From positions 96,001 through 160,000 of IMG/VR virus record IMGVR_UViG_3300037245_001077: DNA of 64,000 nt. The stretch is one strand, 5' to 3'. Numbering within the stretch: the first letter of the stretch is position 1; the number at the start of each line of letters is the position of its first letter. A program made the translations under genes and the position numbers. The notes below the pieces were generated by a model, which saw nothing but the letters and a program-made list of their open reading frames with translations, had not been told where the DNA came from and did not search any database. The DNA is from a virus. Shown here in pieces: positions 1 through 64,000 of this stretch.

Positions 1-129
1 AAGTATGAGGAGACTATCTGGAACTACGAGGCTCCTCTTAACCCAGAGACAGATGAAGATCCAGGGTCTATTACTATAGCGGAGATGTGGATACAGTCCG
101 GTAAATCCCCATACAACCCGGAGCTGTAG
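1..129 (+). CDS. 3' end of a truncated gene; paralogue of the N-terminal domain of 138..1106 and 1119..2111
   Basis: Frame 1 reads KYEETIWNYEAPLNPETDEDPGSITIAEMWIQ...EL*, matching GQTWWNFQAPLNNDSAADISLAELF and RVWTFQVMVYPNAGSSISIAELW in the next two genes; not in the ORF track. Confidence 0.75.
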   Translation, partial: KYEETIWNYEAPLNPETDEDPGSITIAEMWIQSGKSPYNPEL

Positions 130-137
130 GAGAAAAT

Positions 138-1106
138 ATGGCTATTATTTATCGTAACATTATTGGGCTGGTTACCGATCCTCAAGGCGAATTGGCCAAT
201 GGGGTCTTGAAAGCTAAGTTGTTACGCCCATTAGTGGATAACCTAACTTTTATCTCCCCTGAAGAGCTTCGAGTGGATATCGTGGATGGGGCGTTCACTT
301 TGGTGTTAGCTGCACCCGCCATATACGACTTCGAGGTTATTGATACAGAGGGACAGACGTGGTGGAATTTTCAGGCTCCCCTTAACAACGATTCCGCAGC
401 CGATATCTCGTTGGCCGAGTTGTTCTTGTTGTCAGGGGACTACGTTGAACAAACTTTTGAGACTCCTCTTCTCTCCTTCAAGGAGCTGTTAGATACACCA
501 GGAAGTTTTATCGGGTTTGATAATCACTTCTTTGTAGCGAATGAGACTACAGGGGAAATTGATTTTCTCCTTGGGAGTTGGGAAGACCTACGGTTTCCGT
601 TGATGGGAGAAAATGCGTACACGGTTGGTGGGCGCATTGACTATGACTATGACGAAGTGGCTTTATCCTTCCAAGATAACGCCCGGTACCCTGAAGACCC
701 AGCGTGTGCTAGTGCTCAGTTTTCCCATGCGTGGGTGGAAGGCACTAACGTAGAGGCACATTTGCACTGGCTTCAGACAAGTGATGATGACCCCAACTGG
801 TTACTCCAGTACCGATATTTACCCGATGGACAGGCTCCTACAGGGTGGCAACTTGCGATTCCTGATATTCCTCGGGTTTTCACCTATGTCTCAGGAACCT
901 TGTGTCAGATAACTGCGTGGCCCACCATTAATATGACGGGTTATCTAATCAGCGACACGGTTCAATTTAGACTTTTCCGAGACACCGCAGATACAAGTAC
1001 TTTGTTCGGAGCGTCAGATATTTACACAGGAAATGCGTTGGCGATAGAGTTTGACGTGCATCACCTGAGAAATAGTTTTGGCAGCGAAACCCAGTGGACG
1101 AAATAA
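138..1106 (+). CDS. virion fibre/appendage protein with shared N-terminal adaptor domain
   Basis: AGGAG RBS; N-terminal ~100 aa similar to 1119; carries the FxxLxDTPGSF fibre repeat. Confidence 0.6.
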   Translation: MAIIYRNIIGLVTDPQGELANGVLKAKLLRPLVDNLTFISPEELRVDIVDGAFTLVLAAPAIYDFEVIDTEGQTWWNFQAPLNNDSAADISLAELFLLSGDYVEQTFETPLLSFKELLDTPGSFIGFDNHFFVANETTGEIDFLLGSWEDLRFPLMGENAYTVGGRIDYDYDEVALSFQDNARYPEDPACASAQFSHAWVEGTNVEAHLHWLQTSDDDPNWLLQYRYLPDGQAPTGWQLAIPDIPRVFTYVSGTLCQITAWPTINMTGYLISDTVQFRLFRDTADTSTLFGASDIYTGNALAIEFDVHHLRNSFGSETQWTK

Positions 1107-1118
1107 TCGAGATGTTGA

Positions 1119-2111
1119 ATGGCTATCGTAACAAGGCAGATAACTGGACCGATTGAGACCCCGGAGCATGAAGTTGTTACCACGGGCCTTATGCGGGTCA
1201 AGCTGTTGTATCCCATTGCAGAAGGGGATATTTTCGTCGCGCCTTTCAAACTCGAATACAACATCACGGATGGCGACCTCCCTATTACCTGTAAGCTAGC
1301 CACTCCTGGTTGGTACCAATTCAAAATTTTTGATCTTGTAGATGAGAGGGTATGGACCTTTCAAGTAATGGTCTACCCGAATGCAGGGTCTTCAATTTCT
1401 ATAGCAGAGCTTTGGTTACTTTCTCGCCTTGAGGATGGCCCGGATACCGATATCCCTCCAGAGCAAATCGATCTCTCTTTGTTTGGTTCTGATGGGGCCG
1501 CAGAAGATGAAGTGTTGACTGCTACGGGGGATGGTGGAACTGAATGGCGAATAGTGTCGGGTACTGGTTTGGGCGACATGCTCAAGTCCGTTTACGACAC
1601 AGACGATGATGGAACTGTAGACCTCGCAGAGCGAGCAACCGTAGCTGACGACTCTGACTTATTAGGCGGGATAAGTGCTGACGGGTATCAAGAGAAGTTA
1701 GACCCCGCACTGAACGAAGGTACTGTTCTGACTTGGGATGTAGCAGATACTGAGTATACCCCCAATGAAAATTTCCAGATTGCGGCTGACGGATCAATAG
1801 AAATTGGGGGTCTTGTTCTAACGGGACCGTGGTTCGGTAATGTTTTTGTGATGAATCAGGTTTATTACTTGGTAGACGCAGAGACGCATGTACTTGTGGC
1901 TCAACAAGCTGATGTCGAACTTCGTGTCCCCGACCCCGCGTTGAACGAGGGTCGAGTAATTGAGATCAAGAAGGCATCGGATGATGGTTTCGTAGTAACA
2001 ATAACGGTGGTAAATAACGCCCCAATTGATGGACAATCGACATATGAACTTACTTTTAAATACGAAGCTATCACTCTCTTAGCCGCAAATGATGAGTGGT
2101 GGATTTACTAG
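1119..2111 (+). CDS. tail-fibre-like protein
   Basis: GDMLKSVYDTDDDGTVD and VLTATGDGGTEW fibre-type motifs; C-terminal IKK...IDG..TY.L...YE.(I/V)T domain shared with 2129. Confidence 0.7.
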   Translation: MAIVTRQITGPIETPEHEVVTTGLMRVKLLYPIAEGDIFVAPFKLEYNITDGDLPITCKLATPGWYQFKIFDLVDERVWTFQVMVYPNAGSSISIAELWLLSRLEDGPDTDIPPEQIDLSLFGSDGAAEDEVLTATGDGGTEWRIVSGTGLGDMLKSVYDTDDDGTVDLAERATVADDSDLLGGISADGYQEKLDPALNEGTVLTWDVADTEYTPNENFQIAADGSIEIGGLVLTGPWFGNVFVMNQVYYLVDAETHVLVAQQADVELRVPDPALNEGRVIEIKKASDDGFVVTITVVNNAPIDGQSTYELTFKYEAITLLAANDEWWIY

Positions 2112-2128
2112 AAACTTAGGAGGACGCG

Positions 2129-4066
2129 ATGTCTCATATCAAACATGTCCCAATTCCATGGGACGACTTTCTTTCTCTGGAAGATACACCAGGCAGTTGG
2201 GGGTCAGTAGGGGAGTTTGTACGGATAAATACAGGTCCAAATGGATTAGAGTTTACGTCTGACGTGGTTCAAAAGACCGGGTCTACAATGACCGACTTCT
2301 TGACACTCCATGCAGATCCGACTTCGAATTTGCACGCAGCTACCAAACAGTATGTTGATGGCGTAGCTCAGGGACTGGATATTAAAGAGTCGGTGGTAGC
2401 AGCTACAACCGCTGCTATTACCCTTGAGGATGAACAAACCATTGATGGTGTGGGAGTTGTAGAGGGTGATCGGGTTTTGGTCAAGGACCAAGATCCGGGT
2501 AACCCTCATGCTGCTAACGGTATCTACATCTGTGTTGATTCTGGCGCATGGACTCGTTCCCCGGATGCTGATACGGATGAGGAAGTTACCTCGGGTATGT
2601 TCTGTTTCGTTGAAGAAGGAACTGCCAACGGGGACACGGGTTGGGTGCTAACAACTAATGATCCGATTACGGTTGGTACAACCGCGATTGAGTTCACCCA
2701 ATTCTCGGGCGCAGGAACCTACACCAATGGTGCTGGTCTGTTGCTGTCTGGTAACGAATTTGCAGTAGACTTTGAGGATACCAACGGTAATATCGCTCCT
2801 ATTGGTACTCAGGACTCTGGTTCAAGCGACAAGGTTGCTCGGGCTGATCACGTTCACGCACACGGTGATCAAGCGGGTGGTTCACTTCACTCTGATGTTG
2901 TTGCGGCTGGTGCTGATGGTTTCATGACCGGGTCTGACAAGACCAAGTTAGATAGCATTGATACAGATGCTGAAGTCAATCAGTTTGCCTTCTCTAACGT
3001 TGATGTAGACGCGGCTACCACAGTTCTTGCTGCTGAAGCCAAAACCGATACTTTGTATGTCACAGGTGGTGCAGGAATAACCCTTACAGGTACTGAGGGT
3101 ACTGACACCTTAGATATTAAGATGACTACAGGTACCGAAGACTATGTAATGATTATGGGGGCTTCTGACCCAGGTTGGGTAGCGCACTCTTTCTTGCTTA
3201 TGTCTGACACTCCAAGTTCTTGGAATGATAATTACCGCGTTAAGGTGAATGGTACTGCTCTTGAGTTTGTAAACGATACGATTTCAAATCTTGAGGATGT
3301 TGATTCTCTTGTTGCAGACGCTTTTGCGGTTGTTAACGGGGCTGGAAACGCTGTTACGTTTGTTCCGGCTACCTCTACTCAGGGCGATATCATGTACTTC
3401 AATGGTACCACCTGGGCTGGTCTAGGTATTGGTACCGAAGACCATGTTCTGACATCGAATGGTGGGGCCGCAAATCCTGAATGGAAAACCAATCCTGCTG
3501 GTGTGACTACCTGGATCGCCCTGTCGGACGTTGACGAGGCGGACTATTCTGGGCACGGGAATTGGTTGGTTCGGGTTAATAACGGGGGCACTCCAGACGG
3601 TCTTGAGTTTGTTGATATGACGGGTGCTCCGTCCTCAGCTACGAATAACCAGACCCTCTATTGGAATGGTTCTGCCTGGACCGCGAGCAGCATTATCTAT
3701 AACGATCATGGAAACGCTGAGGTTGGTATCAATACGGCAACTCCGAACGCTACGTTGCATGTCAACGGTTCGATTTCGGCCAAGTTGATCACTCAGACTG
3801 GTGACTACGATTTGGACACGGGTACGAATAGCGATGTCTATACTATCCTGCACAATAACACTGGTCAAGATAACACCATTACTCTTCCGGCTGTGGCAAC
3901 TTACTCTGAGCGTATCTACAATATTAAGAAGATCAGTGGTCCGACCTTCAAGACTATCATTGCTACGACAGATGGGACTATTGATGGTGCTTCTACTTAC
4001 GACCTTGACCAGCAGTATGAATCGGTTACAGTTGTGAGTGATGGATCGAACTGGCACATCGTATAA
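2129..4066 (+). CDS. tail fibre protein
   Basis: HADPTSNLHAATKQYVD, GDRVLVKDQ..NGIY, ARADHVH, GFMTGSDKTKLDSI and VGINTATPNATLHVNG are typical phage fibre motifs; AGGAGG RBS. Confidence 0.85.
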   Translation: MSHIKHVPIPWDDFLSLEDTPGSWGSVGEFVRINTGPNGLEFTSDVVQKTGSTMTDFLTLHADPTSNLHAATKQYVDGVAQGLDIKESVVAATTAAITLEDEQTIDGVGVVEGDRVLVKDQDPGNPHAANGIYICVDSGAWTRSPDADTDEEVTSGMFCFVEEGTANGDTGWVLTTNDPITVGTTAIEFTQFSGAGTYTNGAGLLLSGNEFAVDFEDTNGNIAPIGTQDSGSSDKVARADHVHAHGDQAGGSLHSDVVAAGADGFMTGSDKTKLDSIDTDAEVNQFAFSNVDVDAATTVLAAEAKTDTLYVTGGAGITLTGTEGTDTLDIKMTTGTEDYVMIMGASDPGWVAHSFLLMSDTPSSWNDNYRVKVNGTALEFVNDTISNLEDVDSLVADAFAVVNGAGNAVTFVPATSTQGDIMYFNGTTWAGLGIGTEDHVLTSNGGAANPEWKTNPAGVTTWIALSDVDEADYSGHGNWLVRVNNGGTPDGLEFVDMTGAPSSATNNQTLYWNGSAWTASSIIYNDHGNAEVGINTATPNATLHVNGSISAKLITQTGDYDLDTGTNSDVYTILHNNTGQDNTITLPAVATYSERIYNIKKISGPTFKTIIATTDGTIDGASTYDLDQQYESVTVVSDGSNWHIV

Positions 4067-4078
4067 TCGGAGAGCTGT

Positions 4079-6361
4079 GTGAGCCATATTCTAGAATTTC
4101 TAGACTTAGTAGACGTTCCGAATTCTTATTCCGGGGCAGATAACTACCGACTGAAAATTGATGGCACGGCGGTGGAGTTTGTTGATGACACTGTTCTCAA
4201 CTTAAATGACACTCCGGCCACTTTTTCAGGATATCCGTCTGCGTATGTGAAAGTAAATTCTGGGTCTTCGGCCCTGGAGTTTGTGACGGATGATACTCTT
4301 CATTTTACTGTAGATGGTGAGATTAGTGCGCTTGATGTTGCTTCACCAGCAGCTACAGATGTTCTTGTTATAGAAGATGCTTCTGACACTTGGAGTAAGA
4401 AGAAGGTTACAGCTCAAAGCATTGCAGATTTAGGTGGGGGTGGCACAGATGATGATGCTATCCACGATAACGTAGCAAACGAAATTACCGCTATTGCAAA
4501 TAAGATTTCAGTAGCCGACGCTGATGAGTTTATCATTGAGGACGGTGAAGCGTCTTATATTAAGAAAGCTGTAACAGCAAAGAATTTTGGTGCTTATGTT
4601 GAAGCTAGTATGGGTGGTCCGTTTTTGGCGGCAGATGGATCTGTTCCTTTAACGGCTGATTGGGATGCTGGTTCTTTTGAAATAAGAGCAGATCAGTTTT
4701 ATGCGGACGGGACAGGAGCACCTTTTATTGTTTCATCATCAGTTCAAGTTTCTAATCTTAATGCAGACTACCTAGATGGTGTTCATCTTGATGGCATTGA
4801 TTACTCAGTAATAACCACAAATGATGCCTCTACTAATATAGTTGCTGAGGAATTAGAGGAGCTTTCAGATGGAAGTTCTACTACACTCCACACTCATGCA
4901 AATATTGGGAATGGCCCCTTCCTTCCTTTAACGGGAGGTAATTTAAGCGGTAATCTGTATATTGATACCGCTACGACTCCTGCGCTTCAGGTTCGTCCGA
5001 GTGGTGGAGCAGTCGATAGACTGGTAATCAGTGCTGCTGCGGGGATCACTTCGATATCGAAATACGATGACACGGGTCAGACAATTATTAGGATTGATCC
5101 GATCCCGTCAGATGGTACAAGCGCAGCATTGTTTCAGCTTTTTCGTACCACAAGCACCTCTGGTACTCGTACACTCACCATGTATGAGGGTGATGGTACT
5201 GCTACTGTCCAACACGAATTTAATTTAGGAACAGGAGCTGTTAGTCTGTGCCAGCAAGCTGGGGATTTGACTGTTGGTGGTCATTTAGGGCTAAAATCTG
5301 TTCCTACAGACCCAGGTGCCACAACAGAAGTTCGGGTAGGCTTAGGTACTGGTGGGTCATTTAGAGTACAAACAGATCTCGCATATTTGGATATAGGACC
5401 ACAGACTAGCGCATGGTGCCATATGACTACAAGTGCATCAAGTGGTTTCTATTTTTCTAATCCAGTAAGGATGTCTCAGCTTTTAACTTGCGGAGATGCT
5501 TGGGGTAGCGCGTTATGGACCCGTGGCGTGATTAAGATTGATAATAATGTTTGGGGTGGAATGGGCTACATGAATGCTGCTCCCATACTTTATCTCGCGG
5601 ATAACAACACCGGAGCATTACAATTTCTACTTGGCACTTTTTCTCAAGCTCGGACGTACAATTTTACTATTCGAGGGACAAACTGGTATAACACTAGAAA
5701 ACCGTGGGAAATTATTTGTACTGTTCAGGTTGGTACAGGGCCGGGTGCTGCTGAGCTTTACGCAGAGGTGGTCGCTGGTTTCCCGCCATTTGATGTAGTA
5801 AGTATTGCTAAAGACGGTTCAGGTAACGAGTGTATTATTTTTGGTGACGAGTCTTCCACTGTTCTTGGGTACTACTGTAACATTACTGTCCCTCACTTTA
5901 CATCTAGTGGTAATCCTGGGATAGGTGCGGTTGATGATTTTACTCTCACTAGAATCACAAGTGTTTCTGGGTACGTCTTTTATCAAACAGATGTAGCCAT
6001 TAGCAATCCCCATCAAGCTCCTAGCACAACCGCAGTTACTCGGCATGGTGCGGCTAATGCTGTTGCGGGGTATAGCTATTACACTATTGTGGATCTGAGT
6101 GCTGGACCGTATATGGTTTGTTTGATTATGAACAATGATTCGATAGAATCTATGAGATTTAGGGTTACGTGTGATGGCACAGTTACTTGGTTAAGCCCTA
6201 GTAATATTCTCATCGGGCAGGTAGATACTGGTCCCGGTGCAGCTCTTAATGTTGCACCCATCTTTGCCCGTAAGTCATTAAAAATAGAAAAATACAACCC
6301 GTATTCAACAACTAAGACACTCACTCACCTGCTTGTATATCACACACTGAGTTTTAACTAA
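4079..6361 (+). CDS. tail fibre / receptor-binding protein
   Basis: GTG start; DTP-type repeats, APFIVSSSVQVSNLNADYLDG and FLPLTGGNLSGNL motifs; divergent C-terminal part. Confidence 0.8.
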   Translation: MSHILEFLDLVDVPNSYSGADNYRLKIDGTAVEFVDDTVLNLNDTPATFSGYPSAYVKVNSGSSALEFVTDDTLHFTVDGEISALDVASPAATDVLVIEDASDTWSKKKVTAQSIADLGGGGTDDDAIHDNVANEITAIANKISVADADEFIIEDGEASYIKKAVTAKNFGAYVEASMGGPFLAADGSVPLTADWDAGSFEIRADQFYADGTGAPFIVSSSVQVSNLNADYLDGVHLDGIDYSVITTNDASTNIVAEELEELSDGSSTTLHTHANIGNGPFLPLTGGNLSGNLYIDTATTPALQVRPSGGAVDRLVISAAAGITSISKYDDTGQTIIRIDPIPSDGTSAALFQLFRTTSTSGTRTLTMYEGDGTATVQHEFNLGTGAVSLCQQAGDLTVGGHLGLKSVPTDPGATTEVRVGLGTGGSFRVQTDLAYLDIGPQTSAWCHMTTSASSGFYFSNPVRMSQLLTCGDAWGSALWTRGVIKIDNNVWGGMGYMNAAPILYLADNNTGALQFLLGTFSQARTYNFTIRGTNWYNTRKPWEIICTVQVGTGPGAAELYAEVVAGFPPFDVVSIAKDGSGNECIIFGDESSTVLGYYCNITVPHFTSSGNPGIGAVDDFTLTRITSVSGYVFYQTDVAISNPHQAPSTTAVTRHGAANAVAGYSYYTIVDLSAGPYMVCLIMNNDSIESMRFRVTCDGTVTWLSPSNILIGQVDTGPGAALNVAPIFARKSLKIEKYNPYSTTKTLTHLLVYHTLSFN

Positions 6362-6804
6362 TGGCTAATCCACCACAAGGATCTGATGTTTTACAGGGAC
6401 ACTGGACCTTACCTCTTTTTGCCACTATGGTGTACGGTAACATGCGACATGGAGCACCCCAAACAACCTCTCAAGTTCGTTTAGATTATCAAGCGGGGTC
6501 TAATTCTACTACTTATGTAACAGAAATAGACTACAGCGGTATTGGAGTTGTAACAGCTCTTTCAACTAATCCTAATTCAATCTACTCTGGTGCTTATAGA
6601 CTTACTATTGATGGAGTAGTATTAATTGATGGAACAGTGTCTGCTCCAGGTGACTGGTTGATTGGAATGATTTGGTTAGTAGATATTAAGCTTTCGTGTA
6701 TAGGACCATTATTTTTTAGGGATTCTTTTAAGCTCGAATCTAAACGTGTAAGTCCGAGTTTTCCTTTCTATTGGAATTGTATTTACACAAAAATGGCTTG
6801 GTAG
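6361..6804 (+). CDS. fibre-tip-like protein, paralogous to the C-terminus of 4079..6361
   Basis: TAATG coupling to the upstream gene; shared R.T.DG.V and P.F.R.S.K.E motifs. Confidence 0.55.
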   Translation: MANPPQGSDVLQGHWTLPLFATMVYGNMRHGAPQTTSQVRLDYQAGSNSTTYVTEIDYSGIGVVTALSTNPNSIYSGAYRLTIDGVVLIDGTVSAPGDWLIGMIWLVDIKLSCIGPLFFRDSFKLESKRVSPSFPFYWNCIYTKMAW

Positions 6805-6813
6805 GAGAGTAGG

Positions 6814-7137
6814 ATGACGATTAGAAATATTGATGTTGATACAAACTATGGGGATCTTGTTCAAGGGACCATAGCTGAAATCACAGGGTTCTTTTTCGAA
6901 ATGGACCCTCTGACAAAAGATTCTGTGCTTAAGATTAACTGGAGCGTGTATACTACTCTTACTGATGCTGTAGCGGGGTCTACCGCAGTACGGCTGCAAA
7001 TGCAAGAGCACGTTGGGAAACCAGGAGACCCAGAGTTCCCTATGACTCAGATTGAATTTGACAAACTACGAAATTGGTTGTATGACCAAATTCTTACTGA
7101 CCCAGAATACGCTGGTGGAACAAAGCATCTTGACTAA
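6814..7137 (+). CDS. hypothetical protein, possibly fibre assembly
   Basis: ORF with RBS at the end of the fibre cluster; function inferred from position only. Confidence 0.5.
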   Translation: MTIRNIDVDTNYGDLVQGTIAEITGFFFEMDPLTKDSVLKINWSVYTTLTDAVAGSTAVRLQMQEHVGKPGDPEFPMTQIEFDKLRNWLYDQILTDPEYAGGTKHLD

Positions 7138-7181
7138 TTTCCATTTTTCTAGTAATGTACTAATCCTTAGGAGGATAGACA

Positions 7182-7607
7182 ATGTCTCACACGAAGATCA
7201 AAGATCCAAAGAAAACTGAATCGGTCCCGGCACCTCCGGGGAATGTCCCTATGCCCACACTAGGTACTTCGAAAGAAGACCTTATTGCTGAGTATAAGAA
7301 GTTAGACGCTTTGCTAACTACCGTGAATCTGAACATCAAAATAGAGAATGAGAAGGCTGTTGCCGCTCAACAGCAGGTTGAAGGCTACCGTAACCAAGGG
7401 CTTCAGGTGGTTGGACAGGCCAATGTTATTGGTCGTATGTTGAATGGGATGGGCATTGATGCCCGTACTTTGAAGGCCGAAACCGGTCCAAACGAGCCGA
7501 ATTTGGCTCCTTTTTCTGTCCCTGAATTGGAAAATGAGGCCGAAGTCCCTGAACCTAAAGAGTTTACCCCTGTTTCGGGGATCAGAAACCGTTTTGCCGG
7601 TCGTTAG
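7182..7607 (+). CDS. hypothetical coiled-coil protein
   Basis: AGGAGG RBS; central heptad-like segment. Confidence 0.55.
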   Translation: MSHTKIKDPKKTESVPAPPGNVPMPTLGTSKEDLIAEYKKLDALLTTVNLNIKIENEKAVAAQQQVEGYRNQGLQVVGQANVIGRMLNGMGIDARTLKAETGPNEPNLAPFSVPELENEAEVPEPKEFTPVSGIRNRFAGR

Positions 7608-7688
7608 TACCTTCCTCGCTTTATTAGATGTGCGGGCGGTTTAGCCGCTGACAACTAAAAAAGCCCTGGATAAGAACCTAGGAGGTAT

Positions 7689-8150
7689 ATGATGGGTAGC
7701 GAGTTTGATTACACGTTTGAAGAAAGAGACCGGGATGTTAACGCGGGTCTCTACCAGAAATTTTACATTGAAACACCTATTGGTGACATGGAGTTCACTA
7801 TTGGTGCAGAGGAAACTGAAGTTATTGAGGTTCAGGCCCAAATGGTGGATCCTGCGGGTGACCCCATGGGGGTGGAGTATGTTCTCAACTTCCAATGCAC
7901 GTCTGATGCGACAGGGGAAACTCCGGCTGCACCATCAGGTATTACGATTGCCGCAACAACTGGAACCATTCTTGGAAATTATCCTGGTTATGCGGCTAAC
8001 GCATCGTTCCAGGTTATCACAGACGAAACTGGTCTAGCGGTGTTCACCTTTACCGATGCTTCTACAGGTACTCTGACTATGTACCTTGCTTGCGCCCTTC
8101 CGAATGGTGCATTCGTGGTTAGTGATGCCATCACTTTTGAGAACCCTTAA
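7689..8150 (+). CDS. acidic beta-rich structural protein, possible capsid decoration
   Basis: AGGAGGT RBS; flanked by a TTTATT motif and its own terminator; beta-strand pattern. Confidence 0.5.
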   Translation: MMGSEFDYTFEERDRDVNAGLYQKFYIETPIGDMEFTIGAEETEVIEVQAQMVDPAGDPMGVEYVLNFQCTSDATGETPAAPSGITIAATTGTILGNYPGYAANASFQVITDETGLAVFTFTDASTGTLTMYLACALPNGAFVVSDAITFENP

Positions 8151-8174
8151 TCCTTCTGTATAGGATGAACGCAC

Positions 8175-8205
8175 ATGGGGACGGATTGCCGTCCCCATTT
8201 GTTTA
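8175..8205 (+). terminator. Rho-independent terminator
   Basis: ATGGGGACGG-ATTG-CCGTCCCCAT perfect 10-bp stem followed by TTGTTT. Confidence 0.85.
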
Positions 8206-8244
8206 TTGACTGGAAGAGTTAACGGGTAAGACGATGGAGGTGTT

Positions 8245-8706
8245 ATGGACCCGAGTTTGATACAAACAGGCTTTGGGCTAGCAGTAGTTGTGCTTGTCCT
8301 TGAGCGTGTATACGCTATTATAAAGATTACTCTCGACAGCAGGGGAAGTAGTAAAACGTCTAATGGTAATGCCGAAGTTGCACGTACCCTGTTGGAGATT
8401 ATTCAGGAAATGCAGCATCAAATTGGTGATCTTCATGAGTGGCATAAGAAGGAAGACAGTGATGGCCGTAAGATTTGGTACGGGCATAGTGGGGTTGATA
8501 AAGCCCTAGAGCATCTTGCCACCAGCCATCTAGCACAAACAAAACTATTGGAGCATTTGGTAAGATCTTCTGAGGTTCAGGGAACTTCTATAGATGATAT
8601 ACACCGTACCCTAGCAGATTTGTATTCGAATATTTCTAGCTATAGGGAGACAATATGTCCATTTCGGGAATCTACAAAACAGTCAAAGCCAAGGAATCAA
8701 AGTTGA
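8245..8706 (+). CDS. single-TM membrane protein, possibly holin-like
   Basis: GGAGG RBS; N-terminal hydrophobic helix GFGLAVVVLVLERVYAII followed by coiled coil. Confidence 0.4.
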   Translation: MDPSLIQTGFGLAVVVLVLERVYAIIKITLDSRGSSKTSNGNAEVARTLLEIIQEMQHQIGDLHEWHKKEDSDGRKIWYGHSGVDKALEHLATSHLAQTKLLEHLVRSSEVQGTSIDDIHRTLADLYSNISSYRETICPFRESTKQSKPRNQS

Positions 8707-8817
8707 ATATTTTAAGCTCCTTTTCGAGTTAAACCCTGAGTTACTGGACACTAGCCGCCTGCGCAATTTGTGTGAAAAAATTTGCGCATTAAAAAAAGAA
8801 TTACGCGAATATAAGTG

Positions 8818-8846
8818 TTGACAAACAAACAACCTACGAGTATACT
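8818..8846 (+). promoter_or_regulatory. host sigma70-type promoter
   Basis: TTGACA (8818-8823), 17-nt spacer, TATACT (8841-8846), A-rich upstream region. Confidence 0.85.
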
Positions 8847-8865
8847 CAAACAGGTTGGAGGGTGA

Positions 8866-9633
8866 ATGTCATCAGGATGGTTTGCAGATTTGGGTTGGTG
8901 GGATCAACATGCGGCTTATGCCGCCTTCGATTCTTACAGATCCGATCCTACCTTAGACCAGTTCGATAATGCTATTACCCTTTCCCTCCCCATTATCCGC
9001 GTAGTTTATTCCACTCAAAAATTCAAAGTATCTTATGCAGGAGATGAAGATGATCTTATCTCCCATGCTGCGTTAACAATCACTAAAGCGTTACCAAAGA
9101 TGATTGAAAAACCTGTAGAAAAGCTTGATAATGACAAGAAGTATATGCGTTATTTGTTCACATGTGTCATCAATGCCTTTTATAGAGAGTACGATATCCT
9201 TCATGGTAAGCAGAATAAGCTCACAAGAAAAATTCTTGAAGAACACGAACCCGAAGAAACATACGCCGAAGCACGTAACGTGAAGGCCCTGGAAGCCAGT
9301 CTCACCCTTAAACGCATCCCCCGGCAGCTATTAACATTTGCTATGGAATGTGTCCGGTTTGAGGATGGCTCCAGAAAAGTGTGTAAGTACATCCTAGAAC
9401 AAATGATTGATGGTCGTGAAATTGCTAAGTCGGTCCTCCAGCTTATGGGTTGCAAGGACCGACATTTCTTTATCCACTATTGTGAGAGTATCTTGCTTCA
9501 GGCATTTCTTCTTCTTCGTAAGAGGAAGCCTTTGGTTGGAGGAACAACCTTTGAGGGGCAAGTCTCTCATGAAGACTCTGAGAGTTCTTTTGACCTTGGG
9601 TACTTCATGGATGAAGGTTACATGGGTGCATAG
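8866..9633 (+). CDS. phage sigma-factor-like protein (sigma70 region 2; gp55-like late sigma candidate)
   Basis: DEDDLISHAALTITKAL...KYMRYLFTCVINAFYREY resembles the region 2 pattern of T4 gp55-type sigma factors; region 4 degenerate. Confidence 0.6.
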   Translation: MSSGWFADLGWWDQHAAYAAFDSYRSDPTLDQFDNAITLSLPIIRVVYSTQKFKVSYAGDEDDLISHAALTITKALPKMIEKPVEKLDNDKKYMRYLFTCVINAFYREYDILHGKQNKLTRKILEEHEPEETYAEARNVKALEASLTLKRIPRQLLTFAMECVRFEDGSRKVCKYILEQMIDGREIAKSVLQLMGCKDRHFFIHYCESILLQAFLLLRKRKPLVGGTTFEGQVSHEDSESSFDLGYFMDEGYMGA

Positions 9634-9645
9634 ATGTTGAGTTAT

Positions 9646-9775
9646 AGTGCCCCGAATAAGGACATTGTGTAACTGGTGCTCTGAAACTTGTAATACACTC
9701 GGGATACACCGGGGAACATTAAACCAAGAACGTTGAGAACCACTACATGATGCGAGCCTGTTTGGGGCACTTTTT
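9646..9775 (+). ncRNA. putative structured RNA (long irregular rod hairpin) ending in a U-tract
   Basis: Nested helices found by hand: 9646-58/9759-71, 9663-71/9744-52, 9674-81/9735-42, 9687-90/9725-28, 9691-94/9718-21, 9698-702/9709-13; five G-U pairs. Confidence 0.6.
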
Positions 9776-9785
9776 AAGGTGCTAA

Positions 9786-10037
9786 ATGGACAACCCTAAT
9801 ATACTTCCTCCCATTTTCGGGGAGCTTATATCTTTAGCTGATAAAGTAGAGCAAATAGATGGAAAGGTTATCGAGGCGTATTGTTTGAGCCTTGATGACG
9901 AGGAATCTTTTATGCCTGAACTTGTTGGTATTATCGGTCCTATGGCGTTCCAGATGCTAGTATGCTACTATGGTGGTCAGTCAATGCGGATTCCTTGCCC
10001 AGAGGATATTTTGGCTAAGCTGAAGGAGAATTCATGA
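9786..10037 (+). CDS. Mor/C-family transcription activator-like protein (dimerisation part only)
   Basis: LVGIIGPMAFQMLVCYYGGQSMRIP matches the Mor motif L..IG......L...FGG..(Y)IP; no HTH follows. Confidence 0.6.
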   Translation: MDNPNILPPIFGELISLADKVEQIDGKVIEAYCLSLDDEESFMPELVGIIGPMAFQMLVCYYGGQSMRIPCPEDILAKLKENS

Positions 10038-10561
10038 GGCAAGACGGTATTGATATTGTTCACGAATTATCGGGAGAGTTACTAGAAGCGGTGATGACCG
10101 GGGGCAAAGTCAGTGCCGAATTAATTGGACTTGCCGAAAACGTTATCCATGCACATCAGGTGTATGTGCAATTACTCTACGTTGGAATGGTTGTAGGTCA
10201 AATTACTGAGCTAGCCAATTTCCTTGACGCACTAGACAACCTAGTAGCTGACGTAGACAGAGAAGATCTTGCAGAAGCAACTACTGCGGAGAAGATCCGG
10301 GGTGTTACCGCCTTCAACCAAGCAATCAAAACCAAAGTCGAAATCATCTCTAATATGATGGCGTCGAAGGACGCTATTGGTATGTTGACTTCTTCGTTGA
10401 AGGAAACCTTCGGAGATTCTGAAACTCTTCTGGAAGAGGGTGGAGCGGATAGCAACATGCTGAAGAAGCTTAAGGACATGCCTCCTGAGGCACGCCAACG
10501 AATCTTGGGTTCTGCTGTGGCTAAATTACGTGAATCAATGACTGGAGCTGAAGATGAATGA
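10034..10561 (+). CDS. helical hypothetical protein, terminase small subunit candidate
   Basis: AAGGAG RBS with ATGA overlap; all-alpha pattern; upstream of the large terminase. Confidence 0.35.
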   Translation: MRQDGIDIVHELSGELLEAVMTGGKVSAELIGLAENVIHAHQVYVQLLYVGMVVGQITELANFLDALDNLVADVDREDLAEATTAEKIRGVTAFNQAIKTKVEIISNMMASKDAIGMLTSSLKETFGDSETLLEEGGADSNMLKKLKDMPPEARQRILGSAVAKLRESMTGAEDE

Positions 10562-10907
10562 CGACGAGCTGATTAAAAAAAAGGCTAATCGGATACGGTA
10601 TGTAGGATTGACGGGTACTATCCACACAATCGTTAAAAACAGAAAATATGGAGATGCTGTTCGTAAGACCGTTGAAATCCTAAGGGTGTTATACCCTGAA
10701 GGAATTCGCCCTGACCAGTATTCAGATCTTTTGCTGCTGGTACGGGTTCAGGATAAGATGGTGCGGATTGCTTCGTACACTCCAGAGCGTCGTAAGAAAG
10801 ACGATGAGAGTCCTTGGGCAGATATTCGTGGTTACGGGACTTTAGGTGAAGAGAAAGATCTCGATCCTAATGAGGAGGGGATTCCTCCAGGGGAGTACCA
10901 TCTCTAA
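10554..10907 (+). CDS. DUF1599-like (nucleotide-modification-associated) protein
   Basis: KNRKYGDA...VRVQDKMVRI...ESPWADIRGYGTL motif series. Confidence 0.6.
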   Translation: MNDDELIKKKANRIRYVGLTGTIHTIVKNRKYGDAVRKTVEILRVLYPEGIRPDQYSDLLLLVRVQDKMVRIASYTPERRKKDDESPWADIRGYGTLGEEKDLDPNEEGIPPGEYHL

Positions 10908-11209
10908 TGTGGTCTACAATATTAGTAATGTTTCTTGTGCTATTTATAGTCAACACAGCCGTTACGTTTTTGCTATTTTGGTTGATGAGAAGGTTTTATG
11001 CTGCTCGGTTTGACCGTTTTGCTGTAATTGTGCAGGAGGCTATGGCTCTTCGAGATGCTCAGATAGCTAAGTTTGAAGCTCAGTTTGCAGATGCTTTAAT
11101 CAAAGACACTAAGATCATCGACGATTTACTAGACGATTACTCTGATATTGTGGATACCGAAATTAAGGAAGAGGGAGAAGCCGATGAACGTGAAGGAGAA
11201 GATAGCTAA
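10907..11209 (+). CDS. small membrane protein
   Basis: N-terminal hydrophobic run ILVMFLVLFIVNTAVTFLLFWL. Confidence 0.6.
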   Translation: MWSTILVMFLVLFIVNTAVTFLLFWLMRRFYAARFDRFAVIVQEAMALRDAQIAKFEAQFADALIKDTKIIDDLLDDYSDIVDTEIKEEGEADEREGEDS

Positions 11210-12275
11210 AGAGTTAGACGCTCTTGTCTTGCTTATTGCTGAAGCTTACAATGAGCTAGTTACAGGAGAAATCTCAGACCAAGAGTTCAAGGAAGCAGTA
11301 GACAAGGTTGCTCTGGCCAGGGATAAGACGGCGGATAACTTCTTAGTAATAATAAAAGAGGTCGTTCAAGACACTGTGGAATCTGTGGCTGTTGAAAATA
11401 CGGCAAACAAGGAAATGCAGTTAAGCAAACTCACTCCTTCTCCAGTTGTTTCTGACACACCCACCTACACTCGTGTTCCTGATCCAACTAAGCCTGTAAT
11501 GCTAGGAGAGTCTCAACCCCTTCCACGTACTACTGAAGATCCTGTAGATCTTTACGCGGGGAAACATCAGCTTCCTAATACGCCTCCTCCTGCTATGCCG
11601 ACTCCTGCTGTGCCGAATGCTCCTAGTCGTATTTTAGAAACTGCTAGTGTGGTGGACATAGACCCCGGTGAGGTAGATCACCCAACCATGGGGCTAACGC
11701 TTGAGCAAGAGAAACGTCAAGAAGCTGGGTTGCCTATTAAACCCTACCGTCCTACGATCCACATTGATTACCAAGGGTCACAGGAAGAGCTATTCAACAA
11801 GGATGCAGTATCACTTGCTCCTCCTACGCCTACCCTTCCTATCCCTGAACCGGCTCCCAAAGTAGAGCCTGCTCCTAAGGTTGAGCCAAAACCGCTTACG
11901 GTATCAGAGAAGGGTGCTCTGCACCAAATTCAGGATATAATGATTCCTTACAGGGAGGATGCCGATAAAACTCTCGCTACGCTGGCCTGTAGCGTCCTTA
12001 CGGTGATATCCGCAGCCTTGGCCCAAGAAGGAGACACAACGCGGTACAGCGGCATGGAGATGCTCTGGGGGGCACTGACGAGTGCTATCCAGAAGCTCCG
12101 TAAACTCGATAAAGAAGTCAAGTTCCAGGGGGATGTTCTGGAGCTTAGGGAAACGGTAGCAGCAGCAGTTGAGGACATCCTCACTACAGTAGCTACTTAC
12201 CCTTTACCGGACGAGGCTCCCACAGAGGAGCCGATAGTTTCCGAGGAAAAGATGGAGAAGAAGGATGGCGACTAA
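11184..12275 (+). CDS. hypothetical protein with Pro-rich central linker
   Basis: ATG 11184 after GAGGGAG preferred over 11148; EPAPKV repeat. Confidence 0.6.
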   Translation: MNVKEKIAKELDALVLLIAEAYNELVTGEISDQEFKEAVDKVALARDKTADNFLVIIKEVVQDTVESVAVENTANKEMQLSKLTPSPVVSDTPTYTRVPDPTKPVMLGESQPLPRTTEDPVDLYAGKHQLPNTPPPAMPTPAVPNAPSRILETASVVDIDPGEVDHPTMGLTLEQEKRQEAGLPIKPYRPTIHIDYQGSQEELFNKDAVSLAPPTPTLPIPEPAPKVEPAPKVEPKPLTVSEKGALHQIQDIMIPYREDADKTLATLACSVLTVISAALAQEGDTTRYSGMEMLWGALTSAIQKLRKLDKEVKFQGDVLELRETVAAAVEDILTTVATYPLPDEAPTEEPIVSEEKMEKKDGD

Positions 12276-12609
12276 AGAAGTTCTTTCAGCCTATCTTGTC
12301 TTGGTTAGAGTTAATTTACTGGGGGGAAAAGAGGTCGTAGCTGTTGATGCTTTCCGGGCAGAAGACGCGGACACAGCTTTGAACTACGCCCGGAACATGT
12401 TTCTTCGGAGTGGGGGAGAGGCAGTTGTTTATGGACAGGCTTCTTTTTTTAACGGGACCGTTGGTGCAGTAGAAGCTGAAGTTATCGGGATCTTGGATGA
12501 GGAGCATGAAATAAACGCTAAGTGGAGGACTTCCATGGATGTGTTCGATGAATTTCTTGAACGCGAGGAACTCAGGGACCAGCTAAAACAACGATATGAC
12601 GAGAAGTAA
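12265..12609 (+). CDS. hypothetical protein
   Basis: ORF overlapping both neighbours in operon fashion. Confidence 0.55.
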   Translation: MATKEVLSAYLVLVRVNLLGGKEVVAVDAFRAEDADTALNYARNMFLRSGGEAVVYGQASFFNGTVGAVEAEVIGILDEEHEINAKWRTSMDVFDEFLEREELRDQLKQRYDEK

Positions 12610-14674
12610 GACTGATATTTCGAGGCTCTTACCCACAGTTAAATACGAAGATTTAACTGAAGTTGACAGTGCGATGGTTAAAGAGCTATTAGAATACCTA
12701 GAAGCTACAGGAGACTCTGGGGTATTAGAGGATATCTTTGCGCTCGATTATGATACTACGCCTGTTACTCCTTACGAATTTCTGACCTCTAGACACTATA
12801 TGGGTCCGTTTACTGATGCGTTGTATCCTAAATGGCGTGAAGAGCTATTCTATGTCCTTGACCCTAAACACCAAATCAATGAATGGATCATTTATGGGTC
12901 AATTGGAACAGGGAAGACCTCAGCCGCTTGTGTTGCTCAGCTTTACAAGTTGTACTGGTTAACGTGCATGAAGTCTCCTCAGCGGATCTTTGGGTTGGCT
13001 GAGCACTTCCCCGTGTACTTTGCCTTCTTTTCTATTACTAAGGGTAAGGCAGAGGACGCAATCAACGCGAAGTTCCAGGGCATGATGAACCTGAGTCCTT
13101 ACTTCCGTGAACGGCTCCCCAAGAACCCTAGGAAGGTATTCCTTCAGGGCGCAGCAAACCTTTTCGGTGCGGGGTACAAAGAGCACCCTAAGAAAGATGA
13201 TCTTTTTGAACTTGTGTTACCTCACAACCTTCACCTACTCTTTGGTTCCCAAACCCAGCACGCTCTTTCACTCGATGTGTTCTCGGCTACTTTGGATGAG
13301 ATGAACTTCCGTGGTAAGAAGTCTGTTAGTGAAGAAGAGGATGAGAATAGTGCCCAGAAGCTCTACCATCAGGTGCGTACTCGTATTGAATCCCGGTTCA
13401 AGAACGCAGGTTATAACCCCGGATTAGTTATCAATATCTCTTCTGCCAGGTCTTCTGATTCTTTTGTGGAACAACGGATTCAAGAGGTTCGGCAGAACAA
13501 TATTTCCAACGTACATGTCTCGGATTTTGCTCTATGGGATGTTAAGCCGGGGCGGTATGGTTCTAAAACCTTTAAGATTTTCGTTAGTTCTGGTTTCCGT
13601 TCTTCTCGTATTTTAGAAGAGGATGAGGTAGTCCTTGATCTTCGTGAAGGCGAACAAATTATTGATGTACCAGAGTCTTTCCGGTCTTCATTTGAATCTG
13701 GGTTGGACCCGGCTATTCGGGATATTGCGGGTGTGCCTACCGCAGCGATCAACAAGTTGTTCAAACGTAGAGAAATTATCTTGGAGGCCAATGGGAAGTA
13801 TGTCAATCCTATCCAACCTGAAACCCTTGAGATTGGGCTTCAGAGTGGATTAGAGGTTTCGGACTTCTTTGATGTTGATTCAGTTAGTCGATACGACAAC
13901 ATGCAACGCTACCTACTACATTACCCACGTGCGGGTAGGTTCGTACACGTAGACTTGGCCCGGAATGGAGATTGTGCAGGTATAACGGGGCTATGTATCC
14001 CATTCTACTACTACAAGAACCTCCCTCATACAGATGATAACCGTGAAAAAGTCACACTAAAATTACCTTTCGTTTTCGTGGATTTCCATTGTCGGATTAA
14101 AGCTCCTAAGCTGGATGAAATTGCTTTTGAGAAAGTGCGACAATTTGTAGTTTGGCTTCGAGATAACATGAATTATTCAATTGTCCGGGTGTCTTATGAC
14201 TCCTGGCAATCTGTTCATTCAATGCAGCTCTTGAAAGAAAATGGGTTCGAGGTAGAGACTATTTCGGTGGATAGGACTGATGAGCCGTACATGGAACTGC
14301 TTAGTGCCTTTGTGGAAAAGCGTATTATGAAGCCCCCCTTCTCTTTTGTTGATAAGGAGCTGAGGGATTTAGAGCACGATCTTTCTGCGGCCAAGGGTTC
14401 GGTAGACCACCCTCGTAACAGTTCAAAGGATGTTTCGGATTCATTAGCTGGGGCATATGCTAATGCCCTAGAGTGGATTCACAAACACGGCTTTGGGGCA
14501 ATTGGGGCATACTTAATTCAAGAGGAAGTACTCCCCACTATTTTCCTAAAAAGCCCTAAGGAAATCAGGGTGGCAAGACTTTCTAAGGAGATGGGTTACG
14601 ATGAACCAGTGTTCTTGGAAAGTGGATACGAAGGACACTTCCAAAGGACGACACGCCTTGCTTCAAGGGGATAG
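12596..14674 (+). CDS. terL: terminase large subunit
   Basis: Walker A GSIGTGKT, Walker B ATLDEMN, nuclease motifs HVDLA, YDSWQS and VDHP..SSKDVSDSLAG. Confidence 0.92.
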   Translation: MTRSKTDISRLLPTVKYEDLTEVDSAMVKELLEYLEATGDSGVLEDIFALDYDTTPVTPYEFLTSRHYMGPFTDALYPKWREELFYVLDPKHQINEWIIYGSIGTGKTSAACVAQLYKLYWLTCMKSPQRIFGLAEHFPVYFAFFSITKGKAEDAINAKFQGMMNLSPYFRERLPKNPRKVFLQGAANLFGAGYKEHPKKDDLFELVLPHNLHLLFGSQTQHALSLDVFSATLDEMNFRGKKSVSEEEDENSAQKLYHQVRTRIESRFKNAGYNPGLVINISSARSSDSFVEQRIQEVRQNNISNVHVSDFALWDVKPGRYGSKTFKIFVSSGFRSSRILEEDEVVLDLREGEQIIDVPESFRSSFESGLDPAIRDIAGVPTAAINKLFKRREIILEANGKYVNPIQPETLEIGLQSGLEVSDFFDVDSVSRYDNMQRYLLHYPRAGRFVHVDLARNGDCAGITGLCIPFYYYKNLPHTDDNREKVTLKLPFVFVDFHCRIKAPKLDEIAFEKVRQFVVWLRDNMNYSIVRVSYDSWQSVHSMQLLKENGFEVETISVDRTDEPYMELLSAFVEKRIMKPPFSFVDKELRDLEHDLSAAKGSVDHPRNSSKDVSDSLAGAYANALEWIHKHGFGAIGAYLIQEEVLPTIFLKSPKEIRVARLSKEMGYDEPVFLESGYEGHFQRTTRLASRG

Positions 14675-14722
14675 GCGTAATCCTGCTTTATTACAGTGAC
14701 TTGACAAGTCGGAGGACTAGCT

Positions 14723-15076
14723 ATGAGCTTTCGTGAAAAAGTAGACGAACATATCGAAGAGACATTGATGGAAGGCGTTCTTCCGGACGTAGACGACGTT
14801 CTGGAGATAGAAGTGCCTAACCAGAAATCGGGACCACAGGCGAGTGGTGATGGAGGCGGGCCAAAGAGTGCTCGGGCTAGAGAAGCCACCTTCACTGACC
14901 ATACTGCACCCCCGAATTTTGGTGGAGCTAGCCGGGATAAGAAGTTCCCGTGCCCGCCTTTCAGTAATGCCAACAGAAGCATTCCACCTGCGAAATTCGG
15001 TGGTGCTGCCAAGATCAAAGAAGAGGCTATTCAAGCCGTTCTTGCTGACTTGGAAGCTATGCAGGATGCCGAATAA
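14723..15076 (+). CDS. hypothetical head/core protein with acidic leader
   Basis: GGAGG RBS; MSFREKVDEHIEETLME leader; PPNFGGA/PPAKFGGA duplication. Confidence 0.55.
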   Translation: MSFREKVDEHIEETLMEGVLPDVDDVLEIEVPNQKSGPQASGDGGGPKSARAREATFTDHTAPPNFGGASRDKKFPCPPFSNANRSIPPAKFGGAAKIKEEAIQAVLADLEAMQDAE

Positions 15077-15087
15077 GGGGGTTGCCA

Positions 15088-16185
15088 ATGGCAACCCTTA
15101 AGGGTCGCGCCCAGCAAAGTTTATTTGCTGTTAAGAAAAGGGTGCGGTTGAGTCCTTTAACTGTAGGCGATGCTACGGCAATCGCTTTTACGGTTGTACG
15201 TTCTTCACCGCACGCTTTGCTGCGTGCAGCATATGCTTCTAAGGAAGCTAAAACCTTCCCTAAGAACCCCAATCAACGGGTGTTCTACAACGCGGTTAAT
15301 TCTGTTGTAGACCATCGTAAGGGGAGCCTATACGCTGCTTTCGTGACCTCTGTAGATGTGCGTGGGGTGTACAATGCAGACCGTTTTGCTACCTCATTGA
15401 AGCGTCTAGGTATTCTGGATGACCTTAAGGTAAAACTGACCGCAGATGGTTTTGGGGAAGCAGCTACGCTTATCTCAAACAAGGCTCCTTTCTTCTGGGC
15501 TGATCTAACAAGTCGGGAGATAGATACTGTTCGTAAAGAAGTGTCGGGTGTTGTACAACGAGTGGTCTCTAGGTTTAAAGAAGACATCGATGAAAAAGAT
15601 ATCGATGAGTTGATCGAGGCACAGGTATTTCGGTTAAAGCCCTCGACTCTCAGTCCTCGTGCTCAACTTCTTCATGGTGCAAGTCAGCTAGATGTTGGTG
15701 GGGGCTACCAAAGTATCTTCTTAAACCTTTTTCGTAAACTAGCACAAAATTCTAGGGTAACGTTACTAAACCAAAACAGTAGCCTAGAGGCCACTTTTGA
15801 GTCTTTCCATCAGCACTTGATGACTAATGCTTCGGCCTTACAACGGTTGTTACCTAAGGCAAAATTTGGGAAACAATCTTTAACGCCACAACAGCTTCAG
15901 CGATTGTTTCGTGATTCACAATTCACTCGCCAAATGAAGAAGGCGTTTGAGGCATCTTACGATAGCAAACAACACGCAATTCGAGTAGATGCTCTTTACC
16001 GGGGTATGCGCCGTTATCACGTTATGGTTGATCTACAACGAGCAGCAAAGTCGAAGCTAAGAAAAAATCTAAATGATGACGCAGTATCTGGTATACTAAG
16101 CAGCGTTGTCGGATTGTTTTTCGCCTTTGCAGGGGATACTAAAGGTCAATCATTCCCTGCTATGAAGTCAATAGCAAAGGGGTAA
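15088..16185 (+). CDS. basic hypothetical protein with C-terminal hydrophobic helix
   Basis: ATG 15088 after TAAGGGGGT; K/R-rich; AVSGILSSVVGLFFAFAG. Confidence 0.6.
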   Translation: MATLKGRAQQSLFAVKKRVRLSPLTVGDATAIAFTVVRSSPHALLRAAYASKEAKTFPKNPNQRVFYNAVNSVVDHRKGSLYAAFVTSVDVRGVYNADRFATSLKRLGILDDLKVKLTADGFGEAATLISNKAPFFWADLTSREIDTVRKEVSGVVQRVVSRFKEDIDEKDIDELIEAQVFRLKPSTLSPRAQLLHGASQLDVGGGYQSIFLNLFRKLAQNSRVTLLNQNSSLEATFESFHQHLMTNASALQRLLPKAKFGKQSLTPQQLQRLFRDSQFTRQMKKAFEASYDSKQHAIRVDALYRGMRRYHVMVDLQRAAKSKLRKNLNDDAVSGILSSVVGLFFAFAGDTKGQSFPAMKSIAKG

Positions 16186-16188
16186 TTC

Positions 16189-18006
16189 ATGCCTGAAAAT
16201 AAATTGATTCAGGGCTTTATGCGTATGACTGGGCTGGATAAGGTTATTCAGCGTGAAGTAGCTCTACGCGCACAGCTCGGGGGTATCCAAACTCAATTCG
16301 CTGGTGGTGATGACCTTGTTGGGGATTTGGCTACTATTGAAGAGGCCCTAAGTCAGTTCAATATGATTACCCGGATGCATCGTGAACGTAGGATGCGTTA
16401 TCGGGATTACGAAGCGATGGACAACTACGGAGACGTATCCGTAGCTTTAGATATCTATGCGGAAGAGGCTACTCAGACTGATCTCGTTAAGGACGAGAAC
16501 CTCTGGGTAACGGGTGACGATGCTCGTGCAGTAGAAGAGGTGCAAAAATTTCTTGTTAAGCACCGTATGCATACCCTGATCCAGGGGTTTGCTCGGAATC
16601 TTGCTAAGTATGGAGACATGTTCCTATCCTTGAGGTATACGTATGAGGGGATTGATCGTATTCTCTATCTTCCCCCGGACTATATCCACCGTATTGGCCC
16701 TAGTCTGGATCAGATTAAGCACTTCAAGCTGGAGCACCAGCTTGCCAAGGTTTCTCCCCGTCAAGATGGGCTGTTGCTCCCTTGGGAGTGTGTCCATTTA
16801 AGATTGCTTTCGTTCGGGTTCTCCACTCTTTATGGGCGTTCTATGATTGAGCCTGCACGTAAGCGTTGGTTGCACCTAAAACTTCTTGAAGATGCGGTTG
16901 CTATCTACCGTTTGAATCGGGCTGTTGAGCGGATCGTTTTCTACATCGATGTGGGTTCTGCTTCACCTTCTGAGTCTCTGCGGATTGTAAACACCTACAA
17001 ACGGAAGTTTGGAAATAAGCGTTCTTACATTGATCCGTCGCAGGGTACATTCGAGCAGCAGTATGACCCCCACAACATGTTGGAAAACATCTACTGGCCT
17101 GTGAATAGTGCTACTGAGCGATCTCGCATCGAGAAGCTGAACCCTCCGCCTGAGCAGGGACAACTTCAGGATCTTGATCACTTCAACGAGAAACTTTATG
17201 TGGCTCTAGGTATTCCGCGTGATTACCTAACTGGAGAAACTTCAGGAAGCTGGAATAGCCGGGAAGCTTTGGCTCTTCAAGATGTTCGATTCTCCCGTAA
17301 GCTACATATGCTTCAGATTGCTCTCCTAGAGGGCCTGGAGACCCTGTGCCGCTTCCACCTTGCTGTCCTGTGGGGCGATCCTGACAGAGCGGTAGCAGCT
17401 CGGTTTAATCTCCATCTAGCGGATATCTCTAAGGTAGCTCGCCAACAGTACGACACCGTTATGCTTAATCGTATCCAGCTCTTGACCATGATGAATGATC
17501 TTGGTACTCAAATGAGCTTTAACCGGGACGTGTGGGTACCGTTTGTTGTTGAGAACTTCTTCCCTGATATTCCGAAAGAAATGATTTCGCAGTTGATCAT
17601 CCCTGATGAAGAGTTGGCTGCGGCAGGAGATGAGTTAGACGCTATGAGAAATCCTCCTCCTGCTGCGGCAGCAGCTAAGAAACCTGCTGCGGCAGCAGCC
17701 AAGAAACCTGCTGCGGCAGCAGCCAAGAAACCTGCTGCTAAAAAGAAGAAGACTACTACTGAGGTTATCCGGCACACGATCATGAATGATTTGTTGAGCC
17801 GTAATCTCGTAGAAGATAAGGACAAAAAACTTTTAGAAGATCTCCTTGCTGTAAGTGGGACCATACAGGGTCCACAGGATTTCTCTTTTACTTTAGACCA
17901 CCCTGTAGAAATTCCACGGAAAGTTTTACAAGAGTTGGTGAAGCAACATTCGAGGAAGAAGAAGCCTAATAGTGTCCTCGTGGAGACAACCAATGGGGGT
18001 AAGTAG
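16189..18006 (+). CDS. portal protein (T4 gp20-like)
   Basis: YRDYEAMD..DVSVALDIYAEEA, LKLLEDAVAIYRLNRAVERIVFYIDVG and DLDHFNEKLYVALGIP are gp20 family motifs. Confidence 0.93.
   Translation: MPENKLIQGFMRMTGLDKVIQREVALRAQLGGIQTQFAGGDDLVGDLATIEEALSQFNMITRMHRERRMRYRDYEAMDNYGDVSVALDIYAEEATQTDLVKDENLWVTGDDARAVEEVQKFLVKHRMHTLIQGFARNLAKYGDMFLSLRYTYEGIDRILYLPPDYIHRIGPSLDQIKHFKLEHQLAKVSPRQDGLLLPWECVHLRLLSFGFSTLYGRSMIEPARKRWLHLKLLEDAVAIYRLNRAVERIVFYIDVGSASPSESLRIVNTYKRKFGNKRSYIDPSQGTFEQQYDPHNMLENIYWPVNSATERSRIEKLNPPPEQGQLQDLDHFNEKLYVALGIPRDYLTGETSGSWNSREALALQDVRFSRKLHMLQIALLEGLETLCRFHLAVLWGDPDRAVAARFNLHLADISKVARQQYDTVMLNRIQLLTMMNDLGTQMSFNRDVWVPFVVENFFPDIPKEMISQLIIPDEELAAAGDELDAMRNPPPAAAAAKKPAAAAAKKPAAAAAKKPAAKKKKTTTEVIRHTIMNDLLSRNLVEDKDKKLLEDLLAVSGTIQGPQDFSFTLDHPVEIPRKVLQELVKQHSRKKKPNSVLVETTNGGK
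17659..17739 (+). repeat. 24-bp tandem repeat (3 copies plus partial) encoding PAAAAAKK
   Basis: CCTGCTGCGGCAGCAGC(T/C)AAGAAA at 17659, 17683 and 17707, partial at 17731. Confidence 0.95.
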
Positions 18007-18338
18007 TGTCAGTAACCTATCAGAAGTTGGCCGGTCGAATTCAGAATGACCCAAAGGCCCTAGACTACACACAAACGCAGCTCATGATCCTGATGAACAG
18101 GGTTTTCTTTCACATTGGGGATGCGCTAGCTTCCGGTGAAGACGTATACCTTGAAGGCTTTGGTCGGTTTTACCCAGACTGTAAACCCCCAAGAAAGATC
18201 AAGTCGGGGTTAACGTCAGAAGAGCACTTGACAGAGTTCAAAGTATTTGTTAAGTTCAATGCGTTTAAACAGTTAAATATCCAAGTGCAAGAATTGATGA
18301 AACGCTTGGGTATAGAAGATTACCCAGAAGGAGAGTAA
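18006..18338 (+). CDS. HU/IHF-family DNA-binding protein
   Basis: ALASGEDVYLEGFGRF...PPRKIKSGLTSEE...VKFNAFKQL; GTG overlaps the portal stop (TAGTG). Confidence 0.85.
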   Translation: MSVTYQKLAGRIQNDPKALDYTQTQLMILMNRVFFHIGDALASGEDVYLEGFGRFYPDCKPPRKIKSGLTSEEHLTEFKVFVKFNAFKQLNIQVQELMKRLGIEDYPEGE

Positions 18339-18339
18339 A

Positions 18340-18516
18340 ATGCTTCCGCACCAAAAGAACCCACAAAAAGAAGAAGAGCCGTTTACCACTATGGATAGAG
18401 AGATGGCTAAGGTCTACAAAGAGACCCATCCTCATTACGATGAAGAAGATTACTACGGTACCAAAGCTGCACTTGAGCCGGATACTGAAGACGACGATGA
18501 CAAAGAAACTGCATGA
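18340..18516 (+). CDS. 58-aa acidic small protein (not in ORF track)
   Basis: AAGGAG RBS at 18328; MLPHQKNPQKEEEPF...EPDTEDDDDKETA*; fills the gap after HU. Confidence 0.65.
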   Translation: MLPHQKNPQKEEEPFTTMDREMAKVYKETHPHYDEEDYYGTKAALEPDTEDDDDKETA

Positions 18517-19264
18517 AGCCAAGAATATTGGCGGTCATGCTGCGACAAAGAGTCCATGGCGACATCATGCGATAGTTGCCACTGTAAGTGCGGCCCTTCG
18601 CCCAGGTAGATCTCAAGCCCTACACGATGTAGGGCAGCGGATGATGTTCCCTCGTTTTGCTAGGCTTGAGGCCGAATTCCGTAGACAATTGACGGATACC
18701 TTCAAGACTATCACCACAAACGGGGAGATGAGCAACCGGAAGATAAAAAAGATCTTCCGGATTTTCTATACCCAAGCTTTTCAAATGGGGCAAGCTGTTT
18801 CCAAAGGGGGAATTAGCCAGAAGCTTCCTCCACTTAACAAGGAGGATAAGCGGTGGTTAGAAACCTACCTGCGGAAAGAGTTTGATCTGTGGAAAAAGTT
18901 CATGGGCGATGTCCGGGCCAAAAAAGGAAAGATGGATTACGACCAGCGTAAGGAGTTGTATGTTCAAAGCCTGAGATCCATGTATCACAGTTCTCGGGTG
19001 ATTGCTACACCACCTATGACATTGTTCTATTGGATGACCACTCCAGCGGAGCACTGTCCACATTGTTTGTACTTGCAGGCGAAAAGCCCGTACATAAAGG
19101 AAAATCTCCCTACGGTTCCCGCAAGTGGAGATACGCAATGCCAGAGCAATTGTCGCTGTCATCTACGGGCAGTTCAAGTTACCATCGTGGAATATCTTAG
19201 GGTCAAACAAAAAGCCCCGACTCGTCAGGAGCTTCTTCGGGGAATGCGTGCCCTCACCAGATAA
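18497..19264 (+). CDS. head morphogenesis protein (Mu gpF / SPP1 gp7-like)
   Basis: YWMTTPAEHCPHC...PASGDTQCQSNCRCHL metal-binding motif; start reassigned to 18497 (MTKKLHE). Confidence 0.7.
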   Translation: MTKKLHEAKNIGGHAATKSPWRHHAIVATVSAALRPGRSQALHDVGQRMMFPRFARLEAEFRRQLTDTFKTITTNGEMSNRKIKKIFRIFYTQAFQMGQAVSKGGISQKLPPLNKEDKRWLETYLRKEFDLWKKFMGDVRAKKGKMDYDQRKELYVQSLRSMYHSSRVIATPPMTLFYWMTTPAEHCPHCLYLQAKSPYIKENLPTVPASGDTQCQSNCRCHLRAVQVTIVEYLRVKQKAPTRQELLRGMRALTR

Positions 19265-19297
19265 GCTGCGGTATTCATTAACTGGTAGGAGTTGGAT

Positions 19298-19771
19298 ATG
19301 AATTTGGTTGAAAAGCTAGACGCCTTCCTCACAGACATGTTGGGGAAAGGGTTTTCTGGGGGTGAGATTGCGGAACTACTCCTATTTGAAGATTTTCAAT
19401 TATCGGAGACCGTAAAGCGTGTTCGCCGTAAAGTAAGTGGGATCAACGTTACTATACGTAAAGTGGGGCGTCCTAACCCCCTTAGATCTCAAAAAGCTAA
19501 GAGAGCTGCACGTGCCCACAGAGCTACTCGGGCAGCCGCTTCGCGTAGGTTCCAACGGTCTCCTAAGGCCAAGCAGATGCGTCGAGTGATGTCTCGGGTA
19601 CGGAAGACTAAGCCTAAGCGTCTTAGCCGTCCTAAGCGTCCAGCAATGCGGCGTCCTAAGCGTCCAGCAACCCGGCGTCCTAAGCGTATAGCGACACGGC
19701 GTCCTAAGCGTTCAGCGACACGGCGTCCTAGAGTGAAGCGGTATGGTCCTCCTCGTCGGCGTAGGCGGTAA
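19298..19771 (+). CDS. protamine-like Arg/Lys-rich protein with acidic leader
   Basis: AGGAG RBS before ATG 19298; last 120 aa contain no D or E; RRPKR repeats. Confidence 0.8.
   Translation: MNLVEKLDAFLTDMLGKGFSGGEIAELLLFEDFQLSETVKRVRRKVSGINVTIRKVGRPNPLRSQKAKRAARAHRATRAAASRRFQRSPKAKQMRRVMSRVRKTKPKRLSRPKRPAMRRPKRPATRRPKRIATRRPKRSATRRPRVKRYGPPRRRRR
19628..19732 (+). repeat. 24-bp period repeat encoding RPKRxAxR
   Basis: CGTCCTA(A/G) at 19628, 19652, 19676, 19700 and 19724. Confidence 0.92.
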
Positions 19772-19774
19772 ATT

Positions 19775-22700
19775 ATGAGAGTTGGGGACACTTTTCCTTC
19801 TAATGTTCGTTGGCGTTTCTATGACATCATGGAAATTGACCAAAAAGAATTTAGAAAACGCAGCAACCACAACGGTATTACCAAGTTGATGTGGCATGGC
19901 CTCTTCGGGGGCAATTCTAAAACTTTGCCCATGGTGTATGTCAACGGTATTCCCGCAGAAGAAACTCCTGACCGGGAGAAGTATCTCGTACTTCGCCCAA
20001 AGGGGAGAGAGGGGCTACTTTCGGCTACTGCCCTAGCAACTAAGCACGGGCATCTTCCTCGTAGCTTTTCTGCTTATCTTGTAGCGCCTTCTCCCGAGTT
20101 CTTTGAAAGTTTGTCAGTAAAAGCATATGGGCTTTGGCAGGACGTTGCAGATAGGAAAATAACTGCGAAAGCTGCTGAAGGAAAAATAGAAGACTTCGTT
20201 AACAGAGAAGCCGATAAGATTGTTTTAGGGCGAATAGTTATCCGGGCGAATAGCCGATCAACCAAAAGAGAGTGGACCTCCTTCCAGGTGAGCGCGGATA
20301 TGGGTAGCCGGGAAGTCATGCGTTGGGGAGGATTGGCTGTTGGTACAAGTAATTTTCCTGCACAAGAGAAAGCAAAGCTTACAACAGGGATTAGCCCCAG
20401 TAACCGAGAGCTAGATGTTCGTTCAGCGGTTACTCTAAACTATTATGCTGGGGCTTGGAAACTGTTCCAAAAGTTTGTGACCAGTCCTAGAACATCAGAG
20501 GGGCCTATAGCTCAACTCCATAAAGCTTTGAACGCTGGTTCGGTACGCGAAGGTTATGACACAGCAGACACGCCACACAAAAGAAAGCCTGAAGGGACGC
20601 CTGAGGTTCCTAAAGAAGAAGACAAGCCCACTTTCCGTAGACAAGAGTACAACCGCAGTAAGGTTGTTCCCTCTCGTCCCGTGACAGGTGGTGGGGATGC
20701 CGCTAATTTTGTCACCGCGAAAACGAGTGAAAAAGTATGGCAAAATGCCCAAGGGGTGTACATAGTCCCTAAGGATATGAACAGAAGGTCGATGGGGAGG
20801 CTACAGCCTGTTAGCACAGTGGCTCCTTTGGTTGAGACAAGTGAGTTCAAGGTAATCTTTGGGATTGTGTATGACCACCCACTGTTTAACTCTAGACTCA
20901 AAGACCAAATTTGGTGGTACTCTAACCGAAACCAGTTTATTGCTTCTGCCAAAGAATACGCCATGATGTTTGGAGATCAAGCGCACTTGGCCTATCGGAT
21001 TATCCCAAAAAGAGGGAAATTGGCCAATACGTACATCTCCAAGAACGTGTTTTCTTCACAGTTTACTAGCCCGGAAGTGAATGAAACTACGATTGAGCTA
21101 GGGCGTTTGGTACAATCTTTCATTCGAGCAGGGAAAGAGGGCCAACGGCAATACCCCGTTATAGTCCAAAAACGGTTAGGTATCACGGAAAAGGATATAC
21201 GTAACACGGACAAGGATGAGCGTCCAGAATCAGTTACTCCTGAAGCTTGGGTTCACTACTTACGTTGGGTTCGTAGGCAGACCAGAGGTGTTTTGGGGCT
21301 TAACATTATGGCCTCAATTCCTAAGAAGTATGTGGACCTTGATACTGGAAAACTCAAGCCTCTTCAATTCTCTCGGTATGACCAGAAAGCGCGTATTGGG
21401 CGTAAGAGAACAGAGCAGTTCACAGGAGAAAAAGACGCTAAGGGTAAGGCTATTGAGCCTTGGGGCCTTTACTTGATCCAGTACCTACTAGCTTACAAAG
21501 CCAACCGATCAATGTCGGGGGCTACGTTTATGATCCCGCTCAATGTTTTACGTGCTACTAAGGTAGAATTGTCTCCGCGTAATAGCTTAAAACGAATTGA
21601 TGCAATCTCGTTGAAGAAGCTATTACGAGAGCACTACAATAAATACCGTTTTCTGTCTAGTGGGAATTGGCATTTCATCAAAGCTGAAACACATCTTCAT
21701 TTTCCATTTGCACGATTGATTCGACCTATGGTTGTTGTTAGTAAGGAAAAACTGGATAAGATCAACCAAAAGATTAGCTATCCAGGGATCAGACGTACTC
21801 ATCATGGGTACGTAATTGATGGGATTGAGTACTCAGCTTACGCTATGGTAGTGGCTATGCCCCCATCAGTGGCTGACAAAGAGTTTGGGCTGTTGAATCG
21901 CCACGCATACGCACGCCAGATTATTGACGAACCAGAGATGGTGTATCGTCTACGGCGTACTATCCGAGGCCACCGCCAATCAATGCGGGACATGGGGTTA
22001 ACCAACGTTTATCTTAAGCTCCAAGGGTTAACAGATGAAGATCCAGATGTTATGATGGGTAAAAGCCCTGGTGTATCTTTCCACACGAAGAAGTCACTTG
22101 CCGGTACAGATCCTATAGACGTACTTGGGAAAACTTCAACGATTCTTCCTACGGATTACTACGCTAAGTTTAACGAAATTGGGAAGAGATGGGAACCTAT
22201 TATTAAATCGGTTCTTGATAGAGCAGGTAACGTTGTTAAACGTACTGTTATGGGGTACCAAAGTACTAATGATCTTGCACAAAAACACTCAGCATACATA
22301 CAGTACATCGAGGAAGTGATTAAACTTAACCCAGCAGTGCGTGGTTATCTCAAACGGTATCTTGCGGATCTGGCACGAGTAAGGGCTACTCCTGGGACAG
22401 AACAAGGGGAAATGGCTGCTGCTGCCGATATTTTTGTTAAGTATTTGGAGCGAGAAGTTAATCCTGGTTCAGGGAAACATTACCGGGTACCTACACTCAT
22501 TAACCGCTTAGGACTTACAGAGTACCACGCTCCTTGGGGTTCGGTACATGGTTCTTCTCAAATGATGACCACAAAAGCTCCTTCTGAAGATGTGGCAAAA
22601 TTGATTATTCTGCACCGACTACTTCGTCGTTCTGCTCAGAACAAAGCCGTAGGTCGGGTAATGAACGTGACGAGATTTAGGGGAAGAGGGAAATTGTTTC

Positions 22701-22885
22701 CTGATCTCCATGGACGTATTTTGGCACAATGGGCTTCGGCTAAGTTTATGGTGGTCGCAAGTCATGATCCTAAAGGAGTGCGTCGGATTGAACAACGGAG
22801 ATTCTATAGCGCCCGATCAAGAGAAGTTCAGCAGGCTGCCCCCATGGGAGACCATCGTTACGCTAAGATGCTACGGACAGATTAA
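19775..22885 (+). CDS. large basic hypothetical protein, internal virion protein candidate
   Basis: 1036-aa ORF, K/R-rich, no recognised motif, within the head operon. Confidence 0.65.
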   Translation: MRVGDTFPSNVRWRFYDIMEIDQKEFRKRSNHNGITKLMWHGLFGGNSKTLPMVYVNGIPAEETPDREKYLVLRPKGREGLLSATALATKHGHLPRSFSAYLVAPSPEFFESLSVKAYGLWQDVADRKITAKAAEGKIEDFVNREADKIVLGRIVIRANSRSTKREWTSFQVSADMGSREVMRWGGLAVGTSNFPAQEKAKLTTGISPSNRELDVRSAVTLNYYAGAWKLFQKFVTSPRTSEGPIAQLHKALNAGSVREGYDTADTPHKRKPEGTPEVPKEEDKPTFRRQEYNRSKVVPSRPVTGGGDAANFVTAKTSEKVWQNAQGVYIVPKDMNRRSMGRLQPVSTVAPLVETSEFKVIFGIVYDHPLFNSRLKDQIWWYSNRNQFIASAKEYAMMFGDQAHLAYRIIPKRGKLANTYISKNVFSSQFTSPEVNETTIELGRLVQSFIRAGKEGQRQYPVIVQKRLGITEKDIRNTDKDERPESVTPEAWVHYLRWVRRQTRGVLGLNIMASIPKKYVDLDTGKLKPLQFSRYDQKARIGRKRTEQFTGEKDAKGKAIEPWGLYLIQYLLAYKANRSMSGATFMIPLNVLRATKVELSPRNSLKRIDAISLKKLLREHYNKYRFLSSGNWHFIKAETHLHFPFARLIRPMVVVSKEKLDKINQKISYPGIRRTHHGYVIDGIEYSAYAMVVAMPPSVADKEFGLLNRHAYARQIIDEPEMVYRLRRTIRGHRQSMRDMGLTNVYLKLQGLTDEDPDVMMGKSPGVSFHTKKSLAGTDPIDVLGKTSTILPTDYYAKFNEIGKRWEPIIKSVLDRAGNVVKRTVMGYQSTNDLAQKHSAYIQYIEEVIKLNPAVRGYLKRYLADLARVRATPGTEQGEMAAAADIFVKYLEREVNPGSGKHYRVPTLINRLGLTEYHAPWGSVHGSSQMMTTKAPSEDVAKLIILHRLLRRSAQNKAVGRVMNVTRFRGRGKLFPDLHGRILAQWASAKFMVVASHDPKGVRRIEQRRFYSARSREVQQAAPMGDHRYAKMLRTD

Positions 22886-23934
22886 TGGGTTTTTTGGTTA
22901 TCGAACGTCACGTATTTTACGCAGAGGGGAAAGAATATGCTGACCCGCGTTCTGCTGGGCAGACTCATCTCTTTTTGCGTCACCAACGTGTGCCTTGGGA
23001 AAATAGTTTCTACAAGAGCGTGGTATACCTTTCTGGTGCTCAGTTGTCTACTCCTCCTTCTAGTGGAGGACGTTCGGCTGGAATCGAAACCATGCGTGAG
23101 TACTTTTTGGGGAGTAAGAAATATGCTCACCCAAGACTTATCGTGGGGGATATCCATTCATCTAATGAAATTATGTCCAAGAGTCAGATCGGGCAACTTT
23201 TAGTAGGGTCATACGCTCGCCGGTACAGTGCTTTCGCTAGAGAACACACAATCCGAAAGCCTAAAGACAGAGGGAATGAGGGGTGGTTTGTTTTTGACCC
23301 CTCTCAACCTGGACGGAAAGCGTTGAAGCGGGATACCTACTTACGGTTGGCTAGAGCAGTAGTCAAGAAGATGTCTCCTAACAAAACTACGCGCCCTAAA
23401 ATGTACACAGGTAAAGATGGTCGTCGTCGGCGTTATGACACGGACAAGATTATTGTTTTGGGTATGGGGTATCGGTTAGCTTACTACCACGGTCCAACTT
23501 CTGAGTTGGCGGATATGGGAGCCGATAACAAGCTGCAACGTCGAGTTAACCAGTTCTTAAGTAAGCAAGCAGGCTCTGTAGGTGAAGCAGGGAAAGAACA
23601 GTGGTTCGTACTTGGGAAGTTCAAGACCGCGTATGCGAGTGTTCGTGCGCGTCCTACTCCTCATGGTAGACAGATGAAGGTTTTAACTTACCGTCAGGGT
23701 AAGGGTTTACGCCCAGTAGCTAGAGAAGAAAGTACAGCCATTAGGCCCCTGTTCATTGTTAACGCTAGGACAGAACAAGAAGCTAAAGAGGAGGCTCAAA
23801 AGCGTTTTTCGCAGATGATGGGTACAGATTCGGTCCAACGTCGGCAAGCTGTACTTCAACAGGAGAAGTGGGTTGATAGCGGAGAAGCTGTCATCCCGCG
23901 TAGAATATGGAACATGCACCGCTCAAACCATTAG
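22885..23934 (+). CDS. basic hypothetical protein
   Basis: TAATG coupling; K/R-rich. Confidence 0.6.
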   Translation: MGFLVIERHVFYAEGKEYADPRSAGQTHLFLRHQRVPWENSFYKSVVYLSGAQLSTPPSSGGRSAGIETMREYFLGSKKYAHPRLIVGDIHSSNEIMSKSQIGQLLVGSYARRYSAFAREHTIRKPKDRGNEGWFVFDPSQPGRKALKRDTYLRLARAVVKKMSPNKTTRPKMYTGKDGRRRRYDTDKIIVLGMGYRLAYYHGPTSELADMGADNKLQRRVNQFLSKQAGSVGEAGKEQWFVLGKFKTAYASVRARPTPHGRQMKVLTYRQGKGLRPVAREESTAIRPLFIVNARTEQEAKEEAQKRFSQMMGTDSVQRRQAVLQQEKWVDSGEAVIPRRIWNMHRSNH

Positions 23935-24008
23935 AGGACTTCTCTTAAAAAGTTTGGTTCCTGAGGGTTTATTGTGTGTGGATGCATAGATTTGATAGGA
24001 GGATTGAC

Positions 24009-24377
24009 ATGAATCGCCCAATAGACACGCTCTACTATCAGTGGGTTGCTAATGAAGAAGACAAGCAGATCCCAACTGTGTTTGAAGAGATTACTGAAAT
24101 GGAAGACGCTGAGAAGTTCGATGACCTTCTAAGCGTGTATGCTGATGCCGTTGCTGCCCTGATCGAAGGGGAAGTAGCACATCGTGCGCTGATCGAAGAG
24201 TACATCACCCAGGCCACTTGTGACGAAGCATTGCAGGAAGCTGGCCAAGAAGAAATTGCCCAAGCCATCCAAGAGATGGAAGACGTTCAAGAGAGTGAAC
24301 AAGACGTAACCGCTTGCAGGAATTCTTTGGATATCCTGCACACTAGCCTCGTGAAAACGTTTGCTCGGGGCGAGTAA
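24009..24377 (+). CDS. acidic helical protein, prohead core candidate
   Basis: ATG 24009 after AGGAGG; Glu-rich. Confidence 0.55.
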   Translation: MNRPIDTLYYQWVANEEDKQIPTVFEEITEMEDAEKFDDLLSVYADAVAALIEGEVAHRALIEEYITQATCDEALQEAGQEEIAQAIQEMEDVQESEQDVTACRNSLDILHTSLVKTFARGE

Positions 24378-24382
24378 AACTG

Positions 24383-24856
24383 ATGAATAAGAAACCGTTA
24401 GTTCGGGCGTCACAGATCACCAATGCTGAGGCTGTACGTGAGGCTCTAAATCGGCTACTATACGGCGACGATGAAGCGCCTAGAGACACGAAAGCTTACG
24501 GTTGGAACAAGCTCCACTATGATGAGGGGAGAGACGACATGAAGATGTGGTACGAAGAATTGCAGGACATTGATAAGGTCATTTCGGAAGCTGAAGAGGT
24601 TAACCCTACAGACCTACCCACGGGTGGGTTAGTAGAGAAGCTGGATGTCGCAGCAGAGAAATTGAGTAGTTGGTACGCAGCGGCTGTGCCTATTTACCAA
24701 AAGCGCATTCTCCATATTCGTTATGACGAGTTGGCAGAGCTTGCTGGTGACCTTCGTTCTGGAAAGATTAACTCGGCAGAAGCTCAAGCACGTTTTGACG
24801 ATGTGATGGCAGACGTTAGTGAGATTGTAGACTTTTCGAAGTTCATGGAGGGTTAA
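24383..24856 (+). CDS. acidic helical hypothetical protein
   Basis: ORF within the operon. Confidence 0.55.
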   Translation: MNKKPLVRASQITNAEAVREALNRLLYGDDEAPRDTKAYGWNKLHYDEGRDDMKMWYEELQDIDKVISEAEEVNPTDLPTGGLVEKLDVAAEKLSSWYAAAVPIYQKRILHIRYDELAELAGDLRSGKINSAEAQARFDDVMADVSEIVDFSKFMEG

Positions 24857-24859
24857 GCC

Positions 24860-25228
24860 ATGCCGACCCTATCGTTTGATGGGTCGGTCTACTACTCTAG
24901 CGAGGTTGATCGTAGGGAGCTAGTAAGGCTTGCCCCGTCGTATGATGTTGATGTGCTCATGCAACGTGCTCGGTCTACTATCGTGGCCGCTGACGTTCAT
25001 GAAATCAACTTTACTGATTTGCCTAACAACAAGGCTACCAACATTCTTCTCTCTGTAGCAGAGGGGGATGTTGATGTGGCTATTACGGATGATAATTCCG
25101 TTGTCAGTACGTATAACCTAAAACCGTCAGGTATGATAATCTTGATGAATACGCTTGTTACGGACCTCACTATTACGGCTATTGCCGACTCCGTGTATGA
25201 CTTGATCGCTGCTGGGAAAGCATCATAA
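24860..25228 (+). CDS. small beta-rich structural protein candidate
   Basis: GGAGGG RBS; alternating beta pattern. Confidence 0.5.
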   Translation: MPTLSFDGSVYYSSEVDRRELVRLAPSYDVDVLMQRARSTIVAADVHEINFTDLPNNKATNILLSVAEGDVDVAITDDNSVVSTYNLKPSGMIILMNTLVTDLTITAIADSVYDLIAAGKAS

Positions 25229-27408
25229 TGCGATTTCCAAAGATACCTTCTGTACCTGAGCTAGGGCTATTTTATGGGGATCAGGGGGGACCGGGAACGA
25301 GTCTCCCTTCTTCTGATGCCCATAAGCTATGTCCTTTTTTAGCTGGGGAAGACAAGGCGTTTTGCTCGTTGGATGGGGCCTTGTGCCCTTTCATCGGGTT
25401 TAACTACCGTAGGTGTAAGAAGTACACCAACAACATGGCTAAGGGTACTTTGCAAGCCAATGACAGGGTTTCAGGTTCCAGTAAACCCCCCCGCATGGAG
25501 GCCCTCACAGAAGCGGCCAAAAAAAGGGGGTCCGCAAGTGAAGAAGACGTTACCAAAGCCTTAGATAGTCTTGAAGCTAAAGACATTAAGTCAGGGCTGT
25601 TTGCTGCTTTCGCTACTGACTTAGGAGTTCTAGCGGATGAAGGTGCGTCTCCAGAGGAATTAAAATCTCTCCAAGCAGAAATTGAACAGCAACTGTTGGC
25701 TTTTAAGCTTGTAACTCCCCCTATCATTGGGGAACCTGAGCCTGGAGAAACTGCGAAAGAGCGTAAAACAAGAGAAAAATTCGCAAGTAAGAGGATCAAC
25801 GCTCAAAAATTTCAACTTGAAAGAAAAAGAAAACTTGTAAACGCTTACATTGTTCGTACACTGGGTAGTATAGATGACAGTGGACGTAGGGCGAATGTTC
25901 AGATTGCCGCTGATGCTTTGTTCGATTTTGCCACTATGAGTGTGGAACAAGGTGTTCCAGATATAACACACTACCAAACACGACAAACCAATATCCGTCA
26001 TCATGATGCAGGAAACACGGAAGATCTGTTTTTCGGTAAGTACTCAGAGCGCATGAAGCACTCAGCTACATCTGCCAGTACAGAAGACCCAGACAACCGT
26101 CCCCATGAGCCACGTAAGGGACCGAATAGGGGTGCAAGTGCTCCTGATCCTAAAGGGCACCCTGGCCCAAGGCCCAGAAAGTCTTACGCTGGAGAGTCCC
26201 AAGCTAAAGCTAGAAATGCTTATGAGGCCCAAAAAAGAGCGGATAAGGCAGCAAGAAAACTTTTTAAAAAAGCCAAGAAGAAGGCTAAAAAGAAGGCTAG
26301 GGATAGACGTTTTAAAGAGCTAGAGAAAGAAGTAGCTAAAGGTGCATCTCCCGCGTATAAAGCATATAAGCGTCACCCTAGCGGACAAGCCCAAACTAGC
26401 ACGAAAGCACGTACCGCAGAGCAATTTGCTGGTTGGGCAAATGAGCTGTCTAAACATTACTCACAAGAGACTATAGACGCTGTTTTCCGTGGAGGAAATC
26501 GTGACGCAGATCAGAATATAGAGACAACAAAACAATCAGCCGAAAAACTCTATGCGAATAATGATGTTAAGAGTATTGCAGATTTACAAAAAGGACTTTT
26601 AGCAAAGTTGAGCAAGTTTGATGATATCGAGCACAAGAAAAAGGTTTTCGATTTAGAGTTTGAAGAAAATAAGAGAAAAGCACGGATACTTGACCCACGT
26701 CTAGACGAAAAGTTGAGAGCTTGGAAAACTGATCCAGAGCGATTGGGTAAAATTGCTACGATGCAAAATAAGGCCATTCGTAGACTCTATAGACTTGAAT
26801 ACCAAAAAGTAAAAATTGGTAACAGTGAGGTTATGCAAACTATTCGTAAAGCCACGGTACCTATGATGACCCGTGCAGACTATGAAGTTATTCGTATGTC
26901 TGAACAGCTTGGGTTGGCCGCAATCCAGAAGCAACATCAGTATGGACGCAAATATGGTAAATTTAACAGTTGGGTGTTGTTTGCAAAATCAATAGTTATA
27001 CCTGCTTTTGCCGCATCTCTGGGGTATACTCAGTATATCCCTATCCTTAGCCGTGCTTTCCCACAGCCCTGGTTAGACTCTTTCTACTTTGCTTACGTAG
27101 AAACACCTTTGCCCAAGTACCAAAGGTATGGGGGTAAAGATGATGGGCTGGTAATGTCTCGTGACGATAAGAGTATGATCAGCCAGCGTATGGTTTCTGG
27201 GCGTAGCAAGAAACTCATGAAGGGCTTTGATAAAGACTATGTTATGCCCCCGGATAGAGCGGTACTACACACCCAGTGGCGTCCTACCACTAAGAAGAGT
27301 TGGGGAAAAATTCGCCATAAAGAGTTGGCAAGACGGTTTCATGCTGCTAAAGTTAAGCCCCCTGCGGGTGCGGCTGATACTTGGCGTCGTGGGTTCTTAC
27401 GGAGATAA
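25228..27408 (+). CDS. basic hypothetical protein with N-terminal 4-Cys motif
   Basis: CPF..C..CPF..C motif; KKAKKKAKKK tract. Confidence 0.6.
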   Translation: MRFPKIPSVPELGLFYGDQGGPGTSLPSSDAHKLCPFLAGEDKAFCSLDGALCPFIGFNYRRCKKYTNNMAKGTLQANDRVSGSSKPPRMEALTEAAKKRGSASEEDVTKALDSLEAKDIKSGLFAAFATDLGVLADEGASPEELKSLQAEIEQQLLAFKLVTPPIIGEPEPGETAKERKTREKFASKRINAQKFQLERKRKLVNAYIVRTLGSIDDSGRRANVQIAADALFDFATMSVEQGVPDITHYQTRQTNIRHHDAGNTEDLFFGKYSERMKHSATSASTEDPDNRPHEPRKGPNRGASAPDPKGHPGPRPRKSYAGESQAKARNAYEAQKRADKAARKLFKKAKKKAKKKARDRRFKELEKEVAKGASPAYKAYKRHPSGQAQTSTKARTAEQFAGWANELSKHYSQETIDAVFRGGNRDADQNIETTKQSAEKLYANNDVKSIADLQKGLLAKLSKFDDIEHKKKVFDLEFEENKRKARILDPRLDEKLRAWKTDPERLGKIATMQNKAIRRLYRLEYQKVKIGNSEVMQTIRKATVPMMTRADYEVIRMSEQLGLAAIQKQHQYGRKYGKFNSWVLFAKSIVIPAFAASLGYTQYIPILSRAFPQPWLDSFYFAYVETPLPKYQRYGGKDDGLVMSRDDKSMISQRMVSGRSKKLMKGFDKDYVMPPDRAVLHTQWRPTTKKSWGKIRHKELARRFHAAKVKPPAGAADTWRRGFLRR

Positions 27409-27410
27409 TA

Positions 27411-28889
27411 ATGGCTCGTACTACACCACGTAAGGTTACTCCTAAACTCCAGTCTGTTGGAGGTGCGCGTCCTGTTAGATTTGAGGGCGGGACAGAGATG
27501 GAGTTGCATGGGTATTTGATCCCTGAGAAGCAAGAAGCTCGGGTAGAGATACCTATTTTCCAACATGCCTTCTACCCCACGCTCAAGCATACTGACCTTG
27601 ACGTTAAGCAGAACATCACCTACCGCTCTGTAACGCTTCCCTCCTTGTCCACCCTTAGGGCACATGGTATCGAGGCTGAGAGGGCCGTTTTTGTGGCTGA
27701 GGTGGTCGTTCATCCTCGGTACATCAAACACGCAAATTATTTCCGGGGGGATTTTCCTGCGAGCATGAAGACTCTTGCCCGTCGAGAAAATATCGTTTTT
27801 CTTTTCGCAGCTAACGATATGCCCTCGGCTAGGTTAAAGCGGAAGCAGGTTTTGAACTTCTGGCGTTTATCCTTTTCTCCTCTTTTGTTGAAGGGGAGAC
27901 AGTACACCTCTGGGCGTATGAGCTTCTTTATGGTTGCGCCTCCAGAGTCTGTGTCTAAGTTTAAGAGGTCGCTTAACCTTGAGGGTGTAACTGCGGAAAA
28001 CGTTAACAAGATTTTAGAATATTACCCTGCGGTTAGCCGTACACGGAGACCAAGAAAACGTGGACCTCGTGCGAAGTACACGGTTGAAGAGCGTAGGTTG
28101 GCTAACGAGTTGGTGAAAGAAACTTCCAGTAGGTTGTCAGACCAACTACTTCCTTTGGTGACTTCAAAATTTGACATCGCACCGAACTCGTCTACAGCTA
28201 AGCAGTTGGATGCTTATTTGAGTAATCCCGCTACTAGCCGAGAACTGATAAAGGCTACAGAAGGTAAGCGTAATCGTGCTTGGGCAGTAAAGAAATGGGT
28301 GAAGTCATCCATGCTTCCCCGTGTAATAGAGATTGCCAAGGACGAAGCGGCAATGGCAGGGGAGTCTATAGTCCGTTTTGCTGTTCTTGCAACTATCACA
28401 ACAGGAGTTAATATCGCCCTAGGACAGGCACAAGCCAGTAGAATAGGTAAAAAAATTAACGCCCTTCAGAAACTTGAGTATAAGCCTTCTCGGATGGCTT
28501 CGCATACACAGGTAGGCGCAGGGACTCTGGCTTTCAAGTTCTCACCTAATGCTAAAGACTTGTCTTCTATGCAACTGCAAGTAACCAAAAAAGCGATGGC
28601 AGAAATTATGGGCAATTTTGGGCAGTGGGATTACACTTCCGCACAAGGGTCTCTTTTTGACATCACGCTGAACTTGCACAATAAAACTAAACCAATAACA
28701 GTTAAATTGGACCATGCTGCGTTAAGAGTTCACCGGGGGCAGAACAAAGAGAACTTAGGGCCTTTTGCACATAAAAGTCAAGATAACTACCTCACCCAAC
28801 ATATTCTACCCGGCGTAGAACGAGAACTGAACATGTGGTTCCAGCACGGTAGAGAGTCTGAAGAAGATAGTCTACTAGGCAATTATTAA
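27411..28889 (+). CDS. basic hypothetical protein with hydrophobic helix
   Basis: ATG 27411 after GGAG; IVRFAVLATITTGVNIALG. Confidence 0.6.
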   Translation: MARTTPRKVTPKLQSVGGARPVRFEGGTEMELHGYLIPEKQEARVEIPIFQHAFYPTLKHTDLDVKQNITYRSVTLPSLSTLRAHGIEAERAVFVAEVVVHPRYIKHANYFRGDFPASMKTLARRENIVFLFAANDMPSARLKRKQVLNFWRLSFSPLLLKGRQYTSGRMSFFMVAPPESVSKFKRSLNLEGVTAENVNKILEYYPAVSRTRRPRKRGPRAKYTVEERRLANELVKETSSRLSDQLLPLVTSKFDIAPNSSTAKQLDAYLSNPATSRELIKATEGKRNRAWAVKKWVKSSMLPRVIEIAKDEAAMAGESIVRFAVLATITTGVNIALGQAQASRIGKKINALQKLEYKPSRMASHTQVGAGTLAFKFSPNAKDLSSMQLQVTKKAMAEIMGNFGQWDYTSAQGSLFDITLNLHNKTKPITVKLDHAALRVHRGQNKENLGPFAHKSQDNYLTQHILPGVERELNMWFQHGRESEEDSLLGNY

Positions 28890-29617
28890 TGCTGTACTTA
28901 GAACAAGAAGCTGCCCTTCGTCAGGTTACAGAGGGAGTAGATGTTCTTTCTCACTTCCTAATGGAGCTGTATGATTTAGACGAGGATGATGCTCTAGACA
29001 CAGTACGAGAACTACCTGATCTTATCAATAAAATCCAAGACAATAAGCTCCGAGAATTGTTTGAGGTAGCGGCTAAGCGTGCTCGTACTAAGGTAATCAA
29101 ATTCAATCAACCAAACCCCGATGAGTTCTACCCTGGCCATCCAAAGTTCATGCCGAATATTACAACCAAGAGTACGTTTAACGAGCATATGGCTCAAGCG
29201 TTAGAGCCTTATGTCACATCTATTATGCGTAAAGTAGCTAAGGATCGTGGCCTTAAAGCTCCTGAGGAGCGTGTTGTTAAAGCAGTTATAGCCCAAACAG
29301 ATTGGGCAAGAGCCGCATACGAAGCTAAACGTATGCCCCCTAAGCCTCCTCCAAGCCAATTACGCCGGTTCTTTAGAAAGTATCTTGGTCCATTAGAACG
29401 CAAGTTATCTGGGGCTACAGGTATGTTGTTTGGAATAGCCATGTCTGCCCTTATGATGCAGATGATGTGGCAAACCTTTAAGCATTCCGCTGAAGCAGCA
29501 GGAGGAGGAGTGAAAAGTTTCATACCCTTCTCTCATGCTTCTCAGCACAGAGTGCAGAACAAGTATCAACGCAAACTGGGTATTCCTAAACGGTTCCGAA
29601 CCTTTAAGACCTTCTAA
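28889..29617 (+). CDS. protein with acidic leader, basic body and TM-like helix
   Basis: Acidic N-terminus ending LRELFE; GATGMLFGIAMSALMMQMMW. Confidence 0.6.
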   Translation: MLYLEQEAALRQVTEGVDVLSHFLMELYDLDEDDALDTVRELPDLINKIQDNKLRELFEVAAKRARTKVIKFNQPNPDEFYPGHPKFMPNITTKSTFNEHMAQALEPYVTSIMRKVAKDRGLKAPEERVVKAVIAQTDWARAAYEAKRMPPKPPPSQLRRFFRKYLGPLERKLSGATGMLFGIAMSALMMQMMWQTFKHSAEAAGGGVKSFIPFSHASQHRVQNKYQRKLGIPKRFRTFKTF

Positions 29618-30027
29618 TGGGGGTTAAACGGCAATGGAAGGTTATGAAGTTGAGGCAGTTGCCTATAGCTGAAGATGTCCGGGCACAGCTTGTCAAGGAT
29701 ATCATTAGGCGTAAGTGCCCTACCGTTAAACTTTATGCCTGGGACGTTCACCATGAAGGTGTTCATCTCGTTGCCAAACAAGCATTTTTCAATCAACAAC
29801 AAGCCCTAAAAGATTGGTATATCTCTAAACGGCTGTGGGAAAAAGAATCTCCTCCGGCTGGGATAGTTGTCTACGCATGGAAAACAGATGTAGATGACAT
29901 CACTAAACACGCTAAGGGTACTTCTTTGCGCGAAATTACGTTGCCTCGTAAGCGGGAGATGGATGTTGTTATCCTCCCCTCCTCTGTACAGGAGGATATA
30001 CAACGAACCCTGGAAAACCAGTCCTAA
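29617..30027 (+). CDS. hypothetical protein
   Basis: TAATG coupling to the upstream gene. Confidence 0.5.
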   Translation: MGVKRQWKVMKLRQLPIAEDVRAQLVKDIIRRKCPTVKLYAWDVHHEGVHLVAKQAFFNQQQALKDWYISKRLWEKESPPAGIVVYAWKTDVDDITKHAKGTSLREITLPRKREMDVVILPSSVQEDIQRTLENQS

Positions 30028-30120
30028 ACCCTAGCTCTTATCCCTCTATATGCATAATTGATTGACTTGGGAAACCGGAGAACTTTGGTTTACCTGAAAT
30101 AAAACCATAGGAGGTAACAG

Positions 30121-30393
30121 ATGACCTATCCGAATATGGATCTGCAATCCTTACCCGCGAATATCGATTTGCGAGTTGGGACAGATCAGGCCGAACGGAC
30201 TCTCCAGCTTTCGTACTGGCAAGTCTGGGCTGGTATCCAGTCGTTGAATATCATCGATAATCTGGGTATTCGTCCTGAAGTTGTGGTCAATGCTGGCGAT
30301 GAAGCTGCGTTCGATACAGCTCTCGGAAACTTGATTGCTGAACTTGTCGCTGCGACTGTCTATTACGACGAAATCTTTGCAATGGTTCCGTAG
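30121..30393 (+). CDS. small hypothetical (head) protein
   Basis: AGGAGGT RBS. Confidence 0.6.
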   Translation: MTYPNMDLQSLPANIDLRVGTDQAERTLQLSYWQVWAGIQSLNIIDNLGIRPEVVVNAGDEAAFDTALGNLIAELVAATVYYDEIFAMVP

Positions 30394-30401
30394 GATAGTG
30401 C

Positions 30402-30767
30402 ATGGAAGCACGGCGGCTGATTGACGCAGACATCATCTTAGGGGAGTCCCTTACAAGATTCCATCTTGCGATGGACAACTCGATGTTTCCTGATAGCAGC
30501 ACCGAACTCCATGTAGCTCACCATCCGAATGGTGACCTTAGAGAACCGGCACAATGGTACAATGTTTACGAACATCCTACTGAGCACCAGCTCAAGCTAG
30601 TTCGTGAAGCACTTAATATCGATGAGGACGACTGGAGGATTGTAGAGCACATGCTCGGATCTTTTCGCTGGGTTATTTACCAGCATGTTGACCCCTCAAA
30701 ACGCGCTGAAATTCGTGTCGATGTTGCCGGTATGAAGGCCGGTGAATGGACAACAACCTACTTCTAG
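30402..30767 (+). CDS. hypothetical protein
   Basis: ORF preceding the protease. Confidence 0.55.
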   Translation: MEARRLIDADIILGESLTRFHLAMDNSMFPDSSTELHVAHHPNGDLREPAQWYNVYEHPTEHQLKLVREALNIDEDDWRIVEHMLGSFRWVIYQHVDPSKRAEIRVDVAGMKAGEWTTTYF

Positions 30768-30777
30768 GAGATCACTG

Positions 30778-32313
30778 ATGACTGACCTGATCGAAGTTAT
30801 GCCCTTTGAATATCAGATTGTAGAATCTGAGAATGGCGCGTTCCGCGTTGAAGGGGTTTTCCAACGGTCAGATGTCGAGAATGCTAACAAGCGTGTTTAC
30901 CCCCGTCGTATCTGGGAAAAAGAACTGGGTGAGAAGAGGGTCATGGAAGCCCTTGAAAGCCGTTCTATGTACGGTGAACTGGATCACCCGTCCGATGGGA
31001 AAACGATGTTGAAACGTGTGTCTCATGTAGTTACTAATCTTTCTCTTACTGAGGATGGAACAGTAACTGGCGGGGCAGACATTTTGCCTACACCAAATGG
31101 CCAGATCCTACGCACTCTTTTTGAGTCGGGTACCCAAGTCGGTATTAGTTCTCGGGGGTCAGGTTCCGTACAAGGCGGTGTAGTACAGGAGGATTTCAAG
31201 CTCGGTACTTTTGATTTCGTAGCGCGACCCTCCACCCCAGGTGCGCTCCCCCGCCATGCGGGGGAAATTAGCGGTAAAAAGTCCCGCACAGAAGGTGACG
31301 ATACTATCGAGAATGTTGTCGTAACAGATGCAGGGGAAATGGACTCCGATCTTTTCGACAAGCTTTGTCAAGAATTAGAAACCCTTGATGCTGGCGGCAT
31401 TGTTGATGGTAATCTAACTGAAAGTGAACTTTCTACCATGGATTTCAATGACATCGGTCACGACGTTACAGTGTTGTATAATGCTGTAATGGGAGAACAG
31501 GAGTTCTCTCCTGAATTTGTGGACGCAGTCAGTGAAGATATCCTAAATCTCGGTGGAACACTAACTCAATTAGCGGCTGACCACCCCGAACATGGAATAG
31601 TTATTTCAGATCTACTAGAAAAAGTCGAGAAAAGCCGTGGGGCTGTGATTGCACAAGTCCCACAAGAAATTGTTAAGGAGGAACCCATGGACAGGCTTCA
31701 ATTCATTAAGGACCGTCTCCAAGAGCGCTCTGACAACCAAGTTTTAAGCGCTGAGGAGGAGATCATGCAAGAAGCCGATGAGCTGCGTCAGGAGCTAGAA
31801 GAGCTTACTGATGACGAGTTGATTGACGTAGCCTTGAAAACTGGTGTTCTTGAGCCAGATGGCGTTGACGAAGACGATGACGATGACGAGCCGGAAGCGG
31901 AAGTCACCGTTCAGGATCTTTTGGATTACATCGAAGAACTTGAGAACGATCACGAAGAGGCGACAAACTTGGTTGTGGAGTTGGCGGAGGCCCTTGAAGA
32001 GACAGAAGATGTTGATGACATCACACTAAAGTACGAGGCTTCGTTGAACATCATCCAAGAGACCGTTGGTCGTTATCAACTTCTACAAGAGGCAGTCGGT
32101 GGCGAAGAGAAGGCCGAAGCGATTATGGAAGCCCATATTCAGGCCCTCGAAGCTGCATCAGAAGTCACCGAGAGTGGTGACAAAAAGAGAACCCTTACAG
32201 AAGACGACGATGTCGCCGCTGTTGAGGCACTTTTGAACCAGGACGATCCAGAGGGTGACGCTGAGATGCAGCGTTACGTAGAACTCGCAGAGAGTGCCCT
32301 CGGGTTGAACTAG
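30778..32313 (+). CDS. prohead protease (T4 gp21-like) fused to acidic scaffold domain
   Basis: VEGVFQRSDVENANKRVYP, YGELDHP, VSH, ILPTPNG, VGISSRGSGS and FDFVARPS motifs; start ATG 30778 after AGGAG. Confidence 0.92.
   Translation: MTDLIEVMPFEYQIVESENGAFRVEGVFQRSDVENANKRVYPRRIWEKELGEKRVMEALESRSMYGELDHPSDGKTMLKRVSHVVTNLSLTEDGTVTGGADILPTPNGQILRTLFESGTQVGISSRGSGSVQGGVVQEDFKLGTFDFVARPSTPGALPRHAGEISGKKSRTEGDDTIENVVVTDAGEMDSDLFDKLCQELETLDAGGIVDGNLTESELSTMDFNDIGHDVTVLYNAVMGEQEFSPEFVDAVSEDILNLGGTLTQLAADHPEHGIVISDLLEKVEKSRGAVIAQVPQEIVKEEPMDRLQFIKDRLQERSDNQVLSAEEEIMQEADELRQELEELTDDELIDVALKTGVLEPDGVDEDDDDDEPEAEVTVQDLLDYIEELENDHEEATNLVVELAEALEETEDVDDITLKYEASLNIIQETVGRYQLLQEAVGGEEKAEAIMEAHIQALEAASEVTESGDKKRTLTEDDDVAAVEALLNQDDPEGDAEMQRYVELAESALGLN
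31687..32313 (+). CDS. nested in-frame scaffold protein (internal start)
   Basis: TAAGGAGG (31674-81) plus 5 nt plus in-frame ATG; very acidic coiled coil, 208 aa. Confidence 0.65.
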   Translation: MDRLQFIKDRLQERSDNQVLSAEEEIMQEADELRQELEELTDDELIDVALKTGVLEPDGVDEDDDDDEPEAEVTVQDLLDYIEELENDHEEATNLVVELAEALEETEDVDDITLKYEASLNIIQETVGRYQLLQEAVGGEEKAEAIMEAHIQALEAASEVTESGDKKRTLTEDDDVAAVEALLNQDDPEGDAEMQRYVELAESALGLN

Positions 32314-32346
32314 GTTTAGAACATAAAAATATAAGGAGGATCGATC

Positions 32347-33723
32347 ATGCAAACCCAAGAACTTCACGCACTTGGTGATCTGGGCAAGCAACTTGCAGAA
32401 GGCCACTGGCGTCCACTCGTCGAGAGTATCGAAGATAAAAGCACCAGAGAGCTAACCGCAATTCTGCTAGAAAATGAGCGCAGGTATATTGCAAACATGG
32501 AAGAGGATGTTAGGATCCAGAGTATTGGATCGTTCGAGAAGTTCGTCTTCCCCATCGTTCGTGCTGTGTTCCCGAATCTTATTGCCAAGGATATCGTTAG
32601 TGTCCAGCCTATGACTGGACCGACATCATTGGTATTCTATCTTGATGCCGTGTATGGCACTACCAAAGGTAGCGTCACTGCCGGTGACACAATGTTCAGC
32701 GCCCGTAAGGGTCACCTTGCGGACGACCAGTACTCGTCTGAGTTCGTTGACGGCGAGAAGTATGCCGATTCGGGTGGTACTGCTGTATCATTCACACTTG
32801 GCTTCCATAGTTGCCGTCCGGGTACTTTCTCAGCGGTTTATGAGGATGCACAGGGCGGAAGCGATCTCGTTACCGTTAAAGATAATGGTGTTGGTGGTTT
32901 GACAGCTACTGGTGGTGATGGCATTACTGGTACTGTGACTATCAACTACGCTACTGGCGCAGTTGTATGGACCGCTTCTAGCACTATTGCTTCGACAATT
33001 GTTGGTAGCTACTACTACAATTCTGAGGGATCTGACCAGATTCCTATCGTTGACATCAACCTGTCCAGTGTGCCGGTTCGTGCGATTCCGCACAAATTGC
33101 GTGCTCGTTGGTCAGTTGAGGCCGCAACTAATCTGAAGGCCATCCATGGCATGGACGCTGAGTCTGAGCTGGTTGCCCTTCTCTCTGAGAAGATCCGGTG
33201 GGACGTTGATCGTAGAATCATCTCCGACCTCTTCACTATCGCTTCGGCTGGTTCCGTTACTTGGAACAAGCCCGCTCCTGCCGCGATTTCGTACAACGAT
33301 CACAAGCAGACCTTCATTGACGCACTCATTGAAGCCAGCAACCTGATCTTCCGTGCGACTCGTCGTGGTACTGGTAACTTCGTTGTGTGTGGCACCAACG
33401 TGTCGAACGTCATTGAGTCTCTCTATGGCTTCCGTCCGCAGGCTGTTGCAGGCAACGGTGTTGTGTTCGTTGGTACGCTCCAGGGTCGCTGGTCGATCTA
33501 CAAGGATCCGTACATGGACGCCGACAAGTTCCTCGTTGGTTGGAAGGGTTCTTCTTTCCTTGAGGCCGGTTACGTGTATGCTCCGTATGTGCCGCTGTAC
33601 ACTACACCAACTTACGTACTCGACGACATGTTGAACCGTAAGGGGATGATGAGTCAGTACGGTGTAAAGGCGATCAATGGCGACTTCTATGCGCTTGGTG
33701 AAGTCACTTACAATGTGGTGTAA
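32347..33723 (+). CDS. major capsid protein (T4 gp23-like)
   Basis: AILLENE, PIVRAVFPNLIAKDIVSVQPMTGPT, KLRARWSVEAA.NLKAIHGMDAESEL and AGYVYAPYVPL motifs. Confidence 0.96.
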   Translation: MQTQELHALGDLGKQLAEGHWRPLVESIEDKSTRELTAILLENERRYIANMEEDVRIQSIGSFEKFVFPIVRAVFPNLIAKDIVSVQPMTGPTSLVFYLDAVYGTTKGSVTAGDTMFSARKGHLADDQYSSEFVDGEKYADSGGTAVSFTLGFHSCRPGTFSAVYEDAQGGSDLVTVKDNGVGGLTATGGDGITGTVTINYATGAVVWTASSTIASTIVGSYYYNSEGSDQIPIVDINLSSVPVRAIPHKLRARWSVEAATNLKAIHGMDAESELVALLSEKIRWDVDRRIISDLFTIASAGSVTWNKPAPAAISYNDHKQTFIDALIEASNLIFRATRRGTGNFVVCGTNVSNVIESLYGFRPQAVAGNGVVFVGTLQGRWSIYKDPYMDADKFLVGWKGSSFLEAGYVYAPYVPLYTTPTYVLDDMLNRKGMMSQYGVKAINGDFYALGEVTYNVV

Positions 33724-33751
33724 ACCACTGTCAGTGACCGAGTAGTAATCT

Positions 33752-33786
33752 AAGCCCCTCACAGTTTTGTGGGGGGCTTGTCTTTA
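33752..33786 (+). terminator. terminator after the capsid gene
   Basis: AAGCCCCTCACA-GTTT-TGTGGGGGGCTT stem followed by GTCTTTA. Confidence 0.75.
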
Positions 33787-33806
33787 TTGATATGACGGAG
33801 GAACTA

Positions 33807-34556
33807 ATGGCACTAGAAAAGTTTTTATATTTTGACAGGAAGCCTACTAATGTGTGCTGGAATGGCACGTCATTTCCTATCAACCCCAAGGACATTATTG
33901 AATGTCTCCCTGGCTTCATCAAGGCTTTTATTAATGAGAAGTGGTATAAGAAAGTACCTGCTGACGATACTCGTCCAGTGAAGTATACTTTCCCGGCCAC
34001 TCCCAGTTTCTTGACACCTGACCCCATGAAAGGTCTTCCTGTACGATCTACCGACAAGATTACCTCTGAGATGAGAGGTAAGGTACGCCCGGTAGTTGTC
34101 TTAGGGGATGAGCCTGAGCTTAACCCCTATGATCTTGGGGTTGAAGATGTTGTAGTGGACGAGAAACCTAGAGTGGTTGCTACTACGGCTATTCCTAAAG
34201 CAGCTCCTACTATCGTTGTACCTGCTCCCAAGGTTGAAGAAGAAAAGACCGAAGACTTCGATACCGATGAAGAAGAAACAGAAGAGACTACAGTAGAGTT
34301 GGATTTACCCGCTCCTCCTGATGAGAAAGATGTCCAGGTTGATCCGCCTGAAGCTGATCAAGGGCCAGGGATTCCTTTGAAGTCTGCCCTGCGGATCGAG
34401 AATAGGGATCTCATTTATGACCGCATGGTGGGTGTACGTGATGCGGGATGTCCTTTGAACCCGGATATGGTGGATACCTTCAGCGAGTTTAGGACTAAAA
34501 GCACTCGGGGTATTATGTTCAAGGCTCTGTGGAAGTATTACGGATTTGACGACTAA
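33807..34556 (+). CDS. hypothetical protein with acidic/Pro linker
   Basis: GGAGG at 33797 favours ATG 33807 over 33792. Confidence 0.55.
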   Translation: MALEKFLYFDRKPTNVCWNGTSFPINPKDIIECLPGFIKAFINEKWYKKVPADDTRPVKYTFPATPSFLTPDPMKGLPVRSTDKITSEMRGKVRPVVVLGDEPELNPYDLGVEDVVVDEKPRVVATTAIPKAAPTIVVPAPKVEEEKTEDFDTDEEETEETTVELDLPAPPDEKDVQVDPPEADQGPGIPLKSALRIENRDLIYDRMVGVRDAGCPLNPDMVDTFSEFRTKSTRGIMFKALWKYYGFDD

Positions 34557-34570
34557 AGTAGGAGCGAGGA

Positions 34571-35293
34571 ATGGTTCAGCCTGCGTCCTTTAACAACAGT
34601 TATATCATTGACTGGGTGCGTAAGAAGTTGGGTGACCCAACAGTTCAAGTTGAACTGGATGAAACCCAAATTGAACAGTCTATTGACGATGTTATGGAAC
34701 TGTTCATGATATACCGCCCGGTAGAAAATAACATTGGTCAACAATACGGTAGGGGGCATTATCTTATTGAACCCCCAGACACCGCTATTGGTGTGTTGGA
34801 TGTAGAGTTTGTACGTAACGATTTCGCAACTTATGAAAGTGTTGAGGGGGCGTTGCTGTACGACCCCTTCTACTTTCTTTCTGCCGGTGGTATCACAGGC
34901 ATCGACATTCAAACCTATGACTTGGTTCGCCATTGGCTAGAGATCATTAGCCGTGAGTTTGGGTCAGAGGAAGGGTACTTGCTGTTGGATGATGGACGAG
35001 TCTTCCTTCAGATCCCTGGTACCTTTGATGTAACCATTAAGTGGGCAATGCCTTGGACTGGTTTGGGCAACATTCACCGCCCTTACCAACAACTCTTTCT
35101 AAACCTAGTGTTAGCAAAGAGTCGTCAGATCTTAGGTCATATTCGTGCGAAGTTTTCTCAAGGTGTTCCTGGGGCAGGTACCATGGTGCAACTGGACGGT
35201 GAGTACCAGCGTGAAAAGGGTGCCGCAGATGAAGATAAGTTCACGGATGAACTGGTACGTACCAGCCCGCACTTCTTGCCATCGATGGGGTAA
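34571..35293 (+). CDS. neck protein (T4 gp13-like)
   Basis: RKKLGDPTVQVELDETQIEQSIDD and LGHIRAKF..VPGAG..VQLDG motifs. Confidence 0.8.
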   Translation: MVQPASFNNSYIIDWVRKKLGDPTVQVELDETQIEQSIDDVMELFMIYRPVENNIGQQYGRGHYLIEPPDTAIGVLDVEFVRNDFATYESVEGALLYDPFYFLSAGGITGIDIQTYDLVRHWLEIISREFGSEEGYLLLDDGRVFLQIPGTFDVTIKWAMPWTGLGNIHRPYQQLFLNLVLAKSRQILGHIRAKFSQGVPGAGTMVQLDGEYQREKGAADEDKFTDELVRTSPHFLPSMG

Positions 35294-35296
35294 GTC

Positions 35297-35809
35297 ATGC
35301 CGTTACCGTTATTTGCTGCCACTAAAGATCGCAAGTTGATGGAACAAATCAACAAAGAGATGTATCAGTTGTATATGCACCAAATGGATGTGTACAAGCT
35401 GAGTTTTCGTACTGGTACCCAAACTTATCTATATCATGAGGACATTCACCGGGAGATGCTTGACGAGCCTAGCTATGCTATTGAAGCGTATGTTGATGTA
35501 ACGGACAACGGGTTAGCTGCCCTCTATAAGCAGGGGCAACAACTCGACAGACAACTCTTTGTGTACACTAGTCGTAAAGGGCTAGAGGATGTGCTCAAAG
35601 GTTTGAATTTAGACTACCACCGGGATGTCCCAACTGATGGGGATATCGTGCGTATCCAAGACGGGCTATGGGAAGTGATGACTGTTGACCCAGAGGGATA
35701 CCACATGAATGACCGGCGTTACCCTTTTGACTTTCAATTTATGATCGTTCCCTTACAACGTTCTAGCATCCCGAATGATGATACTCGTGAATCATTCAAG
35801 AGGCTGTAA
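35297..35809 (+). CDS. head completion / neck protein (gp14-like)
   Basis: Position; IEAYV and PTDGDIV..LWEV motifs. Confidence 0.6.
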   Translation: MPLPLFAATKDRKLMEQINKEMYQLYMHQMDVYKLSFRTGTQTYLYHEDIHREMLDEPSYAIEAYVDVTDNGLAALYKQGQQLDRQLFVYTSRKGLEDVLKGLNLDYHRDVPTDGDIVRIQDGLWEVMTVDPEGYHMNDRRYPFDFQFMIVPLQRSSIPNDDTRESFKRL

Positions 35810-36366
35810 TGGCCTTTGGGGTAAGACTGGGATCTGGGATAAAGAAACGTATCACTAAAGCTTTACGTTTGCTGAGGATTATCCACCCTACAGCGAAGTA
35901 TCCTGACCCTACAATCAGTCCACAACCCTTTCTTAACAAGGGGCTTATGGCTCTTCAGGGTTTAGGCGAAGAGATGGCTAACCAGTTTGCCGATGATCTT
36001 AGACAGATCATCAGTAGGCAGTTGATTTCTTGGGTGCCATTAAGCTCTGGGTATGCGATACGTAAACGAACTTTGGGGTTAGACCCACGAATTCTCATTG
36101 CTACTGGACGGTATGTTAACTCAATCCAAGCTATACAGCAGAAGGATGGAGGCTGGATTGTTTCTATCCCTGATGAACCCTTACGCCCAGGAAGCAAGTA
36201 CACCCTTAAAGACTTAGCAAGATGGCTAGAGTATGGAACATTGCGTATGCCTGCTCGTCCGCATTGGCGTCCTGCTCAAAATATATGGCGAACTAAGATT
36301 TATCAAATGAAGAGAAGATTGCACTTCGACCTCGTTCAAGAGTTGAAGAGAGCTGGATATAGATGA
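35809..36366 (+). CDS. tail completion / virion morphogenesis protein (HK97 gp10 / Mu gpG-like)
   Basis: WVPLS..Y..RK, LIATGRYVNSI and LEYGT.RMPARPHW motifs. Confidence 0.75.
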   Translation: MAFGVRLGSGIKKRITKALRLLRIIHPTAKYPDPTISPQPFLNKGLMALQGLGEEMANQFADDLRQIISRQLISWVPLSSGYAIRKRTLGLDPRILIATGRYVNSIQAIQQKDGGWIVSIPDEPLRPGSKYTLKDLARWLEYGTLRMPARPHWRPAQNIWRTKIYQMKRRLHFDLVQELKRAGYR

Positions 36367-37208
36367 GCAACTGGACAGATAGCATCTACCGCCCGGATCA
36401 ATTTCCAGAGACGCGGCAAATTGCTACCGAACGGGTAGAGAATTATGACGTTATCGCACGTCATGATGTTGCTCTGATGAACTACTTCACGTTTTGGATG
36501 CCTTATAAGGATAAGGAGACGAATATCCTCCACGAGAAGCTGGTCCCCATGGTATTTGCTACGCCTCGGAGAGAGTATTCTGAGCGAGATTTGAATGCTG
36601 GAGACGATGAGAGACGAACAGCCATGGAATGGGAAGGCGATTTTCCGCCTACTCAACTTGAGAGAATAGTCTACCCATCTATAGCGGTTAGTCGAATGGA
36701 TATCACCTTCGACCAAACCCGATTCGCGTATGCTCCTTGGCGGAAACTCATCTACTCTGACGATTTGAACATGGTATTGGAGTCTAATTTCCCTCTGCCC
36801 TATAATTTCTCTTACCAATTTGATTTCTGGATGCTAAACCAAGTGGACTGGAACATTTTTCAGGAGTCTTGGGCACGAAAGTTCCCGAGACCTACTCATT
36901 GGCTTGATGTAAATTTCCCCCCTCCATGGGATATACAGTCCGTACACATGCAGACTCAGGGGCTATTGTCAAACACTTCTATTCTTGAGGGTGGAGAAGA
37001 TCAACGTCAGCTTCGTGGTGTAGCTACGGTTAACGTGTTCGGTTGGATTCCTCTACCTACACGGTGGGTTCGTACCATTCAAAAGCTCACGATAGACCTT
37101 ATTGAAGAGAGTTCGCAAGAGATTCTTGAGACATATGAAACTGAACTTCTAAGCAAGCAAGACTTCTGGGATACCGGGGATAAGGATCAGGCATGGGTAT
37201 GGAAATAG
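36363..37208 (+). CDS. tail terminator / sheath stabiliser (gp15-like)
   Basis: VPMVFATPRR, YPSIAVSRMDITFD and PLPYNFSYQFDFW motifs. Confidence 0.65.
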   Translation: MSNWTDSIYRPDQFPETRQIATERVENYDVIARHDVALMNYFTFWMPYKDKETNILHEKLVPMVFATPRREYSERDLNAGDDERRTAMEWEGDFPPTQLERIVYPSIAVSRMDITFDQTRFAYAPWRKLIYSDDLNMVLESNFPLPYNFSYQFDFWMLNQVDWNIFQESWARKFPRPTHWLDVNFPPPWDIQSVHMQTQGLLSNTSILEGGEDQRQLRGVATVNVFGWIPLPTRWVRTIQKLTIDLIEESSQEILETYETELLSKQDFWDTGDKDQAWVWK

Positions 37209-37696
37209 ATCCTGAACAGCTCAAGCTGGGTGTTAAGGCAGAAAAAGAACACGCGGATACCGTGACGGGGAACAAGAAGAAGAAGATCCGTGCGATTGCT
37301 AAGGATCATCTTAAAGAAATCCCAGACTACTATACGAGGTTGAAGAAAATGGAAAAGAAAGCTGGAGTAAAAGAGTCACGTTATATGGACCCCATAGAAC
37401 GTCTTCATGACGCAACTGTGGCACGTATTCGTAAAGGAGCTAAGGAAGGTAAGTACTGGCTCTTGAGATCAGAGGCCGATGAAGAACGTTGGCAATGGGC
37501 CTTAAACCGAGTGATAGAAGACACTATGGCGGCTAGTATTGGGGGCCGATCTATGCCTTTTGCGGGTGGCGGGGACTTTAACAGAAAGAAAGATCGCGCC
37601 TTCGGTGCTCGGAACAAGTGTGCCCCAGAGATGGCAAAGAATGCAGTTGATTCGTTGATAGGTAAAAAAGGGAAGAAGTCTGTTGACATACTATAA
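37193..37696 (+). CDS. DUF5661-like protein
   Basis: EQLKLGVKAEKEH...AIAKDHLKEIPDYYTRLKKME motif. Confidence 0.7.
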   Translation: MGMEIDPEQLKLGVKAEKEHADTVTGNKKKKIRAIAKDHLKEIPDYYTRLKKMEKKAGVKESRYMDPIERLHDATVARIRKGAKEGKYWLLRSEADEERWQWALNRVIEDTMAASIGGRSMPFAGGGDFNRKKDRAFGARNKCAPEMAKNAVDSLIGKKGKKSVDIL

Positions 37697-37737
37697 CCCT
37701 AATCTATTTATTGTACGATGACTTGAGGAGGATCTGT

Positions 37738-38103
37738 ATGAACCGGTACCTCATAATTGGAAAATCTCCGCAAATGTGCGATGTCTTTCTAAAAGACCCG
37801 AATGGGATTTTCCGGCAGCACAAATTTATCAGTGGTAAAAGTATGGAAATTACTGAAAAGGAAATGACTTTTCATGTAATTCGTCAAGAAGGTTACGGGC
37901 TTATCCAGGTTGTTAAGCTTGATCCCGTAGAGGAAGAGAAGCCTTCTCCGGTTTCAATTGTTCTTGATGAACCAGCCGAAGAACCTGAAGAAGAGATAAC
38001 CACCGAGGAGAAAGCTCCTGCGGTGCATATAGAAGAGACCGAATCTGTAGAAGCGGTAGCTCCACCTCGTAAGAGGCGCAAGCGGAAGAAGCCGCAAACA
38101 TAA
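37738..38103 (+). CDS. hypothetical protein (acidic linker, basic tail)
   Basis: GAGGAGG RBS before ATG 37738. Confidence 0.55.
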   Translation: MNRYLIIGKSPQMCDVFLKDPNGIFRQHKFISGKSMEITEKEMTFHVIRQEGYGLIQVVKLDPVEEEKPSPVSIVLDEPAEEPEEEITTEEKAPAVHIEETESVEAVAPPRKRRKRKKPQT

Positions 38104-38119
38104 GAACCTTTAGGAGGTT

Positions 38120-39964
38120 ATGATGGGTATTTATGTATCTCCTGGTGTGTACACTCGGGAAATCGATCTTTCGTTGTACGTACCATCACTGTCTACTACA
38201 ATCGTAGGCATGGTTGGTGTGACAACCAAGGGACCGACTCAAGAACGTACTTACATTTCTAATCAACAGCAGTTTATCGAGGTTTTTGGCCAGCCTGATC
38301 CTGCCGTGGGTGTTGAAGCTTTCTCAGCTTTGCAGTACCTACGACGTGGTCGCCAGCTCTGGTTCGTTCGTGTGGTAGGTGACGCTGCTGCAAAAGCCAC
38401 AGTAACCATGACCTATGGAGATCCTACGCTGGCTGAAACGATCAACACTGACCCCGATGGTATCTTGGTGGCTTTTGCTCACGATGATACAGGTGGTTCG
38501 GTATTCACCAACCTGCCCATTACTCCTGGGTCTATTGACATCACAGCAGTTATTGGTACATCTGATTATCAGATCACTGATGATGGTCTTGGTGCCCTAT
38601 CGGGAACTGGCCCAACTGGTGGAATCACAGGTGCTATCGACTATGTAAATGGTGAGTGGAATATTGCTTTCAACGCATCTGACCCGCCAGATGACCTCTC
38701 AGATCTCATAGCTGATTACAGCGCAGCGGTAGAGGCGTTTGAGGCTGAAGCATTGAGTGAAGGTGAGTGGGGTAACAGCGTTTCGCTTACCGTTTCTGCG
38801 GGTACTGAAGCCAACACCGTACTCCTCGAAGTTTGGTTTGAAGGCATAAAGGTTGAGCGTTTCAACAACGTAGACCTTGATGACACCACTGGAAACGCAC
38901 AGTTTATCGAAACTAAGATCAATGGCGTGTCTGACTTCATTACAGTTACCTTGGACGTTGGTCTTGTTGGTGCCTCTAGTGAGTTGCCCTCGATTACAAC
39001 TACAGCACAGAGCCTAGTTGATGGAGACACTGACGCTTCTGCTATACTAGCCGATAATATCATTGGTGAGGCGTGGAACGTTGGCTTGTCACAATCGACT
39101 GGATTGCAGCTCTTCGCTTCTCCGAGTGCGGTAGACATTAACCTGTTGGCTGCTCCTGGTTGGGCAGACGCGGCAGTGGTCAATGAGTTGCTCCAAATCG
39201 CAGAAGTCCGTGCGGATTGTATGTCGATCATTGACCCGCCAGCGGGTCTGCGTCCTTCCGAGGTTGTAGACTGGCACAATGGTGCAGGTACTTACGCTGG
39301 GCAGCACGCAGCTTTCAATAGCTCCTATGCTGCTTTGTACTACCCGTGGGTCAAGGTGTACGACGCTTATAACGGCACATACGTTTGGACGCCTCCGTCC
39401 GGTCACGTGCTGGCTGTGTACGCCTACAGCGACTACACTACTGAGACTTGGTTCGCTCCAGCCGGTTTGAACCGTGGTCGTGTGATTTCGGGTGTTGACA
39501 TCGCGTATGACCCGACTCCGGGTGAGTTTGATCTGATGTACGGTGACGGTAACGCGGTCAACGGTATTGCACGCTTCACAAAGGACGGCTTGGTTGTTTG
39601 GGGCCAACGTACCCTACAACGTAAGCCTAGCGCACTCGACCGTGTGAACGTTCGTCGTCTTCTCTTGTATCTCCACAAGGTTATTTCGACCTCAGTTCGT
39701 TACCTTGTGTTCGAGCCGAACGATGAAAAGACTTGGAAGCTGTTCGGCCACTTGGTTACCCCGTATCTTAACGATGTCCGTCAGCGTCGTGGGCTGTATG
39801 ACTTCCGTGTAAAGTGCGATGAAAGCACTAATACCCCTGCGGTTATTGACCGGAATGAAATGCACGCACAGATCTTCCTGAAGCCCGTAAAGGCTGCTGA
39901 GTTCATCCAGGTGGATCTCGTGATTACTGCAACCGGTGCGAACTTTGACGAAGTACTTTACTAG
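38120..39964 (+). CDS. contractile tail sheath protein
   Basis: YVSPGVYTREIDLS, YAALYYPW, PPSG, WFAPAGLNRG, VWGQRTL, RVNVRRL, VFEPND and KPVKAAEFI motifs. Confidence 0.96.
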   Translation: MMGIYVSPGVYTREIDLSLYVPSLSTTIVGMVGVTTKGPTQERTYISNQQQFIEVFGQPDPAVGVEAFSALQYLRRGRQLWFVRVVGDAAAKATVTMTYGDPTLAETINTDPDGILVAFAHDDTGGSVFTNLPITPGSIDITAVIGTSDYQITDDGLGALSGTGPTGGITGAIDYVNGEWNIAFNASDPPDDLSDLIADYSAAVEAFEAEALSEGEWGNSVSLTVSAGTEANTVLLEVWFEGIKVERFNNVDLDDTTGNAQFIETKINGVSDFITVTLDVGLVGASSELPSITTTAQSLVDGDTDASAILADNIIGEAWNVGLSQSTGLQLFASPSAVDINLLAAPGWADAAVVNELLQIAEVRADCMSIIDPPAGLRPSEVVDWHNGAGTYAGQHAAFNSSYAALYYPWVKVYDAYNGTYVWTPPSGHVLAVYAYSDYTTETWFAPAGLNRGRVISGVDIAYDPTPGEFDLMYGDGNAVNGIARFTKDGLVVWGQRTLQRKPSALDRVNVRRLLLYLHKVISTSVRYLVFEPNDEKTWKLFGHLVTPYLNDVRQRRGLYDFRVKCDESTNTPAVIDRNEMHAQIFLKPVKAAEFIQVDLVITATGANFDEVLY

Positions 39965-39974
39965 GAGTTAAAAA

Positions 39975-40433
39975 ATGAGAGATAAGATTGTTAAAGTTAG
40001 TGATAAAGTGAAGGGCTTGCGTTCCCGGTCTAAGCGAAATATTGCGGGTTTTAAACAAGCCGCGAAAGAGTACGGTAAGGCTAAATACCCTGTTAGTCGT
40101 AAAGAGGGATTCAAAGCTGGAGGCCGTTTCTATAAAGAGTTGGCCAAAGGTTCTGCTAGTGGGTTAAAGGCCGGGGTTAAAGGTGCTCATGCAACGGGTA
40201 AAGCGATGAAAGCTAAGTACCGTAAAGGTTTTAAAAAGGCCGGTGGGGAGTATCACACTTGGGCGAAAAGTAAAGGTGGTCGCAGTCTTCCTCGTCGATT
40301 GGTTCTTTCAAAAAGTGAAAGAGCAAATATGAAGGGTAAGAAAAAAGCTATGTTCAAGGCTGCTTTTGCCCAACACGAAGTCACCCGTGAAGAAGTTATC
40401 GCTGCTCTCGTAGAAGTTTTTATGAGCGAGTAA
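39975..40433 (+). CDS. Lys-rich basic protein with acidic C-terminal tag
   Basis: K/G/A-rich; ends HEVTREEVIAALVEVFMSE. Confidence 0.7.
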   Translation: MRDKIVKVSDKVKGLRSRSKRNIAGFKQAAKEYGKAKYPVSRKEGFKAGGRFYKELAKGSASGLKAGVKGAHATGKAMKAKYRKGFKKAGGEYHTWAKSKGGRSLPRRLVLSKSERANMKGKKKAMFKAAFAQHEVTREEVIAALVEVFMSE

Positions 40434-41635
40434 TGACTCGGGCAGAACTTCTCCACGAAGGTGGTCTTTATAAGGCTGCTTTTCGCTACGGAAGACGTAA
40501 GGTCCGTGGTGCGGGTGGTGGTGCTTGGCACTATGCTCAGACTACTAAGCGTGATGCTAAGCGTATGGTTAAAGCCCATAGGGTATTGAAAAGAGGGGCA
40601 CTTAAAACTGCCGCTCTCCGGCAAATGTTGGGTACGGATAAGAAAAGAAAATTACGTGGTATTACACACGCAATTACAAGCAAAGCTCAAATGCGTACTC
40701 TAAAGGCTGCGTCTGATCGTCACACGAAAACTATGGGGCGAGCAGCAACTATACGTGATACGGCTGTAGGTCGCAATGCTGTGCGGGTAGGGGCTGTAGC
40801 TTTAGGTGCTAGTGCTCTTTATTATGCTGGGGTTAAAACCTATCGTATGAAGAAGCGGCAAGCTCAAGAGCGCCCTCAATTTAGTAGTTATGATGTGTAC
40901 CCTCAACTAAGCCATTCAGCGGCACGGCAACAAGTACACAACCGTCCAGTTTACTATGATGATCGTGATGTTGGTGGTGGCCCGCCTAGGGTGGAGGATA
41001 TGAACATGATTAGAGAAGAACTAATTGAAATGATGAGTATAGGTGCTTTGGCCAAACGCTCAAAGAGTAATGTGGTTGGCAAGTACAGAGAGATTGGTGG
41101 CATTAAAGGTATGCCTCGTACCTCTAAAAGAAATATGGCTCGGACTTTTACGTCGCTTGACACAAAACGTAAGAAACGAAACAAAAAAAGAATAGCTAGT
41201 TTTGATAGGGCTGCTAAAGCGGCTACTAAAGGCAAGTATCGCAAGACCTATTCTTCTGCCATAGACCGTGCTGATCGACGGGGTAAAAAGATACACCTTG
41301 GAATAGGAGCAGGACTAGCTGCAACTGGGTCTCCAGTTGCTGGAGCTGCGATTGGTGCTTCTGGATTAATACCTTACCATCGTAAAAGTATAAAAGCGAT
41401 GGAACGCCATGTGCAGGGCGTCAAAGCTGTTAAAAAGCAGATACATAAAGAGAAGAAGCGAGCTGATTCGGCTAAATACTTTAGTAAAGAGTATGTGCCT
41501 GCCTGGAACAAGGGACACGAAAAGTCGCCCGTGGTTAAGGGCTACCGAAAAATGGCCAAAAAAATCAAGCGAATGGGCGAAGAAGAAAGAAATCAACTTG
41601 TGGATATGGTATTCGAGGCTCTTCTTCGAGGGTAA
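40433..41635 (+). CDS. basic protein, apparent fusion of two paralogous units
   Basis: MTRAELLHE leader; internal GGAGG plus ATG 41006 giving MIREELIE; two Gly/Ala-rich hydrophobic segments. Confidence 0.7.
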   Translation: MTRAELLHEGGLYKAAFRYGRRKVRGAGGGAWHYAQTTKRDAKRMVKAHRVLKRGALKTAALRQMLGTDKKRKLRGITHAITSKAQMRTLKAASDRHTKTMGRAATIRDTAVGRNAVRVGAVALGASALYYAGVKTYRMKKRQAQERPQFSSYDVYPQLSHSAARQQVHNRPVYYDDRDVGGGPPRVEDMNMIREELIEMMSIGALAKRSKSNVVGKYREIGGIKGMPRTSKRNMARTFTSLDTKRKKRNKKRIASFDRAAKAATKGKYRKTYSSAIDRADRRGKKIHLGIGAGLAATGSPVAGAAIGASGLIPYHRKSIKAMERHVQGVKAVKKQIHKEKKRADSAKYFSKEYVPAWNKGHEKSPVVKGYRKMAKKIKRMGEEERNQLVDMVFEALLRG

Positions 41636-41682
41636 GCCCTTGGGAGTCTTTATTTGATGGATCGTGATAGGAGGATTTTAAC

Positions 41683-42222
41683 ATGCCGTATTGGGAACCA
41701 ATCGGATCGGATCTTTTAGGCGCAAAGCACATCGCCAACTCTGGTGGTGGCTATGAGCCGCAGCGTGGGCATAACTTTGAGCTTCTCATCTCAGTTCCCA
41801 ATGGTGACGCAGAAATTCTGCTAAAATCTGTTGAGACCTCGTTGGGTATCAGCCACAATAGTGAACCTCTTGCGCTGCCTTACATGAACGAGACCGTGTA
41901 CATCGCCGGTCGTCCGCTGTACGCTCCTGGTCCTGTGGTCTATCGTGACATGGTGAACATGGGTGTTTACGGAATGATCGAGTCGTGGTACAACTTGGTC
42001 TATAACCCCTTTACCTCTGAGATCGGTTACGCAGCCGATTACAAGAGCATGGGCACCTTAACCATGTACGATGTCAAGGGTATAATTGCTCGTTCTTGGG
42101 AGCTTATCGGCATTTGGCCGCAAGACATTTCCCAGGAAGCCCCGTCCGCAGTCAATGGCGACATTATGCGCCTTAATGTGACGTTCCAGTTTGATAAAGC
42201 TGTACCGTTGTTTATCGTGTAA
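41683..42222 (+). CDS. tail tube protein (gp19-like)
   Basis: EPQRGHNFEL, YIAGRP, GYAADYK and W.L.GIWP....VTFQFDKA motifs. Confidence 0.88.
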   Translation: MPYWEPIGSDLLGAKHIANSGGGYEPQRGHNFELLISVPNGDAEILLKSVETSLGISHNSEPLALPYMNETVYIAGRPLYAPGPVVYRDMVNMGVYGMIESWYNLVYNPFTSEIGYAADYKSMGTLTMYDVKGIIARSWELIGIWPQDISQEAPSAVNGDIMRLNVTFQFDKAVPLFIV

Positions 42223-42262
42223 ATATTAGTTTTTGCTAAGAATATCTCTTTATAAGACCTTT

Positions 42263-42303
42263 CAGCCTGCCTTGCATCTTTTATGAGGGCAGGCTGTATT
42301 TTT
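42263..42303 (+). terminator. terminator after the tube gene
   Basis: CAGCCTGCCTT/AGGGCAGGCTG stem followed by TATTTTT. Confidence 0.8.
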
Positions 42304-42337
42304 AGGCCGAAGACGACAACCCAATGAGGAGGATCTA

Positions 42338-43240
42338 ATGGGTGACTTTGAATTCCTAGAACCAATCCCGAAGACGAGTGTAAGCGTTAAGCTTCCTTCA
42401 CGCGGAGTACCTTATCCTAAAGGAAGTCCGATGGAGACTGGTAAGCTCACACTAACTCCAATGACCATGGTTGAAGAAGCCATGGTAACTAATCCGAAGA
42501 CAGCAGGCGGTGATACCGTAGACCGAATTCTTAGACGGTGCATCCAAGAGTCTATTGATGTGAATGTGTTGCTTGGTTCAGACAAGTTCTTCTTGTTTAT
42601 GATGCTCCGGGCAATAACCTATGGCCCTGACTACACTTTCGAGTGGACGTGCCCAGCGATGTTGACACCAACTGATATTTGCAACACCCGGAACACTACT
42701 ACTGTAAGAATCCCTGATGACTTCCAAGTAAAGTATCTGGCGGACGAAGACACAGAACCTTACACCGTTCGACTTCCTGACTGTCAACGTGAGATCTCGT
42801 TCCGGCTGCTTCGTGGGTATGACGAGCCGATTATCGAGGGGCATAGTGCCAAGATCGAGGCGCAAGAGAAGGCAGGCATTCAAATGATGGATACCACTCC
42901 TGTCTTCCGTCTTGTTCGTCAAATTGTTAAGGTGGATGATAAGGATGTCACGGAAGCTCCTGAAGACAAGATGATGGCTTTCGTGCAATCAATTCCTCCC
43001 AAGGACATCCAATTGCTTAAGGGGCGCATGGCTCATTTCACCCCAGGTTTAAGTACAGATATCACCCTGGTCTGTGAGAAGTGCAAGAACGTGCATGAAT
43101 GGGACTTGCCGTTTACGGCGAACTTTTTTCGTGTCATCGATTCGACCACCGGAAGACCAGTTGGCGATGAAGTTCGATCTGATGTACTACCTGGGGATGC
43201 GTCACGAGGAGATAATGAGGATGGACCTAGCGGAGCTTAA
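42338..43240 (+). CDS. tail assembly chaperone / T4 gp26-like baseplate hub protein
   Basis: VKLPSRGVPY, PMTMVEE, DKFFLFMMLRAITYGPDY, Cys pairs and the LPFTANFF motif. Confidence 0.8.
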   Translation: MGDFEFLEPIPKTSVSVKLPSRGVPYPKGSPMETGKLTLTPMTMVEEAMVTNPKTAGGDTVDRILRRCIQESIDVNVLLGSDKFFLFMMLRAITYGPDYTFEWTCPAMLTPTDICNTRNTTTVRIPDDFQVKYLADEDTEPYTVRLPDCQREISFRLLRGYDEPIIEGHSAKIEAQEKAGIQMMDTTPVFRLVRQIVKVDDKDVTEAPEDKMMAFVQSIPPKDIQLLKGRMAHFTPGLSTDITLVCEKCKNVHEWDLPFTANFFRVIDSTTGRPVGDEVRSDVLPGDASRGDNEDGPSGA

Positions 43241-43388
43241 CTTCTATTACGAAAAACTCCGTAAGGTGAAAGCGATTGAAGCTGATCTAGAGAAGTTAAA
43301 GATTGAAGCTACGCTAGCAGCCGCTTCCTCGGGTTCATTAAAGAGACAGTTCGGTGGCGGGGGTAAACCCGACACACTTGAAGGATAA
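43131..43388 (+). CDS. second chaperone ORF (gp51/DUF6760-like), probably reached by frameshift
   Basis: FDLMYYLGMRHEEIMRMDLAELNFYYEKL; in the +1 frame, overlapping after AAC TTT TTT CGT; alternative ATG at 43167 has only a weak RBS. Confidence 0.7.
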   Translation: MSSIRPPEDQLAMKFDLMYYLGMRHEEIMRMDLAELNFYYEKLRKVKAIEADLEKLKIEATLAAASSGSLKRQFGGGGKPDTLEG

Positions 43389-43393
43389 GGAAC

Positions 43394-46066
43394 ATGACCC
43401 CGGATCTTGACCAAAACCTATCGTTAAAAGCGAGTATGCTCGATAAAGTTACCCCGGTTCTTAACAAGATCCAGAAGGGGGTAAAGCAAACTCGTGAAGC
43501 CTTCTCTGAAATGGTGTCCAACACCAAACAAACAGGCGAGGGAGTAGGGCAAGCTACAGGTGATATGGAGACGAAGGTCGTCCAAGACCTAAGCAAGATT
43601 CAAGACGGGCTAAAGACTACCTCTGGCGCATTCGAAGACTTCTCAGGCACAGCCACGTCAAGCTCTGGCAAAGTTGGTAAGGCCATCAAAGATGCTGCCT
43701 ATACCAAGGGAGCTGAAGACCGCTTAAGCGATTTGGACAAAGACCTCGGGAAACTGGACAAGACCTTCAAAGGTATGGCTTCCAGACAGGGATCTATCAG
43801 TGGTAAAGCTCGATCTCTGGCGGCTACAAGCTCGGATAACATCAACAAGAAAGTCATCCCGGCGTTCCAAGAACTTCATGGTACCTTGGACGATTACCCA
43901 GACGTACTAGAGGACATCAACCGACTAGAACAAGACCGGATGCGAATTCTAGAGGATAACCAAGGCGCGTTTTCTAGAATGGCGGGCCGTGTTTCTGAAG
44001 CAGGTGAAGGTCTTAAAGCGGCAAGCGAAGAGTTGAAGTATGGTTTGCGAGACATGGCTGCATTGGTTAATGCAGGCATCTTAGGTACTACGGGTACTCG
44101 TGTTCAAGAAATGCAAACAGGTGCGGCACAAATTGCTGGAGCAGAAGCTTTTGCACAAACGCCTGAAATGCTTAAACGGGCAACGGAAGTAGCTCATACA
44201 ACTATGGAGGTTATTGAACCTTTTGCTATGACTATGCTAGAACTGCAATCAGTTTCTGCTGACACAATGCCTGATCTTATCGCTCAATTCGTAAATCTTT
44301 CAAAAGTAACTGGTGACTCTGGTGATGAGATTGTAGCTCTTCATGACCAACTTACTAATTTAGCTGGGATCAAGGGGGAAGGTTTCCTTGATATCCAAGA
44401 TAATATGAAGTACTTCCAAGAGACTTCCCGTGCTACTTGGGATGATATGTCGGCTGTTATCCAGGGAGCCTCTTCTTCTATGCTGGCTTTCTCTGAGGAT
44501 TCACGAAGAGCATATGCTAAATCTGCTTTAGCCGCTGGTGCTGCTGCAAAGAACATGGGGTTGGCTGCCACTACTCCAGCTCAAGTTATTGAAACTCTAT
44601 TGGATGACCCCAACGCCATGTCTAAGATGCAGGGCCTCATCACCAACTCAGGCCAAAACATAGATATCCAAGCACTTATCGCAGACCCGGAAAAACAAGC
44701 TGAAGCTTTTGACGCTATGATTATTGCCATCAAGAGTCAGTTCGGTGAAATGAACATGATGAACGCCGTTGAGCGTAAAGCTGTTATGGCAATGACGGCT
44801 GGTCTTGGTTTTAACAAAGATGAGCTTCTACGTGTCTTTGAAGGCAAACGGATGACAGGAGAGGGTGAGGGTGGTACTGCTGCTGAAATGGCAGCACAGG
44901 CTGTTGAAGAAGCTCCTGGGACCATTATGGAGAGCGCCGTTGTGATCCGAAAGACTGTAACAGAACAGTTTGAACAAACAATGGGTCTTATGCAGAGTGG
45001 TTTGATTGAACCAGGACGTAAATTAGCTGAGGGTGTAGCAAATGCGGCGGAGATTTTTAACGAAAAAGTATTATCTTCAGCACTTGTACTAGAACGTGTA
45101 CTTGATGCCGAAGCAAGGGCAAGAGGATTACCTACTCCTTCTACTATTTTAGCCGTAGCAGGTATGGAAGAAGTACTAGCGACGGGGATGAAATCTCTTG
45201 GAAAAGCGGGTGCAGCTACAGGAATGGTCCCTGAGGGCATCACAGATATGATGCAGGGATCTGGGTGGGTTGACAAATTGATTATAGGGATTGGTGGTGC
45301 TATTGTTGGCCACAAGCTTATAGCCGGAGAGGGTCTTGAGGGACCAAAATTCTTTGAAACTCCACGTGAAACCATGGAAAACGTAATTTCTAGCCCAGAA
45401 GCAATGGCTAAAGCACAAGGGGCTATTACTGCTTCTGGGCAGAGTGTAGATCTTCAAGCTCTTATTCGTGAGGGTCATGATGCTGAAGCCTTTGCTGCTA
45501 TAACCGCAGCTATAAAAGAACAGTTTGGTGGACTTAACCCACAAGATGCAGTCCAACGTAAAGCCATGAAGGAGATGGGGATACTTCCAGAGAGAGGGGC
45601 AGGGCTAGGGCTAACCTCAGAAGAGCAGATGAAAATATTTGAGGGGGCTAAACCTTCAAAGACAGCACGGGTAATGTCGATGACACCTTTAGCTCCTTTA
45701 GCTCAAGCGGGAAAAACTCTTGGTGCTGTTCCAGATCTTGTAGGTAAAAAAGTAGAATTGCATATGCAAGTATTTAATGCCTTGAAAGAAGGTATCGGAG
45801 AAATCCACGGCATGTATTCAGCCTATCAAGATTTACTTGATACATTTAAAACGTACAAAGAAGACATGAGTAATCTTTCCGAAATTGAAATCAAGGACAA
45901 GCAAGGAGAGAAACGGGCAGAGATCCAAGAACGAATGTTGGCTGAGTTGAAAATTATCGCGGAACAACTTAAACCTTCTGCCCAAGGGACATCTGTTAAA
46001 TCTGCTTACACTCCGGGGGTAGATCGTTCCCGAGAGTATATGGAACTAGACAAAGGATATAGCTAA
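43394..46066 (+). CDS. tape measure protein
   Basis: Long Ala/Gly/Met-rich helical ORF directly after the chaperones; LSLKASMLDKVTPVLNKI N-terminus. Confidence 0.85.
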   Translation: MTPDLDQNLSLKASMLDKVTPVLNKIQKGVKQTREAFSEMVSNTKQTGEGVGQATGDMETKVVQDLSKIQDGLKTTSGAFEDFSGTATSSSGKVGKAIKDAAYTKGAEDRLSDLDKDLGKLDKTFKGMASRQGSISGKARSLAATSSDNINKKVIPAFQELHGTLDDYPDVLEDINRLEQDRMRILEDNQGAFSRMAGRVSEAGEGLKAASEELKYGLRDMAALVNAGILGTTGTRVQEMQTGAAQIAGAEAFAQTPEMLKRATEVAHTTMEVIEPFAMTMLELQSVSADTMPDLIAQFVNLSKVTGDSGDEIVALHDQLTNLAGIKGEGFLDIQDNMKYFQETSRATWDDMSAVIQGASSSMLAFSEDSRRAYAKSALAAGAAAKNMGLAATTPAQVIETLLDDPNAMSKMQGLITNSGQNIDIQALIADPEKQAEAFDAMIIAIKSQFGEMNMMNAVERKAVMAMTAGLGFNKDELLRVFEGKRMTGEGEGGTAAEMAAQAVEEAPGTIMESAVVIRKTVTEQFEQTMGLMQSGLIEPGRKLAEGVANAAEIFNEKVLSSALVLERVLDAEARARGLPTPSTILAVAGMEEVLATGMKSLGKAGAATGMVPEGITDMMQGSGWVDKLIIGIGGAIVGHKLIAGEGLEGPKFFETPRETMENVISSPEAMAKAQGAITASGQSVDLQALIREGHDAEAFAAITAAIKEQFGGLNPQDAVQRKAMKEMGILPERGAGLGLTSEEQMKIFEGAKPSKTARVMSMTPLAPLAQAGKTLGAVPDLVGKKVELHMQVFNALKEGIGEIHGMYSAYQDLLDTFKTYKEDMSNLSEIEIKDKQGEKRAEIQERMLAELKIIAEQLKPSAQGTSVKSAYTPGVDRSREYMELDKGYS

Positions 46067-46674
46067 TGTCTGATTACACAGGTGGACAAAGTGCCGCACG
46101 AGTACTTTCACCAGAAGCTTTTTGTTTTATTTTAGACACGGATAGTGGGGAGCGGGTAGAGTTCCAGCTCATGCCTGAGTCCATTTCAGAGAGTAAATCT
46201 GCGATGTACAATGAGGTGCCTATCATTGGTCGTAGCCTTCCTTTACTGGGATACGCTAACTCAAGCGCACGGACAATGGGGATAGGGTTGAGCTTCGCAG
46301 CTCTATTCGCTGAGGGTAAGTACTCTCCATCTTGGGTTGAGGAACAGGTTCGTTGGCTAGAGTCTAAGGTGTACCCCATTTATGAAGATGGATATGTGTT
46401 CCCCCCACCACGTCTTCTAGTAGTAGTGGGTAAAGCTATTGGGCTACAGTGTATTATGAATTCAGTAAACACTACTTGGCTTGGCCCTTGGTCTGTGGCA
46501 AACCAGGATGCGTATGCTTTTCGTGCTCAAGTAGATATCCAGTTCCAAGAGTATGGGATGAATGAAGACGCAGCCGGTCACCCCTTTGACGCTGATGATG
46601 CTAAAGAAGGTAAGAACCAGAGTTTTGAGCGTGGTGGTGGAACATTCTACGTAGATATCCCGACAGGAGTGTAA
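46066..46674 (+). CDS. tube initiator / baseplate tail-tube protein
   Basis: FQLMPESISESKSAMYNEVPIIGRSLP and YP....PPPRLLV motifs. Confidence 0.75.
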   Translation: MSDYTGGQSAARVLSPEAFCFILDTDSGERVEFQLMPESISESKSAMYNEVPIIGRSLPLLGYANSSARTMGIGLSFAALFAEGKYSPSWVEEQVRWLESKVYPIYEDGYVFPPPRLLVVVGKAIGLQCIMNSVNTTWLGPWSVANQDAYAFRAQVDIQFQEYGMNEDAAGHPFDADDAKEGKNQSFERGGGTFYVDIPTGV

Positions 46675-46675
46675 G

Positions 46676-47035
46676 ATGCCAATCGTTAAAACGCTGTTAG
46701 AGCCTCTACGCCATGGACAGCTCCCTAGAGGGGCACAGAGCATACCTAGACGTTACTACAAGTCCTGGGGCTACCAGGACGACGAGAAGAGGTACTTCAT
46801 GGGTACCTTCCCTCCTCCGGCTATAGTCCCTCACCAGAGTGACAGACTATACGTGGTGGAGGCTGGAGACATTCCACGACCAGACTTGATCAGTTACAAG
46901 CTTCTTAAAGACCCGGCCTATTTCTGGGTTATTTTGTGGTTAAACGGGATTTCTGATCCGTTTGAGGGGATCTATCCAGGTATGACTCTACGTGTTCCTA
47001 CGTCGCGCAGATTAGCTGAATTCGGTATCAAATAG
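46676..47035 (+). CDS. LysM-like baseplate wedge protein (gp53 / gpX-like)
   Basis: RPDLISYKLLKDPAYFWVILWLNGISDPFEGIYPGMTLRVP. Confidence 0.85.
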   Translation: MPIVKTLLEPLRHGQLPRGAQSIPRRYYKSWGYQDDEKRYFMGTFPPPAIVPHQSDRLYVVEAGDIPRPDLISYKLLKDPAYFWVILWLNGISDPFEGIYPGMTLRVPTSRRLAEFGIK

Positions 47036-47043
47036 GGGGACAA

Positions 47044-48624
47044 GTGGCTATTGATCGTCCCCCTATGTGGCAGACCTCCACGCCTTTCCTTGAGTTCTAT
47101 GTTAACGGCGTGGATATCCTGCGTTCTTCTGACGGTAAACCTCGCACCCTAATCTCTTTCACTCACAACAACATATTGAATGGTAACGGTAGTTGGACGT
47201 TGGAAGTATTTGACCCTAGCTACGTGGCGATTGAAGAGCTACTCTTCGTTACCGCAGGAGAAGGAGGGTCACTTGATACAGCAAAAGAGAGTTATGGTGA
47301 AGCCAAATCAAATCAGGACACCAAATTTATGTTGACTCATCCCGCGATATTTCGATATGGTTACGTGTCCAAAGATGGGAAAGAGATTGCTATCCCTTCT
47401 GTAGGAGGAGAGTTCTTCGTTGGATCGATCACTGGGTATGTACCTACCTTCCAAACTAACGGTACTCACCTACTAATTGAAGGACAAGTACTTGGTTCCA
47501 CCCAACTGAAAAATAGACGGATCAACACCGCTTACTACGACAAAGATATCGCTACGATTATCGAAGATGTGTGTCGTCGGATGGAGTGGACACTGGTCCC
47601 TCTAGGAGAACCACCCGGTACAGAAGAACTACCAGAAGGTAAACGCCCTGAGCCTCTGTTGGTACCTACAGTAAATATCGAAACCACAGAAGAGCAGCCT
47701 GTAACCTATCGCACCCAAGAAAATGAAGATGCCTATAAGTTCATCGTGCGTCTACTGAACAAGGCTCGTCCAAAGGATGGCAAGCTCGGTCCATATATGT
47801 GTAGACTAGAGTATCGAGCTTCAGGGATAGACGGATCTGCGACAACTACAGACATTGAACCCAAAGGTTATCTCTATTATGGCCCTACGGACGCTATGCT
47901 GGCCCCTGTACGCAATTACGTGTACATGCGTGACCCCCACTCGGACGTAATCTCCTTTTCACCCTCAGTGGCCGTAGCAACGGCACGCGCCTCTATTGGG
48001 GGTAGCTTGATTGCTAAGTCAGATGATAAGCGACTAGGTGAGCAGGTAGCGCATGAGTATACCGAGGTAGATCGGTACGTAAAGTACTTCAGTGAACGCA
48101 GAGGTAGGCTATCTTACCCTCTAGCAGAGATGGGTACGTTTCAAGAAGGTGAACCTGAGAGTCCTGAAAAGATAAACCAGATGGAAATGGCGAATACTAG
48201 TTCTAACGCTTTTGCAACAGGGAAGAAGTTCAGTACGGAAGAACCAGGGAATGAAATGTCTGTCCATGTGACAGACCGTTACCTGTCTGATCGACAAACA
48301 ATGGACTTTTTTCTCCGGGCTAATCTGTTTGTCAACTCTGCTTCGTTAGAAATCCATGGTGATCCTTCTCCAGAGCTTATGCCCCAACATAATGTGGCTG
48401 TGTATCTCTTTATCCCTACGCCTGAAGATGAGTTACGCATTCATTGGATTTCTAGTGTTTGGTTAATCATGGGAGCGATACACAATATCAGTATGGGAGC
48501 GTACACTACTACTCTTCAGCTTACTAAAACAGCCACACAACAAAGCGGGGTCACGTCTAGGGCAGCGTACAACTCCCTTATCGAAACGATGGATGCTGGT
48601 GCTATGAAGAGATTAGGGGGCTAG
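47044..48624 (+). CDS. baseplate hub protein (gp27 / gpD-like)
   Basis: Position; FRYGY, VISFSP and ASLEIHGDP...W.I....HNISMGAYTTTLQL motifs. Confidence 0.75.
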   Translation: MAIDRPPMWQTSTPFLEFYVNGVDILRSSDGKPRTLISFTHNNILNGNGSWTLEVFDPSYVAIEELLFVTAGEGGSLDTAKESYGEAKSNQDTKFMLTHPAIFRYGYVSKDGKEIAIPSVGGEFFVGSITGYVPTFQTNGTHLLIEGQVLGSTQLKNRRINTAYYDKDIATIIEDVCRRMEWTLVPLGEPPGTEELPEGKRPEPLLVPTVNIETTEEQPVTYRTQENEDAYKFIVRLLNKARPKDGKLGPYMCRLEYRASGIDGSATTTDIEPKGYLYYGPTDAMLAPVRNYVYMRDPHSDVISFSPSVAVATARASIGGSLIAKSDDKRLGEQVAHEYTEVDRYVKYFSERRGRLSYPLAEMGTFQEGEPESPEKINQMEMANTSSNAFATGKKFSTEEPGNEMSVHVTDRYLSDRQTMDFFLRANLFVNSASLEIHGDPSPELMPQHNVAVYLFIPTPEDELRIHWISSVWLIMGAIHNISMGAYTTTLQLTKTATQQSGVTSRAAYNSLIETMDAGAMKRLGG

Positions 48625-48625
48625 T

Positions 48626-49948
48626 GTGCCTAGGCGTAGAAGCTTATTTGAAGATGATCTAAACCCGTTTAAGACGGTTACTGATTGGAAGTTTGGTCGA
48701 GGTGCGCATCTTCGTGGAAACAATATCATTGTTCGGGGAAGAGTAGAGTACAACCGTGACCCTGATCATCGAGGGAGAGTCATGGTCCGTGTTTTAGAAG
48801 ACGGGCCAGAGATGCAGATCAGTAACCCACAGCTCCCTCGTGTAGCTACCTTTGATCTTGGTTGGTGTGACCCAATGTTCACCCACAGCTCAGGTATGGG
48901 CTTTGGGTCTTTCTCTGTTCCTATCGTTGGAGCCAGAGTTTTCGTTATGTATGAACGTGGGGCTGAAGAGAACCCTGTCTATTTTGGGGGGTGGTTCGCT
49001 AACACTCCTCGTAAGCGTAGATATGGAGCTACCAAATCTACACTTAAACCTCCAATTGTAGAGTTTGAAGATGATCCTGGGTACAATGAAGAGGGTGAGG
49101 TTGGAGCTGGAGGGAAGTATCAGTACCCACCTAAGCCCCCTCCTTACCATGGGAACTGGCAAGAAGAGCAAGGGCCTGAGTTACCCCTAGAATTGTCAGA
49201 GATGCTTGACCATACACCGGACACTCATCTATTTTTCAAGACTCTTAAAGGGGCTTCATTAATAGTCAAAGAGCGGGATGAGGTCGAGGAGTTGTCCCTG
49301 ATTGACCACATGGGGGCGGGTCTCCATATTAGCTCACACACCTTACTTTCAGAGGAAGGTGTTACGCGGAGAGGGCGCGTTTCAGCATGGGAACATGAAC
49401 CTATAACGCTGGATAACCTATCCAATGAAAGTCACACTTTACTCTTAACGACTGCTACAAAAGCTGGGTTAGAAATAGAAGCTAGTATCTATGGTTATGA
49501 CTCACTTAGCCTACAAATTCACCCAGAGCAAGACATTAAGAAGAACATAGAAGTAATGCCCACACGAGTAGCTGTGGAGCTAGATGAAGGTGAACAACGA
49601 GTACGTATTTTGTACATGGAGCAGGGGGAAGAGGTTGGTTCTATTACCTTTGATGCTGCGGGTAGGAAGTTAGACATACAGGGGATTGAGCGTACTCGTA
49701 TTTTTGCTAGCGAAGATATCGTATTGCTTTCTCCTAAGATACGTGTTCTTGGGGACTTAGATGTTGAAGGAGAAATTCGACACATGGGGGGCAAGAAATT
49801 TACTTTCTTGGACAACGATATGGAGCCTTACGGTTCTCAAACACGAAACTATTGGCCGTTTAGAGAGAGCACTAATCCGTATCCGTATCACGACTCAAAG
49901 TATGATCGGAAAGCGGCGACTAAATCTAATGAACGTAGGTGGTGGTAA
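48626..49948 (+). CDS. baseplate spike protein (gp5/VgrG OB-fold)
   Basis: GRVEYNRDPDHRGRVMVRV and VPIVGARVFVMYERGAEENPVYFGG. Confidence 0.88.
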   Translation: MPRRRSLFEDDLNPFKTVTDWKFGRGAHLRGNNIIVRGRVEYNRDPDHRGRVMVRVLEDGPEMQISNPQLPRVATFDLGWCDPMFTHSSGMGFGSFSVPIVGARVFVMYERGAEENPVYFGGWFANTPRKRRYGATKSTLKPPIVEFEDDPGYNEEGEVGAGGKYQYPPKPPPYHGNWQEEQGPELPLELSEMLDHTPDTHLFFKTLKGASLIVKERDEVEELSLIDHMGAGLHISSHTLLSEEGVTRRGRVSAWEHEPITLDNLSNESHTLLLTTATKAGLEIEASIYGYDSLSLQIHPEQDIKKNIEVMPTRVAVELDEGEQRVRILYMEQGEEVGSITFDAAGRKLDIQGIERTRIFASEDIVLLSPKIRVLGDLDVEGEIRHMGGKKFTFLDNDMEPYGSQTRNYWPFRESTNPYPYHDSKYDRKAATKSNERRWW

Positions 49949-52900
49949 TGGCTACTAAACACGACAGAGCTAAGGGTGATATCCGAGATTTGTACGCCTA
50001 CTATCGATTTACAGATCATGAGATGACTAATATCACGGTGAAGGATACTTCCTTAACAAAGGAAGAGGTGTGGTTTGAAGGGCATATGAGTTGGGCTTTT
50101 ATAAAATGTACCTTCACTAAGCCTTTCCATTATGGAGTTGAGGGGGCACATCTGTCAGAGGATATGCGGGGTACCGTGGAAAATGAAGAACCCTTTCCTC
50201 CGTATGGGTCTAATGGGTTGAACTTCACTGATTGTACGATGACAGCCCCCTTTGAAATTAAGGATAATTGTGTGGCTGTGTTTGTGCGTTGTACCTTTAC
50301 GGAAAGTATAACTATTGAGGACAACTCTAAGGTAGAATTCATAGAATGTACCTTCACTAAAGGTCTTAATTTCAAACTTTTTTGTGAGGCAAAGTTTACT
50401 CGTTGCGATTTACTTCAACAAGATTTTTGTATTGATGCTGCTGATCATTGTAACTTCCATTTTAATAACTGTACCCACGGAAACCCAGCAGATAAAGCTG
50501 CTTTTGGTTTTGATAATGACTGTACGGCTGTTTTTCATAGTGAGGATAAAATTAGTTTGAGTGCTATCAAAGAAGTATTCAAACTTAATAATGCTTGTGT
50601 TGTTAAGGTGTACAACTACGGAGCTATTAAGTCTGTAGATCTTCCTATGGCCAGTGTAACGGATAACTCTAAAATTGAAATTTACAAGACCGCCCATTTG
50701 TCTAGTGATGGGTCTGACATCTTTAAAGTTGTTGACAGTGAAATGTACATGAAAGAAGTAGAGTACTGTGGTTGTCCTATAGGACGCCCTATTTACGCTG
50801 AAAATAGTCTTGTTCGTAGCATAGATGTAGACCTCATAAAAGGAGAAAAAGGCATAGCTATTGAGGCTATTGACTCTGAAGTCAATATTGTGAACACTCC
50901 AATTATCCAAAGTGATTTGAGCATAGCCATTTATGCTTTAAACAGTAAGCTAGCTTTCTCTGATATCACAGAAAAAATATTCTCAGGATTACAAACAGCC
51001 ATTTATGTAGATGGTACTACAGAGATGCTCGTGCGTCGTTGCCCCCTAATTGAGTCAGGGCAAAGAGTGGCTATCTATATTGACAACGGAGCTTGGTTAA
51101 ACTGTAACGATGTGGATGTTGTTCTAAGTGGAGCATCTACAGCAATCAAAGTACTTAATGGTGGTAGATGGACAGACAAAACAGGTACTCGTAGAGAAGG
51201 AATTGAGTACGGTCTTGATGCTACTGACGCTACAATCGAAATTGATACTGTAGGTAGATATGTAAGTGCCGATTTTGTAGGTATCCAACTTGTTAACTGT
51301 GGCTATGACCTTCGTAATATAGCCTTAATTGAAGGACTGCTTGGGGGGTTACACACTACAAATGGGCAGGGGGTTGTGTTTAACTTAGGAGATCTTCTTG
51401 GTACTGAGGGTCCAGGTGTCCTTATTAACGGAGCTTCTGGCCCAACAGAATGGGATACGATCTCTTTGATTGAATCTTCAATAGAAACAGCTTGGGTAGT
51501 CTCAGGAGATCTTTATGGATTGCGAGCGGCAAAGATTGGAATGATTAGATCTGAGCAAAACCATGCTATTGATTGGAATCAAAGTGGTGGAGATGTTTTT
51601 TTGTATGACATTAACACTATTGAATCTCTACAAGAATCGGCTGTTATATGCACAGTAAATGGGCGTCTTCGCTTTGAGAAAGTCAACTCTATAACCTCAG
51701 AAGAAAAAGAAGCTATGTTTGTTACGGTTGATGGGGGAGAAGCTTTCTTCAATGATATCGTGACTATCGAAGCTCCTATGAAGACAGCTCTTACTATAGC
51801 TGTGAATAGTGGTGAGGCTCACTTCAACGAGGTACAGCATGTTATCTCAGAACAAGAGACTGCTATAGCTTTAACTGTAGCTGAAGGGGCTACTCTTCGT
51901 TATAATGAGTTCAATGATATTACCTCTGAGATGGGTACAGCTATAGAAGGAACTGTATCTGGTGAGCTTATTGTAACTAACGGTGTCATCATTGAAAGTC
52001 AGATGGCAAGCGGTATACTTTTAGATGGAGAAGGGGCCACGTATTCTTTCATTCGGTTTGCAGACATTGGTTCTGTTAAATCAGCTCAACTAGATGATCA
52101 CTTAGTTGGGATTACTTCTTGTTCTTATATCCAACTGCACAAAATTCCTAGCTTTGAAATGGGCACAGGTGGTGCTTCTAGTTACATTGTTTATCTTCGA
52201 GGGAATGGGGGTAATTTTGGACGCTGTGAAGTAATTGACTGCCCAAGTCTTACTGCTGTTGTAGGACGTGGTGGTTTGTATCTCCGAAACTTTTTTGACT
52301 TTGATGTTGTGTGCTCCAGAGAAAAAGGGAAAATAACTATAGAGACATCTGAGGGGGGATATGTATTTGGTGTGATCGGGTGTAATGGCCGTATTGCTAA
52401 TTTTAGTGAGATTGTAGATAACTCCAACAAGGCGGCAAAAGGAATTATAATTTACGGGTTACTCGGTGGTGCTCCAGGTAATGTACAGATTTGGAATGTA
52501 GACACTATTCAGGCGAAAGAAACAGCAATAGATATTGCTACTTACGGTCACGTTCAGATGTTTAATGTTGGTGAAATTAAAACTCCTGAAGGCTTCCCTG
52601 CAATGAGAGTTAGTGATGGGCAGGTTACAATACAGGGGGGAAGTTCTCATACTAAACTTAGTGCGAAAGAACCTACGTCTGAGGTTTTTCAGATCATAGG
52701 TACAAGTAGAGTTGATTTCATCAAAGTAGAGACAGAAGTGAATAAGGGTATAACGTTTATTAACAACGCAAAAAATTGTTTTTTCTACGATTGTATTCTT
52801 AATGGAACGGTTAAAACATCCAACTCTTCTGTAGAGTTCTTTGACACAGAAACTACTAGTGGTTATGACATTAGCAGTAGTGCGATAAAGTGGTTCAATA

Positions 52901-54003
52901 GTACAATAAAAGTTGGCCAGAATGATGGGACAACAAAAAAGTTTGAGGCTAATGGTTCTTCTCTTCAGTTCATGACAACTACTATAGAGGGGTCAGAAGA
53001 CATTATTATCTCTGACTCTGATGTTTTAATGCAGCATACAAACGGGGGGTCTTTCAGTGGTAAGTTAGAGCTTACTGGTAGTGGTTCTGTCTTCTTGGGT
53101 ACTACTTTCTCAGGGGCTAGTGAAGCTTCTTTCGACAGCGCAACAGGTGTTCTTCTTGCCTCTTGTGACCTCCCAGATGTTAAAGCTAATGGTGGTGTAG
53201 CTGCTTTTTGTAGCACTTTAAAGAGCGTAGACGTAGGAAATTCTGCTGCTTTCTTAAGCTTGAAAGATACTATTAGTGGTTCTTTAACCCTACAAAGTGG
53301 CGCAGGTGCTATTTTAAATAGCTCTAGTGTTACAGGTTCTCTTACAAGTCAAGGAAGTGCTGGTATTATCTTAAACAGCTCTGATGTTTCAGGATCGCTT
53401 TCTCTTGGTAGTGGAGATGGTCTTATAGCTAATAGATTTTCTACTGGTACTTTAGCTACTAGTAGTAACAATGGTTGTATACTTAGTGCTGTAGATTTTT
53501 CTTCCCTTACAATTGACACAACTAGTGGTGTTGTTGGAGCTAAATTAGCTGGAGGAGCGGATATAAGTGGATCATTAGTAGTAGCAGAGGGGCCGGTAAG
53601 TACCTCTTGGGCTGTAAGTGGATCGCTTGTTAGCGCGGGATTAGGTATTGCAAACACGACTAGTTCTGGGGCAGCAGTTATGGCTGGTGGTGGTGCGGCT
53701 GGATCAGGAGCGGCAGTTATGGTTTTTGGTGCTGCTTATACTCAGAATCCACCAAGTGGTATGGCAAATCCTAGAAGTGGTATTCGGGTTTACACTAATG
53801 TTGTACATTTATGGGATGAGTATGGTAGCACAGAAGGAGGAGGGAGTGGAACTTCTATGATGTTAGGGGTGGGTGCTGGTCCTTGGGTAGGGGAAGGATA
53901 TCACCTTGATACTAAGAGTCAAGTGCGTAGTGCAGCAACCAGTATATACGATATCGCTCCTGTTATTCACCACAACTTAGGTGAAGGGTTCATCATAGAC
54001 TAA
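49948..54003 (+). CDS. giant beta-solenoid protein (spike extension candidate)
   Basis: TAATG coupling; regular 19- and 24-aa beta rungs; C-terminal IYDIAPVIHHN. Confidence 0.7.
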   Translation: MATKHDRAKGDIRDLYAYYRFTDHEMTNITVKDTSLTKEEVWFEGHMSWAFIKCTFTKPFHYGVEGAHLSEDMRGTVENEEPFPPYGSNGLNFTDCTMTAPFEIKDNCVAVFVRCTFTESITIEDNSKVEFIECTFTKGLNFKLFCEAKFTRCDLLQQDFCIDAADHCNFHFNNCTHGNPADKAAFGFDNDCTAVFHSEDKISLSAIKEVFKLNNACVVKVYNYGAIKSVDLPMASVTDNSKIEIYKTAHLSSDGSDIFKVVDSEMYMKEVEYCGCPIGRPIYAENSLVRSIDVDLIKGEKGIAIEAIDSEVNIVNTPIIQSDLSIAIYALNSKLAFSDITEKIFSGLQTAIYVDGTTEMLVRRCPLIESGQRVAIYIDNGAWLNCNDVDVVLSGASTAIKVLNGGRWTDKTGTRREGIEYGLDATDATIEIDTVGRYVSADFVGIQLVNCGYDLRNIALIEGLLGGLHTTNGQGVVFNLGDLLGTEGPGVLINGASGPTEWDTISLIESSIETAWVVSGDLYGLRAAKIGMIRSEQNHAIDWNQSGGDVFLYDINTIESLQESAVICTVNGRLRFEKVNSITSEEKEAMFVTVDGGEAFFNDIVTIEAPMKTALTIAVNSGEAHFNEVQHVISEQETAIALTVAEGATLRYNEFNDITSEMGTAIEGTVSGELIVTNGVIIESQMASGILLDGEGATYSFIRFADIGSVKSAQLDDHLVGITSCSYIQLHKIPSFEMGTGGASSYIVYLRGNGGNFGRCEVIDCPSLTAVVGRGGLYLRNFFDFDVVCSREKGKITIETSEGGYVFGVIGCNGRIANFSEIVDNSNKAAKGIIIYGLLGGAPGNVQIWNVDTIQAKETAIDIATYGHVQMFNVGEIKTPEGFPAMRVSDGQVTIQGGSSHTKLSAKEPTSEVFQIIGTSRVDFIKVETEVNKGITFINNAKNCFFYDCILNGTVKTSNSSVEFFDTETTSGYDISSSAIKWFNSTIKVGQNDGTTKKFEANGSSLQFMTTTIEGSEDIIISDSDVLMQHTNGGSFSGKLELTGSGSVFLGTTFSGASEASFDSATGVLLASCDLPDVKANGGVAAFCSTLKSVDVGNSAAFLSLKDTISGSLTLQSGAGAILNSSSVTGSLTSQGSAGIILNSSDVSGSLSLGSGDGLIANRFSTGTLATSSNNGCILSAVDFSSLTIDTTSGVVGAKLAGGADISGSLVVAEGPVSTSWAVSGSLVSAGLGIANTTSSGAAVMAGGGAAGSGAAVMVFGAAYTQNPPSGMANPRSGIRVYTNVVHLWDEYGSTEGGGSGTSMMLGVGAGPWVGEGYHLDTKSQVRSAATSIYDIAPVIHHNLGEGFIID

Positions 54004-54012
54004 GGAGTTAGT

Positions 54013-54327
54013 ATGAGTTGTGAATTTGTTACTTATATTGCGGTTCTTGGTAATGTTACTAACCAAGATGACCATATTGTTGATGTGGGTTCGTACCAGG
54101 CGTCTACTTTCTCTAAAGGAATATTAATAGCTGTACATGGTTCTGATACAGATACTCCAGCAAATTTAATTGAAATTCCTGTGGCTACTACTTTTATTGA
54201 AGGTATTCCTATGTCTCATATTCTTACCCAAGTAGATGATGACCCAGATAATCATTGGGTAGCTGAGGGGGATGAGGTAGTAGAGCCTACAGATATGGTA
54301 ACACTTGTAGCGTTTGACTGTGGTTAA
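54013..54327 (+). CDS. degenerate PAAR-like spike tip protein
   Basis: IAVLG..T...IVDVGS..STFSKGILIAVHGS...TTFIEGIPMSH follows the three-fold PAAR pattern. Confidence 0.55.
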   Translation: MSCEFVTYIAVLGNVTNQDDHIVDVGSYQASTFSKGILIAVHGSDTDTPANLIEIPVATTFIEGIPMSHILTQVDDDPDNHWVAEGDEVVEPTDMVTLVAFDCG

Positions 54328-54332
54328 GGATA

Positions 54333-55001
54333 ATGATGTATACGTACCAAATGCAGTACCCGAACATGAATACCCCGAAGTACACACCTCGGGGTGTTCG
54401 GCCCGGTATGTTGAGCAAACTCAATGAGATCCAAATAGATGTTTCAGAATTGAAACCTGTTCCAGTTGATATCCCACAAGTGGCAATTGCTATATGGTTA
54501 TCCGCCTGGATAAACGCAATTAATAAGCTTAATAGGGAATTGATGGGGGCTTTTATGGGAGAGACACCGAGTGTCTTCACCCATTCGTGTAACGTCCGAA
54601 GATACACCTCCATCTATGAAGTAGTTACTTACCTCAACACGATAGCCTACCCCTATGGTTGGAGTTACCACCTTAGTCGAGTAGCCACGTGGGAAGATGT
54701 GAAGCTCGCTTTGCTGGAGGGCTTTACCGTGATGGCAGGGGGAACTGTCTATTCTAGCTTCGATAAAGCGGTACATACAGGCGTCGTTCCTATGCCTAAG
54801 CCCGAAGAGGATTTATTGGGTGGGCAGATTGTGAATATCGTTGGTTTCAATCAAGAAACAGACATGGCACTAGCGATAGGAAATATGGGAATGGATGTAG
54901 GTAAGCAGGGGATGTTCCAATATCGAGGGTCACATCTTCGTAACTTAGGGATCTTCCGCGACTACTTCCTCCTTACTTCGAGGTATACTGATGCTAGTTA
55001 G
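54333..55001 (+). CDS. papain (C1A)-fold protein lacking catalytic residues
   Basis: VYSSF..TGVVPMPKPEEDLLGGQIVNIVGF...GNMG...GKQGMF aligns to the C1A GGHAV..VGY..NSWG..WG..GYF region. Confidence 0.65.
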   Translation: MMYTYQMQYPNMNTPKYTPRGVRPGMLSKLNEIQIDVSELKPVPVDIPQVAIAIWLSAWINAINKLNRELMGAFMGETPSVFTHSCNVRRYTSIYEVVTYLNTIAYPYGWSYHLSRVATWEDVKLALLEGFTVMAGGTVYSSFDKAVHTGVVPMPKPEEDLLGGQIVNIVGFNQETDMALAIGNMGMDVGKQGMFQYRGSHLRNLGIFRDYFLLTSRYTDAS

Positions 55002-55521
55002 TGATGAAGAACAACTTATCGTAAAAAACACGGTTGCTACCAACCTATTGGAGGTAGTAGGCCAAGGGATTGATTTCCCCCTGACGTTTACTCATTCAGC
55101 TCAAGTAGGGACAGTACAACAGTCTAACGCAGGAGAACGAATCAAGGATTCTATTCACCTCATTCTGGCTACTCGGATTGGGGAACGGCTTATGAATCCT
55201 GAGTTCGGGAGCCGGTTGTATCAGTTAGTGTTTGAACCTAATGATACAGTTTTGCAACGTCTACTGGTTTTCTACACCGCAGAGGCAATCCAACGGTGGG
55301 AGAAACGAGTGGAAATCGTTAAGGTTACAATTTTAGATAACCTTGAAGACCAGAGTACCGTGGGTATTCATATTTTATACAACATCCGTAACTCACACAT
55401 CCAAGGTAGTTATGTGTACCCCTTCGTGCGCGAGGGGATGCTTACTGGAGACCAGTATACGGGTGTAGAGGCAGAACAAATGTTGCATCCTGGTAGCGTG
55501 AGAGGATTAAGTCAGAGGTAA
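54991..55521 (+). CDS. baseplate wedge protein (gp25 / gpW-like)
   Basis: IKDSIHLILATRIGERLMNPEFGSRL..LVFEP and AIQRWEKRV. Confidence 0.92.
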   Translation: MLVSDEEQLIVKNTVATNLLEVVGQGIDFPLTFTHSAQVGTVQQSNAGERIKDSIHLILATRIGERLMNPEFGSRLYQLVFEPNDTVLQRLLVFYTAEAIQRWEKRVEIVKVTILDNLEDQSTVGIHILYNIRNSHIQGSYVYPFVREGMLTGDQYTGVEAEQMLHPGSVRGLSQR

Positions 55522-55523
55522 AT

Positions 55524-57062
55524 ATGGCAACCAAATACAAAGCAGACTACTTCCTTAAGGACTACGATACTATCCGCACGGAGATGATCGCTAGGCTTCC
55601 TATCCTTTCAGATGGCAAGCTAACTGATCTCAATGAGTCTTCAATTTCCGTTACCTTGGTAGAAGTTTTTGCGGCTATTGGGGACATGCTGGGTTTTTAC
55701 TTAGATGCGAATGCGCTTGAAGCGTTCCTCCCCACTGTTCGCCAGCCAGAGAACGTTTATCGTTTGACCAAGCTTATTGGATATCGTATCCGTGAGATGA
55801 CCTCGGCTCAAGCAGATGTACGCTTCACACTCGGGACTACGTTTTCTGAAGAGGTGTTTATCCCTAAGGGTACTCAACTCGGTACAGCTACCGGAGGTGG
55901 AGCGGGAGAGATTGGGCTGTTCCTCACAACTGAAAACACTACCATCCCTATTGGGGATTCAGTTAGTGAACTGGTTGGTGCTGTCCAGGGTTCCTCTTTC
56001 ACCGAGTCTTTTACTGGAGACGGAACTGCGGGTCAGTTTATCGTTCTTAGTGTACAAGAAATTGATCTTTCTACAATGGAGATCTATACCGGAAATATCA
56101 AGTGGTCTCAGGAAGAGACCTTCTTGTACAGTGAGCGTGATGATTTCGTGTATGTCATACAAACAGATCACCTTGGTGTAGTTCGCGTTTACTTTGGTGA
56201 TGGTAAGTATGGGCGTGTCCCATCTGTCGGTGAAACAATCACTGTGAACTACCTCCGCTCTGCGGGAGCACAAGGAAACGTTGGCGCTGATGCTATTGGT
56301 CTTGTGTTCTCAGATATCCGAACAGTCACTACTAATTCTAAAGTGACCAACATCTCGGTTACAAATCCCGAGTCAGCAGCCGGAGGAAGTGATCGTCAGT
56401 CCTTGGAGCAGGTGAAAACTAACGCTCCTGGTTCCCTGGCTGCGCTGTACCGGCCTTTAACCAAGTATGACTACAACGCTTTGATTGCACGACTAGGAGG
56501 CGTACAGCACGTGAATGTGTGGGGAGAACAAGAAGAAGAACCCCCATCATATGAGAATATGAACTGGGCTAACGTCTGCCTCGTACCTACTGGAGGAGGA
56601 TTACCCTCTGAAAACCTCCGTTCTATCGTGAAAGACTACCTGTTAGAGTGGCAGCCTATTACTGTGCGTATCCGTTTTATTGACCCCATGTACATCAGGC
56701 TTCAGGTGTCAATGAATGTGTACGTATTGCCAGGGTACTCACAAGAAGATGTTCGTATTAAAATCACGGATGATATCCGTGAGTTCTTTGACCTAGAGAA
56801 CGTAAGGTTCGGACAGGACATCCGTGCTTCTGTTTTCTATAAGATGGCCATGTCGTATGAAGAAGTAAACCACTGTGTGGTAAACAACTTCATTCAAGTG
56901 GCAGATGATGAAGTTGAAACAGATATCGGGCAAGAAGCTATCCTTCAAAAGTGGCACATTCCCGTGCTAGATGAGCTTACAGTTCTCTTACATGAGGCTG
57001 TGGAACTCCCAGTTCCTGACCTCTACCCCGATGAAGAAATTGAACCCCCTTGGAACGTATAG
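55524..57062 (+). CDS. baseplate wedge protein (gp6 / baseplate J-like)
   Basis: KDYDTIR, EAFLPT, LIGY, VYFGDGKYGRVP, GAQGNVGA and AAGGSDRQS motifs. Confidence 0.9.
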   Translation: MATKYKADYFLKDYDTIRTEMIARLPILSDGKLTDLNESSISVTLVEVFAAIGDMLGFYLDANALEAFLPTVRQPENVYRLTKLIGYRIREMTSAQADVRFTLGTTFSEEVFIPKGTQLGTATGGGAGEIGLFLTTENTTIPIGDSVSELVGAVQGSSFTESFTGDGTAGQFIVLSVQEIDLSTMEIYTGNIKWSQEETFLYSERDDFVYVIQTDHLGVVRVYFGDGKYGRVPSVGETITVNYLRSAGAQGNVGADAIGLVFSDIRTVTTNSKVTNISVTNPESAAGGSDRQSLEQVKTNAPGSLAALYRPLTKYDYNALIARLGGVQHVNVWGEQEEEPPSYENMNWANVCLVPTGGGLPSENLRSIVKDYLLEWQPITVRIRFIDPMYIRLQVSMNVYVLPGYSQEDVRIKITDDIREFFDLENVRFGQDIRASVFYKMAMSYEEVNHCVVNNFIQVADDEVETDIGQEAILQKWHIPVLDELTVLLHEAVELPVPDLYPDEEIEPPWNV

Positions 57063-57071
57063 GAGTAGCTA

Positions 57072-58322
57072 ATGTCATTTCCGATTATTGGAACAACGTC
57101 TGTGTGGGAAAACTGGGCCGGGTTTGGTATTGGCTCTTGGAACATGTGGTTCATGGCCCCTTATGGGTCATGGATTTACGCGGGGTTTGTCAAGAACAAC
57201 ACCTCGTACTTCAAGAAGATCAATATCGGTACAGAAGATCCTAACTATGAAATTTCTGACTGGGACTTTGGTCTAGCGGTTAACCCCCCATCGGAGGTCT
57301 TCCCCTATGAACGGCATGAGGGGTACCCAAATGGGTCGATGGGTATGGGGTGTATCCGTGGGGATACTACAACCAAGCTTTACCTCGTTGGTAAATCTGC
57401 GGCAGATCCCTCAGAAGATGCCATCATCCACAGGTTCCTTACGGCTAGCAACTTTGCCCAAGAAGCCCCTGGAACAATTCCCCTAGAGGTAGGGGGTGGT
57501 TCTATAGTTAAGGTCAATCACATCTGCGGCATTGAAGTGGATCAAGGGAGTGCCTATTACCTTGTGCTCAACAACAACGATGCCAACGAGTTCCGGTTGT
57601 ACCGTTATGGTTATACTTGGGACGGTGGTAGTCATCAGCCTTCTCATGATGTGGATTTATCTACAAACTACATAGAAAATAACACGAATGCCCGTATTCG
57701 GGGAATGGCTACCGCAAGTGATGGTAACATTCTTGTCTTTGTGAACACAGGGATCTCGGCTACGAGCTGTAAGGTTATCAAGTTTGATAAGGATGACCTA
57801 AGCTATCTCGGGCAGACTGACTGGGCACCGAATGTTTCTACTGCTACTTGGGCGTATATGGTCAAATCTGCTGAGGTATTCCAGTGGTTCCAGGGGCTGG
57901 ATAGTAACAGTCTTTATGATTGGAAGACAGCAGTTTATTATGACCGAGCCACAGGTATTCCTGATGAGGACCGGAGCAACTTCATTATTGCAGAGAACTT
58001 AACAACGTTTGGGTCTGATGACGCGATTGAATTGAAGTATGAAGCCCGAGACGCTTTTAACATTGTGGTAACGGCTGTTAACGCTAAATTTGCCGTTAAC
58101 GGTGAGGACCAAAACGACCCAAGTAGTTGGAATGACCGGGTAGGAGGGATCCAAGACGGAGAATTTGATGACTTCTTCGATACGGATGGGGTGCCTCTCG
58201 CCATCCATGCAATCACTCCTACTGATGGTAATGGTGTTGCCACAGCTTGGTACAAGTCTATGAGAACTGGTTCCGGTACAGAAATTGACGCCATCGACGT
58301 GTTCTGCCCATCGGATAGCTAA
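57072..58322 (+). CDS. baseplate-associated beta-rich protein
   Basis: Position; repeated beta strands. Confidence 0.5.
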   Translation: MSFPIIGTTSVWENWAGFGIGSWNMWFMAPYGSWIYAGFVKNNTSYFKKINIGTEDPNYEISDWDFGLAVNPPSEVFPYERHEGYPNGSMGMGCIRGDTTTKLYLVGKSAADPSEDAIIHRFLTASNFAQEAPGTIPLEVGGGSIVKVNHICGIEVDQGSAYYLVLNNNDANEFRLYRYGYTWDGGSHQPSHDVDLSTNYIENNTNARIRGMATASDGNILVFVNTGISATSCKVIKFDKDDLSYLGQTDWAPNVSTATWAYMVKSAEVFQWFQGLDSNSLYDWKTAVYYDRATGIPDEDRSNFIIAENLTTFGSDDAIELKYEARDAFNIVVTAVNAKFAVNGEDQNDPSSWNDRVGGIQDGEFDDFFDTDGVPLAIHAITPTDGNGVATAWYKSMRTGSGTEIDAIDVFCPSDS

Positions 58323-61150
58323 TGTCTTGGTGGACTGTTCCTGATGTCCCCCCGGCTGAAGCCGTTGGAGTGATCTATATCATTGAGCCTCTCTTTGTGG
58401 GGCAAAATCTGGTATTTGTAGTTGCTCCTTCCTACTTCATGGGGCGGATTGCTATTATCCCTGCACAAGATATTGCTCGGGATAGTGGTGAAATAATGAT
58501 CCAAAAGATCACTCAAACCTACTTCCAAAACAACATCCAGAAGTACATTCCCTATGAGTACTGGCGCATGGATGCCAAGCCTATTGAGGAGGGCGGGAGT
58601 GATGGAGACATGGCAATCTTCACAGAAGTTTTTGCCATTACTATGGATGAGATTAAGCAAGCAATTGATGAGCTACCTTTGCTCTTCGATATTGATCATT
58701 GTCCTCCCCGGTATCTTCGGGTTATTGCTGAGCTTTTAAACTTCCCGTTGGAAGATGTGGACTCTACTGCGGAACAGCGTAGACAACTTAAAGATGCTGT
58801 CAACTGGTATCGCAGCAAAGGAAGTCGTAAGGCTTTCATTTCTATTTTGTATGCCTTTGGTTTCTATGTGACAATGGTTCCGCTTTGGACCGAGGACTAC
58901 TTAGCCTTCACGGATACCATCCCCGGTGTAGCTAAAGGGAATGACCCGCCAAACGATTATCCTCTACTCCTTGAAAATGGTGGTACGTGGTACCGTTCTC
59001 CTCACTACGGTATCTACCTACAAGCTATTGTTGAAGACAGACACGCTACGATTGAGTGGGGGAGCGTCCCAGAGAACCAAGTACCGATCACGAACGAAAT
59101 TGTAGACACTACCCCTGATGGTATAGAGACCAGTTTCGCTGGGTGGGTTACTCATTATCCTACTATTGCAGGAACCTTTACTGGTACTGCTTTCGTAAGC
59201 GGTTGGCCGGTAACAGATATTGTAGACAACGGTTCGGGTGTGCTGTCTGGTACAGACATTACAGGAACTATTGACTATGCCACCGGAGCTTGGACACTCG
59301 ATTTCACGACTGCACCTGCGGACGGCTCAGCTATTATCCTCGGTTATAACTTTGACTTTGCCGATTTAGTAGAAAACATTGGGTATCATCGTGCTTTCTA
59401 CCAAATGTTGGATGAGTTATCTGCTGCCGGTGTCGTGTTGAACTACCAGTTCGATACTGATACCTTCAACTACCTATACCGTAGGATAGAGTTCCTCCGT
59501 CCAGTCTTCGCTGTGCTTGAGTGGCTCGGTAAACTGATCCATATGCAGGAAGAGTATGTGGTCCCCGAAGGGGAAGAACCGATGATGACTGCCAACCCAG
59601 TTCGAGACGAGAAGGGTTGGTACTTGGGTTACTGCGACATGGATGATCTCCAGTATACCCGTTTAGATGCACGGTTATTGGGACCGAATATGCGTGGCTT
59701 GACTTCCCCACTTGGGGCAGGAGCACCTTCTGTTATAGACATAGAAGATGAAGTAGCTTACATAGTATCAGGTTCTCTCTCATTCATTTCAGGTACACTA
59801 ACTAATAGTTGGTTATTTTCTGGTGTAAATTTTACGGCCACTATTGGGGCTAGTTTAGTAGATATTACTGATATTTCTTACAAAGAAACAACTAATGAGG
59901 TTATTGACACCACAGCTAATGGGGTTAAAACTTCTTTTAGTGGGCAGTTAACACAAAGTCCGCTTTCTGTCCCTACAGATTTTAAGAGTGCGCCTGATTC
60001 GTTTGACACACATGCTTGTGATATTGATAGTCATACTAGGATTACGTTCACTACTGAACAAACGAAGTATTTTGACGTATATGGTCGGTATACAGATGCA
60101 ACTCATTATGGCTGGGGTGTTGGCTGTACAATGACTGGTACGCTTAGGGTTATCTGGAATGATGGGGGAGGGATTCATTCTTTATTTTCCGAGAATTCGG
60201 TTTTTTCTCATGATGTTGCTTACCAAGTTGACGTTGTTGTTGAAGGCGCGACCATAAAGGTTTACGTAGATGGCGTCTTGAAAACAACCAGGACACTTGT
60301 TTACAACGAGTCTGTCGCTCTTGGCGCAATCGCACATGATTATGTCACTAACGATATAGAACTCTTAACATACCCCTGTCCTGCCCCTGGAAGAATACTT
60401 GCTCTAACTTTCGATCTTGGAGCGGGGATGGAAGAAGTTACCATTGTTGATAATGGTATAGAATTTGTTGGTACAGATTCTTTGAGTAATGCTGTTACAG
60501 GAATTATTGATCATGTAGACGGAACTTGGTCATTAGATTTTATCTCCGTTCCAGTGGCTGATAGCCTTATCACAATGCGTTATACCTATGCGGTTACAGA
60601 AGGTGTGCTTAACGCAGAGGGTGTTATTGGAGTTATCGACTATCTTGATGGTAGTTGGTGGATGGATTTTGAAACAGGGTATGAACCTGACGATGCCACG
60701 GATGTTTTAGCGGATTACTCTTACTCTACAGAAATCCCACCCACAGATCGTTCAGGGGTGATGCCTAGGGGTTCAACGGAACTTCCGTTCCCGCATGTAC
60801 GCGACCCACAAGAGGGGTACTGTCACCCGCCCGAAGAGCTATGGATTGACTGGTACTGGATTCAACCAGAAGATTACCGGCTACCCCTTACCCGTGACGG
60901 GATGAATCTGTACCCGCCTGCGGGACCAGTACTTTACATCGATCACGCAGACTTTCCCTCTCGGGGGTTCACAAAGGCAGCGTCAGTTGCTGACCATGCC
61001 AACACGTTTACCCGAGAACTAGGCTATTCTGACCGCGCTCTCTCTTTATTAGAGGTGACACAGAATCCGCCTGCCAGTGCTGAAGATTGGCAGAACCAGG
61101 GTACCGCTTGGGAGAGCTGGACTGGGCCTTGGGAAAACATAGGAGATTAG
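58322..61150 (+). CDS. baseplate wedge protein (P2 gpI / gp7-like) with inserted beta modules
   Basis: LFDIDHCPPRYLRVIAELLNF..RRQLKDAVNWYRSKGS and IEFLRPV motifs. Confidence 0.8.
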   Translation: MSWWTVPDVPPAEAVGVIYIIEPLFVGQNLVFVVAPSYFMGRIAIIPAQDIARDSGEIMIQKITQTYFQNNIQKYIPYEYWRMDAKPIEEGGSDGDMAIFTEVFAITMDEIKQAIDELPLLFDIDHCPPRYLRVIAELLNFPLEDVDSTAEQRRQLKDAVNWYRSKGSRKAFISILYAFGFYVTMVPLWTEDYLAFTDTIPGVAKGNDPPNDYPLLLENGGTWYRSPHYGIYLQAIVEDRHATIEWGSVPENQVPITNEIVDTTPDGIETSFAGWVTHYPTIAGTFTGTAFVSGWPVTDIVDNGSGVLSGTDITGTIDYATGAWTLDFTTAPADGSAIILGYNFDFADLVENIGYHRAFYQMLDELSAAGVVLNYQFDTDTFNYLYRRIEFLRPVFAVLEWLGKLIHMQEEYVVPEGEEPMMTANPVRDEKGWYLGYCDMDDLQYTRLDARLLGPNMRGLTSPLGAGAPSVIDIEDEVAYIVSGSLSFISGTLTNSWLFSGVNFTATIGASLVDITDISYKETTNEVIDTTANGVKTSFSGQLTQSPLSVPTDFKSAPDSFDTHACDIDSHTRITFTTEQTKYFDVYGRYTDATHYGWGVGCTMTGTLRVIWNDGGGIHSLFSENSVFSHDVAYQVDVVVEGATIKVYVDGVLKTTRTLVYNESVALGAIAHDYVTNDIELLTYPCPAPGRILALTFDLGAGMEEVTIVDNGIEFVGTDSLSNAVTGIIDHVDGTWSLDFISVPVADSLITMRYTYAVTEGVLNAEGVIGVIDYLDGSWWMDFETGYEPDDATDVLADYSYSTEIPPTDRSGVMPRGSTELPFPHVRDPQEGYCHPPEELWIDWYWIQPEDYRLPLTRDGMNLYPPAGPVLYIDHADFPSRGFTKAASVADHANTFTRELGYSDRALSLLEVTQNPPASAEDWQNQGTAWESWTGPWENIGD

Positions 61151-61151
61151 T

Positions 61152-64000
61152 ATGGCCTTTACAGGAAAAGACCCAAAGGATACCTACCTTGCGCTGTTGA
61201 ACTTGGGGGATGCAAACGAAACATTACCCGCAACTACTCCAACAGAAACAGTGTTGGATGCTGCGGGCAATAGCTCCCTTCTTGGGCTGAGCCAGAACAC
61301 TATCGAGTTCATCGGTATCTTGTTAGCAGATGTGGCTAGTGGTATGGTGATAGACACGGGTATTGCCTTTGAAGCGGACGCGGTGTCGGTTGACTCAGTA
61401 CTTAACAAATCGGATAACACGGTCGGTGTCTTCTTCACTTCAGGTGATCCAGAAGGTTCGTTGACTGCGGGGGTTGGTTCATTAGCCCTTCGTGATGATG
61501 GTGTAGCTGGTGCTACTCTCTATGTTAAAGAGAGTGGAACAGGCAACACCGGTTGGGTAGCTTACGACTTTGTAACTAATTTCCTAGACCTCGGGGATAC
61601 TCCAGGTGCCTTTAGCGCAGACAAGTGGTTAAAGGTTGATGGTACTGGAAACTTCCTTGAGTGGTCCGATGCTCCACTAGGGGCCTTCACTGATCTTTCA
61701 GATACCCCTGACCCACTAGTTGCGGGTAAGTGGATGAAGGTGAATGCAGGCGGAACGGCTATCGAGTTTACTGATGACCCAACAGCAGCAGCAACAACTT
61801 TCATTAACCTCCCTGATACCCCAGCAAGTTATGTCTCGGGTAAGTGGTTACAGACCACAGGGAGTGAAATTGTTTTTGTTGACGCTCCCCCTATGACCTT
61901 TGATGATCTTACAGACACTAACATAACAGCCCTTGCTCAAGGTGAAATTTTATACTACGACGGAGCTGATTGGGTGAACTTAGGTGTGGGTGTTGATGGG
62001 TACGTCCTCTCCACACAAGGAGCAGCGGCTAATCCTACTTGGGTATCGATCACCAGTATCTCAACCTTTGTGGGTCTTGCAGACACACCGGGTACTTTTA
62101 CCGCAGACAAATGGCTAAAAGTAGATGGAACGGGCAATTTTATTGAGTGGGTTGACAACACTCTTCTTGCTCTTGAAGATGTCAATATAACCACTCCAGT
62201 TCAAGGTGAGATGTTCTTCTTTGATGGATCCGATTGGATTGCTCTACCTGTGGGTTCTGCCGGTCAATTTTTGACTACACAAGGAGCAGGAGCTAACCCA
62301 ACTTGGGGAGTAAGTACTTTTGACGGGTTAGATGATACGATCATGACTACTCCCGCACAGGGAGAGGTACTCTTCTTTGACGGAACAGACTGGATCAACC
62401 TTGGTGTAGGTACGGATGGGTATGTTTTAACCACCCATGGCGCGGCGGCTGACCCTGATTGGGCTGATGCTTCATCAGTAAGTACATTTGCTGGCCTTTC
62501 AGACACAATAATTACTACCCCCGCGCAGGGAGAGGTACTTTACTTCGACGGGTCTGACTGGCTTAACCTTGCAGTCGGTACAGATGGAGATTATTTAACC
62601 ACACATGGAGCGGCATCTAATCCTACTTGGACAACTCCTTCTTCGGGTGCTTTTGCAGATCTTACGGATACAGTTATCACCACTCCAGCACAAGGAGAAG
62701 TACTCTTCTTTGATGGTTCGGATTGGGTTAACTTAGCTGTAGGGGCAGATGGTTATTACCTAACCACTCATGGAGCAGCATCTGATCCTACTTGGGTAGC
62801 TCCCGGTACGGGAGGTACTCTTGCTGCCCTAGATGACACCAATATAACTGCTCCTGCTCATGGTGGAATACTCTACTTTGATGGTTCTGATTGGGTAGAT
62901 ATGTCCGTTGGCACCTCAGGTTACTTGCTTGCTACTCAAGGAAGTGGGGCTGCTCCTATTTGGGTTGTTCCTGGGGCTGGGTTAACTTTTGCGGCTCTTG
63001 ATGACACGGTTATGACTACTCCCGCACAAGGGGAAGTACTCTATTTTGACGGTACCGATTGGGTTAACCTTGGGGTTGGCACTAACGGGCACTTCTTAAC
63101 CACTCACGGTGCAGCTTCTAATCCTACTTGGTCCTCTGCTTCTGCTGGATCAACTTTTGCGGGGCTTAGTGACACAATTATTACCACCCCCGCACAAGGA
63201 GAGGTTCTCTTTTTTGACGGTAGTGATTGGGTTAATCTAGGTGTAGGAACAGAGGGGTATGTACTTACTACCCACGGTGCATCTTCTAATCCAACTTGGG
63301 TTGAGGGTGGTGGTGGAGGAAGTGATCTTACAGCTATCCACGACAATGTAGCAGATGAAATCACAGCTATCACCCCCAAAACCACACTGGATGATGCTGA
63401 TGAACTCTTGATCGAAGATAGTGGAGCGTCATTTGTCAAGAAAGCAGTAGCTTTATCGGATTTGAAAACTTATGCAGGTGGTGGTGGTGATTATCTACCC
63501 TTAGTTGGTGGTACTTTAACCGGCGATTTGCTTATAGATAAAACTCTTGCTGATCTTTCTTTTGAGGTTGGTGCTAGTGGAGAATTAACTTGGAGAATGC
63601 GGAGCACTACTGCCGATTTCGAACTTCGAGATATGGAAACATCTTATGGTGCATTTAAAGTACACGCTGGCGCAGGAGATAATCTTGCTATACTTTTTCA
63701 TATAAATCAGTACGGAGTAAGTGTAGGAACTCCTGTAACGTCGTCAGATGGTGGTGAACTTGTTTTTTATCTCGAAAAACAAGCTGGTGCAGATTTAACT
63801 ATGGCTGTGGAAGATGATGGTTCTTATGGTTTTTCGGACAAAGCAGGATCACGACATACAGCAATACATTTTAATAGTGGAGCTATGGCTTTTGGTGATG
63901 CAGCCGCTACAACACAAGTAAACGGTAGTGCTGGTAGACCTACATACAAACCAGGAGCCGGTTCCGCAGTAGATATAGCTCTACTCCTTTCTGGTACTGG
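61152..64000 (+). CDS. long tail fibre protein, open at the window end (>=949 aa; not in ORF track)
   Basis: AGGAG (61141) plus ATG 61152; MAFTGKDPKDTYL...; no stop found by hand translation to 64000; fibre repeats. Confidence 0.88.
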   Translation, partial: MAFTGKDPKDTYLALLNLGDANETLPATTPTETVLDAAGNSSLLGLSQNTIEFIGILLADVASGMVIDTGIAFEADAVSVDSVLNKSDNTVGVFFTSGDPEGSLTAGVGSLALRDDGVAGATLYVKESGTGNTGWVAYDFVTNFLDLGDTPGAFSADKWLKVDGTGNFLEWSDAPLGAFTDLSDTPDPLVAGKWMKVNAGGTAIEFTDDPTAAATTFINLPDTPASYVSGKWLQTTGSEIVFVDAPPMTFDDLTDTNITALAQGEILYYDGADWVNLGVGVDGYVLSTQGAAANPTWVSITSISTFVGLADTPGTFTADKWLKVDGTGNFIEWVDNTLLALEDVNITTPVQGEMFFFDGSDWIALPVGSAGQFLTTQGAGANPTWGVSTFDGLDDTIMTTPAQGEVLFFDGTDWINLGVGTDGYVLTTHGAAADPDWADASSVSTFAGLSDTIITTPAQGEVLYFDGSDWLNLAVGTDGDYLTTHGAASNPTWTTPSSGAFADLTDTVITTPAQGEVLFFDGSDWVNLAVGADGYYLTTHGAASDPTWVAPGTGGTLAALDDTNITAPAHGGILYFDGSDWVDMSVGTSGYLLATQGSGAAPIWVVPGAGLTFAALDDTVMTTPAQGEVLYFDGTDWVNLGVGTNGHFLTTHGAASNPTWSSASAGSTFAGLSDTIITTPAQGEVLFFDGSDWVNLGVGTEGYVLTTHGASSNPTWVEGGGGGSDLTAIHDNVADEITAITPKTTLDDADELLIEDSGASFVKKAVALSDLKTYAGGGGDYLPLVGGTLTGDLLIDKTLADLSFEVGASGELTWRMRSTTADFELRDMETSYGAFKVHAGAGDNLAILFHINQYGVSVGTPVTSSDGGELVFYLEKQAGADLTMAVEDDGSYGFSDKAGSRHTAIHFNSGAMAFGDAAATTQVNGSAGRPTYKPGAGSAVDIALLLSGT
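61890..63305 (+). repeat. eight copies of a ~50-56-aa fibre repeat
   Basis: F..L.DT.ITTPAQGEVL(Y/F)FDG(S/T)DW.NL.VG.DG..LTTHGAA.NPTW; the last six copies are spaced about 165-171 bp apart. Confidence 0.9.

Follow-up and report, generated by a model that had tools for sequence, protein, structure and literature searches.

A divergent sigma factor gene, a conserved rod-shaped RNA and a Mor/C-like acidic protein precede the packaging genes of an uncultured marine-sediment phage

A candidate entry point into the packaging genes

We combined structure comparison, profile searches, RNA covariation and synteny to analyse a 64,000-nucleotide stretch (the window; positions 96,001 to 160,000 of IMG/VR record IMGVR_UViG_3300037245_001077) of an uncultured marine-sediment phage whose record spans 176.5 kb, with a CheckV completeness of 81%. 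On the + strand, a host-type promoter (P_A), a sigma factor gene (ORF A), a rod-shaped RNA and a gene for an acidic protein resembling half of a Mor/C activator (ORF B) follow one another in that order, and then come the packaging genes (Table 1). The locus may constitute a regulatory entry module for packaging and late genes in which the rod is a conditional gate, a tentative reading to which we give close to, but below, an even chance.

The late switches of phages, among them T4 gp55/gp33/gp45, Mu Mor/C, lambda Q and RinA, serve as models of transcription control. The locus adds to them a sigma family seen, among the records and libraries searched, only in uncultured phages, an RNA motif at the sole passage from the regulator gene into the packaging operon, and a stand-alone protein resembling half of a Mor/C activator.

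Table 1. Positions of the features in the window
Feature	Position	Strand	Description
Candidate phage-specific promoter motif	7618..7632	+	GC-TTTATT-AGATGTG; one of several copies
P_A, predicted host sigma70-type promoter driving ORF A	8818..8846	+	TTGACA (8818-8823), spacer of 17 nt, TATACT (8841-8846)
Inverted repeat CAACCT...AGGTTG around the -10 box	8830..8857	+	3' arm abuts the ORF A Shine-Dalgarno (GGAGGG, 8857-8862)
ORF A, predicted divergent sigma70-family factor	8866..9633	+	255 aa; from fold and family profile
Rod RNA	9646..9775	+	From fold and covariation; U-run at 9771-9775
ORF B, acidic protein	9786..10037	+	83 aa, pI 4.05; like the N-terminal half of Mor/C activators
ORF C, conserved	10034..10561	+	175 aa; ATGA overlap with ORF B; present in all loci
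Large terminase	12596..14674	+	tblastn against the annotated TerL of Vibrio siphophages, 1e-65

Gene order in related loci

An ORF B homologue comes after that of ORF A wherever a related locus extends far enough to show it, which is the case for 22 loci (16 distinct) in addition to the window. The rod was found in the window and 15 loci, which together represent 13 distinct sequences. It is missing from one distant clade (4 distinct loci), where a promoter, TTGACA-17-TAGTAT, lies in its place 6-9 nt upstream of the ORF B ATG, whereas all 13 distinct rod-bearing loci lack a promoter before ORF B. Apart from this clade, the three elements that the initial annotation had grouped into one switch do co-occur in relatives. 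Some relatives carry a 234-nt insertion, with an extra gene of ~75 aa, that extends precisely from the ORF A stop to the first base of the rod; because it separates the two, the rod appears to travel with ORF B. The distant members of the wider sigma family yielded no viral loci, and the synteny rests on the closer relatives. A blastn search of the region against 50,697 phage records gave no match.

The packaging genes begin immediately downstream, where the initial annotation had expected them: all ORFs from ORF B to the large terminase gene (9786 to 14674) overlap or abut. ORF C may be the small terminase, as its Atlas feature match is T5_Terminase_small (score 0.88), although PHROGs and PDB profile searches did not confirm this identity.

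ORF A and its promoter

P_A scores 11 out of 12, which is the top match within 7000-15000. Among 21 related loci, 19 have TTGACA-17/18-TAnnnT at the same position before their ORF A homologue, with differing spacers. These data uphold the earlier proposal that a host-type promoter feeds a sigma-like gene. Save for one match at genome position 114228, P_A is also the last such promoter ahead of ~68 kb of + strand genes.

ORF A is, with high confidence, a sigma factor. It comprises a sigma2 domain (residues ~11-113), a basic HTH-like C-terminal domain (~134-222, pI 9.6) and an acidic/aromatic tail (223-255), and its AF2 model has a pLDDT of 79.8. The best structural match in VIA-align is T4 gp55 (7d7d_F; residues 11-113, Z 10.9, rmsd 2.1 A over 96 aa), and nearly all the remaining top alignments are to sigma2 domains, while sigmaS (Z 9.3) and sigma32 (Z 9.1) align across both domains (residues 1-225). 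Sigma factors likewise fill the top rows of a Foldseek search, and most named rows from a viral structure library are phage SigF, RpoE, SigK or FliA. The sigma2 fold, suspected in this ORF from sequence features, is thus present. The C-terminal domain alone gives weak matches to sigmaH region 4 (Z 5.1) and to TetR/KorA HTH domains (Z 5-5.8); going by the model it is probably sigma4-like, which is a weak assignment.

Sequence profiles reach the same class by a longer route. ORF A alone gave nothing significant in Pfam or PHROGs, falling below every Pfam sigma model, and a profile of its close family found nothing among PDB sequences. Only the profile of the wider family reached sigma factors there, namely WhiG (3.2e-6), sigmaK (4.7e-5), FliA (2.9e-4) and also sigmaH, and all 15 PDB rows that it matched are sigma factors. 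Pfam Sigma70_r2 (PF04542) is recognised in 4 of 36 distant family members, with a best E of 6.1e-5.

ORF A is the sole sigma-like gene of the record. Its family numbers 58 close clusters, with 71 representatives in a 1.8-billion library. ORF A and two distant family members matched nothing in 50,697 cultured-phage records (blastn/tblastn), and no relatives were found in 185,579 prokaryotic species genomes. A search for a T7-type RNA polymerase gave no match, but its control likewise matched nothing, which makes this result uninformative. The idea that the ORF A tail (..FDLGYFM..) binds a sliding clamp was dropped after PF00712 went unmatched in the record.

A candidate phage-specific promoter motif

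Besides the copy listed in Table 1, the GC-TTTATT motif is found at 14685-14699, 8202, 23968, 33783 and 41649. Within + strand intergenic DNA, CTTTATT has 10 copies where about 1 would be expected; in the opposite orientation it occurs once. The position of the motif is kept in relatives, the distant clade included, and a conserved -35 element is absent. Some copies double as the U-rich tails of hairpins. We regard it as a candidate target of ORF A, to which it is tied solely through joint conservation. Between 8846 and 14686 we found neither CTTTATT nor a strong sigma70-type site.

A covarying rod-shaped RNA

The intergenic region between ORF A and ORF B (9634-9785) folds as a rod, with a 136-nt core of MFE -48.0 kcal/mol (z -5.2). 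At its base is a GC-rich closing helix of 15 bp, followed by an asymmetric internal loop, whose 3' side keeps a YG/CA-YGNW pattern, and an 8-bp helix. The upper part has a near-invariant 3-bp CUC/GAG helix and then a terminal region of ~60 nt that includes the conserved motif G(G/C)(C/A)AACA and a hairpin of 5 bp. In slid controls 31-47% of cells are paired, whereas the 13 orthologues reach 92.7%; compensatory changes are seen at 29 of the 32 pairs. A closing helix of 13-15 bp followed by a U4-6 tract is present in 13 of 13 copies, and the distance from the rod to the ORF B start is 0-23 nt. The rod is single-copy in the record.

The structured non-coding element placed by the initial annotation between the two ORFs is therefore kept by covariation, and it is very probably a functional RNA. 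Compared with Rfam, it is a new motif with strong covariation, as judged from the aligned sequences: a search of 8000-11000 at E<=10 returned chance-level rows only, and the 6S families, so divergent that a functional analogue might also escape, went unmatched. Readings of the rod as pRNA-like, Y-RNA-like, tRNA-like or a ribozyme found no support by eye or via Rfam. A 2023 catalogue lists about 8,500 structured RNAs from IMG/VR (PMC10690425).

One contig from an RNA library, belonging to a relative, covers 9568-9790, that is, the 3' end of ORF A, the whole rod and the start of ORF B, extending 14 nt beyond the U-run; its depth is low and the library may contain DNA.

ORF B, a stand-alone protein resembling half a Mor/C activator

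All 11 of the ORF B orthologues searched match phrog_836 (best E 1.4e-4), with the copy in the window corresponding to profile positions 17-52 of 133. By hhalign, ORF B aligns to Mu C residues 63-88 with an E of 1.9e-4 (probability 47%) and to Mor with an E of 0.074, whereas Pfam Mor (PF08765) gives an E of 0.1 in 2 of 11 members, below threshold. The similarity is local, covering 26-36 residues. Its structural neighbours in the Atlas are Mor-family clusters (TM about 0.54). The AF2 monomer model has a pLDDT of 57, too poor for a fold search; an intertwined dimer of the Mor kind would explain this.

The initial annotation had called this ORF a Mor-like fragment. A likeness is indicated by weak but consistent Mor/C matches, but the protein is not a fragment. 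Across 22 clusters it is conserved as a stand-alone protein of 71-88 aa that ends 10-20 residues past the IP motif, and in all 22 relatives found it stops where the HTH of Mor/C would begin. No Mor/C-type HTH domain was found in the ORF downstream. About half of the relatives lack a Shine-Dalgarno before ORF B.

Proposed mechanism

In the mechanism that we propose, host RNA polymerase carrying sigma70 would initiate at P_A, leading to synthesis of the phage sigma, which would then steer host core polymerase to sites of the GC-TTTATT type. Transcripts from P_A and from further upstream would be stopped or attenuated by the closing helix and U-run of the rod, so that sigma synthesis would be uncoupled from ORF B and the packaging operon. 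In the loops with conserved sequence, the choice between stopping and read-through or cleavage would be made by the polymerase, a protein or a nuclease. ORF B might finally act as a cofactor of sigma or polymerase rather than as a DNA-binding activator of the Mor type; protein contacts are suggested because it is acidic and has no DNA-binding domain.

Two observations suggest a conditional gate, whether terminator or processing site: the promoter that takes the place of the rod in the distant clade, and the lack of any other promoter-like site before the large terminase gene. With no such site from the rod through the end of that gene, some transcription presumably has to pass the rod. That the rod works specifically as a gate of the terminator type is plausible, though we would place it rather below an even chance. 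The other terminators in this genome are ordinary short hairpins, so the roughly 100 nt of conserved insert in the rod presumably serve a further purpose. Intrinsic terminators are typically compact with a short loop, whereas the arms of the closing helix are ~110 nt apart and enclose ~100 nt of conserved structure, and a simple consensus terminator scan did not call the rod. The U-run might alternatively serve ORF B as an AU-rich translation signal.

If the rod is a regulated gate, it would provide a terminator or processing switch that is compact and portable, and RNA-level timing would be shown for a phage group without a cultured member. If it is merely an elaborate terminator, the locus would be the ordinary regulator-before-terminase arrangement built from new parts. 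All of the parts are amenable to in vitro tests that do not need the host.

Alternative explanations for the rod

The rod may alternatively, though we consider this unlikely, be an element of RNA processing or stability comparable to T7 RNase III sites of the R1.1 type or to the hairpin cut by RNase III in the leader of lambda N. A double-strand-specific nuclease would cut the lower helices, so that the sigma mRNA would keep a 3' hairpin as protection and the ORF B leader would be freed or nearly removed. Together the two lower helices form a stacked duplex of more than 20 bp around the asymmetric internal loop, the ORF B ATG is close to the stem and often has no Shine-Dalgarno, and the contig from the RNA library continues through the U-run. 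In the rod-less clade the promoter geometry predicts an ORF B mRNA that is leaderless or has a 3-nt leader, and a cut at the base of the rod would therefore give an equivalent mRNA. But sites of the T7 type recur between genes, whereas the rod occurs once in 176.5 kb, and an RNase III site needs neither an apical hairpin, nor an AACA motif, nor an invariant U-run.

The rod might instead be a riboregulator with RNA polymerase or a sigma factor as its binding partner, the kind of reading that the initial annotation named first; this we judge decidedly unlikely. Such an RNA could act in cis, like HK022 put or the Bacillus EAR RNA, making polymerase resistant to terminators for a long late operon, or in trans, like 6S RNA, as a stable RNA released from the 3'-UTR. 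The rod does stand at the start of more than 50 kb of + strand genes with hairpin terminators among them, and stable bacterial small RNAs usually have a stem with a U-tail at their 3' end. In the loops both sequence and structure are conserved (the CUC/GAG helix, G(G/C)(C/A)AACA and G19:C126), suggesting a specific ligand. Against this, no Rfam family was matched, 6S included; in its consensus shape the rod is a long stem that carries a large terminal region, whereas 6S has a central bubble between two long helices; and an entire clade does without the rod. The loop motifs also show no meaningful recurrence elsewhere in the genome and have no evident target, so they are not a general promoter motif. 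There is similarly only a slim chance that the rod, by binding RNA polymerase, sigma or the Mor-like protein, forms with the latter two an RNA-dependent switch for termination or processive late transcription, and we know of no characterised phage with such a three-part late switch. Of the modes of action suggested for the RNA in the initial annotation, control of read-through is favoured by the anatomy, as is processing, while modulation of RNA polymerase or sigma found no support.

It is very unlikely that the rod is instead an unconditional, insulating terminator, with the phage sigma starting the operon from ORF B to TerL at the rod tail or inside the rod. Late transcripts would then lack the 5' arm and the terminator could not form. 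The same logic is known from the T4 gene e hairpin. The rod's own tail, CAC-TTTTTA-AGGTG, can be compared with GC-TTTATT-AGGTG; in the window and in loci L001, L010, L017, L018 and L007 the tail resembles the motif, downstream AGGTG included, and P_A itself is apparently embedded in a hairpin in this phage group. However, 7 of the 13 rod tails are unlike the motif, and the TTTATT core, strict elsewhere, never occurs in the tails. AAGGTG is also a plain Shine-Dalgarno, and in several loci the ATG is 0-4 nt past the U-run, too close for a start site to fit between them.

That the inverted repeat acts as DNA (a packaging site, or an origin by the terminase genes), with the RNA fold being incidental, would fit its location immediately ahead of the packaging block, with the large terminase gene 2.8 kb downstream, but is highly improbable, since the 411 rod cells hold 48 G-U against 6 A-C and the complementary strand thus pairs much worse, the + strand fold is 10.6 kcal/mol better than that of the - strand, and internal loops and bulges are asymmetrically conserved.

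Comparison with known late-transcription systems

The late system of T4 (gp55, gp33 and the gp45 clamp) resembles the locus in that gp55 is structurally closest to the N-terminal domain of ORF A, a small acidic partner gene (ORF B) adjoins the sigma gene, and the candidate motif is short, AT-rich and without a conserved -35. However, gp55 is sigma2-only and depends on gp33 and the sliding clamp, whereas ORF A has a second folded domain, the motif here is GC-TTTATT and not TATAAATA, and ORF B shows no tested similarity to gp33. The N-terminal domain of the DNA pol III beta clamp (PF00712), the only clamp family searched, is absent from the record. With group 3/4 sigmas (WhiG/FliA, sigmaK, sigmaH, ECF) and the phage sigmas so annotated, ORF A shares the order of sigma2 and then an HTH-like domain, but it scores below every Pfam sigma model and its family is absent from the cultured-phage records searched.

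Like Mu Mor/C (PF08765, PHROG 836), ORF B stands at the head of the late genes, and it appears to share the helix plus ...GGxxxxIP... segment (LVCYYGGQSMRIPCPEDILAKLKE, against Mu C 63-88). Mor/C activators have N-terminal dimerisation helices, a GG..YIP strand and a C-terminal helix-turn-helix that binds DNA. It differs from Mor/C in being strongly acidic, in ending where the HTH begins and in falling below the Pfam threshold.

Late activators of the RinA/ArpU/LtrC type are encoded directly upstream of terS (PMC3152322). As here, the gene of a transcription specificity factor precedes the packaging genes, with a regulated entry point before the terminase genes. The element between activator and terS is a promoter in those phages, whereas here it is a structured RNA of 130 nt with a terminator-like end, and the proteins are unrelated as far as tested.

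Leaders that decide read-through include the lambda pR'-tR' 6S transcript with Q, the nutL-N leader with its RNase III hairpin and the HK022 put RNA. In these too, a structured leader or terminator separates a long operon from its constitutive promoter and has a small regulator gene beside it. The rod has no sequence or Rfam similarity to them, and N is arginine-rich whereas ORF B is acidic.

A predicted hairpin around P_A

The inverted repeat around the -10 box of P_A has counterparts in the relatives. A similar hairpin is predicted in most of 15 related loci although the sequences differ; its loop contains or adjoins the -10 box, and its 3' arm falls on or close to the Shine-Dalgarno. The hairpin at P_A may have a role.

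A structured RNA between the sigma-like and Mor/C-like genes

The gap between the sigma-like gene (ORF A) and the Mor/C-like gene (ORF B) holds a structured RNA, here called the rod, and the initial annotation's structured non-coding element after the sigma gene is borne out by folding energy and by covariation among orthologues. The 136-nt rod core has a folding energy of -48.0 kcal/mol (z -5.2 relative to dinucleotide shuffles), compared with -37.4 kcal/mol (z -2.8) for the opposite strand. We collected 13 distinct orthologous copies from viral and metagenome contigs; a common shape is found in 12/12 individually folded copies (z -2.9 to -6.3), and RNAalifold on the 13-copy alignment gives 32 pairs, 28 of them with compensatory changes. 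With the structure held fixed, 92.7% of cells are paired, against 31-47% when the partners are slid by 1-3 columns; 29 pairs show changes on both sides, and none of 500 shuffles attains any observed measure. G-U pairs exceed A-C pairs by 48 to 6, which shows that selection is on the RNA read from the plus strand.

Features of the module and its surroundings (window positions unless marked genome)
Feature	Position	Strand	Description
GC-TTTATT-(A/G)(G/A)(G/A)TG motif copies	7618-7632, 8202, 14685-14699, 23968, 33783, 41649; genome 75-173 kb	+	recurring, intergenic
Upstream repeat	8760-8788		imperfect inverted repeat GCGCAATTTG...AATTTGCGC, then A-run; upstream of P_A
P_A	TTGACA 8818-8823, TATACT 8841-8846	+	host sigma70-type promoter; 17-nt spacer; score 11/12
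P_A repeat	8830-8857 (ORF A Shine-Dalgarno to 8862)		inverted repeat
ORF A	8866-9633	+	255 aa, putative sigma70-family
Rod	9646-9775	+	single-copy covarying RNA structure, no Rfam match; base to tip: 15-bp GC-rich helix, asymmetric internal loop, 8-bp helix, CUC/GAG, ~60-nt terminal region
ORF B	9786-10037	+	83 aa, pI 4.05
ORF D	10554-10907		117 aa
TerL (large terminase)	12596-14674	+	tblastn 1e-65 to annotated TerL of Vibrio siphophages

The 3-bp CUC/GAG helix is nearly invariant, the terminal region contains a 5-bp hairpin with a conserved G(G/C)(C/A)AACA on its 3' side, and all copies have a U4-6 run after the closing helix, with the ORF B start codon 0-23 nt further on. A covariance model finds one rod in the 176.5-kb record and one per related rod-bearing locus, always in the same place. 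No Rfam family was matched at E<=10 and the rod fits no curated family, while the 2023 IMG/VR structured-RNA catalogue (PMC10690425) might list it anonymously. In close relatives from two DNA runs, X2 and X3, a 234-nt insertion lies exactly between 9633 and 9647, thus marking the 5' edge of the rod and showing that rod and ORF B remain together. The inserted gene of ~75 aa (..KGTEGAF..RAG...YA....KKRANFA..), which matches no Pfam or known family, is present in many related loci (L001:6770-6997, L003, L007:6794-7015) and absent from the window. One metatranscriptome-library contig (n=1, 94% identical) spans 9568-9790, covering the ORF A end, the whole rod and the first ORF B codons, and weakly points to co-transcription of the three with some read-through.

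Function of the rod

Wherever a related locus extends far enough, a homologue of ORF B comes after ORF A. The proposed synteny stands for the rod too, except in a distant clade of four distinct loci with ORF A ~50% identical (L009:2829-2868, L021, L022, L025), which lacks it. In these loci TTGACA-17-TAGTAT begins immediately after the ORF A stop codon, only 6-9 nt separate its -10 hexamer from the ORF B ATG, and no Shine-Dalgarno is present; the ORF B mRNA of this clade is predicted to be leaderless or near-leaderless. Rod and promoter are thus alternatives at one spot. From P_A to the end of the TerL gene, the window shows neither a strong sigma70-type site nor a GC-TTTATT copy, and therefore ORF B-TerL transcription must pass the rod. 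This excludes an unconditional strong terminator and indicates either a conditional one or a processing site.

We tentatively read the rod as a terminator-type gate. Host polymerase would make the sigma factor from P_A, the closing helix and U-run would restrict how much transcription reaches ORF B and the packaging operon, and the level of read-through would be set by a factor recognising the conserved rod loops, with ORF B acting via protein contacts. The main rival is nuclease processing at the rod, stabilising the sigma mRNA and trimming the ORF B leader, which we hold to be unlikely. The initial annotation had the RNA modulate polymerase, sigma or read-through; an RNA that binds polymerase or sigma has no direct support and is quite improbable. 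A promoter within the rod's tail or interior is very unlikely. Action at the DNA level, set beside selection on the plus-strand RNA, is hardly credible.

ORF A and its promoter

ORF A alone has no significant match in Pfam or PHROG. Its metagenomic homologues form 58 clusters (45-94% identity), and 71 proteins, mostly of 220-270 aa, were retrieved with a profile from among 1.84 billion representatives. For the wider family profile, 15/15 rows are sigma factors (among them WhiG, 3.2e-6; sigmaK, 4.7e-5; FliA, 2.9e-4; sigmaH, 9.3e-4), and 4 of 36 family members reach Pfam Sigma70_r2. The invariant block GDEDDLISHAALTITKALPKM...KYMRYLFTCV.NAFYRE was aligned by eye with regions 2.1-2.4. An AlphaFold model (25 sequences, mean pLDDT 79.8) has two well-predicted helical domains. 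T4 gp55 (7d7d_F) came first in an exhaustive structural comparison (Z 10.9, rmsd 2.1 A over 96 residues; model 11-113). The other rows at Z of at least 6.5 are nearly all sigma2 domains or complete sigma factors, and sigmaS and sigma32 align along residues 1-225. Sigma factors also fill the top Foldseek rows in the PDB library and the majority of named viral-library rows. For the C-terminal domain (134-222, pI 9.6), resemblance to HTH domains, sigma region 4 among them, reaches only Z ~5. From family profiles and the model, we conclude that ORF A is probably a two-domain sigma70-family factor with a sigma2 nearest gp55. Group 3/4 sigmas and gp55 are its relatives, but its second domain sets it outside the gp55 family, and it is no gp55-type single-domain protein. 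The sigma-region-2-like gene first proposed is retained in fold and family matches. No other sigma-like gene occurs in the record. The last 33 residues of ORF A (223-255; window 9532-9630) are acidic, aromatic and disordered and contain ..SFDLGYFMDEGY... An xFDLxxF(M/L/V) pattern in this tail is kept by close relatives and recalls tails that bind clamps or partner proteins; the record contains nothing that matches the beta-clamp family PF00712.

P_A is the top-scoring promoter-like site in 7000-15000, but the scan of this interval is at chance overall (12 sites found vs 11 expected), so that it is conservation that carries the weight. TTGACA-17/18-TAnnnT, with differing spacer sequences, lies 18-25 nt 5' of the ORF A homologue in 19/21 related loci; this placement and the promoter score uphold the claim that a host-type promoter feeds the sigma-like gene. 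Genome-wide, such sites are common on the plus strand from ~20 to 105 kb, and P_A is the last of them, save a single pattern match at genome 114228, ahead of ~68 kb of structural genes. The P_A repeat places the -10 box in or near its loop, and its 3' arm reaches the ORF A Shine-Dalgarno; a comparable hairpin of different sequence is predicted in most of 15 related loci (among L001-L025). In T4 gene e, a hairpin in read-through transcripts masks the ribosome site. By analogy, the hairpin would mask the ORF A ribosome site in read-through transcripts from upstream, whereas P_A-initiated transcripts would miss its 5' arm and hence be translatable. Alternatively, the repeat could be a repressor operator. 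The upstream repeat is kept in the closest relatives only (L001, L010, L011).

ORF B

All 11 aligned ORF B orthologues match PHROG 836, 'late transcriptional activator' (best E 1.4e-4), the window's copy covering only positions 17-52 of 133 in the profile. In profile comparison, residues 56-81 align with Mu C 63-88 (E 1.9e-4, probability 47%) and more weakly with Mor (E 0.074); structural neighbours in the Atlas are Mor-family clusters (TM ~0.54), and Pfam Mor is not reached. ORF B ends 13 residues past GGxxxxIP, where Mor and C go on into an HTH, a lack that places it outside the Mor/C family. Judged by sequence, it is probably related to the N-terminal half of Mor/C, conserved, acidic and devoid of an HTH, and binding to DNA or RNA on its own is unlikely. 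The Mor-likeness seen initially thus survives, but not the idea of a fragment: a decayed remnant is rejected by lengths of 71-88 aa in 22/22 clusters found.

Candidate phage-sigma promoters and the packaging block

CTTTATT occurs 10 times in plus-strand intergenic DNA vs ~1 expected from composition (~10-fold), and once in the opposite orientation. In relatives, the distant clade among them, the GC-TTTATT motif stands at the same position in the homologous gaps (before the ORF 7689 homologue and after TerL). No -35 element is conserved upstream of the copies, and some double as U-rich tails of ordinary hairpin terminators. We infer a candidate promoter of the phage sigma ORF A, alike in logic to the T4 late promoter.

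The virus record is a single sequence of 176,533 bases (CheckV completeness 81%), of which the window covers 96001-160000. Nearly all genes of the window are on the plus strand, and its nearest DNA relatives come from marine-sediment metagenomes. ORFs between 9786 and 14674 overlap or abut, and the contiguity up to TerL agrees with the placement initially given to the module, just before the packaging genes. A late regulator gene directly upstream of terminase genes is a known arrangement, that of RinA (PMC3152322), and the present module is alike in its working. Inside the conserved ORF B-TerL block, ORF D matches phrog_1485 (function unknown) at E 3.2e-5.

What the first reader, a model, noticed from the sequence alone, without database searches (positions are those of the whole stretch)
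9646..9775. ~126-nt rod-shaped RNA with multiple G-U pairs
Seen: nearly the whole intergenic gap folds into one unbranched hairpin of over 40 bp in six or seven helices. It has a 13-bp closing stem AGTGCCCCGAATA/TGTTTGGGGCACT, an apical loop GATACA and a following U-run. Five G-U pairs argue for selection at RNA rather than DNA level, and it is far longer than a terminator. Inference: a 6S-like RNAP decoy, an RNase III processing site, an attenuator or a packaging-related RNA.
Basis: partly seen in the sequence, partly recalled or inferred. Interest (0 to 1): 0.8.

Follow-up and report, generated by a model that had tools for sequence, protein, structure and literature searches.

The report
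Conserved rod RNA after phage sigma gene
A 126-nt hairpin-shaped RNA, kept in shape by compensating mutations in 15 related uncultured T4-like phages, sits between the phage's own sigma-factor gene and the next gene, looks like an oversized leaky terminator, and in half the phages seems to bring that gene's ribosome-binding site and start codon together.

Summary
Window 9646-9771 (+) folds into one unbranched 44-bp rod with 5 G-U pairs, apical loop GAUACA and a U-run (RNA z -5.55; minus strand -2.49; ssDNA -1.92).

It is a real, conserved, non-coding RNA family that is absent from Rfam. A covariance model finds it once per genome in 15 distinct related phage loci, always at the same junction. 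35 of 38 pairs show double compensatory changes, and 88.6% of cells are paired against 35-46% in slid controls.

Context:
- The upstream 255-aa gene is a gp55-like sigma factor driven by a conserved host-type promoter (TTGACA-17/18-TATAnT).
- The downstream 83-aa gene is weakly Mor-like.
- The U-run is kept in all copies, and the start codon follows within 6-19 nt.
- In 7 loci the 3' spacer has no Shine-Dalgarno, and in 6 of these a GGAG/AAGGA lies at the 5' foot instead. That is a T4 gene 38/25-type split RBS, but spanning about 130 nt.
- One nested lineage lost the rod cleanly.

Best reading: a cis-acting intercistronic element, an extended-stem attenuating terminator and 3'-end protector integrated into the next gene's initiation region. 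An RNase III site or a stable sRNA is not excluded. A 6S, packaging or DNA-level role is unsupported. No expression data could be obtained. The scan had noted this locus only on this same window.

The parts
8818..8846 (+). Host sigma70-type promoter TTGACA-17-TATACT that drives the transcript carrying the sigma gene and the rod
   Evidence: Scores 11 of 12 in the consensus scan. The same TTGACA-17/18-TATAnT lies 16-20 nt before the sigma gene start in most of the 20 related loci (16 of 20 score at least 10 of 12 at that distance), and TTGACA is perfect in 19 of them.
8866..9633 (+). 255-aa gp55-like phage sigma factor gene (sigma region-2 domain plus a second helical domain); stop codon TAG at 9631-9633, 12 nt before the rod
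   Evidence: No Pfam, PHROG or PDB sequence match. AF2 model has pLDDT 78.6. Best structural match is T4 gp55 in the late open complex, 7d7c_F, Z 10.9, rmsd 3.7 over 108 residues, followed by about 50 sigma region-2 domains. The Foldseek top list is nearly all sigma factors. Helical folds give middling Z scores easily, so this is likely but not proven.
9646..9771 (+). The rod RNA: 126 nt, 44 bp, unbranched
   Evidence: fold; 15 distinct homologues found by CM R1; 35 of 38 pairs with double changes; independent MAFFT/RNAalifold gives the same helices, 26 of 30 pairs compensatory; no frame stays open across homologues.
9646..9661 (+). 5' arm of the basal G+C-rich stem (13 bp, a bulged A, then 2 bp)
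   Evidence: Helix 1 of the consensus: 15 pairs, 97% of cells paired, 13 pairs with double changes.
9757..9771 (+). 3' arm of the basal stem, abutting the T-run
   Evidence: helix 1.
9698..9718 (+). Apical 5-bp hairpin (loop GAUACA) followed by the conserved unpaired AACA (9715-9718); together with the A/U-rich strands around it this forms the conserved central/apical module
   Evidence: AACA and the hairpin-closing G/C are the most conserved letters of the family (at least 85-90%). The hairpin covaries in 4 of 5 pairs.
9771..9775 (+). T-run (U-tract) directly after the basal stem
   Evidence: A run of 4-6 T within 0-3 nt of the stem is present in all 15 homologues. The phage's ordinary terminators at 8175-8198, 33752-33779 and 42263-42296 have the same stem plus T-rich tail style but 10-12 bp stems.
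9776..9788 (+). Shine-Dalgarno AAGGTG (9776-9781) and start codon ATG (9786-9788) of the next gene; in this window the SD is on the 3' side of the rod
9786..10037 (+). 83-aa gene whose initiation region is built around the foot of the rod; weakly Mor-like (FGG..I.IP motif), without a recognisable HTH
   Evidence: Alignment A7. Pfam Mor PF08765 is hit by 4 of 14 homologues, best E 0.0022, below threshold. AF2 model is poor, pLDDT 67.7, and has no fold match.

Best explanation
The rod is a cis-acting structured domain of an early phage mRNA. Host RNA polymerase starts at the conserved sigma70-type promoter (8818-8846), transcribes the phage's gp55-like sigma gene and then the rod. The G+C-rich 13-15 bp foot followed by a U-run acts as an intrinsic, leaky terminator (an attenuator). 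Transcripts that stop there carry the sigma gene with a very stable 3' hairpin that protects them from 3' exonucleases. Transcripts that read through carry the folded rod inside the initiation region of the next gene, the 83-aa Mor-like protein that heads the long rightward gene block. Because the two feet of the rod lie side by side, the Shine-Dalgarno can sit on either side of it. In this window it is 3' of the rod. In about half of the relatives it is 5' of the rod, and the rod brings it within about 7-13 nt of the AUG, as in the split ribosome-binding sites of T4 genes 38 and 25 but over about 130 nt instead of 22-27. The conserved interior (covarying helices, an apical hairpin followed by unpaired AACA, and A/U-rich strands) is more than a terminator needs and probably binds a factor, either protein or nuclease, that tunes termination, processing or translation. 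Shown: the structure, its conservation, its sense-strand bias, its fixed position, the U-run, the promoter, and the SD distribution. Inferred: termination, read-through, mRNA protection, split-RBS function, and factor binding.
For: - Structure and RNA-level selection: z -5.55 on the + strand against -2.49 on the - strand and -1.92 as ssDNA. The + strand is more stable in 12 of 14 homologues. 35 of 38 pairs show double changes, 88.6% of cells are paired against 35-46% when partners are slid, and 0 of 500 shuffles reach this. An alignment not fitted to the model gives the same result.
- Cis position: there is one copy per genome in the own record and in four related records. It always lies 3-19 nt after an upstream stop codon and 6-19 nt before the homologous start codon.
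- Terminator-like foot: the T-run is kept in 15 of 15 copies, in the same style as this phage's ordinary terminators.
- Transcription from upstream: the TTGACA-17/18-TATAnT promoter is conserved before the sigma gene. There is no room and no recognisable promoter between the rod and the next gene, or at the 5' foot.
- Read-through and split RBS: 7 of 15 loci have no SD in the 3' spacer (+1.5 to +4.3 kcal/mol), although these phages use strong SDs (median -5 to -9). Six of those seven have GGAG or AAGGA 0-6 nt before the 5' foot (-5.2 to -7.5; background frequency 15%). None of the 8 loci with a 3' SD has a 5'-foot SD better than -3. Spearman is -0.64. L048, fetched after the idea was formed, fits it (-6.6 at the 5' foot, spacer ATTTTTT). 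The 5'-foot AATTGGAG of L030 corresponds to the ordinary SD AATTGGGAG of the rod-less sister L042. The gene after the ordinary capsid-gene terminator has a normal 3' SD.
- Precedent: T4 genes 38 and 25 (PMC3014915).
Against:
- A 126-nt hairpin lies outside the usual terminator geometry, and the simple scan does not call it.
- Rod-less relatives have no terminator at this junction (L042, L034, L039), or have a promoter there instead (L040, L023). So termination here is not a conserved need, and one nested lineage (L042) lives without the rod.
- If termination were efficient, the split RBS would be pointless, so the two roles fit together only if the terminator is leaky.
- The loci with a 5'-foot SD may descend from only one to three events (unresolved polytomy), so the statistics are not phylogenetically independent.
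- A U-rich leader could instead support SD-independent initiation through ribosomal protein S1.
- The conserved interior is not explained by this model except through an unnamed factor.
Confidence: 0.5

Rival explanations
1. RNase III-type processing site. The long quasi-continuous duplex (13+2+9 bp and more) is cut by the host's double-strand-specific RNase. This separates the sigma message from the downstream message and leaves stabilising half-hairpins, as at the T7 intercistronic sites or the lambda N leader. This is compatible with the best explanation rather than exclusive of it.
For: The rod is intercistronic within a polycistronic transcript. It has at least 22 bp of near-coaxial helix conserved by covariation along its whole length, not only at the foot. 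Selection on helices with little sequence conservation is what a dsRNA-specific nuclease would impose.
Against: Cleavage in the lower stem would sever a 5'-foot SD from its AUG in the seven loci that have that arrangement. RNase III does not explain the conserved U-run or the conserved unpaired AACA. The host is unknown and no cleavage data exist.
Confidence: 0.2
2. A discrete stable small RNA acting in trans. It would be released as the 3' end of the sigma mRNA (a 3'-UTR-derived sRNA ending at its own terminator) and would bind a protein such as RNA polymerase or sigma (6S-like decoy) or Hfq, or would base-pair with targets through the A/C-rich strand after the apical hairpin.
For: Paired 5' and 3' ends plus a U-tail would make a very stable RNA. 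The conserved single-stranded AACA and the A/U-rich strand sit next to a hairpin. It lies next to a sigma gene and downstream of a strong host-type promoter.
Against: No promoter is seen at its 5' foot. There is no Rfam match to 6S, Y RNA or any other family even at E <= 10. At 126 nt it is short for a 6S RNA, and only a 5-6 bp hairpin lies beyond the central loop. Only about 4 unpaired letters are conserved, which is too few for a seed. The fixed geometry at the start codon and the side-switching SD point to a cis role.
Confidence: 0.15
3. A sensor: a riboswitch-like or protein-responsive terminator-embedded element. Binding of a ligand or of a phage protein (the sigma factor, or the 83-aa protein in a feedback loop) to the central/apical module would stabilise or open the rod and so set read-through and translation of the downstream block.
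For: The conserved internal-loop letters and the covarying interior go beyond what a terminator needs. The foot serves as terminator stem and RBS organiser at once. The position is between two putative transcription regulators.
Against: There are very few invariant nucleotides (4 invariant and about 10 nearly invariant columns out of about 150), far fewer than in small-molecule aptamers. No conserved alternative (antiterminator) pairing was found. No binding partner has been identified.
Confidence: 0.08
4. A DNA-level element: a cruciform or single-strand hairpin acting as a replication origin, packaging signal or recombination site.
For: It is a long imperfect palindrome in an intergenic gap ahead of the structural gene block.
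Against: As ssDNA it folds only marginally better than shuffles (z -1.92). G-U pairs and the + over - strand bias in 12 of 14 homologues are not expected for a duplex-DNA palindrome. The conserved U-run and the start-codon geometry are transcript features. No terminase or replication gene was recognised nearby.
Confidence: 0.03

Closest known systems
Split ribosome-binding sites of bacteriophage T4 genes 38 and 25 (Nivinskas et al. 1999; Malys & Nivinskas 2009; reviewed in PMC3014915)
   Same: Found in a T4-type phage. A stable hairpin lies between the Shine-Dalgarno and the AUG and brings them to a functional distance (22 to 5 nt and 27 to 11 nt in T4; about 135-145 nt down to about 7-13 nt here). 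It is present in one clade and absent in relatives.
   Different: The intervening structure is about five times longer. It has a conserved, covarying interior of its own and ends in a U-run. In half of the family, including this window, the SD is on the 3' side, so the rod is not there only to mend spacing.
Intrinsic (Rho-independent) terminators and attenuators
   Same: A G+C-rich stem is immediately followed by a conserved U-tract. It lies at the end of a gene read from a host-type promoter, in the same style as this phage's ordinary terminators.
   Different: The hairpin is 126 nt and 44 bp instead of about 20-40 nt. The next gene starts 6-19 nt later without a promoter of its own, so any termination must be partial.
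RNase III processing hairpins of T7 early/late mRNAs and the lambda N-leader / sib sites
   Same: Long irregular intercistronic hairpins in phage polycistronic mRNAs, lying just upstream of a start codon. They can both stabilise the upstream message and modulate translation of the downstream gene.
   Different: There is no sequence relationship. Cleavage is untested, and the conserved U-run and the unpaired AACA are not RNase III features.
6S RNA (Rfam RF00013) and other RNAP-binding RNAs (Ms1)
   Same: A rod-like RNA with paired ends and a large internal loop, encoded next to a sigma factor gene.
   Different: No covariance-model match. It is about 126 nt against about 180 nt, has no long terminal helix beyond the loop, and has no promoter of its own.

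Membership tests
Any Rfam 15 family (including 6S, Y RNA/YrlA, riboswitches, ribozymes) | Covariance-model score at or above the gathering threshold | tested here: not met
   No match in the whole window at gathering thresholds. In 9400-10000 at E <= 10 there are only four chance-level hits, all outside the rod.
6S RNA | About 160-200 nt with a closing stem, a large central bubble and a long terminal stem | tested here: not met
   126 nt. Beyond the central loop there is only a 5-6 bp hairpin.
6S RNA | Binds the sigma70 holoenzyme and templates pRNA | not testable with these tools
   Needs biochemistry.
Intrinsic terminator | G+C-rich stem immediately followed by a U-tract | tested here: met
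   13-15 bp foot, 97% paired, followed by T4-6 within 0-3 nt in 15 of 15 copies.
Intrinsic terminator | Compact hairpin (stem up to about 20 bp, loop 3-8 nt) | tested here: not met
   44 bp and 126 nt. Not called by the terminator scan, which does call the phage's ordinary terminators.
Intrinsic terminator | RNA 3' ends generated at the U-tract | not testable with these tools
Split RBS (T4 gene 38/25 type) | SD and AUG too far apart in the primary sequence, with no SD at the normal distance | tested here: met
   Met in 7 of 15 loci (L003, L004, L011, L008, L030, L014, L048): 3' spacer anti-SD energy +1.5 to +4.3 kcal/mol. Not the case in this window, which has AAGGTG in the 3' spacer.
Split RBS (T4 gene 38/25 type) | A stable intervening structure brings the SD to a functional distance from the AUG | tested here: met
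   The SD lies 0-6 nt before the 5' foot and the AUG 6-12 nt after the 3' foot, so about 7-13 nt through the foot. The rod is at -43 to -57 kcal/mol.
Split RBS (T4 gene 38/25 type) | Translation depends on the structure and on the distal SD | not testable with these tools
   Needs reporter fusions with disruptive and compensatory mutations.
RNase III substrate | At least about 20 bp of near-continuous double helix | tested here: met
   13+2+9 bp interrupted by 1-4 nt bulges, then further helices.
RNase III substrate | Specific cleavage by RNase III | not testable with these tools
   Needs an enzyme assay; the host is unknown.
T4 gp55-type late sigma factor (for the upstream gene) | Sigma region-2 fold closest to gp55 | tested here: met
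   7d7c_F: Z 10.9, rmsd 3.7, 108 residues; then sigma region 2 of many factors at Z 8-9.5. Caveat: Z under 13 is common for helical models.
T4 gp55-type late sigma factor (for the upstream gene) | Sequence-family membership | tested here: not met
   No Pfam, PHROG or PDB profile match.
Mor/C transcription activators (for the downstream gene) | Pfam PF08765 above threshold, and a C-terminal HTH | tested here: inconclusive
   4 of 14 homologues hit Mor weakly (best E 0.0022), and the window's copy does not. The protein ends shortly after the FGG..I.IP motif. The model was too poor for a fold search.

The most novel reading that the evidence does not exclude
The rod is a bifunctional regulatory RNA of a new type. 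A single 126-nt domain serves both as a factor-tuned terminator and as the scaffold that assembles the ribosome-binding site of the next gene across about 130 nt, by far the longest split RBS known. It would gate the step from the host-transcribed phage sigma factor to the downstream (Mor-like regulator and structural) gene block. The conserved apical hairpin-AACA module would be the docking site of the factor that sets the switch, possibly RNA polymerase or the phage sigma factor itself.
Probability: 0.2. Interest if true: 0.8.

Novelty: new variant of a known kind. Interest (0 to 1): 0.6.

Why it matters
It adds a well-supported, previously uncatalogued structured RNA family from uncultured T4-like phages of sediments and wetlands. 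It sits at a regulatory joint, between a host-transcribed phage sigma factor and the next gene block. If the split-RBS reading is right, ribosomes can use a Shine-Dalgarno and a start codon separated by a folded 130-nt domain. That stretches the known T4 gene 38/25 principle about five-fold and matters for gene finders, which would miss such starts. If the foot is a leaky terminator, it is an example of a terminator whose 'loop' has been elaborated into a conserved functional domain. In any case it gives a concrete, testable handle on how this phage group times its own sigma factor against downstream genes.

Tried and rejected
- Rfam at gathering and permissive thresholds: nothing. tRNA/tmRNA scan: nothing.
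- blastn of the locus against 50,697 GenBank phages: no match, so there is no cultured relative.
- A whole-genome sliding-window fold scan timed out and was replaced by a scan of intergenic gaps. Other structured gaps exist, but none is a rod with a U-run.
- Exact-pattern scans for the apical motif. In viral contigs the first pattern re-found only known contigs. In GTDB genomes 22 hits and in viral contigs 119 hits for a second, looser pattern were filtered with the CM. Only known members survived. L054, a Bacteroidetes MAG, scored 22.6 bits but has no rod and is a chance match.
- Coding potential: no frame is open across the homologues, and the 42-aa minus-strand ORF 9642-9770 is not conserved.
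- Promoter inside or just before the rod: none found by consensus scan or by eye.
- A boxA-like UGCUCU in the window copy lies in a covarying helix and is not conserved, so I treat it as chance.
- From memory I considered and dismissed several other kinds. Y RNA: the foot sequence covaries instead of being conserved, and there is no Rfam hit. phi29 pRNA: branched, and belongs to a different phage type. Retron or omega RNAs: no RT or TnpB nearby. MITE/ERIC-type repeats: the rod is single-copy, with RNA-strand bias. Gene-60-type translational bypass: the downstream gene has its own conserved ATG, and some loci have an extra ORF in between.
- Fold search with the 83-aa model returned nothing; the model was poor.
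- No complex prediction was attempted.

Full report
**What the window is.**
All long ORFs run on the + strand. They include a T4-type portal (16189-18006), prohead protease (30742-32313), gp23-type major capsid protein (32347-33723) and tail sheath (38120-39964). The window is bases 96001-160000 of a 176.5-kb IMG/VR virus record. No GenBank phage resembles the locus at DNA level. It is therefore an uncultured T4-like myovirus.

**The observation.**
Window 9646-9771 folds as RNA into one unbranched rod of 44 bp. The 13-bp foot is 9646-9658 with 9759-9771, followed by a bulged A and 2 bp. Next come helices of 9, 4, 3, 4 and 4 bp and an apical 5-bp hairpin (9698-9713) with loop GAUACA. There are five G-U pairs, and the T-run is at 9771-9775. 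The MFE is -47.6 kcal/mol and z is -5.55 against dinucleotide shuffles. The opposite strand gives z -2.49 and the same strand as ssDNA gives z -1.92. The rod fills the gap between the stop codon of ORF 8866-9633 and the start of ORF 9786-10037.

**Conservation.**
I fetched relatives through the flanking proteins. Six first homologues already showed the same rod in the same gap despite about 40% sequence divergence, with 27 of 38 predicted pairs compensatory.

A covariance model built from them (R1) finds the element in 15 distinct loci: the window, L024, L043, L002, L005, L004, L003, L037, L011, L041, L031, L008, L030, L014 and L048. It is always on the coding strand and always immediately upstream of the 83-aa gene homologue. 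It occurs once per record in the own genome and in four related records.

On the 14-sequence alignment:
- 35 of 38 pairs show changes on both sides.
- 88.6% of cells are standard pairs, against 35-46% when the 3' partners are slid by 1-3 columns.
- No shuffle out of 500 reaches the observed values.
- A MAFFT alignment not fitted to the model recovers the foot, the middle helices and the apical hairpin, with 26 of 30 pairs compensatory.
- The + strand fold is more stable than the - strand fold in 12 of 14 homologues, by about 7 kcal/mol on average.
- No reading frame stays open across homologues.

This is a genuine non-coding RNA structure under selection, and Rfam 15 has no family for it.

**Anatomy of the family.**
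- The foot (15 pairs, 97% paired) is G+C-rich and is followed within 0-3 nt by 4-6 T in every copy.
- The middle helices covary but vary in register.
- Towards the tip lies a large A/U-rich internal loop, then a 5-6 bp hairpin closed by G-C, followed by a nearly invariant unpaired AACA (window 9715-9718).
- Only about 14 columns are invariant or nearly so.

**Neighbours.**
The 255-aa upstream protein has 58 homologous clusters, all unnamed, and no Pfam, PHROG or PDB sequence match. A 45-sequence AlphaFold model (pLDDT 78.6) matches sigma factors almost exclusively in Foldseek. In the VIA re-alignment its best match is T4 gp55 in the late-promoter open complex (7d7c_F: Z 10.9, rmsd 3.7 Å, 108 residues), ahead of about 50 sigma region-2 domains. 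It is therefore probably the phage's own gp55-like sigma factor with an extra C-terminal helical domain. The caveat is that helical models easily reach such Z values.

A near-consensus host-type promoter lies 19 nt before its start (TTGACA-17-TATACT, 8818-8846). The same promoter is found at the same place in most of the 20 related loci, including those without the rod. So host RNA polymerase reads the sigma gene, and the rod lies on that transcript.

The 83-aa downstream protein is conserved and weakly resembles the N-terminal part of Mor activators: 4 of 14 homologues hit, best E 0.0022. Its model was too poor to search with, and I leave it as 'weakly Mor-like, function unknown'.

**Position relative to translation signals.**
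The rod begins 3-19 nt after an upstream stop codon. The start codon of the 83-aa gene, fixed by protein homology, follows the 3' foot by 6-19 nt.
- In eight loci, including the window (AAGGTG at 9776-9781), the 3' spacer holds a Shine-Dalgarno.
- In seven loci (L003, L004, L011, L008, L030, L014, L048) it holds none: anti-SD duplex energies are +1.5 to +4.3 kcal/mol and the spacers are only 6-12 nt of U-rich sequence.
- In six of these seven, GGAG or AAGGA lies 0-6 nt before the 5' foot (-5.2 to -7.5 kcal/mol). Such a match occurs in 15% of random 12-mers from these loci.
- None of the eight loci with a 3' SD has a 5'-foot match better than -3. The two energies are anticorrelated (Spearman -0.64, p 0.014, not corrected for phylogeny).

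These phages otherwise use strong SDs, with a median of -5 to -9 kcal/mol per locus. The gene after the ordinary terminator downstream of the capsid gene has a normal SD after that terminator. L048 was retrieved after the hypothesis was written down (note) and it conforms.

The sigma-protein tree places the rod-less L042 as sister of the rod-bearing L008/L014 (support 100/96). L042's ordinary SD, AATTGGGAG followed by 12 nt and ATG, corresponds to the AATTGGAG at the 5' foot in L030.

The simplest reading is that the folded rod juxtaposes its two feet, so the SD works from either side. This is the principle shown experimentally for T4 genes 38 and 25, where hairpins reduce 22 nt to 5 and 27 nt to 11 (PMC3014915), but here it spans about 130 nt. 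It also means the rod is part of a translated, read-through mRNA.

**Distribution.**
The rod is absent from the outgroups L034 and L039, where other genes are inserted. It is absent from the L035/L040/L023 clade, where a 45-aa acidic ORF takes its place and, in L040 and L023, a second TTGACA-17-TAGTAn promoter precedes the 83-aa gene. It is also absent from L049 and from the nested L042. So it was gained once or lost several times, with at least one secondary loss, and it is not indispensable. It is not a dispersed repeat. Pattern scans of viral and prokaryotic collections, filtered with the model, gave no further member.

**Mechanism.**
Taken together, the evidence best supports a cis-acting intercistronic element: host promoter, sigma gene, then the rod. 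The G+C-rich foot plus U-run matches the style of the phage's ordinary terminators at 8175-8198, 33752-33779 and 42263-42296. A long hairpin that zips from tip to foot as it emerges can still close next to the U-tract (inference from the established terminator mechanism).

Termination would give a sigma message capped by an extremely stable 3' hairpin. Because the next gene has no promoter of its own and, in half the family, needs sequence from both sides of the rod, termination must be partial, which makes it an attenuator. The covarying interior and the conserved hairpin-AACA module exceed what termination or bridging needs. They point to an unidentified binding partner, either a nuclease such as RNase III or a phage or host protein.

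What is shown: structure, conservation, strand, position, U-run, promoter and SD distribution. What is inferred: termination, read-through, stabilisation, split-RBS function and factor binding.

**Rivals.**
An RNase III site is compatible with the best explanation and cannot be separated from it here. A stable trans-acting sRNA (6S-like or Hfq-type) is possible. It lacks a promoter, a family match and 6S geometry, and it does not explain the start-codon geometry. A riboswitch-like sensor is weakened by the small number of conserved letters. A DNA-level role is disfavoured by the strand bias, the G-U pairs and the weak ssDNA fold.

**Limits.**
I have no expression data and no cultured host. The loci with a 5'-foot SD may represent as few as one to three evolutionary events. 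The sigma and Mor assignments rest on structure prediction and on sub-threshold profile hits.

**Earlier notes.**
Earlier notes of this scan on the same window (e1-5743410, e1-5743409) had proposed a sigma-like gene, a Mor-like ORF and the sigma70 promoter. I tested these here, with the results given above. The scan has not recorded this element on other DNA.

Noticed in passing
window 8866-9633: The 255-aa protein is a sequence-orphan family (58 clusters, all 'hypothetical'). Its model is closest to T4 gp55 and sigma region 2, with an additional C-terminal helical domain (residues 139-220) and an acidic disordered tail. It may be an unrecognised class of phage sigma factor in T4-like phages.
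   Followed up: partly
window 8818-8846 and the equivalent site in 19 related loci: The perfect TTGACA plus TATAnT promoter before the sigma gene is conserved across the whole family, including rod-less relatives. In the window the -10 lies inside the palindrome GAGTATACTC, which could be an operator.
   Followed up: partly
L035:3219-3356, L040:2046-2186, L023:~2060-2190: In one rod-less clade a conserved 45-aa, very acidic ORF occupies the place of the rod. In L040 and L023 it is followed by a second sigma70-type promoter so close to the 83-aa gene's ATG that the mRNA would be nearly leaderless.
   Followed up: partly
L002:3755-3997, L005:3716-4015, L011:3228-3476: In three rod-bearing loci an extra 80-99 aa ORF lies between the sigma gene and the rod. 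So the rod is tied to the downstream gene's start rather than to the sigma gene's stop.
   Followed up: no
window 33752-33810: An ordinary terminator after the major capsid gene (12-bp stem, T-rich tail). The ORF list starts the next gene at 33792, right on the tail, but a second in-frame ATG at 33807 has a proper GGAGGA SD and is the likelier start.
   Followed up: partly
G000:C1:174059-174248 (outside the window): The most strongly structured intergenic gap of the genome on the + strand (-68 kcal/mol, z about -7.7 against mononucleotide shuffles). It is multi-hairpin, not a rod, and was not examined further.
   Followed up: no
G000:C1:80436-80549 (outside the window): The gap contains a T-arm-like GGTTCGAGTCC on the + strand, so the phage probably carries at least one tRNA gene outside this window. 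None is in the window.
   Followed up: no
window 2129-6361: Two large tail-fibre-like genes (PHROG tail fibre / head decoration hits at residues 55-210 of the 645-aa protein) lie upstream of the regulatory module. So the sigma-rod-Mor-like unit sits between a fibre block and the head/portal block.
   Followed up: no

Follow-up and report, generated by a model that had tools for sequence, protein, structure and literature searches.

A block of conserved, mostly basic orphan genes between portal and protease of an uncultured marine-sediment phage: putative prohead-loaded internal proteins

Introduction

The head operon of an uncultured marine-sediment phage raises the question of what is encoded by a 12.7-kb block, made up of database orphans whose products are mostly strongly basic, that lies between the genes for the portal and the prohead protease. 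An earlier note, made from the letters of the DNA and their open reading frames, had taken the block for an undescribed DNA-condensing, inner-body or ejection system. Here we follow up this proposal in the window, that is the whole stretch of 64,000 nucleotides analysed (positions 96,001 to 160,000 of IMG/VR virus record IMGVR_UViG_3300037245_001077), and weigh the roles that these proteins may have.

Results

A charge-biased block within the head operon

Fifteen close-packed genes fill the interval from the portal to the S77 protease-scaffold (Table 1): one for an HU homologue, eight for basic proteins (3,424 residues in total, pI 9.6-12.0) and six for small acidic proteins. The ORFs, coordinates and charges reported in the earlier note for basic orphan genes in the head operon were confirmed, as was the acidic pI of the small ORFs it saw interleaved with them (18340, 24009 and 24383). 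The basic run it drew from 14723 begins at 15082, since the ORF at 14723, with its pI of 4.7, is not among the basic proteins. The pI profile suggested as a check bears out the charge bias of the block, which exceeds chance: proteins with a pI >9 hold 82% of the residues encoded within 18.0-30.7 kb versus 9% elsewhere in the window, and they make up 8 of 14 genes there versus 6 of 45 in the rest of the window (Fisher p = 0.002).

The block genes are co-oriented, and all 20 junctions from TerL to the major capsid protein (MCP) have a gap of at most 93 nt. Four start/stop overlaps of the TAATG type (at 22885, 25228, 28889 and 29617) account for the coupling noticed earlier, and a fifth overlap, TAGTG at 18006, joins the portal stop to the HU start. 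A strong intrinsic terminator was sought across 14.0-33.7 kb and none was found; the sole one in 14-33.9 kb is located 3' of the MCP gene, the first past the head operon. Starts of three basic ORFs (18497, 19298 and 27411) and of the protease (30778) were revised by orthologue alignment.

Table 1. Features of the portal-to-protease block and its flanks
Feature	Coordinates	Strand	Remarks
Acidic 117-aa ORF, pI 4.7, TerL/portal gap	14723..15076	+	40-85% identity, 5 related contigs
Basic 367-aa ORF, pI 10.2	15082..16185	+	Conserved C-terminal segment, moderately hydrophobic
T4-type portal	16189..18006	+	Portal_T4, E 3e-43
HU/IHF-fold DNA-binding protein	18006..18338	+	Bac_DNA_binding PF00216 E 1e-9; phrog_379 E 2e-11
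Acidic 58-aa ORF, pI 4.4	18340..18516	+	Conserved, 6/6 loci
Basic 255-aa protein, pI 10.3	18497..19264	+	C-terminal Cys/His domain EHCPHC...C-x-SNC-x-CHLR
Arg-rich 157-aa polypeptide, pI 12.0	19298..19771	+	Acidic/hydrophobic leader of ~40 aa
Basic 1036-aa orphan, pI 10.0	19775..22885	+	Modelled as folded, multidomain; AF2 pLDDT 74
Basic 349-aa orphan, pI 10.4	22885..23934	+	TAATG-coupled start
Acidic 122-aa ORF, pI ~4.2	24009..24377	+	48-81% identity in relatives
Acidic 157-aa ORF, pI 4.6	24383..24856	+	64-88% identity in relatives; 52% in distant L021
Acidic 122-aa ORF, pI 4.2	24860..25228	+	53-74% identity
Basic 726-aa protein, pI 9.9	25228..27408	+	Conserved 95-aa N-domain, four invariant Cys
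Basic 492-aa protein, pI 10.1	27411..28889	+	GNAT-like N-domain in the model (residues ~20-190), helical C-terminal part with hydrophobic segment
Basic 242-aa protein, pI 9.8	28889..29617	+	Acidic N-terminal ~60 aa; hydrophobic segment near residue 175
Basic 136-aa ORF, pI 9.6	29617..30027	+	Conserved in relatives
Acidic 90-aa ORF, T4 gp67 position	30121..30393	+	67-88% identity
Acidic 121-aa ORF, T4 gp68 position	30402..30767	+	64-79% identity
S77 prohead protease fused to very acidic scaffold-like tail	30778..32313	+	PF03420 (Peptidase_S77) E 2e-17; phrog_207 E 5e-41
gp23-type major capsid protein	32347..33723	+	Gp23 PF07068 E 8e-69
Intrinsic terminator	33751..33780	+	13-bp stem, then T-run

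The anchor genes are readily recognised. The basic portal tail described in the earlier note corresponds to an Ala/Pro/Lys-rich C-terminal extension (~17650-18006) with (PAAAAAKK)x3 and KKKK, variable in orthologues yet Lys-rich every time. The HU assignment likewise held: the PF00216 match scores 38.9 bits against a gathering cut-off of 22.4 and spans model positions 4-89 of 90, and the homologue has a pI of just 6.1 and is 58-88% identical among relatives. The tail of the protease-scaffold has a net charge of -83, and the scaffold contains 16 conserved [LIVM]-x-E sites; the MCP is 35% identical to that of SP-15/LIS04. Upstream of the portal, profile searches gave no family match for the ORF at 14723 and the protein encoded at 15082 matched nothing in the phage collection; the sole Pfam match of the latter, ToxA_N, falls below threshold (23 bits, cut-off 27).

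Undescribed families with conserved order and charge

The components of the block are undescribed families. Nearly all lack a match in Pfam, PHROGs, NCBIfam, PDB profiles and Foldseek, none is homologous to known internal, inner-body or ejection proteins, and hhalign detected no similarity between families and hence no paralogy among them. The block is syntenic throughout five related IMG/VR contigs, and a distant relative (~25% identity) retains gene order and the basic/acidic pattern, with one protein keeping its pI without any BLAST similarity. The basic proteins are 25-48% identical to those of relatives, versus 55-82% for portal, MCP, TerL and the acidic proteins, the 349-aa gene evolving fastest (25-35%); diversity also marks the internal proteins of T4 (PMC3012670). 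As the earlier note stated, T4 has just small core genes at this place, 2 in 0.7 kb versus 15 in 12.7 kb here; in the SP-15 type, the nearest among cultured phages, it is occupied by a ribonucleotide reductase and two small ORFs. The acidic ORFs in the gp67 and gp68 positions show no homology to T4 gp67 and gp68, respectively.

L-x-E sites of the T4 type lie at sensible boundaries in some proteins and are conserved, as putative cleavage sites predicted from sequence, in the 255-, 157-, 726- and 242-aa proteins; orthologue alignments of the 1036-aa and 349-aa proteins revealed no conserved L-x-E site. When the nine basic proteins were compared at their N-termini, no shared targeting motif emerged, and just two of them have acidic leaders.

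A candidate portal-associated protein and a protamine-like polypeptide

The 255-aa protein is a candidate portal-associated minor head protein, judging from its motif, its position and a distant homologue. Its gene starts 491 nt past the portal stop, a portal-adjacent placement as in the MuF/SPP1 gp7 class, and its Cys/His domain aligns with an ORF of Synechococcus phage Sc-Yong805-2 (hhalign probability 97.5%, E 8e-12), a small, unrelated phage in which this homologue sits directly between portal and protease (OR075997.1). The protein also matches phrog_24776 (E 1.5e-9); its 42 homologues all fall within its own clade, and the N-terminal L-x-E is missing from 6 of 41 sequences, which form one subclade. 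It resembles SPP1 gp7 and Mu F (gp30) as the product of a post-portal gene with a C-terminal EH...NCRC-like Cys/His motif, but differs from them in lacking a PF04233 (MuF) match, none being found for six family members at E up to 10. The hhalign probability is 1% for Mu gp30, though the EH...NCRC motif aligned, and 0.3% for SPP1 gp7, and the Atlas (0.92, 144 shared features) gives no more than a lead.

The protamine-like protein of the earlier note is the Arg-rich polypeptide encoded at 19298-19771, the only one of its kind in the block. Lys and Arg make up 35% of its residues, with a net charge of -5 in the N-terminal 40 residues and +52 in the remainder. Leader and basic body recur in 6/6 orthologues, five of which carry L-x-E at the boundary. 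A literature search yielded no tailed-phage precedent for such a polypeptide.

The large basic proteins are predicted to be folded

Among the large proteins, AF2 models were obtained for the 1036-aa and 492-aa proteins (pLDDT 74 and 77), which are predicted to be folded, multidomain proteins with a net charge of ~+6 per 100 residues rather than simple polycations. The fold comparison proposed earlier gave no match for the 1036-aa protein, which also has no sequence match and whose family numbers 29 relatives among 1.84 billion representatives. The N-domain of the 492-aa protein (pLDDT >90) is GNAT-like in its model, and proteins of the GNAT fold take up 48 of the 50 matches listed in the fold comparison (Z 5.5-6.9 over 94-140 aligned residues, rmsd 3.4-5.0), with a similar picture in a second search. 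Among them are Mu Mom, which modifies DNA (Z 6.5, 133 residues aligned), AcrVA5 and AAC(6'); the resemblance is weak, with Z under the level distinct from chance and Foldseek E of 0.013 or worse. Across 23 sequences the domain keeps His, Asp, Tyr, Ser and Arg residues without variation, and its predicted fold is of an enzyme type. The Q/R-x-x-G-x-G/A acyl-CoA motif of strand 4/helix 3 is absent, the loop after strand 91-100 reading HPRYIKHxNYFRxDFPA with no Gly, and a PF00583 profile search of the genome gave no match.

In the 726-aa protein the N-domain is followed by an L-x-E|A site, present in 6/6 orthologues, then by a Lys-rich middle that varies and by a conserved C-terminal part that includes a hydrophobic segment. 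One such segment, moderately hydrophobic, occurs in each of the three proteins of 25228-29617 and in the protein of 15082-16185 (Kyte-Doolittle 19-aa maxima 1.3-2.05), at a position kept in orthologues.

Discussion

What, then, might the block do? From context we lean, by a little more than even, towards putative internal or ejection proteins loaded into the prohead, with the HU homologue and the Arg-rich polypeptide as the probable DNA binders. We do so because the block takes the T4 gp67/gp68 core-gene interval between portal and S77 protease/MCP, because its tightly spaced, co-oriented genes, coupled at four places by TAATG, run on to 33751 without a strong terminator, because synteny is complete, the charge biased and the basic proteins fast-evolving, and because the 255-aa domain has a portal-adjacent homologue, cleavage motifs are present, and T4, SPN3US and phiKZ set precedents. 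The case is weakened by the lack of a common targeting tag and of homology to known cargo, by acidic leaders in just two of nine basic proteins, by the loss of the 255-aa L-x-E in a subclade, by the lack of any conserved site in the 1036- and 349-aa proteins, and by a GNAT-like fold that also suits a non-virion enzyme. We infer that the proteins would be made late, alongside portal, protease-scaffold and capsid protein, and enter the prohead core, where the strongly acidic tail of the scaffold, along with the small acidic proteins, would probably retain them. The S77 protease may then trim some of them at L-x-E sites, and they would stay in the head while DNA replaces the degraded scaffold, leaving with the DNA upon infection. 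The HU homologue and the Arg-rich polypeptide may bind and neutralise DNA, the 255-aa protein would be seated at the portal, and the 1036-, 349-, 726-, 492- and 242-aa proteins, one with a GNAT-like domain and three with a hydrophobic segment, could be delivered effectors or pilot proteins.

Charge could also reflect nucleic-acid binding in the cell if the block encoded late-expressed enzymes or host-takeover proteins outside the virion, for example a DNA-modification or nucleic-acid-processing set riding the head operon. The GNAT-like N-domain with its Mom and AcrVA5 neighbours and invariant polar residues fits this, as do the folded, multidomain models, and the ribonucleotide reductase in the SP-15-type interval means that position is no guarantee of a structural role. 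We nevertheless consider it unlikely, since no enzyme family emerges by sequence, the CoA-binding motif is missing, one block protein has a portal-adjacent homologue in a small phage, and the conserved basic/acidic alternation and protease-type sites are unexpected for an enzyme pathway. Accessories that serve only assembly of a large prohead, as core or scaffold, and disappear by degradation or expulsion as it matures, like T4 gp22, gp67 and gp68, would be neither retained beside the DNA nor injected. They would agree with the gp67/gp68 position, with the cutting of those T4 core proteins to small peptides by gp21 (PMC9958956) and with the good conservation of the small acidic proteins, which is usual for structural parts. 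Conserved [LIVM]-x-E sites number 0 in the 1036-aa, 0 in the 349-aa and 1 in the 726-aa protein versus 16 in the scaffold, making complete degradation of the large basic proteins unlikely, and fast divergence is unusual for scaffolds; this explanation is distinctly improbable.

The conserved hydrophobic segments would suit pilot or conduit proteins, with the 25228-29617 trio and the 15082-16185 protein inserting in the host envelope after ejection, podovirus-style, instead of forming a DNA-associated core. Their hydrophobicity is borderline, the models leave room for their being buried helices, and as the phage has contractile tail genes (sheath, baseplate and hub) a protein conduit is not obviously needed; we regard this as very unlikely. 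Highly diverged virion RNA polymerase subunits of phiKZ or crAss type, for which size, head-module location and a DEDPD string in the 1036-aa protein might speak, are close to refuted: orthologues do not keep DEDPD, the invariant columns of four large families include no D-x-D, D-x-D-x-D or NADFDGD motif, RNA_pol_Rpb1_2 (PF00623) is absent from the genome while detected in 14/14 control genomes, and fold searches returned no polymerase.

The boldest version of the earlier proposal is a nucleoprotein genome in a tailed phage, in which HU and the protamine-like polypeptide would be packaged together, the acidic leader removed by the head protease, and the large basic proteins would go along, all of them together serving to neutralise the DNA and to organise it. 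The comparison class of short, extremely Arg-rich polypeptides is that of adenovirus pVII/Mu and sperm protamines. The polypeptide resembles pVII/Mu in being short and Arg-rich with a leader that a virion protease may remove, but differs from these proteins and protamines in lacking homology and belonging to a different virus lineage, its cleavage and DNA condensation being predictions. If true, this would be convergence on the adenovirus pVII/Mu core and a head-internal system distinct from the internal proteins of T4 and from the inner body of phiKZ. We hold it to be doubtful. What stands of the system proposed in the earlier note is a set of conserved undescribed families, absent from T4 and the nearest cultured phages, that fits virion-internal cargo, whereas condensation is weakened by a single protamine-like protein and by modelled large proteins that are folded, carry ~+6 per 100 residues and in one case look GNAT-like.

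Known phage systems provide the closest parallels to the prohead-loaded cargo that we favour. P1 DarA, DarB and Hdf are reported to be large myovirus head proteins tied to head morphogenesis and co-injected with DNA (PMC9024508, PMC12810830); the block proteins would share size and a putative head location and injection with them, but show no detected sequence similarity, and the dar genes do not lie between portal and protease. In SPN3US and phiKZ a bolus of ejection proteins is packed in a myovirus head with many megadaltons of internal protein; the prohead protease processes part of it after a Glu residue, and this part should be ejected (PMC5694885). Our phage would resemble them in carrying extra proteins in a myovirus head, here known from genes. 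Their protease is of the S80 type and its motif reads A/S/G-x-E; they also have paralogous inner-body families (pfam12699) and a packed multisubunit RNA polymerase. Here, in contrast, the protease is S77, paralogy and polymerase are lacking, and no Pfam match places block proteins in pfam12699.

In T4, the core contains the basic IPI-III together with Alt, gp67 and gp68, all of them targets of degradation or trimming by gp21 (PMC9958956). Our phage has its protease joined to the scaffold, unlike gp21 and gp22, and its block proteins are much bigger (as long as 1036 residues), with no common capsid-targeting sequence and no gp67/gp68 homology. Both phages combine an S77 protease, a gp23-type capsid protein and a T4-type portal with an acidic scaffold beside fast-diverging basic proteins and with motifs ending in Glu, and the extra genes occupy the gp67/gp68 position. 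The block is best read as a lineage-specific enlargement of the genes for the prohead core in a head of T4 type. Our analysis adds the Synechococcus phage link of the 255-aa Cys/His domain, the GNAT-like N-domain and large proteins modelled as folded and multidomain. Most likely, the block encodes cargo taken into the capsid beside the DNA, which would be a known phage strategy here assembled from new parts.

A run of basic proteins between portal and prohead protease

The IMG/VR virus record (176.5 kb, estimated completeness 81%; the window covers bases 96001-160000) belongs to an uncultured contractile-tailed phage, with sheath, baseplate wedge and hub encoded in the window alongside a head module of T4 type. 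Its nearest cultured phages form the SP-15 group (Bacillus SP-15, Listeria LIS04 and Bacillus HSE3), with a capsid-protein identity of only ~35%. The 21 genes running from the large-terminase-like gene through the capsid gene share one orientation, with every gap at most 93 nt, and the sole strong intrinsic terminator between 14.0 and 33.9 kb lies directly past the capsid gene. The coupling of genes by TAATG described in an earlier note is borne out by four such overlaps, plus one TAGTG, among these genes. Its coordinates were also correct, apart from four starts that orthologue comparison shifts to 18497, 19298 and 27411 (basic ORFs) and 30778 (protease), but the ORF at 14723, with which it opened the region of basic proteins, is acidic.

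The portal stop and the protease start are 12.7 kb apart, and the 15 genes between them encode one HU-fold protein, eight basic proteins of pI 9.6-12.0 (3,424 aa in total) and six small proteins of pI 4.0-5.2. One further basic protein (367 aa) and one further acidic protein (117 aa) lie between terminase and portal. Proteins with pI >9 account for 82% of residues in the portal-protease interval versus 9% in the rest of the window. T4, as had been noted earlier, has only small core genes here: its interval consists of two genes, 67 and 68, in 0.7 kb. The same interval holds two small ORFs and a ribonucleotide reductase in LIS04 and HSE3, and a single 246-aa ORF in Maribacter phage Colly_1.

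Several features of the neighbouring genes were also observed. The large-terminase-like protein, which has no Pfam or PHROG match, carries a long N-terminal extension, and its residues 231-628 are 30-34% identical to SP-15-type TerL. The portal ends in (PAAAAAKK)x3-KKKK, a tail that is variable in sequence among relatives and Lys-rich in every case. Its PAAAAAKK units are encoded by a near-perfect 24-bp tandem repeat, and since orthologue lengths differ at this place, the data suggest that the region grows and shrinks by repeat units. The 255-aa gene begins, in a different frame, within the last 20 nt of the conserved 58-aa acidic ORF.

Features of the head module and its surroundings (window positions)
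Feature	Position	Length	Match
Large-terminase-like gene	12596-14674	692 aa	
Acidic ORF	14723-15076	117 aa	
Basic protein	15082-16185	367 aa	
Portal	16189-18006		Portal_T4, E 3e-43
Tandem repeat in portal gene	17684-17723	24-bp unit	
HU-fold gene	18006-18338		PF00216, E 1e-9
Acidic ORF	18340-18516	58 aa	
Basic protein	18497-19264	255 aa	
Basic protein, Arg-rich	19298-19771	157 aa	
Basic protein	19775-22885	1036 aa	
Basic protein	22885-23934	349 aa	
Basic protein	25228-27408	726 aa	
N-domain of 726-aa protein	25228-25520	~95 residues	
Basic protein	27411-28889	492 aa	
Basic protein	28889-29617	242 aa	
Acidic ORF	30121-30393	90 aa	
Acidic ORF	30402-30767	121 aa	
S77 prohead protease + acidic tail fusion	30778-32313	511 aa	S77, E 2e-17
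gp23-type capsid protein	32347-33723		E 8e-69
Intrinsic terminator	33751-33780		
Tail sheath	38120-39964		

Conservation of charge and gene order

The entire arrangement recurs gene for gene in five other IMG/VR contigs, in which terminase, portal and capsid protein are 65-87% identical to those of the window and the small acidic proteins mostly 50-88%. For the 157-, 1036-, 349-, 726-, 492- and 242-aa basic proteins, identity is 25-48% in the three or four of these contigs that are more distant. A distant relative, contig L021, carries an 1155-aa homologue (25% identical), and the gene order there is still basic-basic-acidic(x4)-basic-basic-basic. The second of its basic proteins retains no BLAST similarity and nonetheless has a pI of 10.2. 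This maintained order and charge, despite the lost similarity, indicates that selection acts on charge and order, beyond sequence alone. The acidic cluster of L021 includes a fourth gene (5816-6178, 120 aa, pI 4.4) that has no window counterpart.

Orphan families and their predicted folds

The earlier description of the block proteins as orphans holds for almost all of them: scans against Pfam, PHROGs and NCBIfam returned nothing beyond portal, HU, protease, major capsid protein and phrog_24776, a family of unknown function matched by the 255-aa protein, the only match among the basic proteins. A search of 1.84 billion representatives with a 1036-aa family profile yielded 29 proteins of one and the same type, and the 42 relatives of the 255-aa family and 23 of the 492-aa family are all clade members without Pfam domains; the contigs of the clade derive from several JGI, ENA and Logan samples. 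Exhaustive profile and word-indexed searches likewise returned clade members only, none with a Pfam domain. Profiles built from four family alignments and searched against PDB gave nothing below E 0.08, an Atlas search with the 1036-aa protein gave no usable match, and the 1036-, 726-, 492- and 367-aa proteins were unmatched by tblastn in 50,697 phage records. No paralogy between block families was detected by hhalign, and the 90- and 121-aa acidic ORFs showed no homology to gp67 and gp68 of T4. A sub-threshold match of the 367-aa ORF to ToxA_N was taken as chance.

Synechococcus phage Sc-Yong805-2 (OR075997.1, 41 kb) has, directly between portal and HK97-type protease, a 226-aa ORF (2242-2922) that is homologous to the 255-aa protein's C-terminal Cys/His domain (hhalign probability 97.5%, E 8e-12). 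This position is the classical one for MuF/gp7-type minor head proteins. Comparisons with Pfam PF04233, Mu gp30 and SPP1 gp7 gave no match or a very weak one, so we call the 255-aa protein a putative portal-adjacent head protein without assigning it to MuF; together with the Sc-Yong805-2 ORF it defines a predicted family of such proteins outside Pfam coverage. It shows no homology to the portal-adjacent ORF of Colly_1.

The Foldseek comparison proposed earlier, run on the 1036-aa and 492-aa models, gave nothing recognisable for the former and GNAT-like matches for the latter. The N-domain of the 492-aa protein is confidently modelled (pLDDT >90 over residues ~20-190), and 48 of the 50 structural matches listed have a GNAT fold, including AAC(6'), AcrVA5 and Mu Mom. 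With middling Z values (5.5-6.9), Foldseek E-values of 0.013 or worse and a missing CoA-binding motif, the GNAT-like assignment is a lead at the level of the modelled fold only. The 1036-aa model is folded and multidomain (pLDDT 74), and as a whole it reached a best E of 0.1 in Foldseek against PDB and BFVD. Since the matches listed by VIA searches were taken up by a helical hairpin (787-874) and the other domains were barely probed, we make no claim of new folds; weak, repeated chalcone-isomerase and FemA/FemX matches are leads only.

A protamine-like protein had also been proposed, and the 157-aa protein fits this description, while no other basic protein is truly protamine-like. Its leader of ~40 residues has a net charge of -5 and the other 117 residues of +52, a design common to all six orthologues.

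Candidate prohead protease sites

Orthologue alignments were scanned for conserved [LIVM]-x-E motifs. Protease and scaffold form a single gene product with a net charge of about -83, whose acidic scaffold tail has 16 conserved sites, and the capsid protein has three within its first 55 residues. Of the basic proteins, the 726-aa one carries a single site, L-x-E followed by A at residue 95 (6/6), exactly where its conserved four-Cys N-domain ends. In the 157-aa protein, one site lies at residue 33 and another, seen on inspecting the alignment, where leader and body meet; in the 242-aa protein the acidic N-region contains one; and the 255-aa protein has L-x-E followed by AK at residue 7, the Glu being lost in 6 of 41 sequences of a wider homologue set. 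The 1036- and 349-aa proteins have none. Motif evidence is thus suggestive of processing for some basic proteins and absent for others. T4 internal proteins carry a capsid-targeting sequence, whereas the basic proteins of the block share no N-terminal tag.

The N-domain is the best-conserved part of the 726-aa protein: PxLGxFYGDxGGPG precedes four invariant Cys (CPF...FC.LDG..CPF.GFNYR.C.KY.NN). It may be a metal-binding targeting domain or a pro-domain.

Discussion

The most economical reading is that the block encodes an expanded prohead core. Because the case rests on gene context, charge and motifs, we place this reading just on the probable side of even. The T4 core combines acidic gp22, gp67 and gp68, which the protease degrades, with basic IPI-III and Alt, which it trims and which stay with the DNA and are injected (PMC9958956; PMC3012670). 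The present phage combines the same head machinery with a far larger set of basic proteins, which the six small acidic proteins and the scaffold tail could hold until DNA comes. The rapid divergence of the basic proteins would fit contact with the host. The boldest reading, in which a tailed phage has a chromatin-like nucleoprotein core, is rather improbable in our judgement and, if true, would be a real surprise.

The main rival explanation, in which the block encodes enzymes or nucleic-acid-binding proteins that are made late and stay outside the virion, we consider unlikely, though it is suited equally well by the GNAT-like fold of the 492-aa protein and by the large proteins being folded, and SP-15-type phages keep metabolic genes in the same interval. 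An assembly-only role for the block proteins is less likely, as is an envelope conduit made of those with hydrophobic segments; a virion RNA polymerase was tested and rejected, and is nearly excluded.

Packaging in the head is a phage route for delivering ready-made weapons and helpers along with DNA. The head-packaged sets known to us are few (T4 internal proteins and Alt, P1 Dar, the phiKZ inner body), each from a cultured phage. Under the expanded-core reading, the clade would contribute 15 genes, a large and conserved set with unknown folds that includes a GNAT-like candidate effector and what would be the first protamine-like candidate from a tailed phage. Such proteins, if packaged, would occupy capsid volume and shift the charge balance of packed DNA, with relevance to packaging physics and genome-length control; if not, the block still comprises some ten unexplored protein families that look essential to one phage lineage. 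Packaged internal proteins are already known from T4, P1 and phiKZ/SPN3US. The block differs from those sets in its size, in having no shared tag, in its families without known relatives and in its content, which combines HU, an Arg-rich polypeptide with a leader, a GNAT-like domain and a Cys4 domain.
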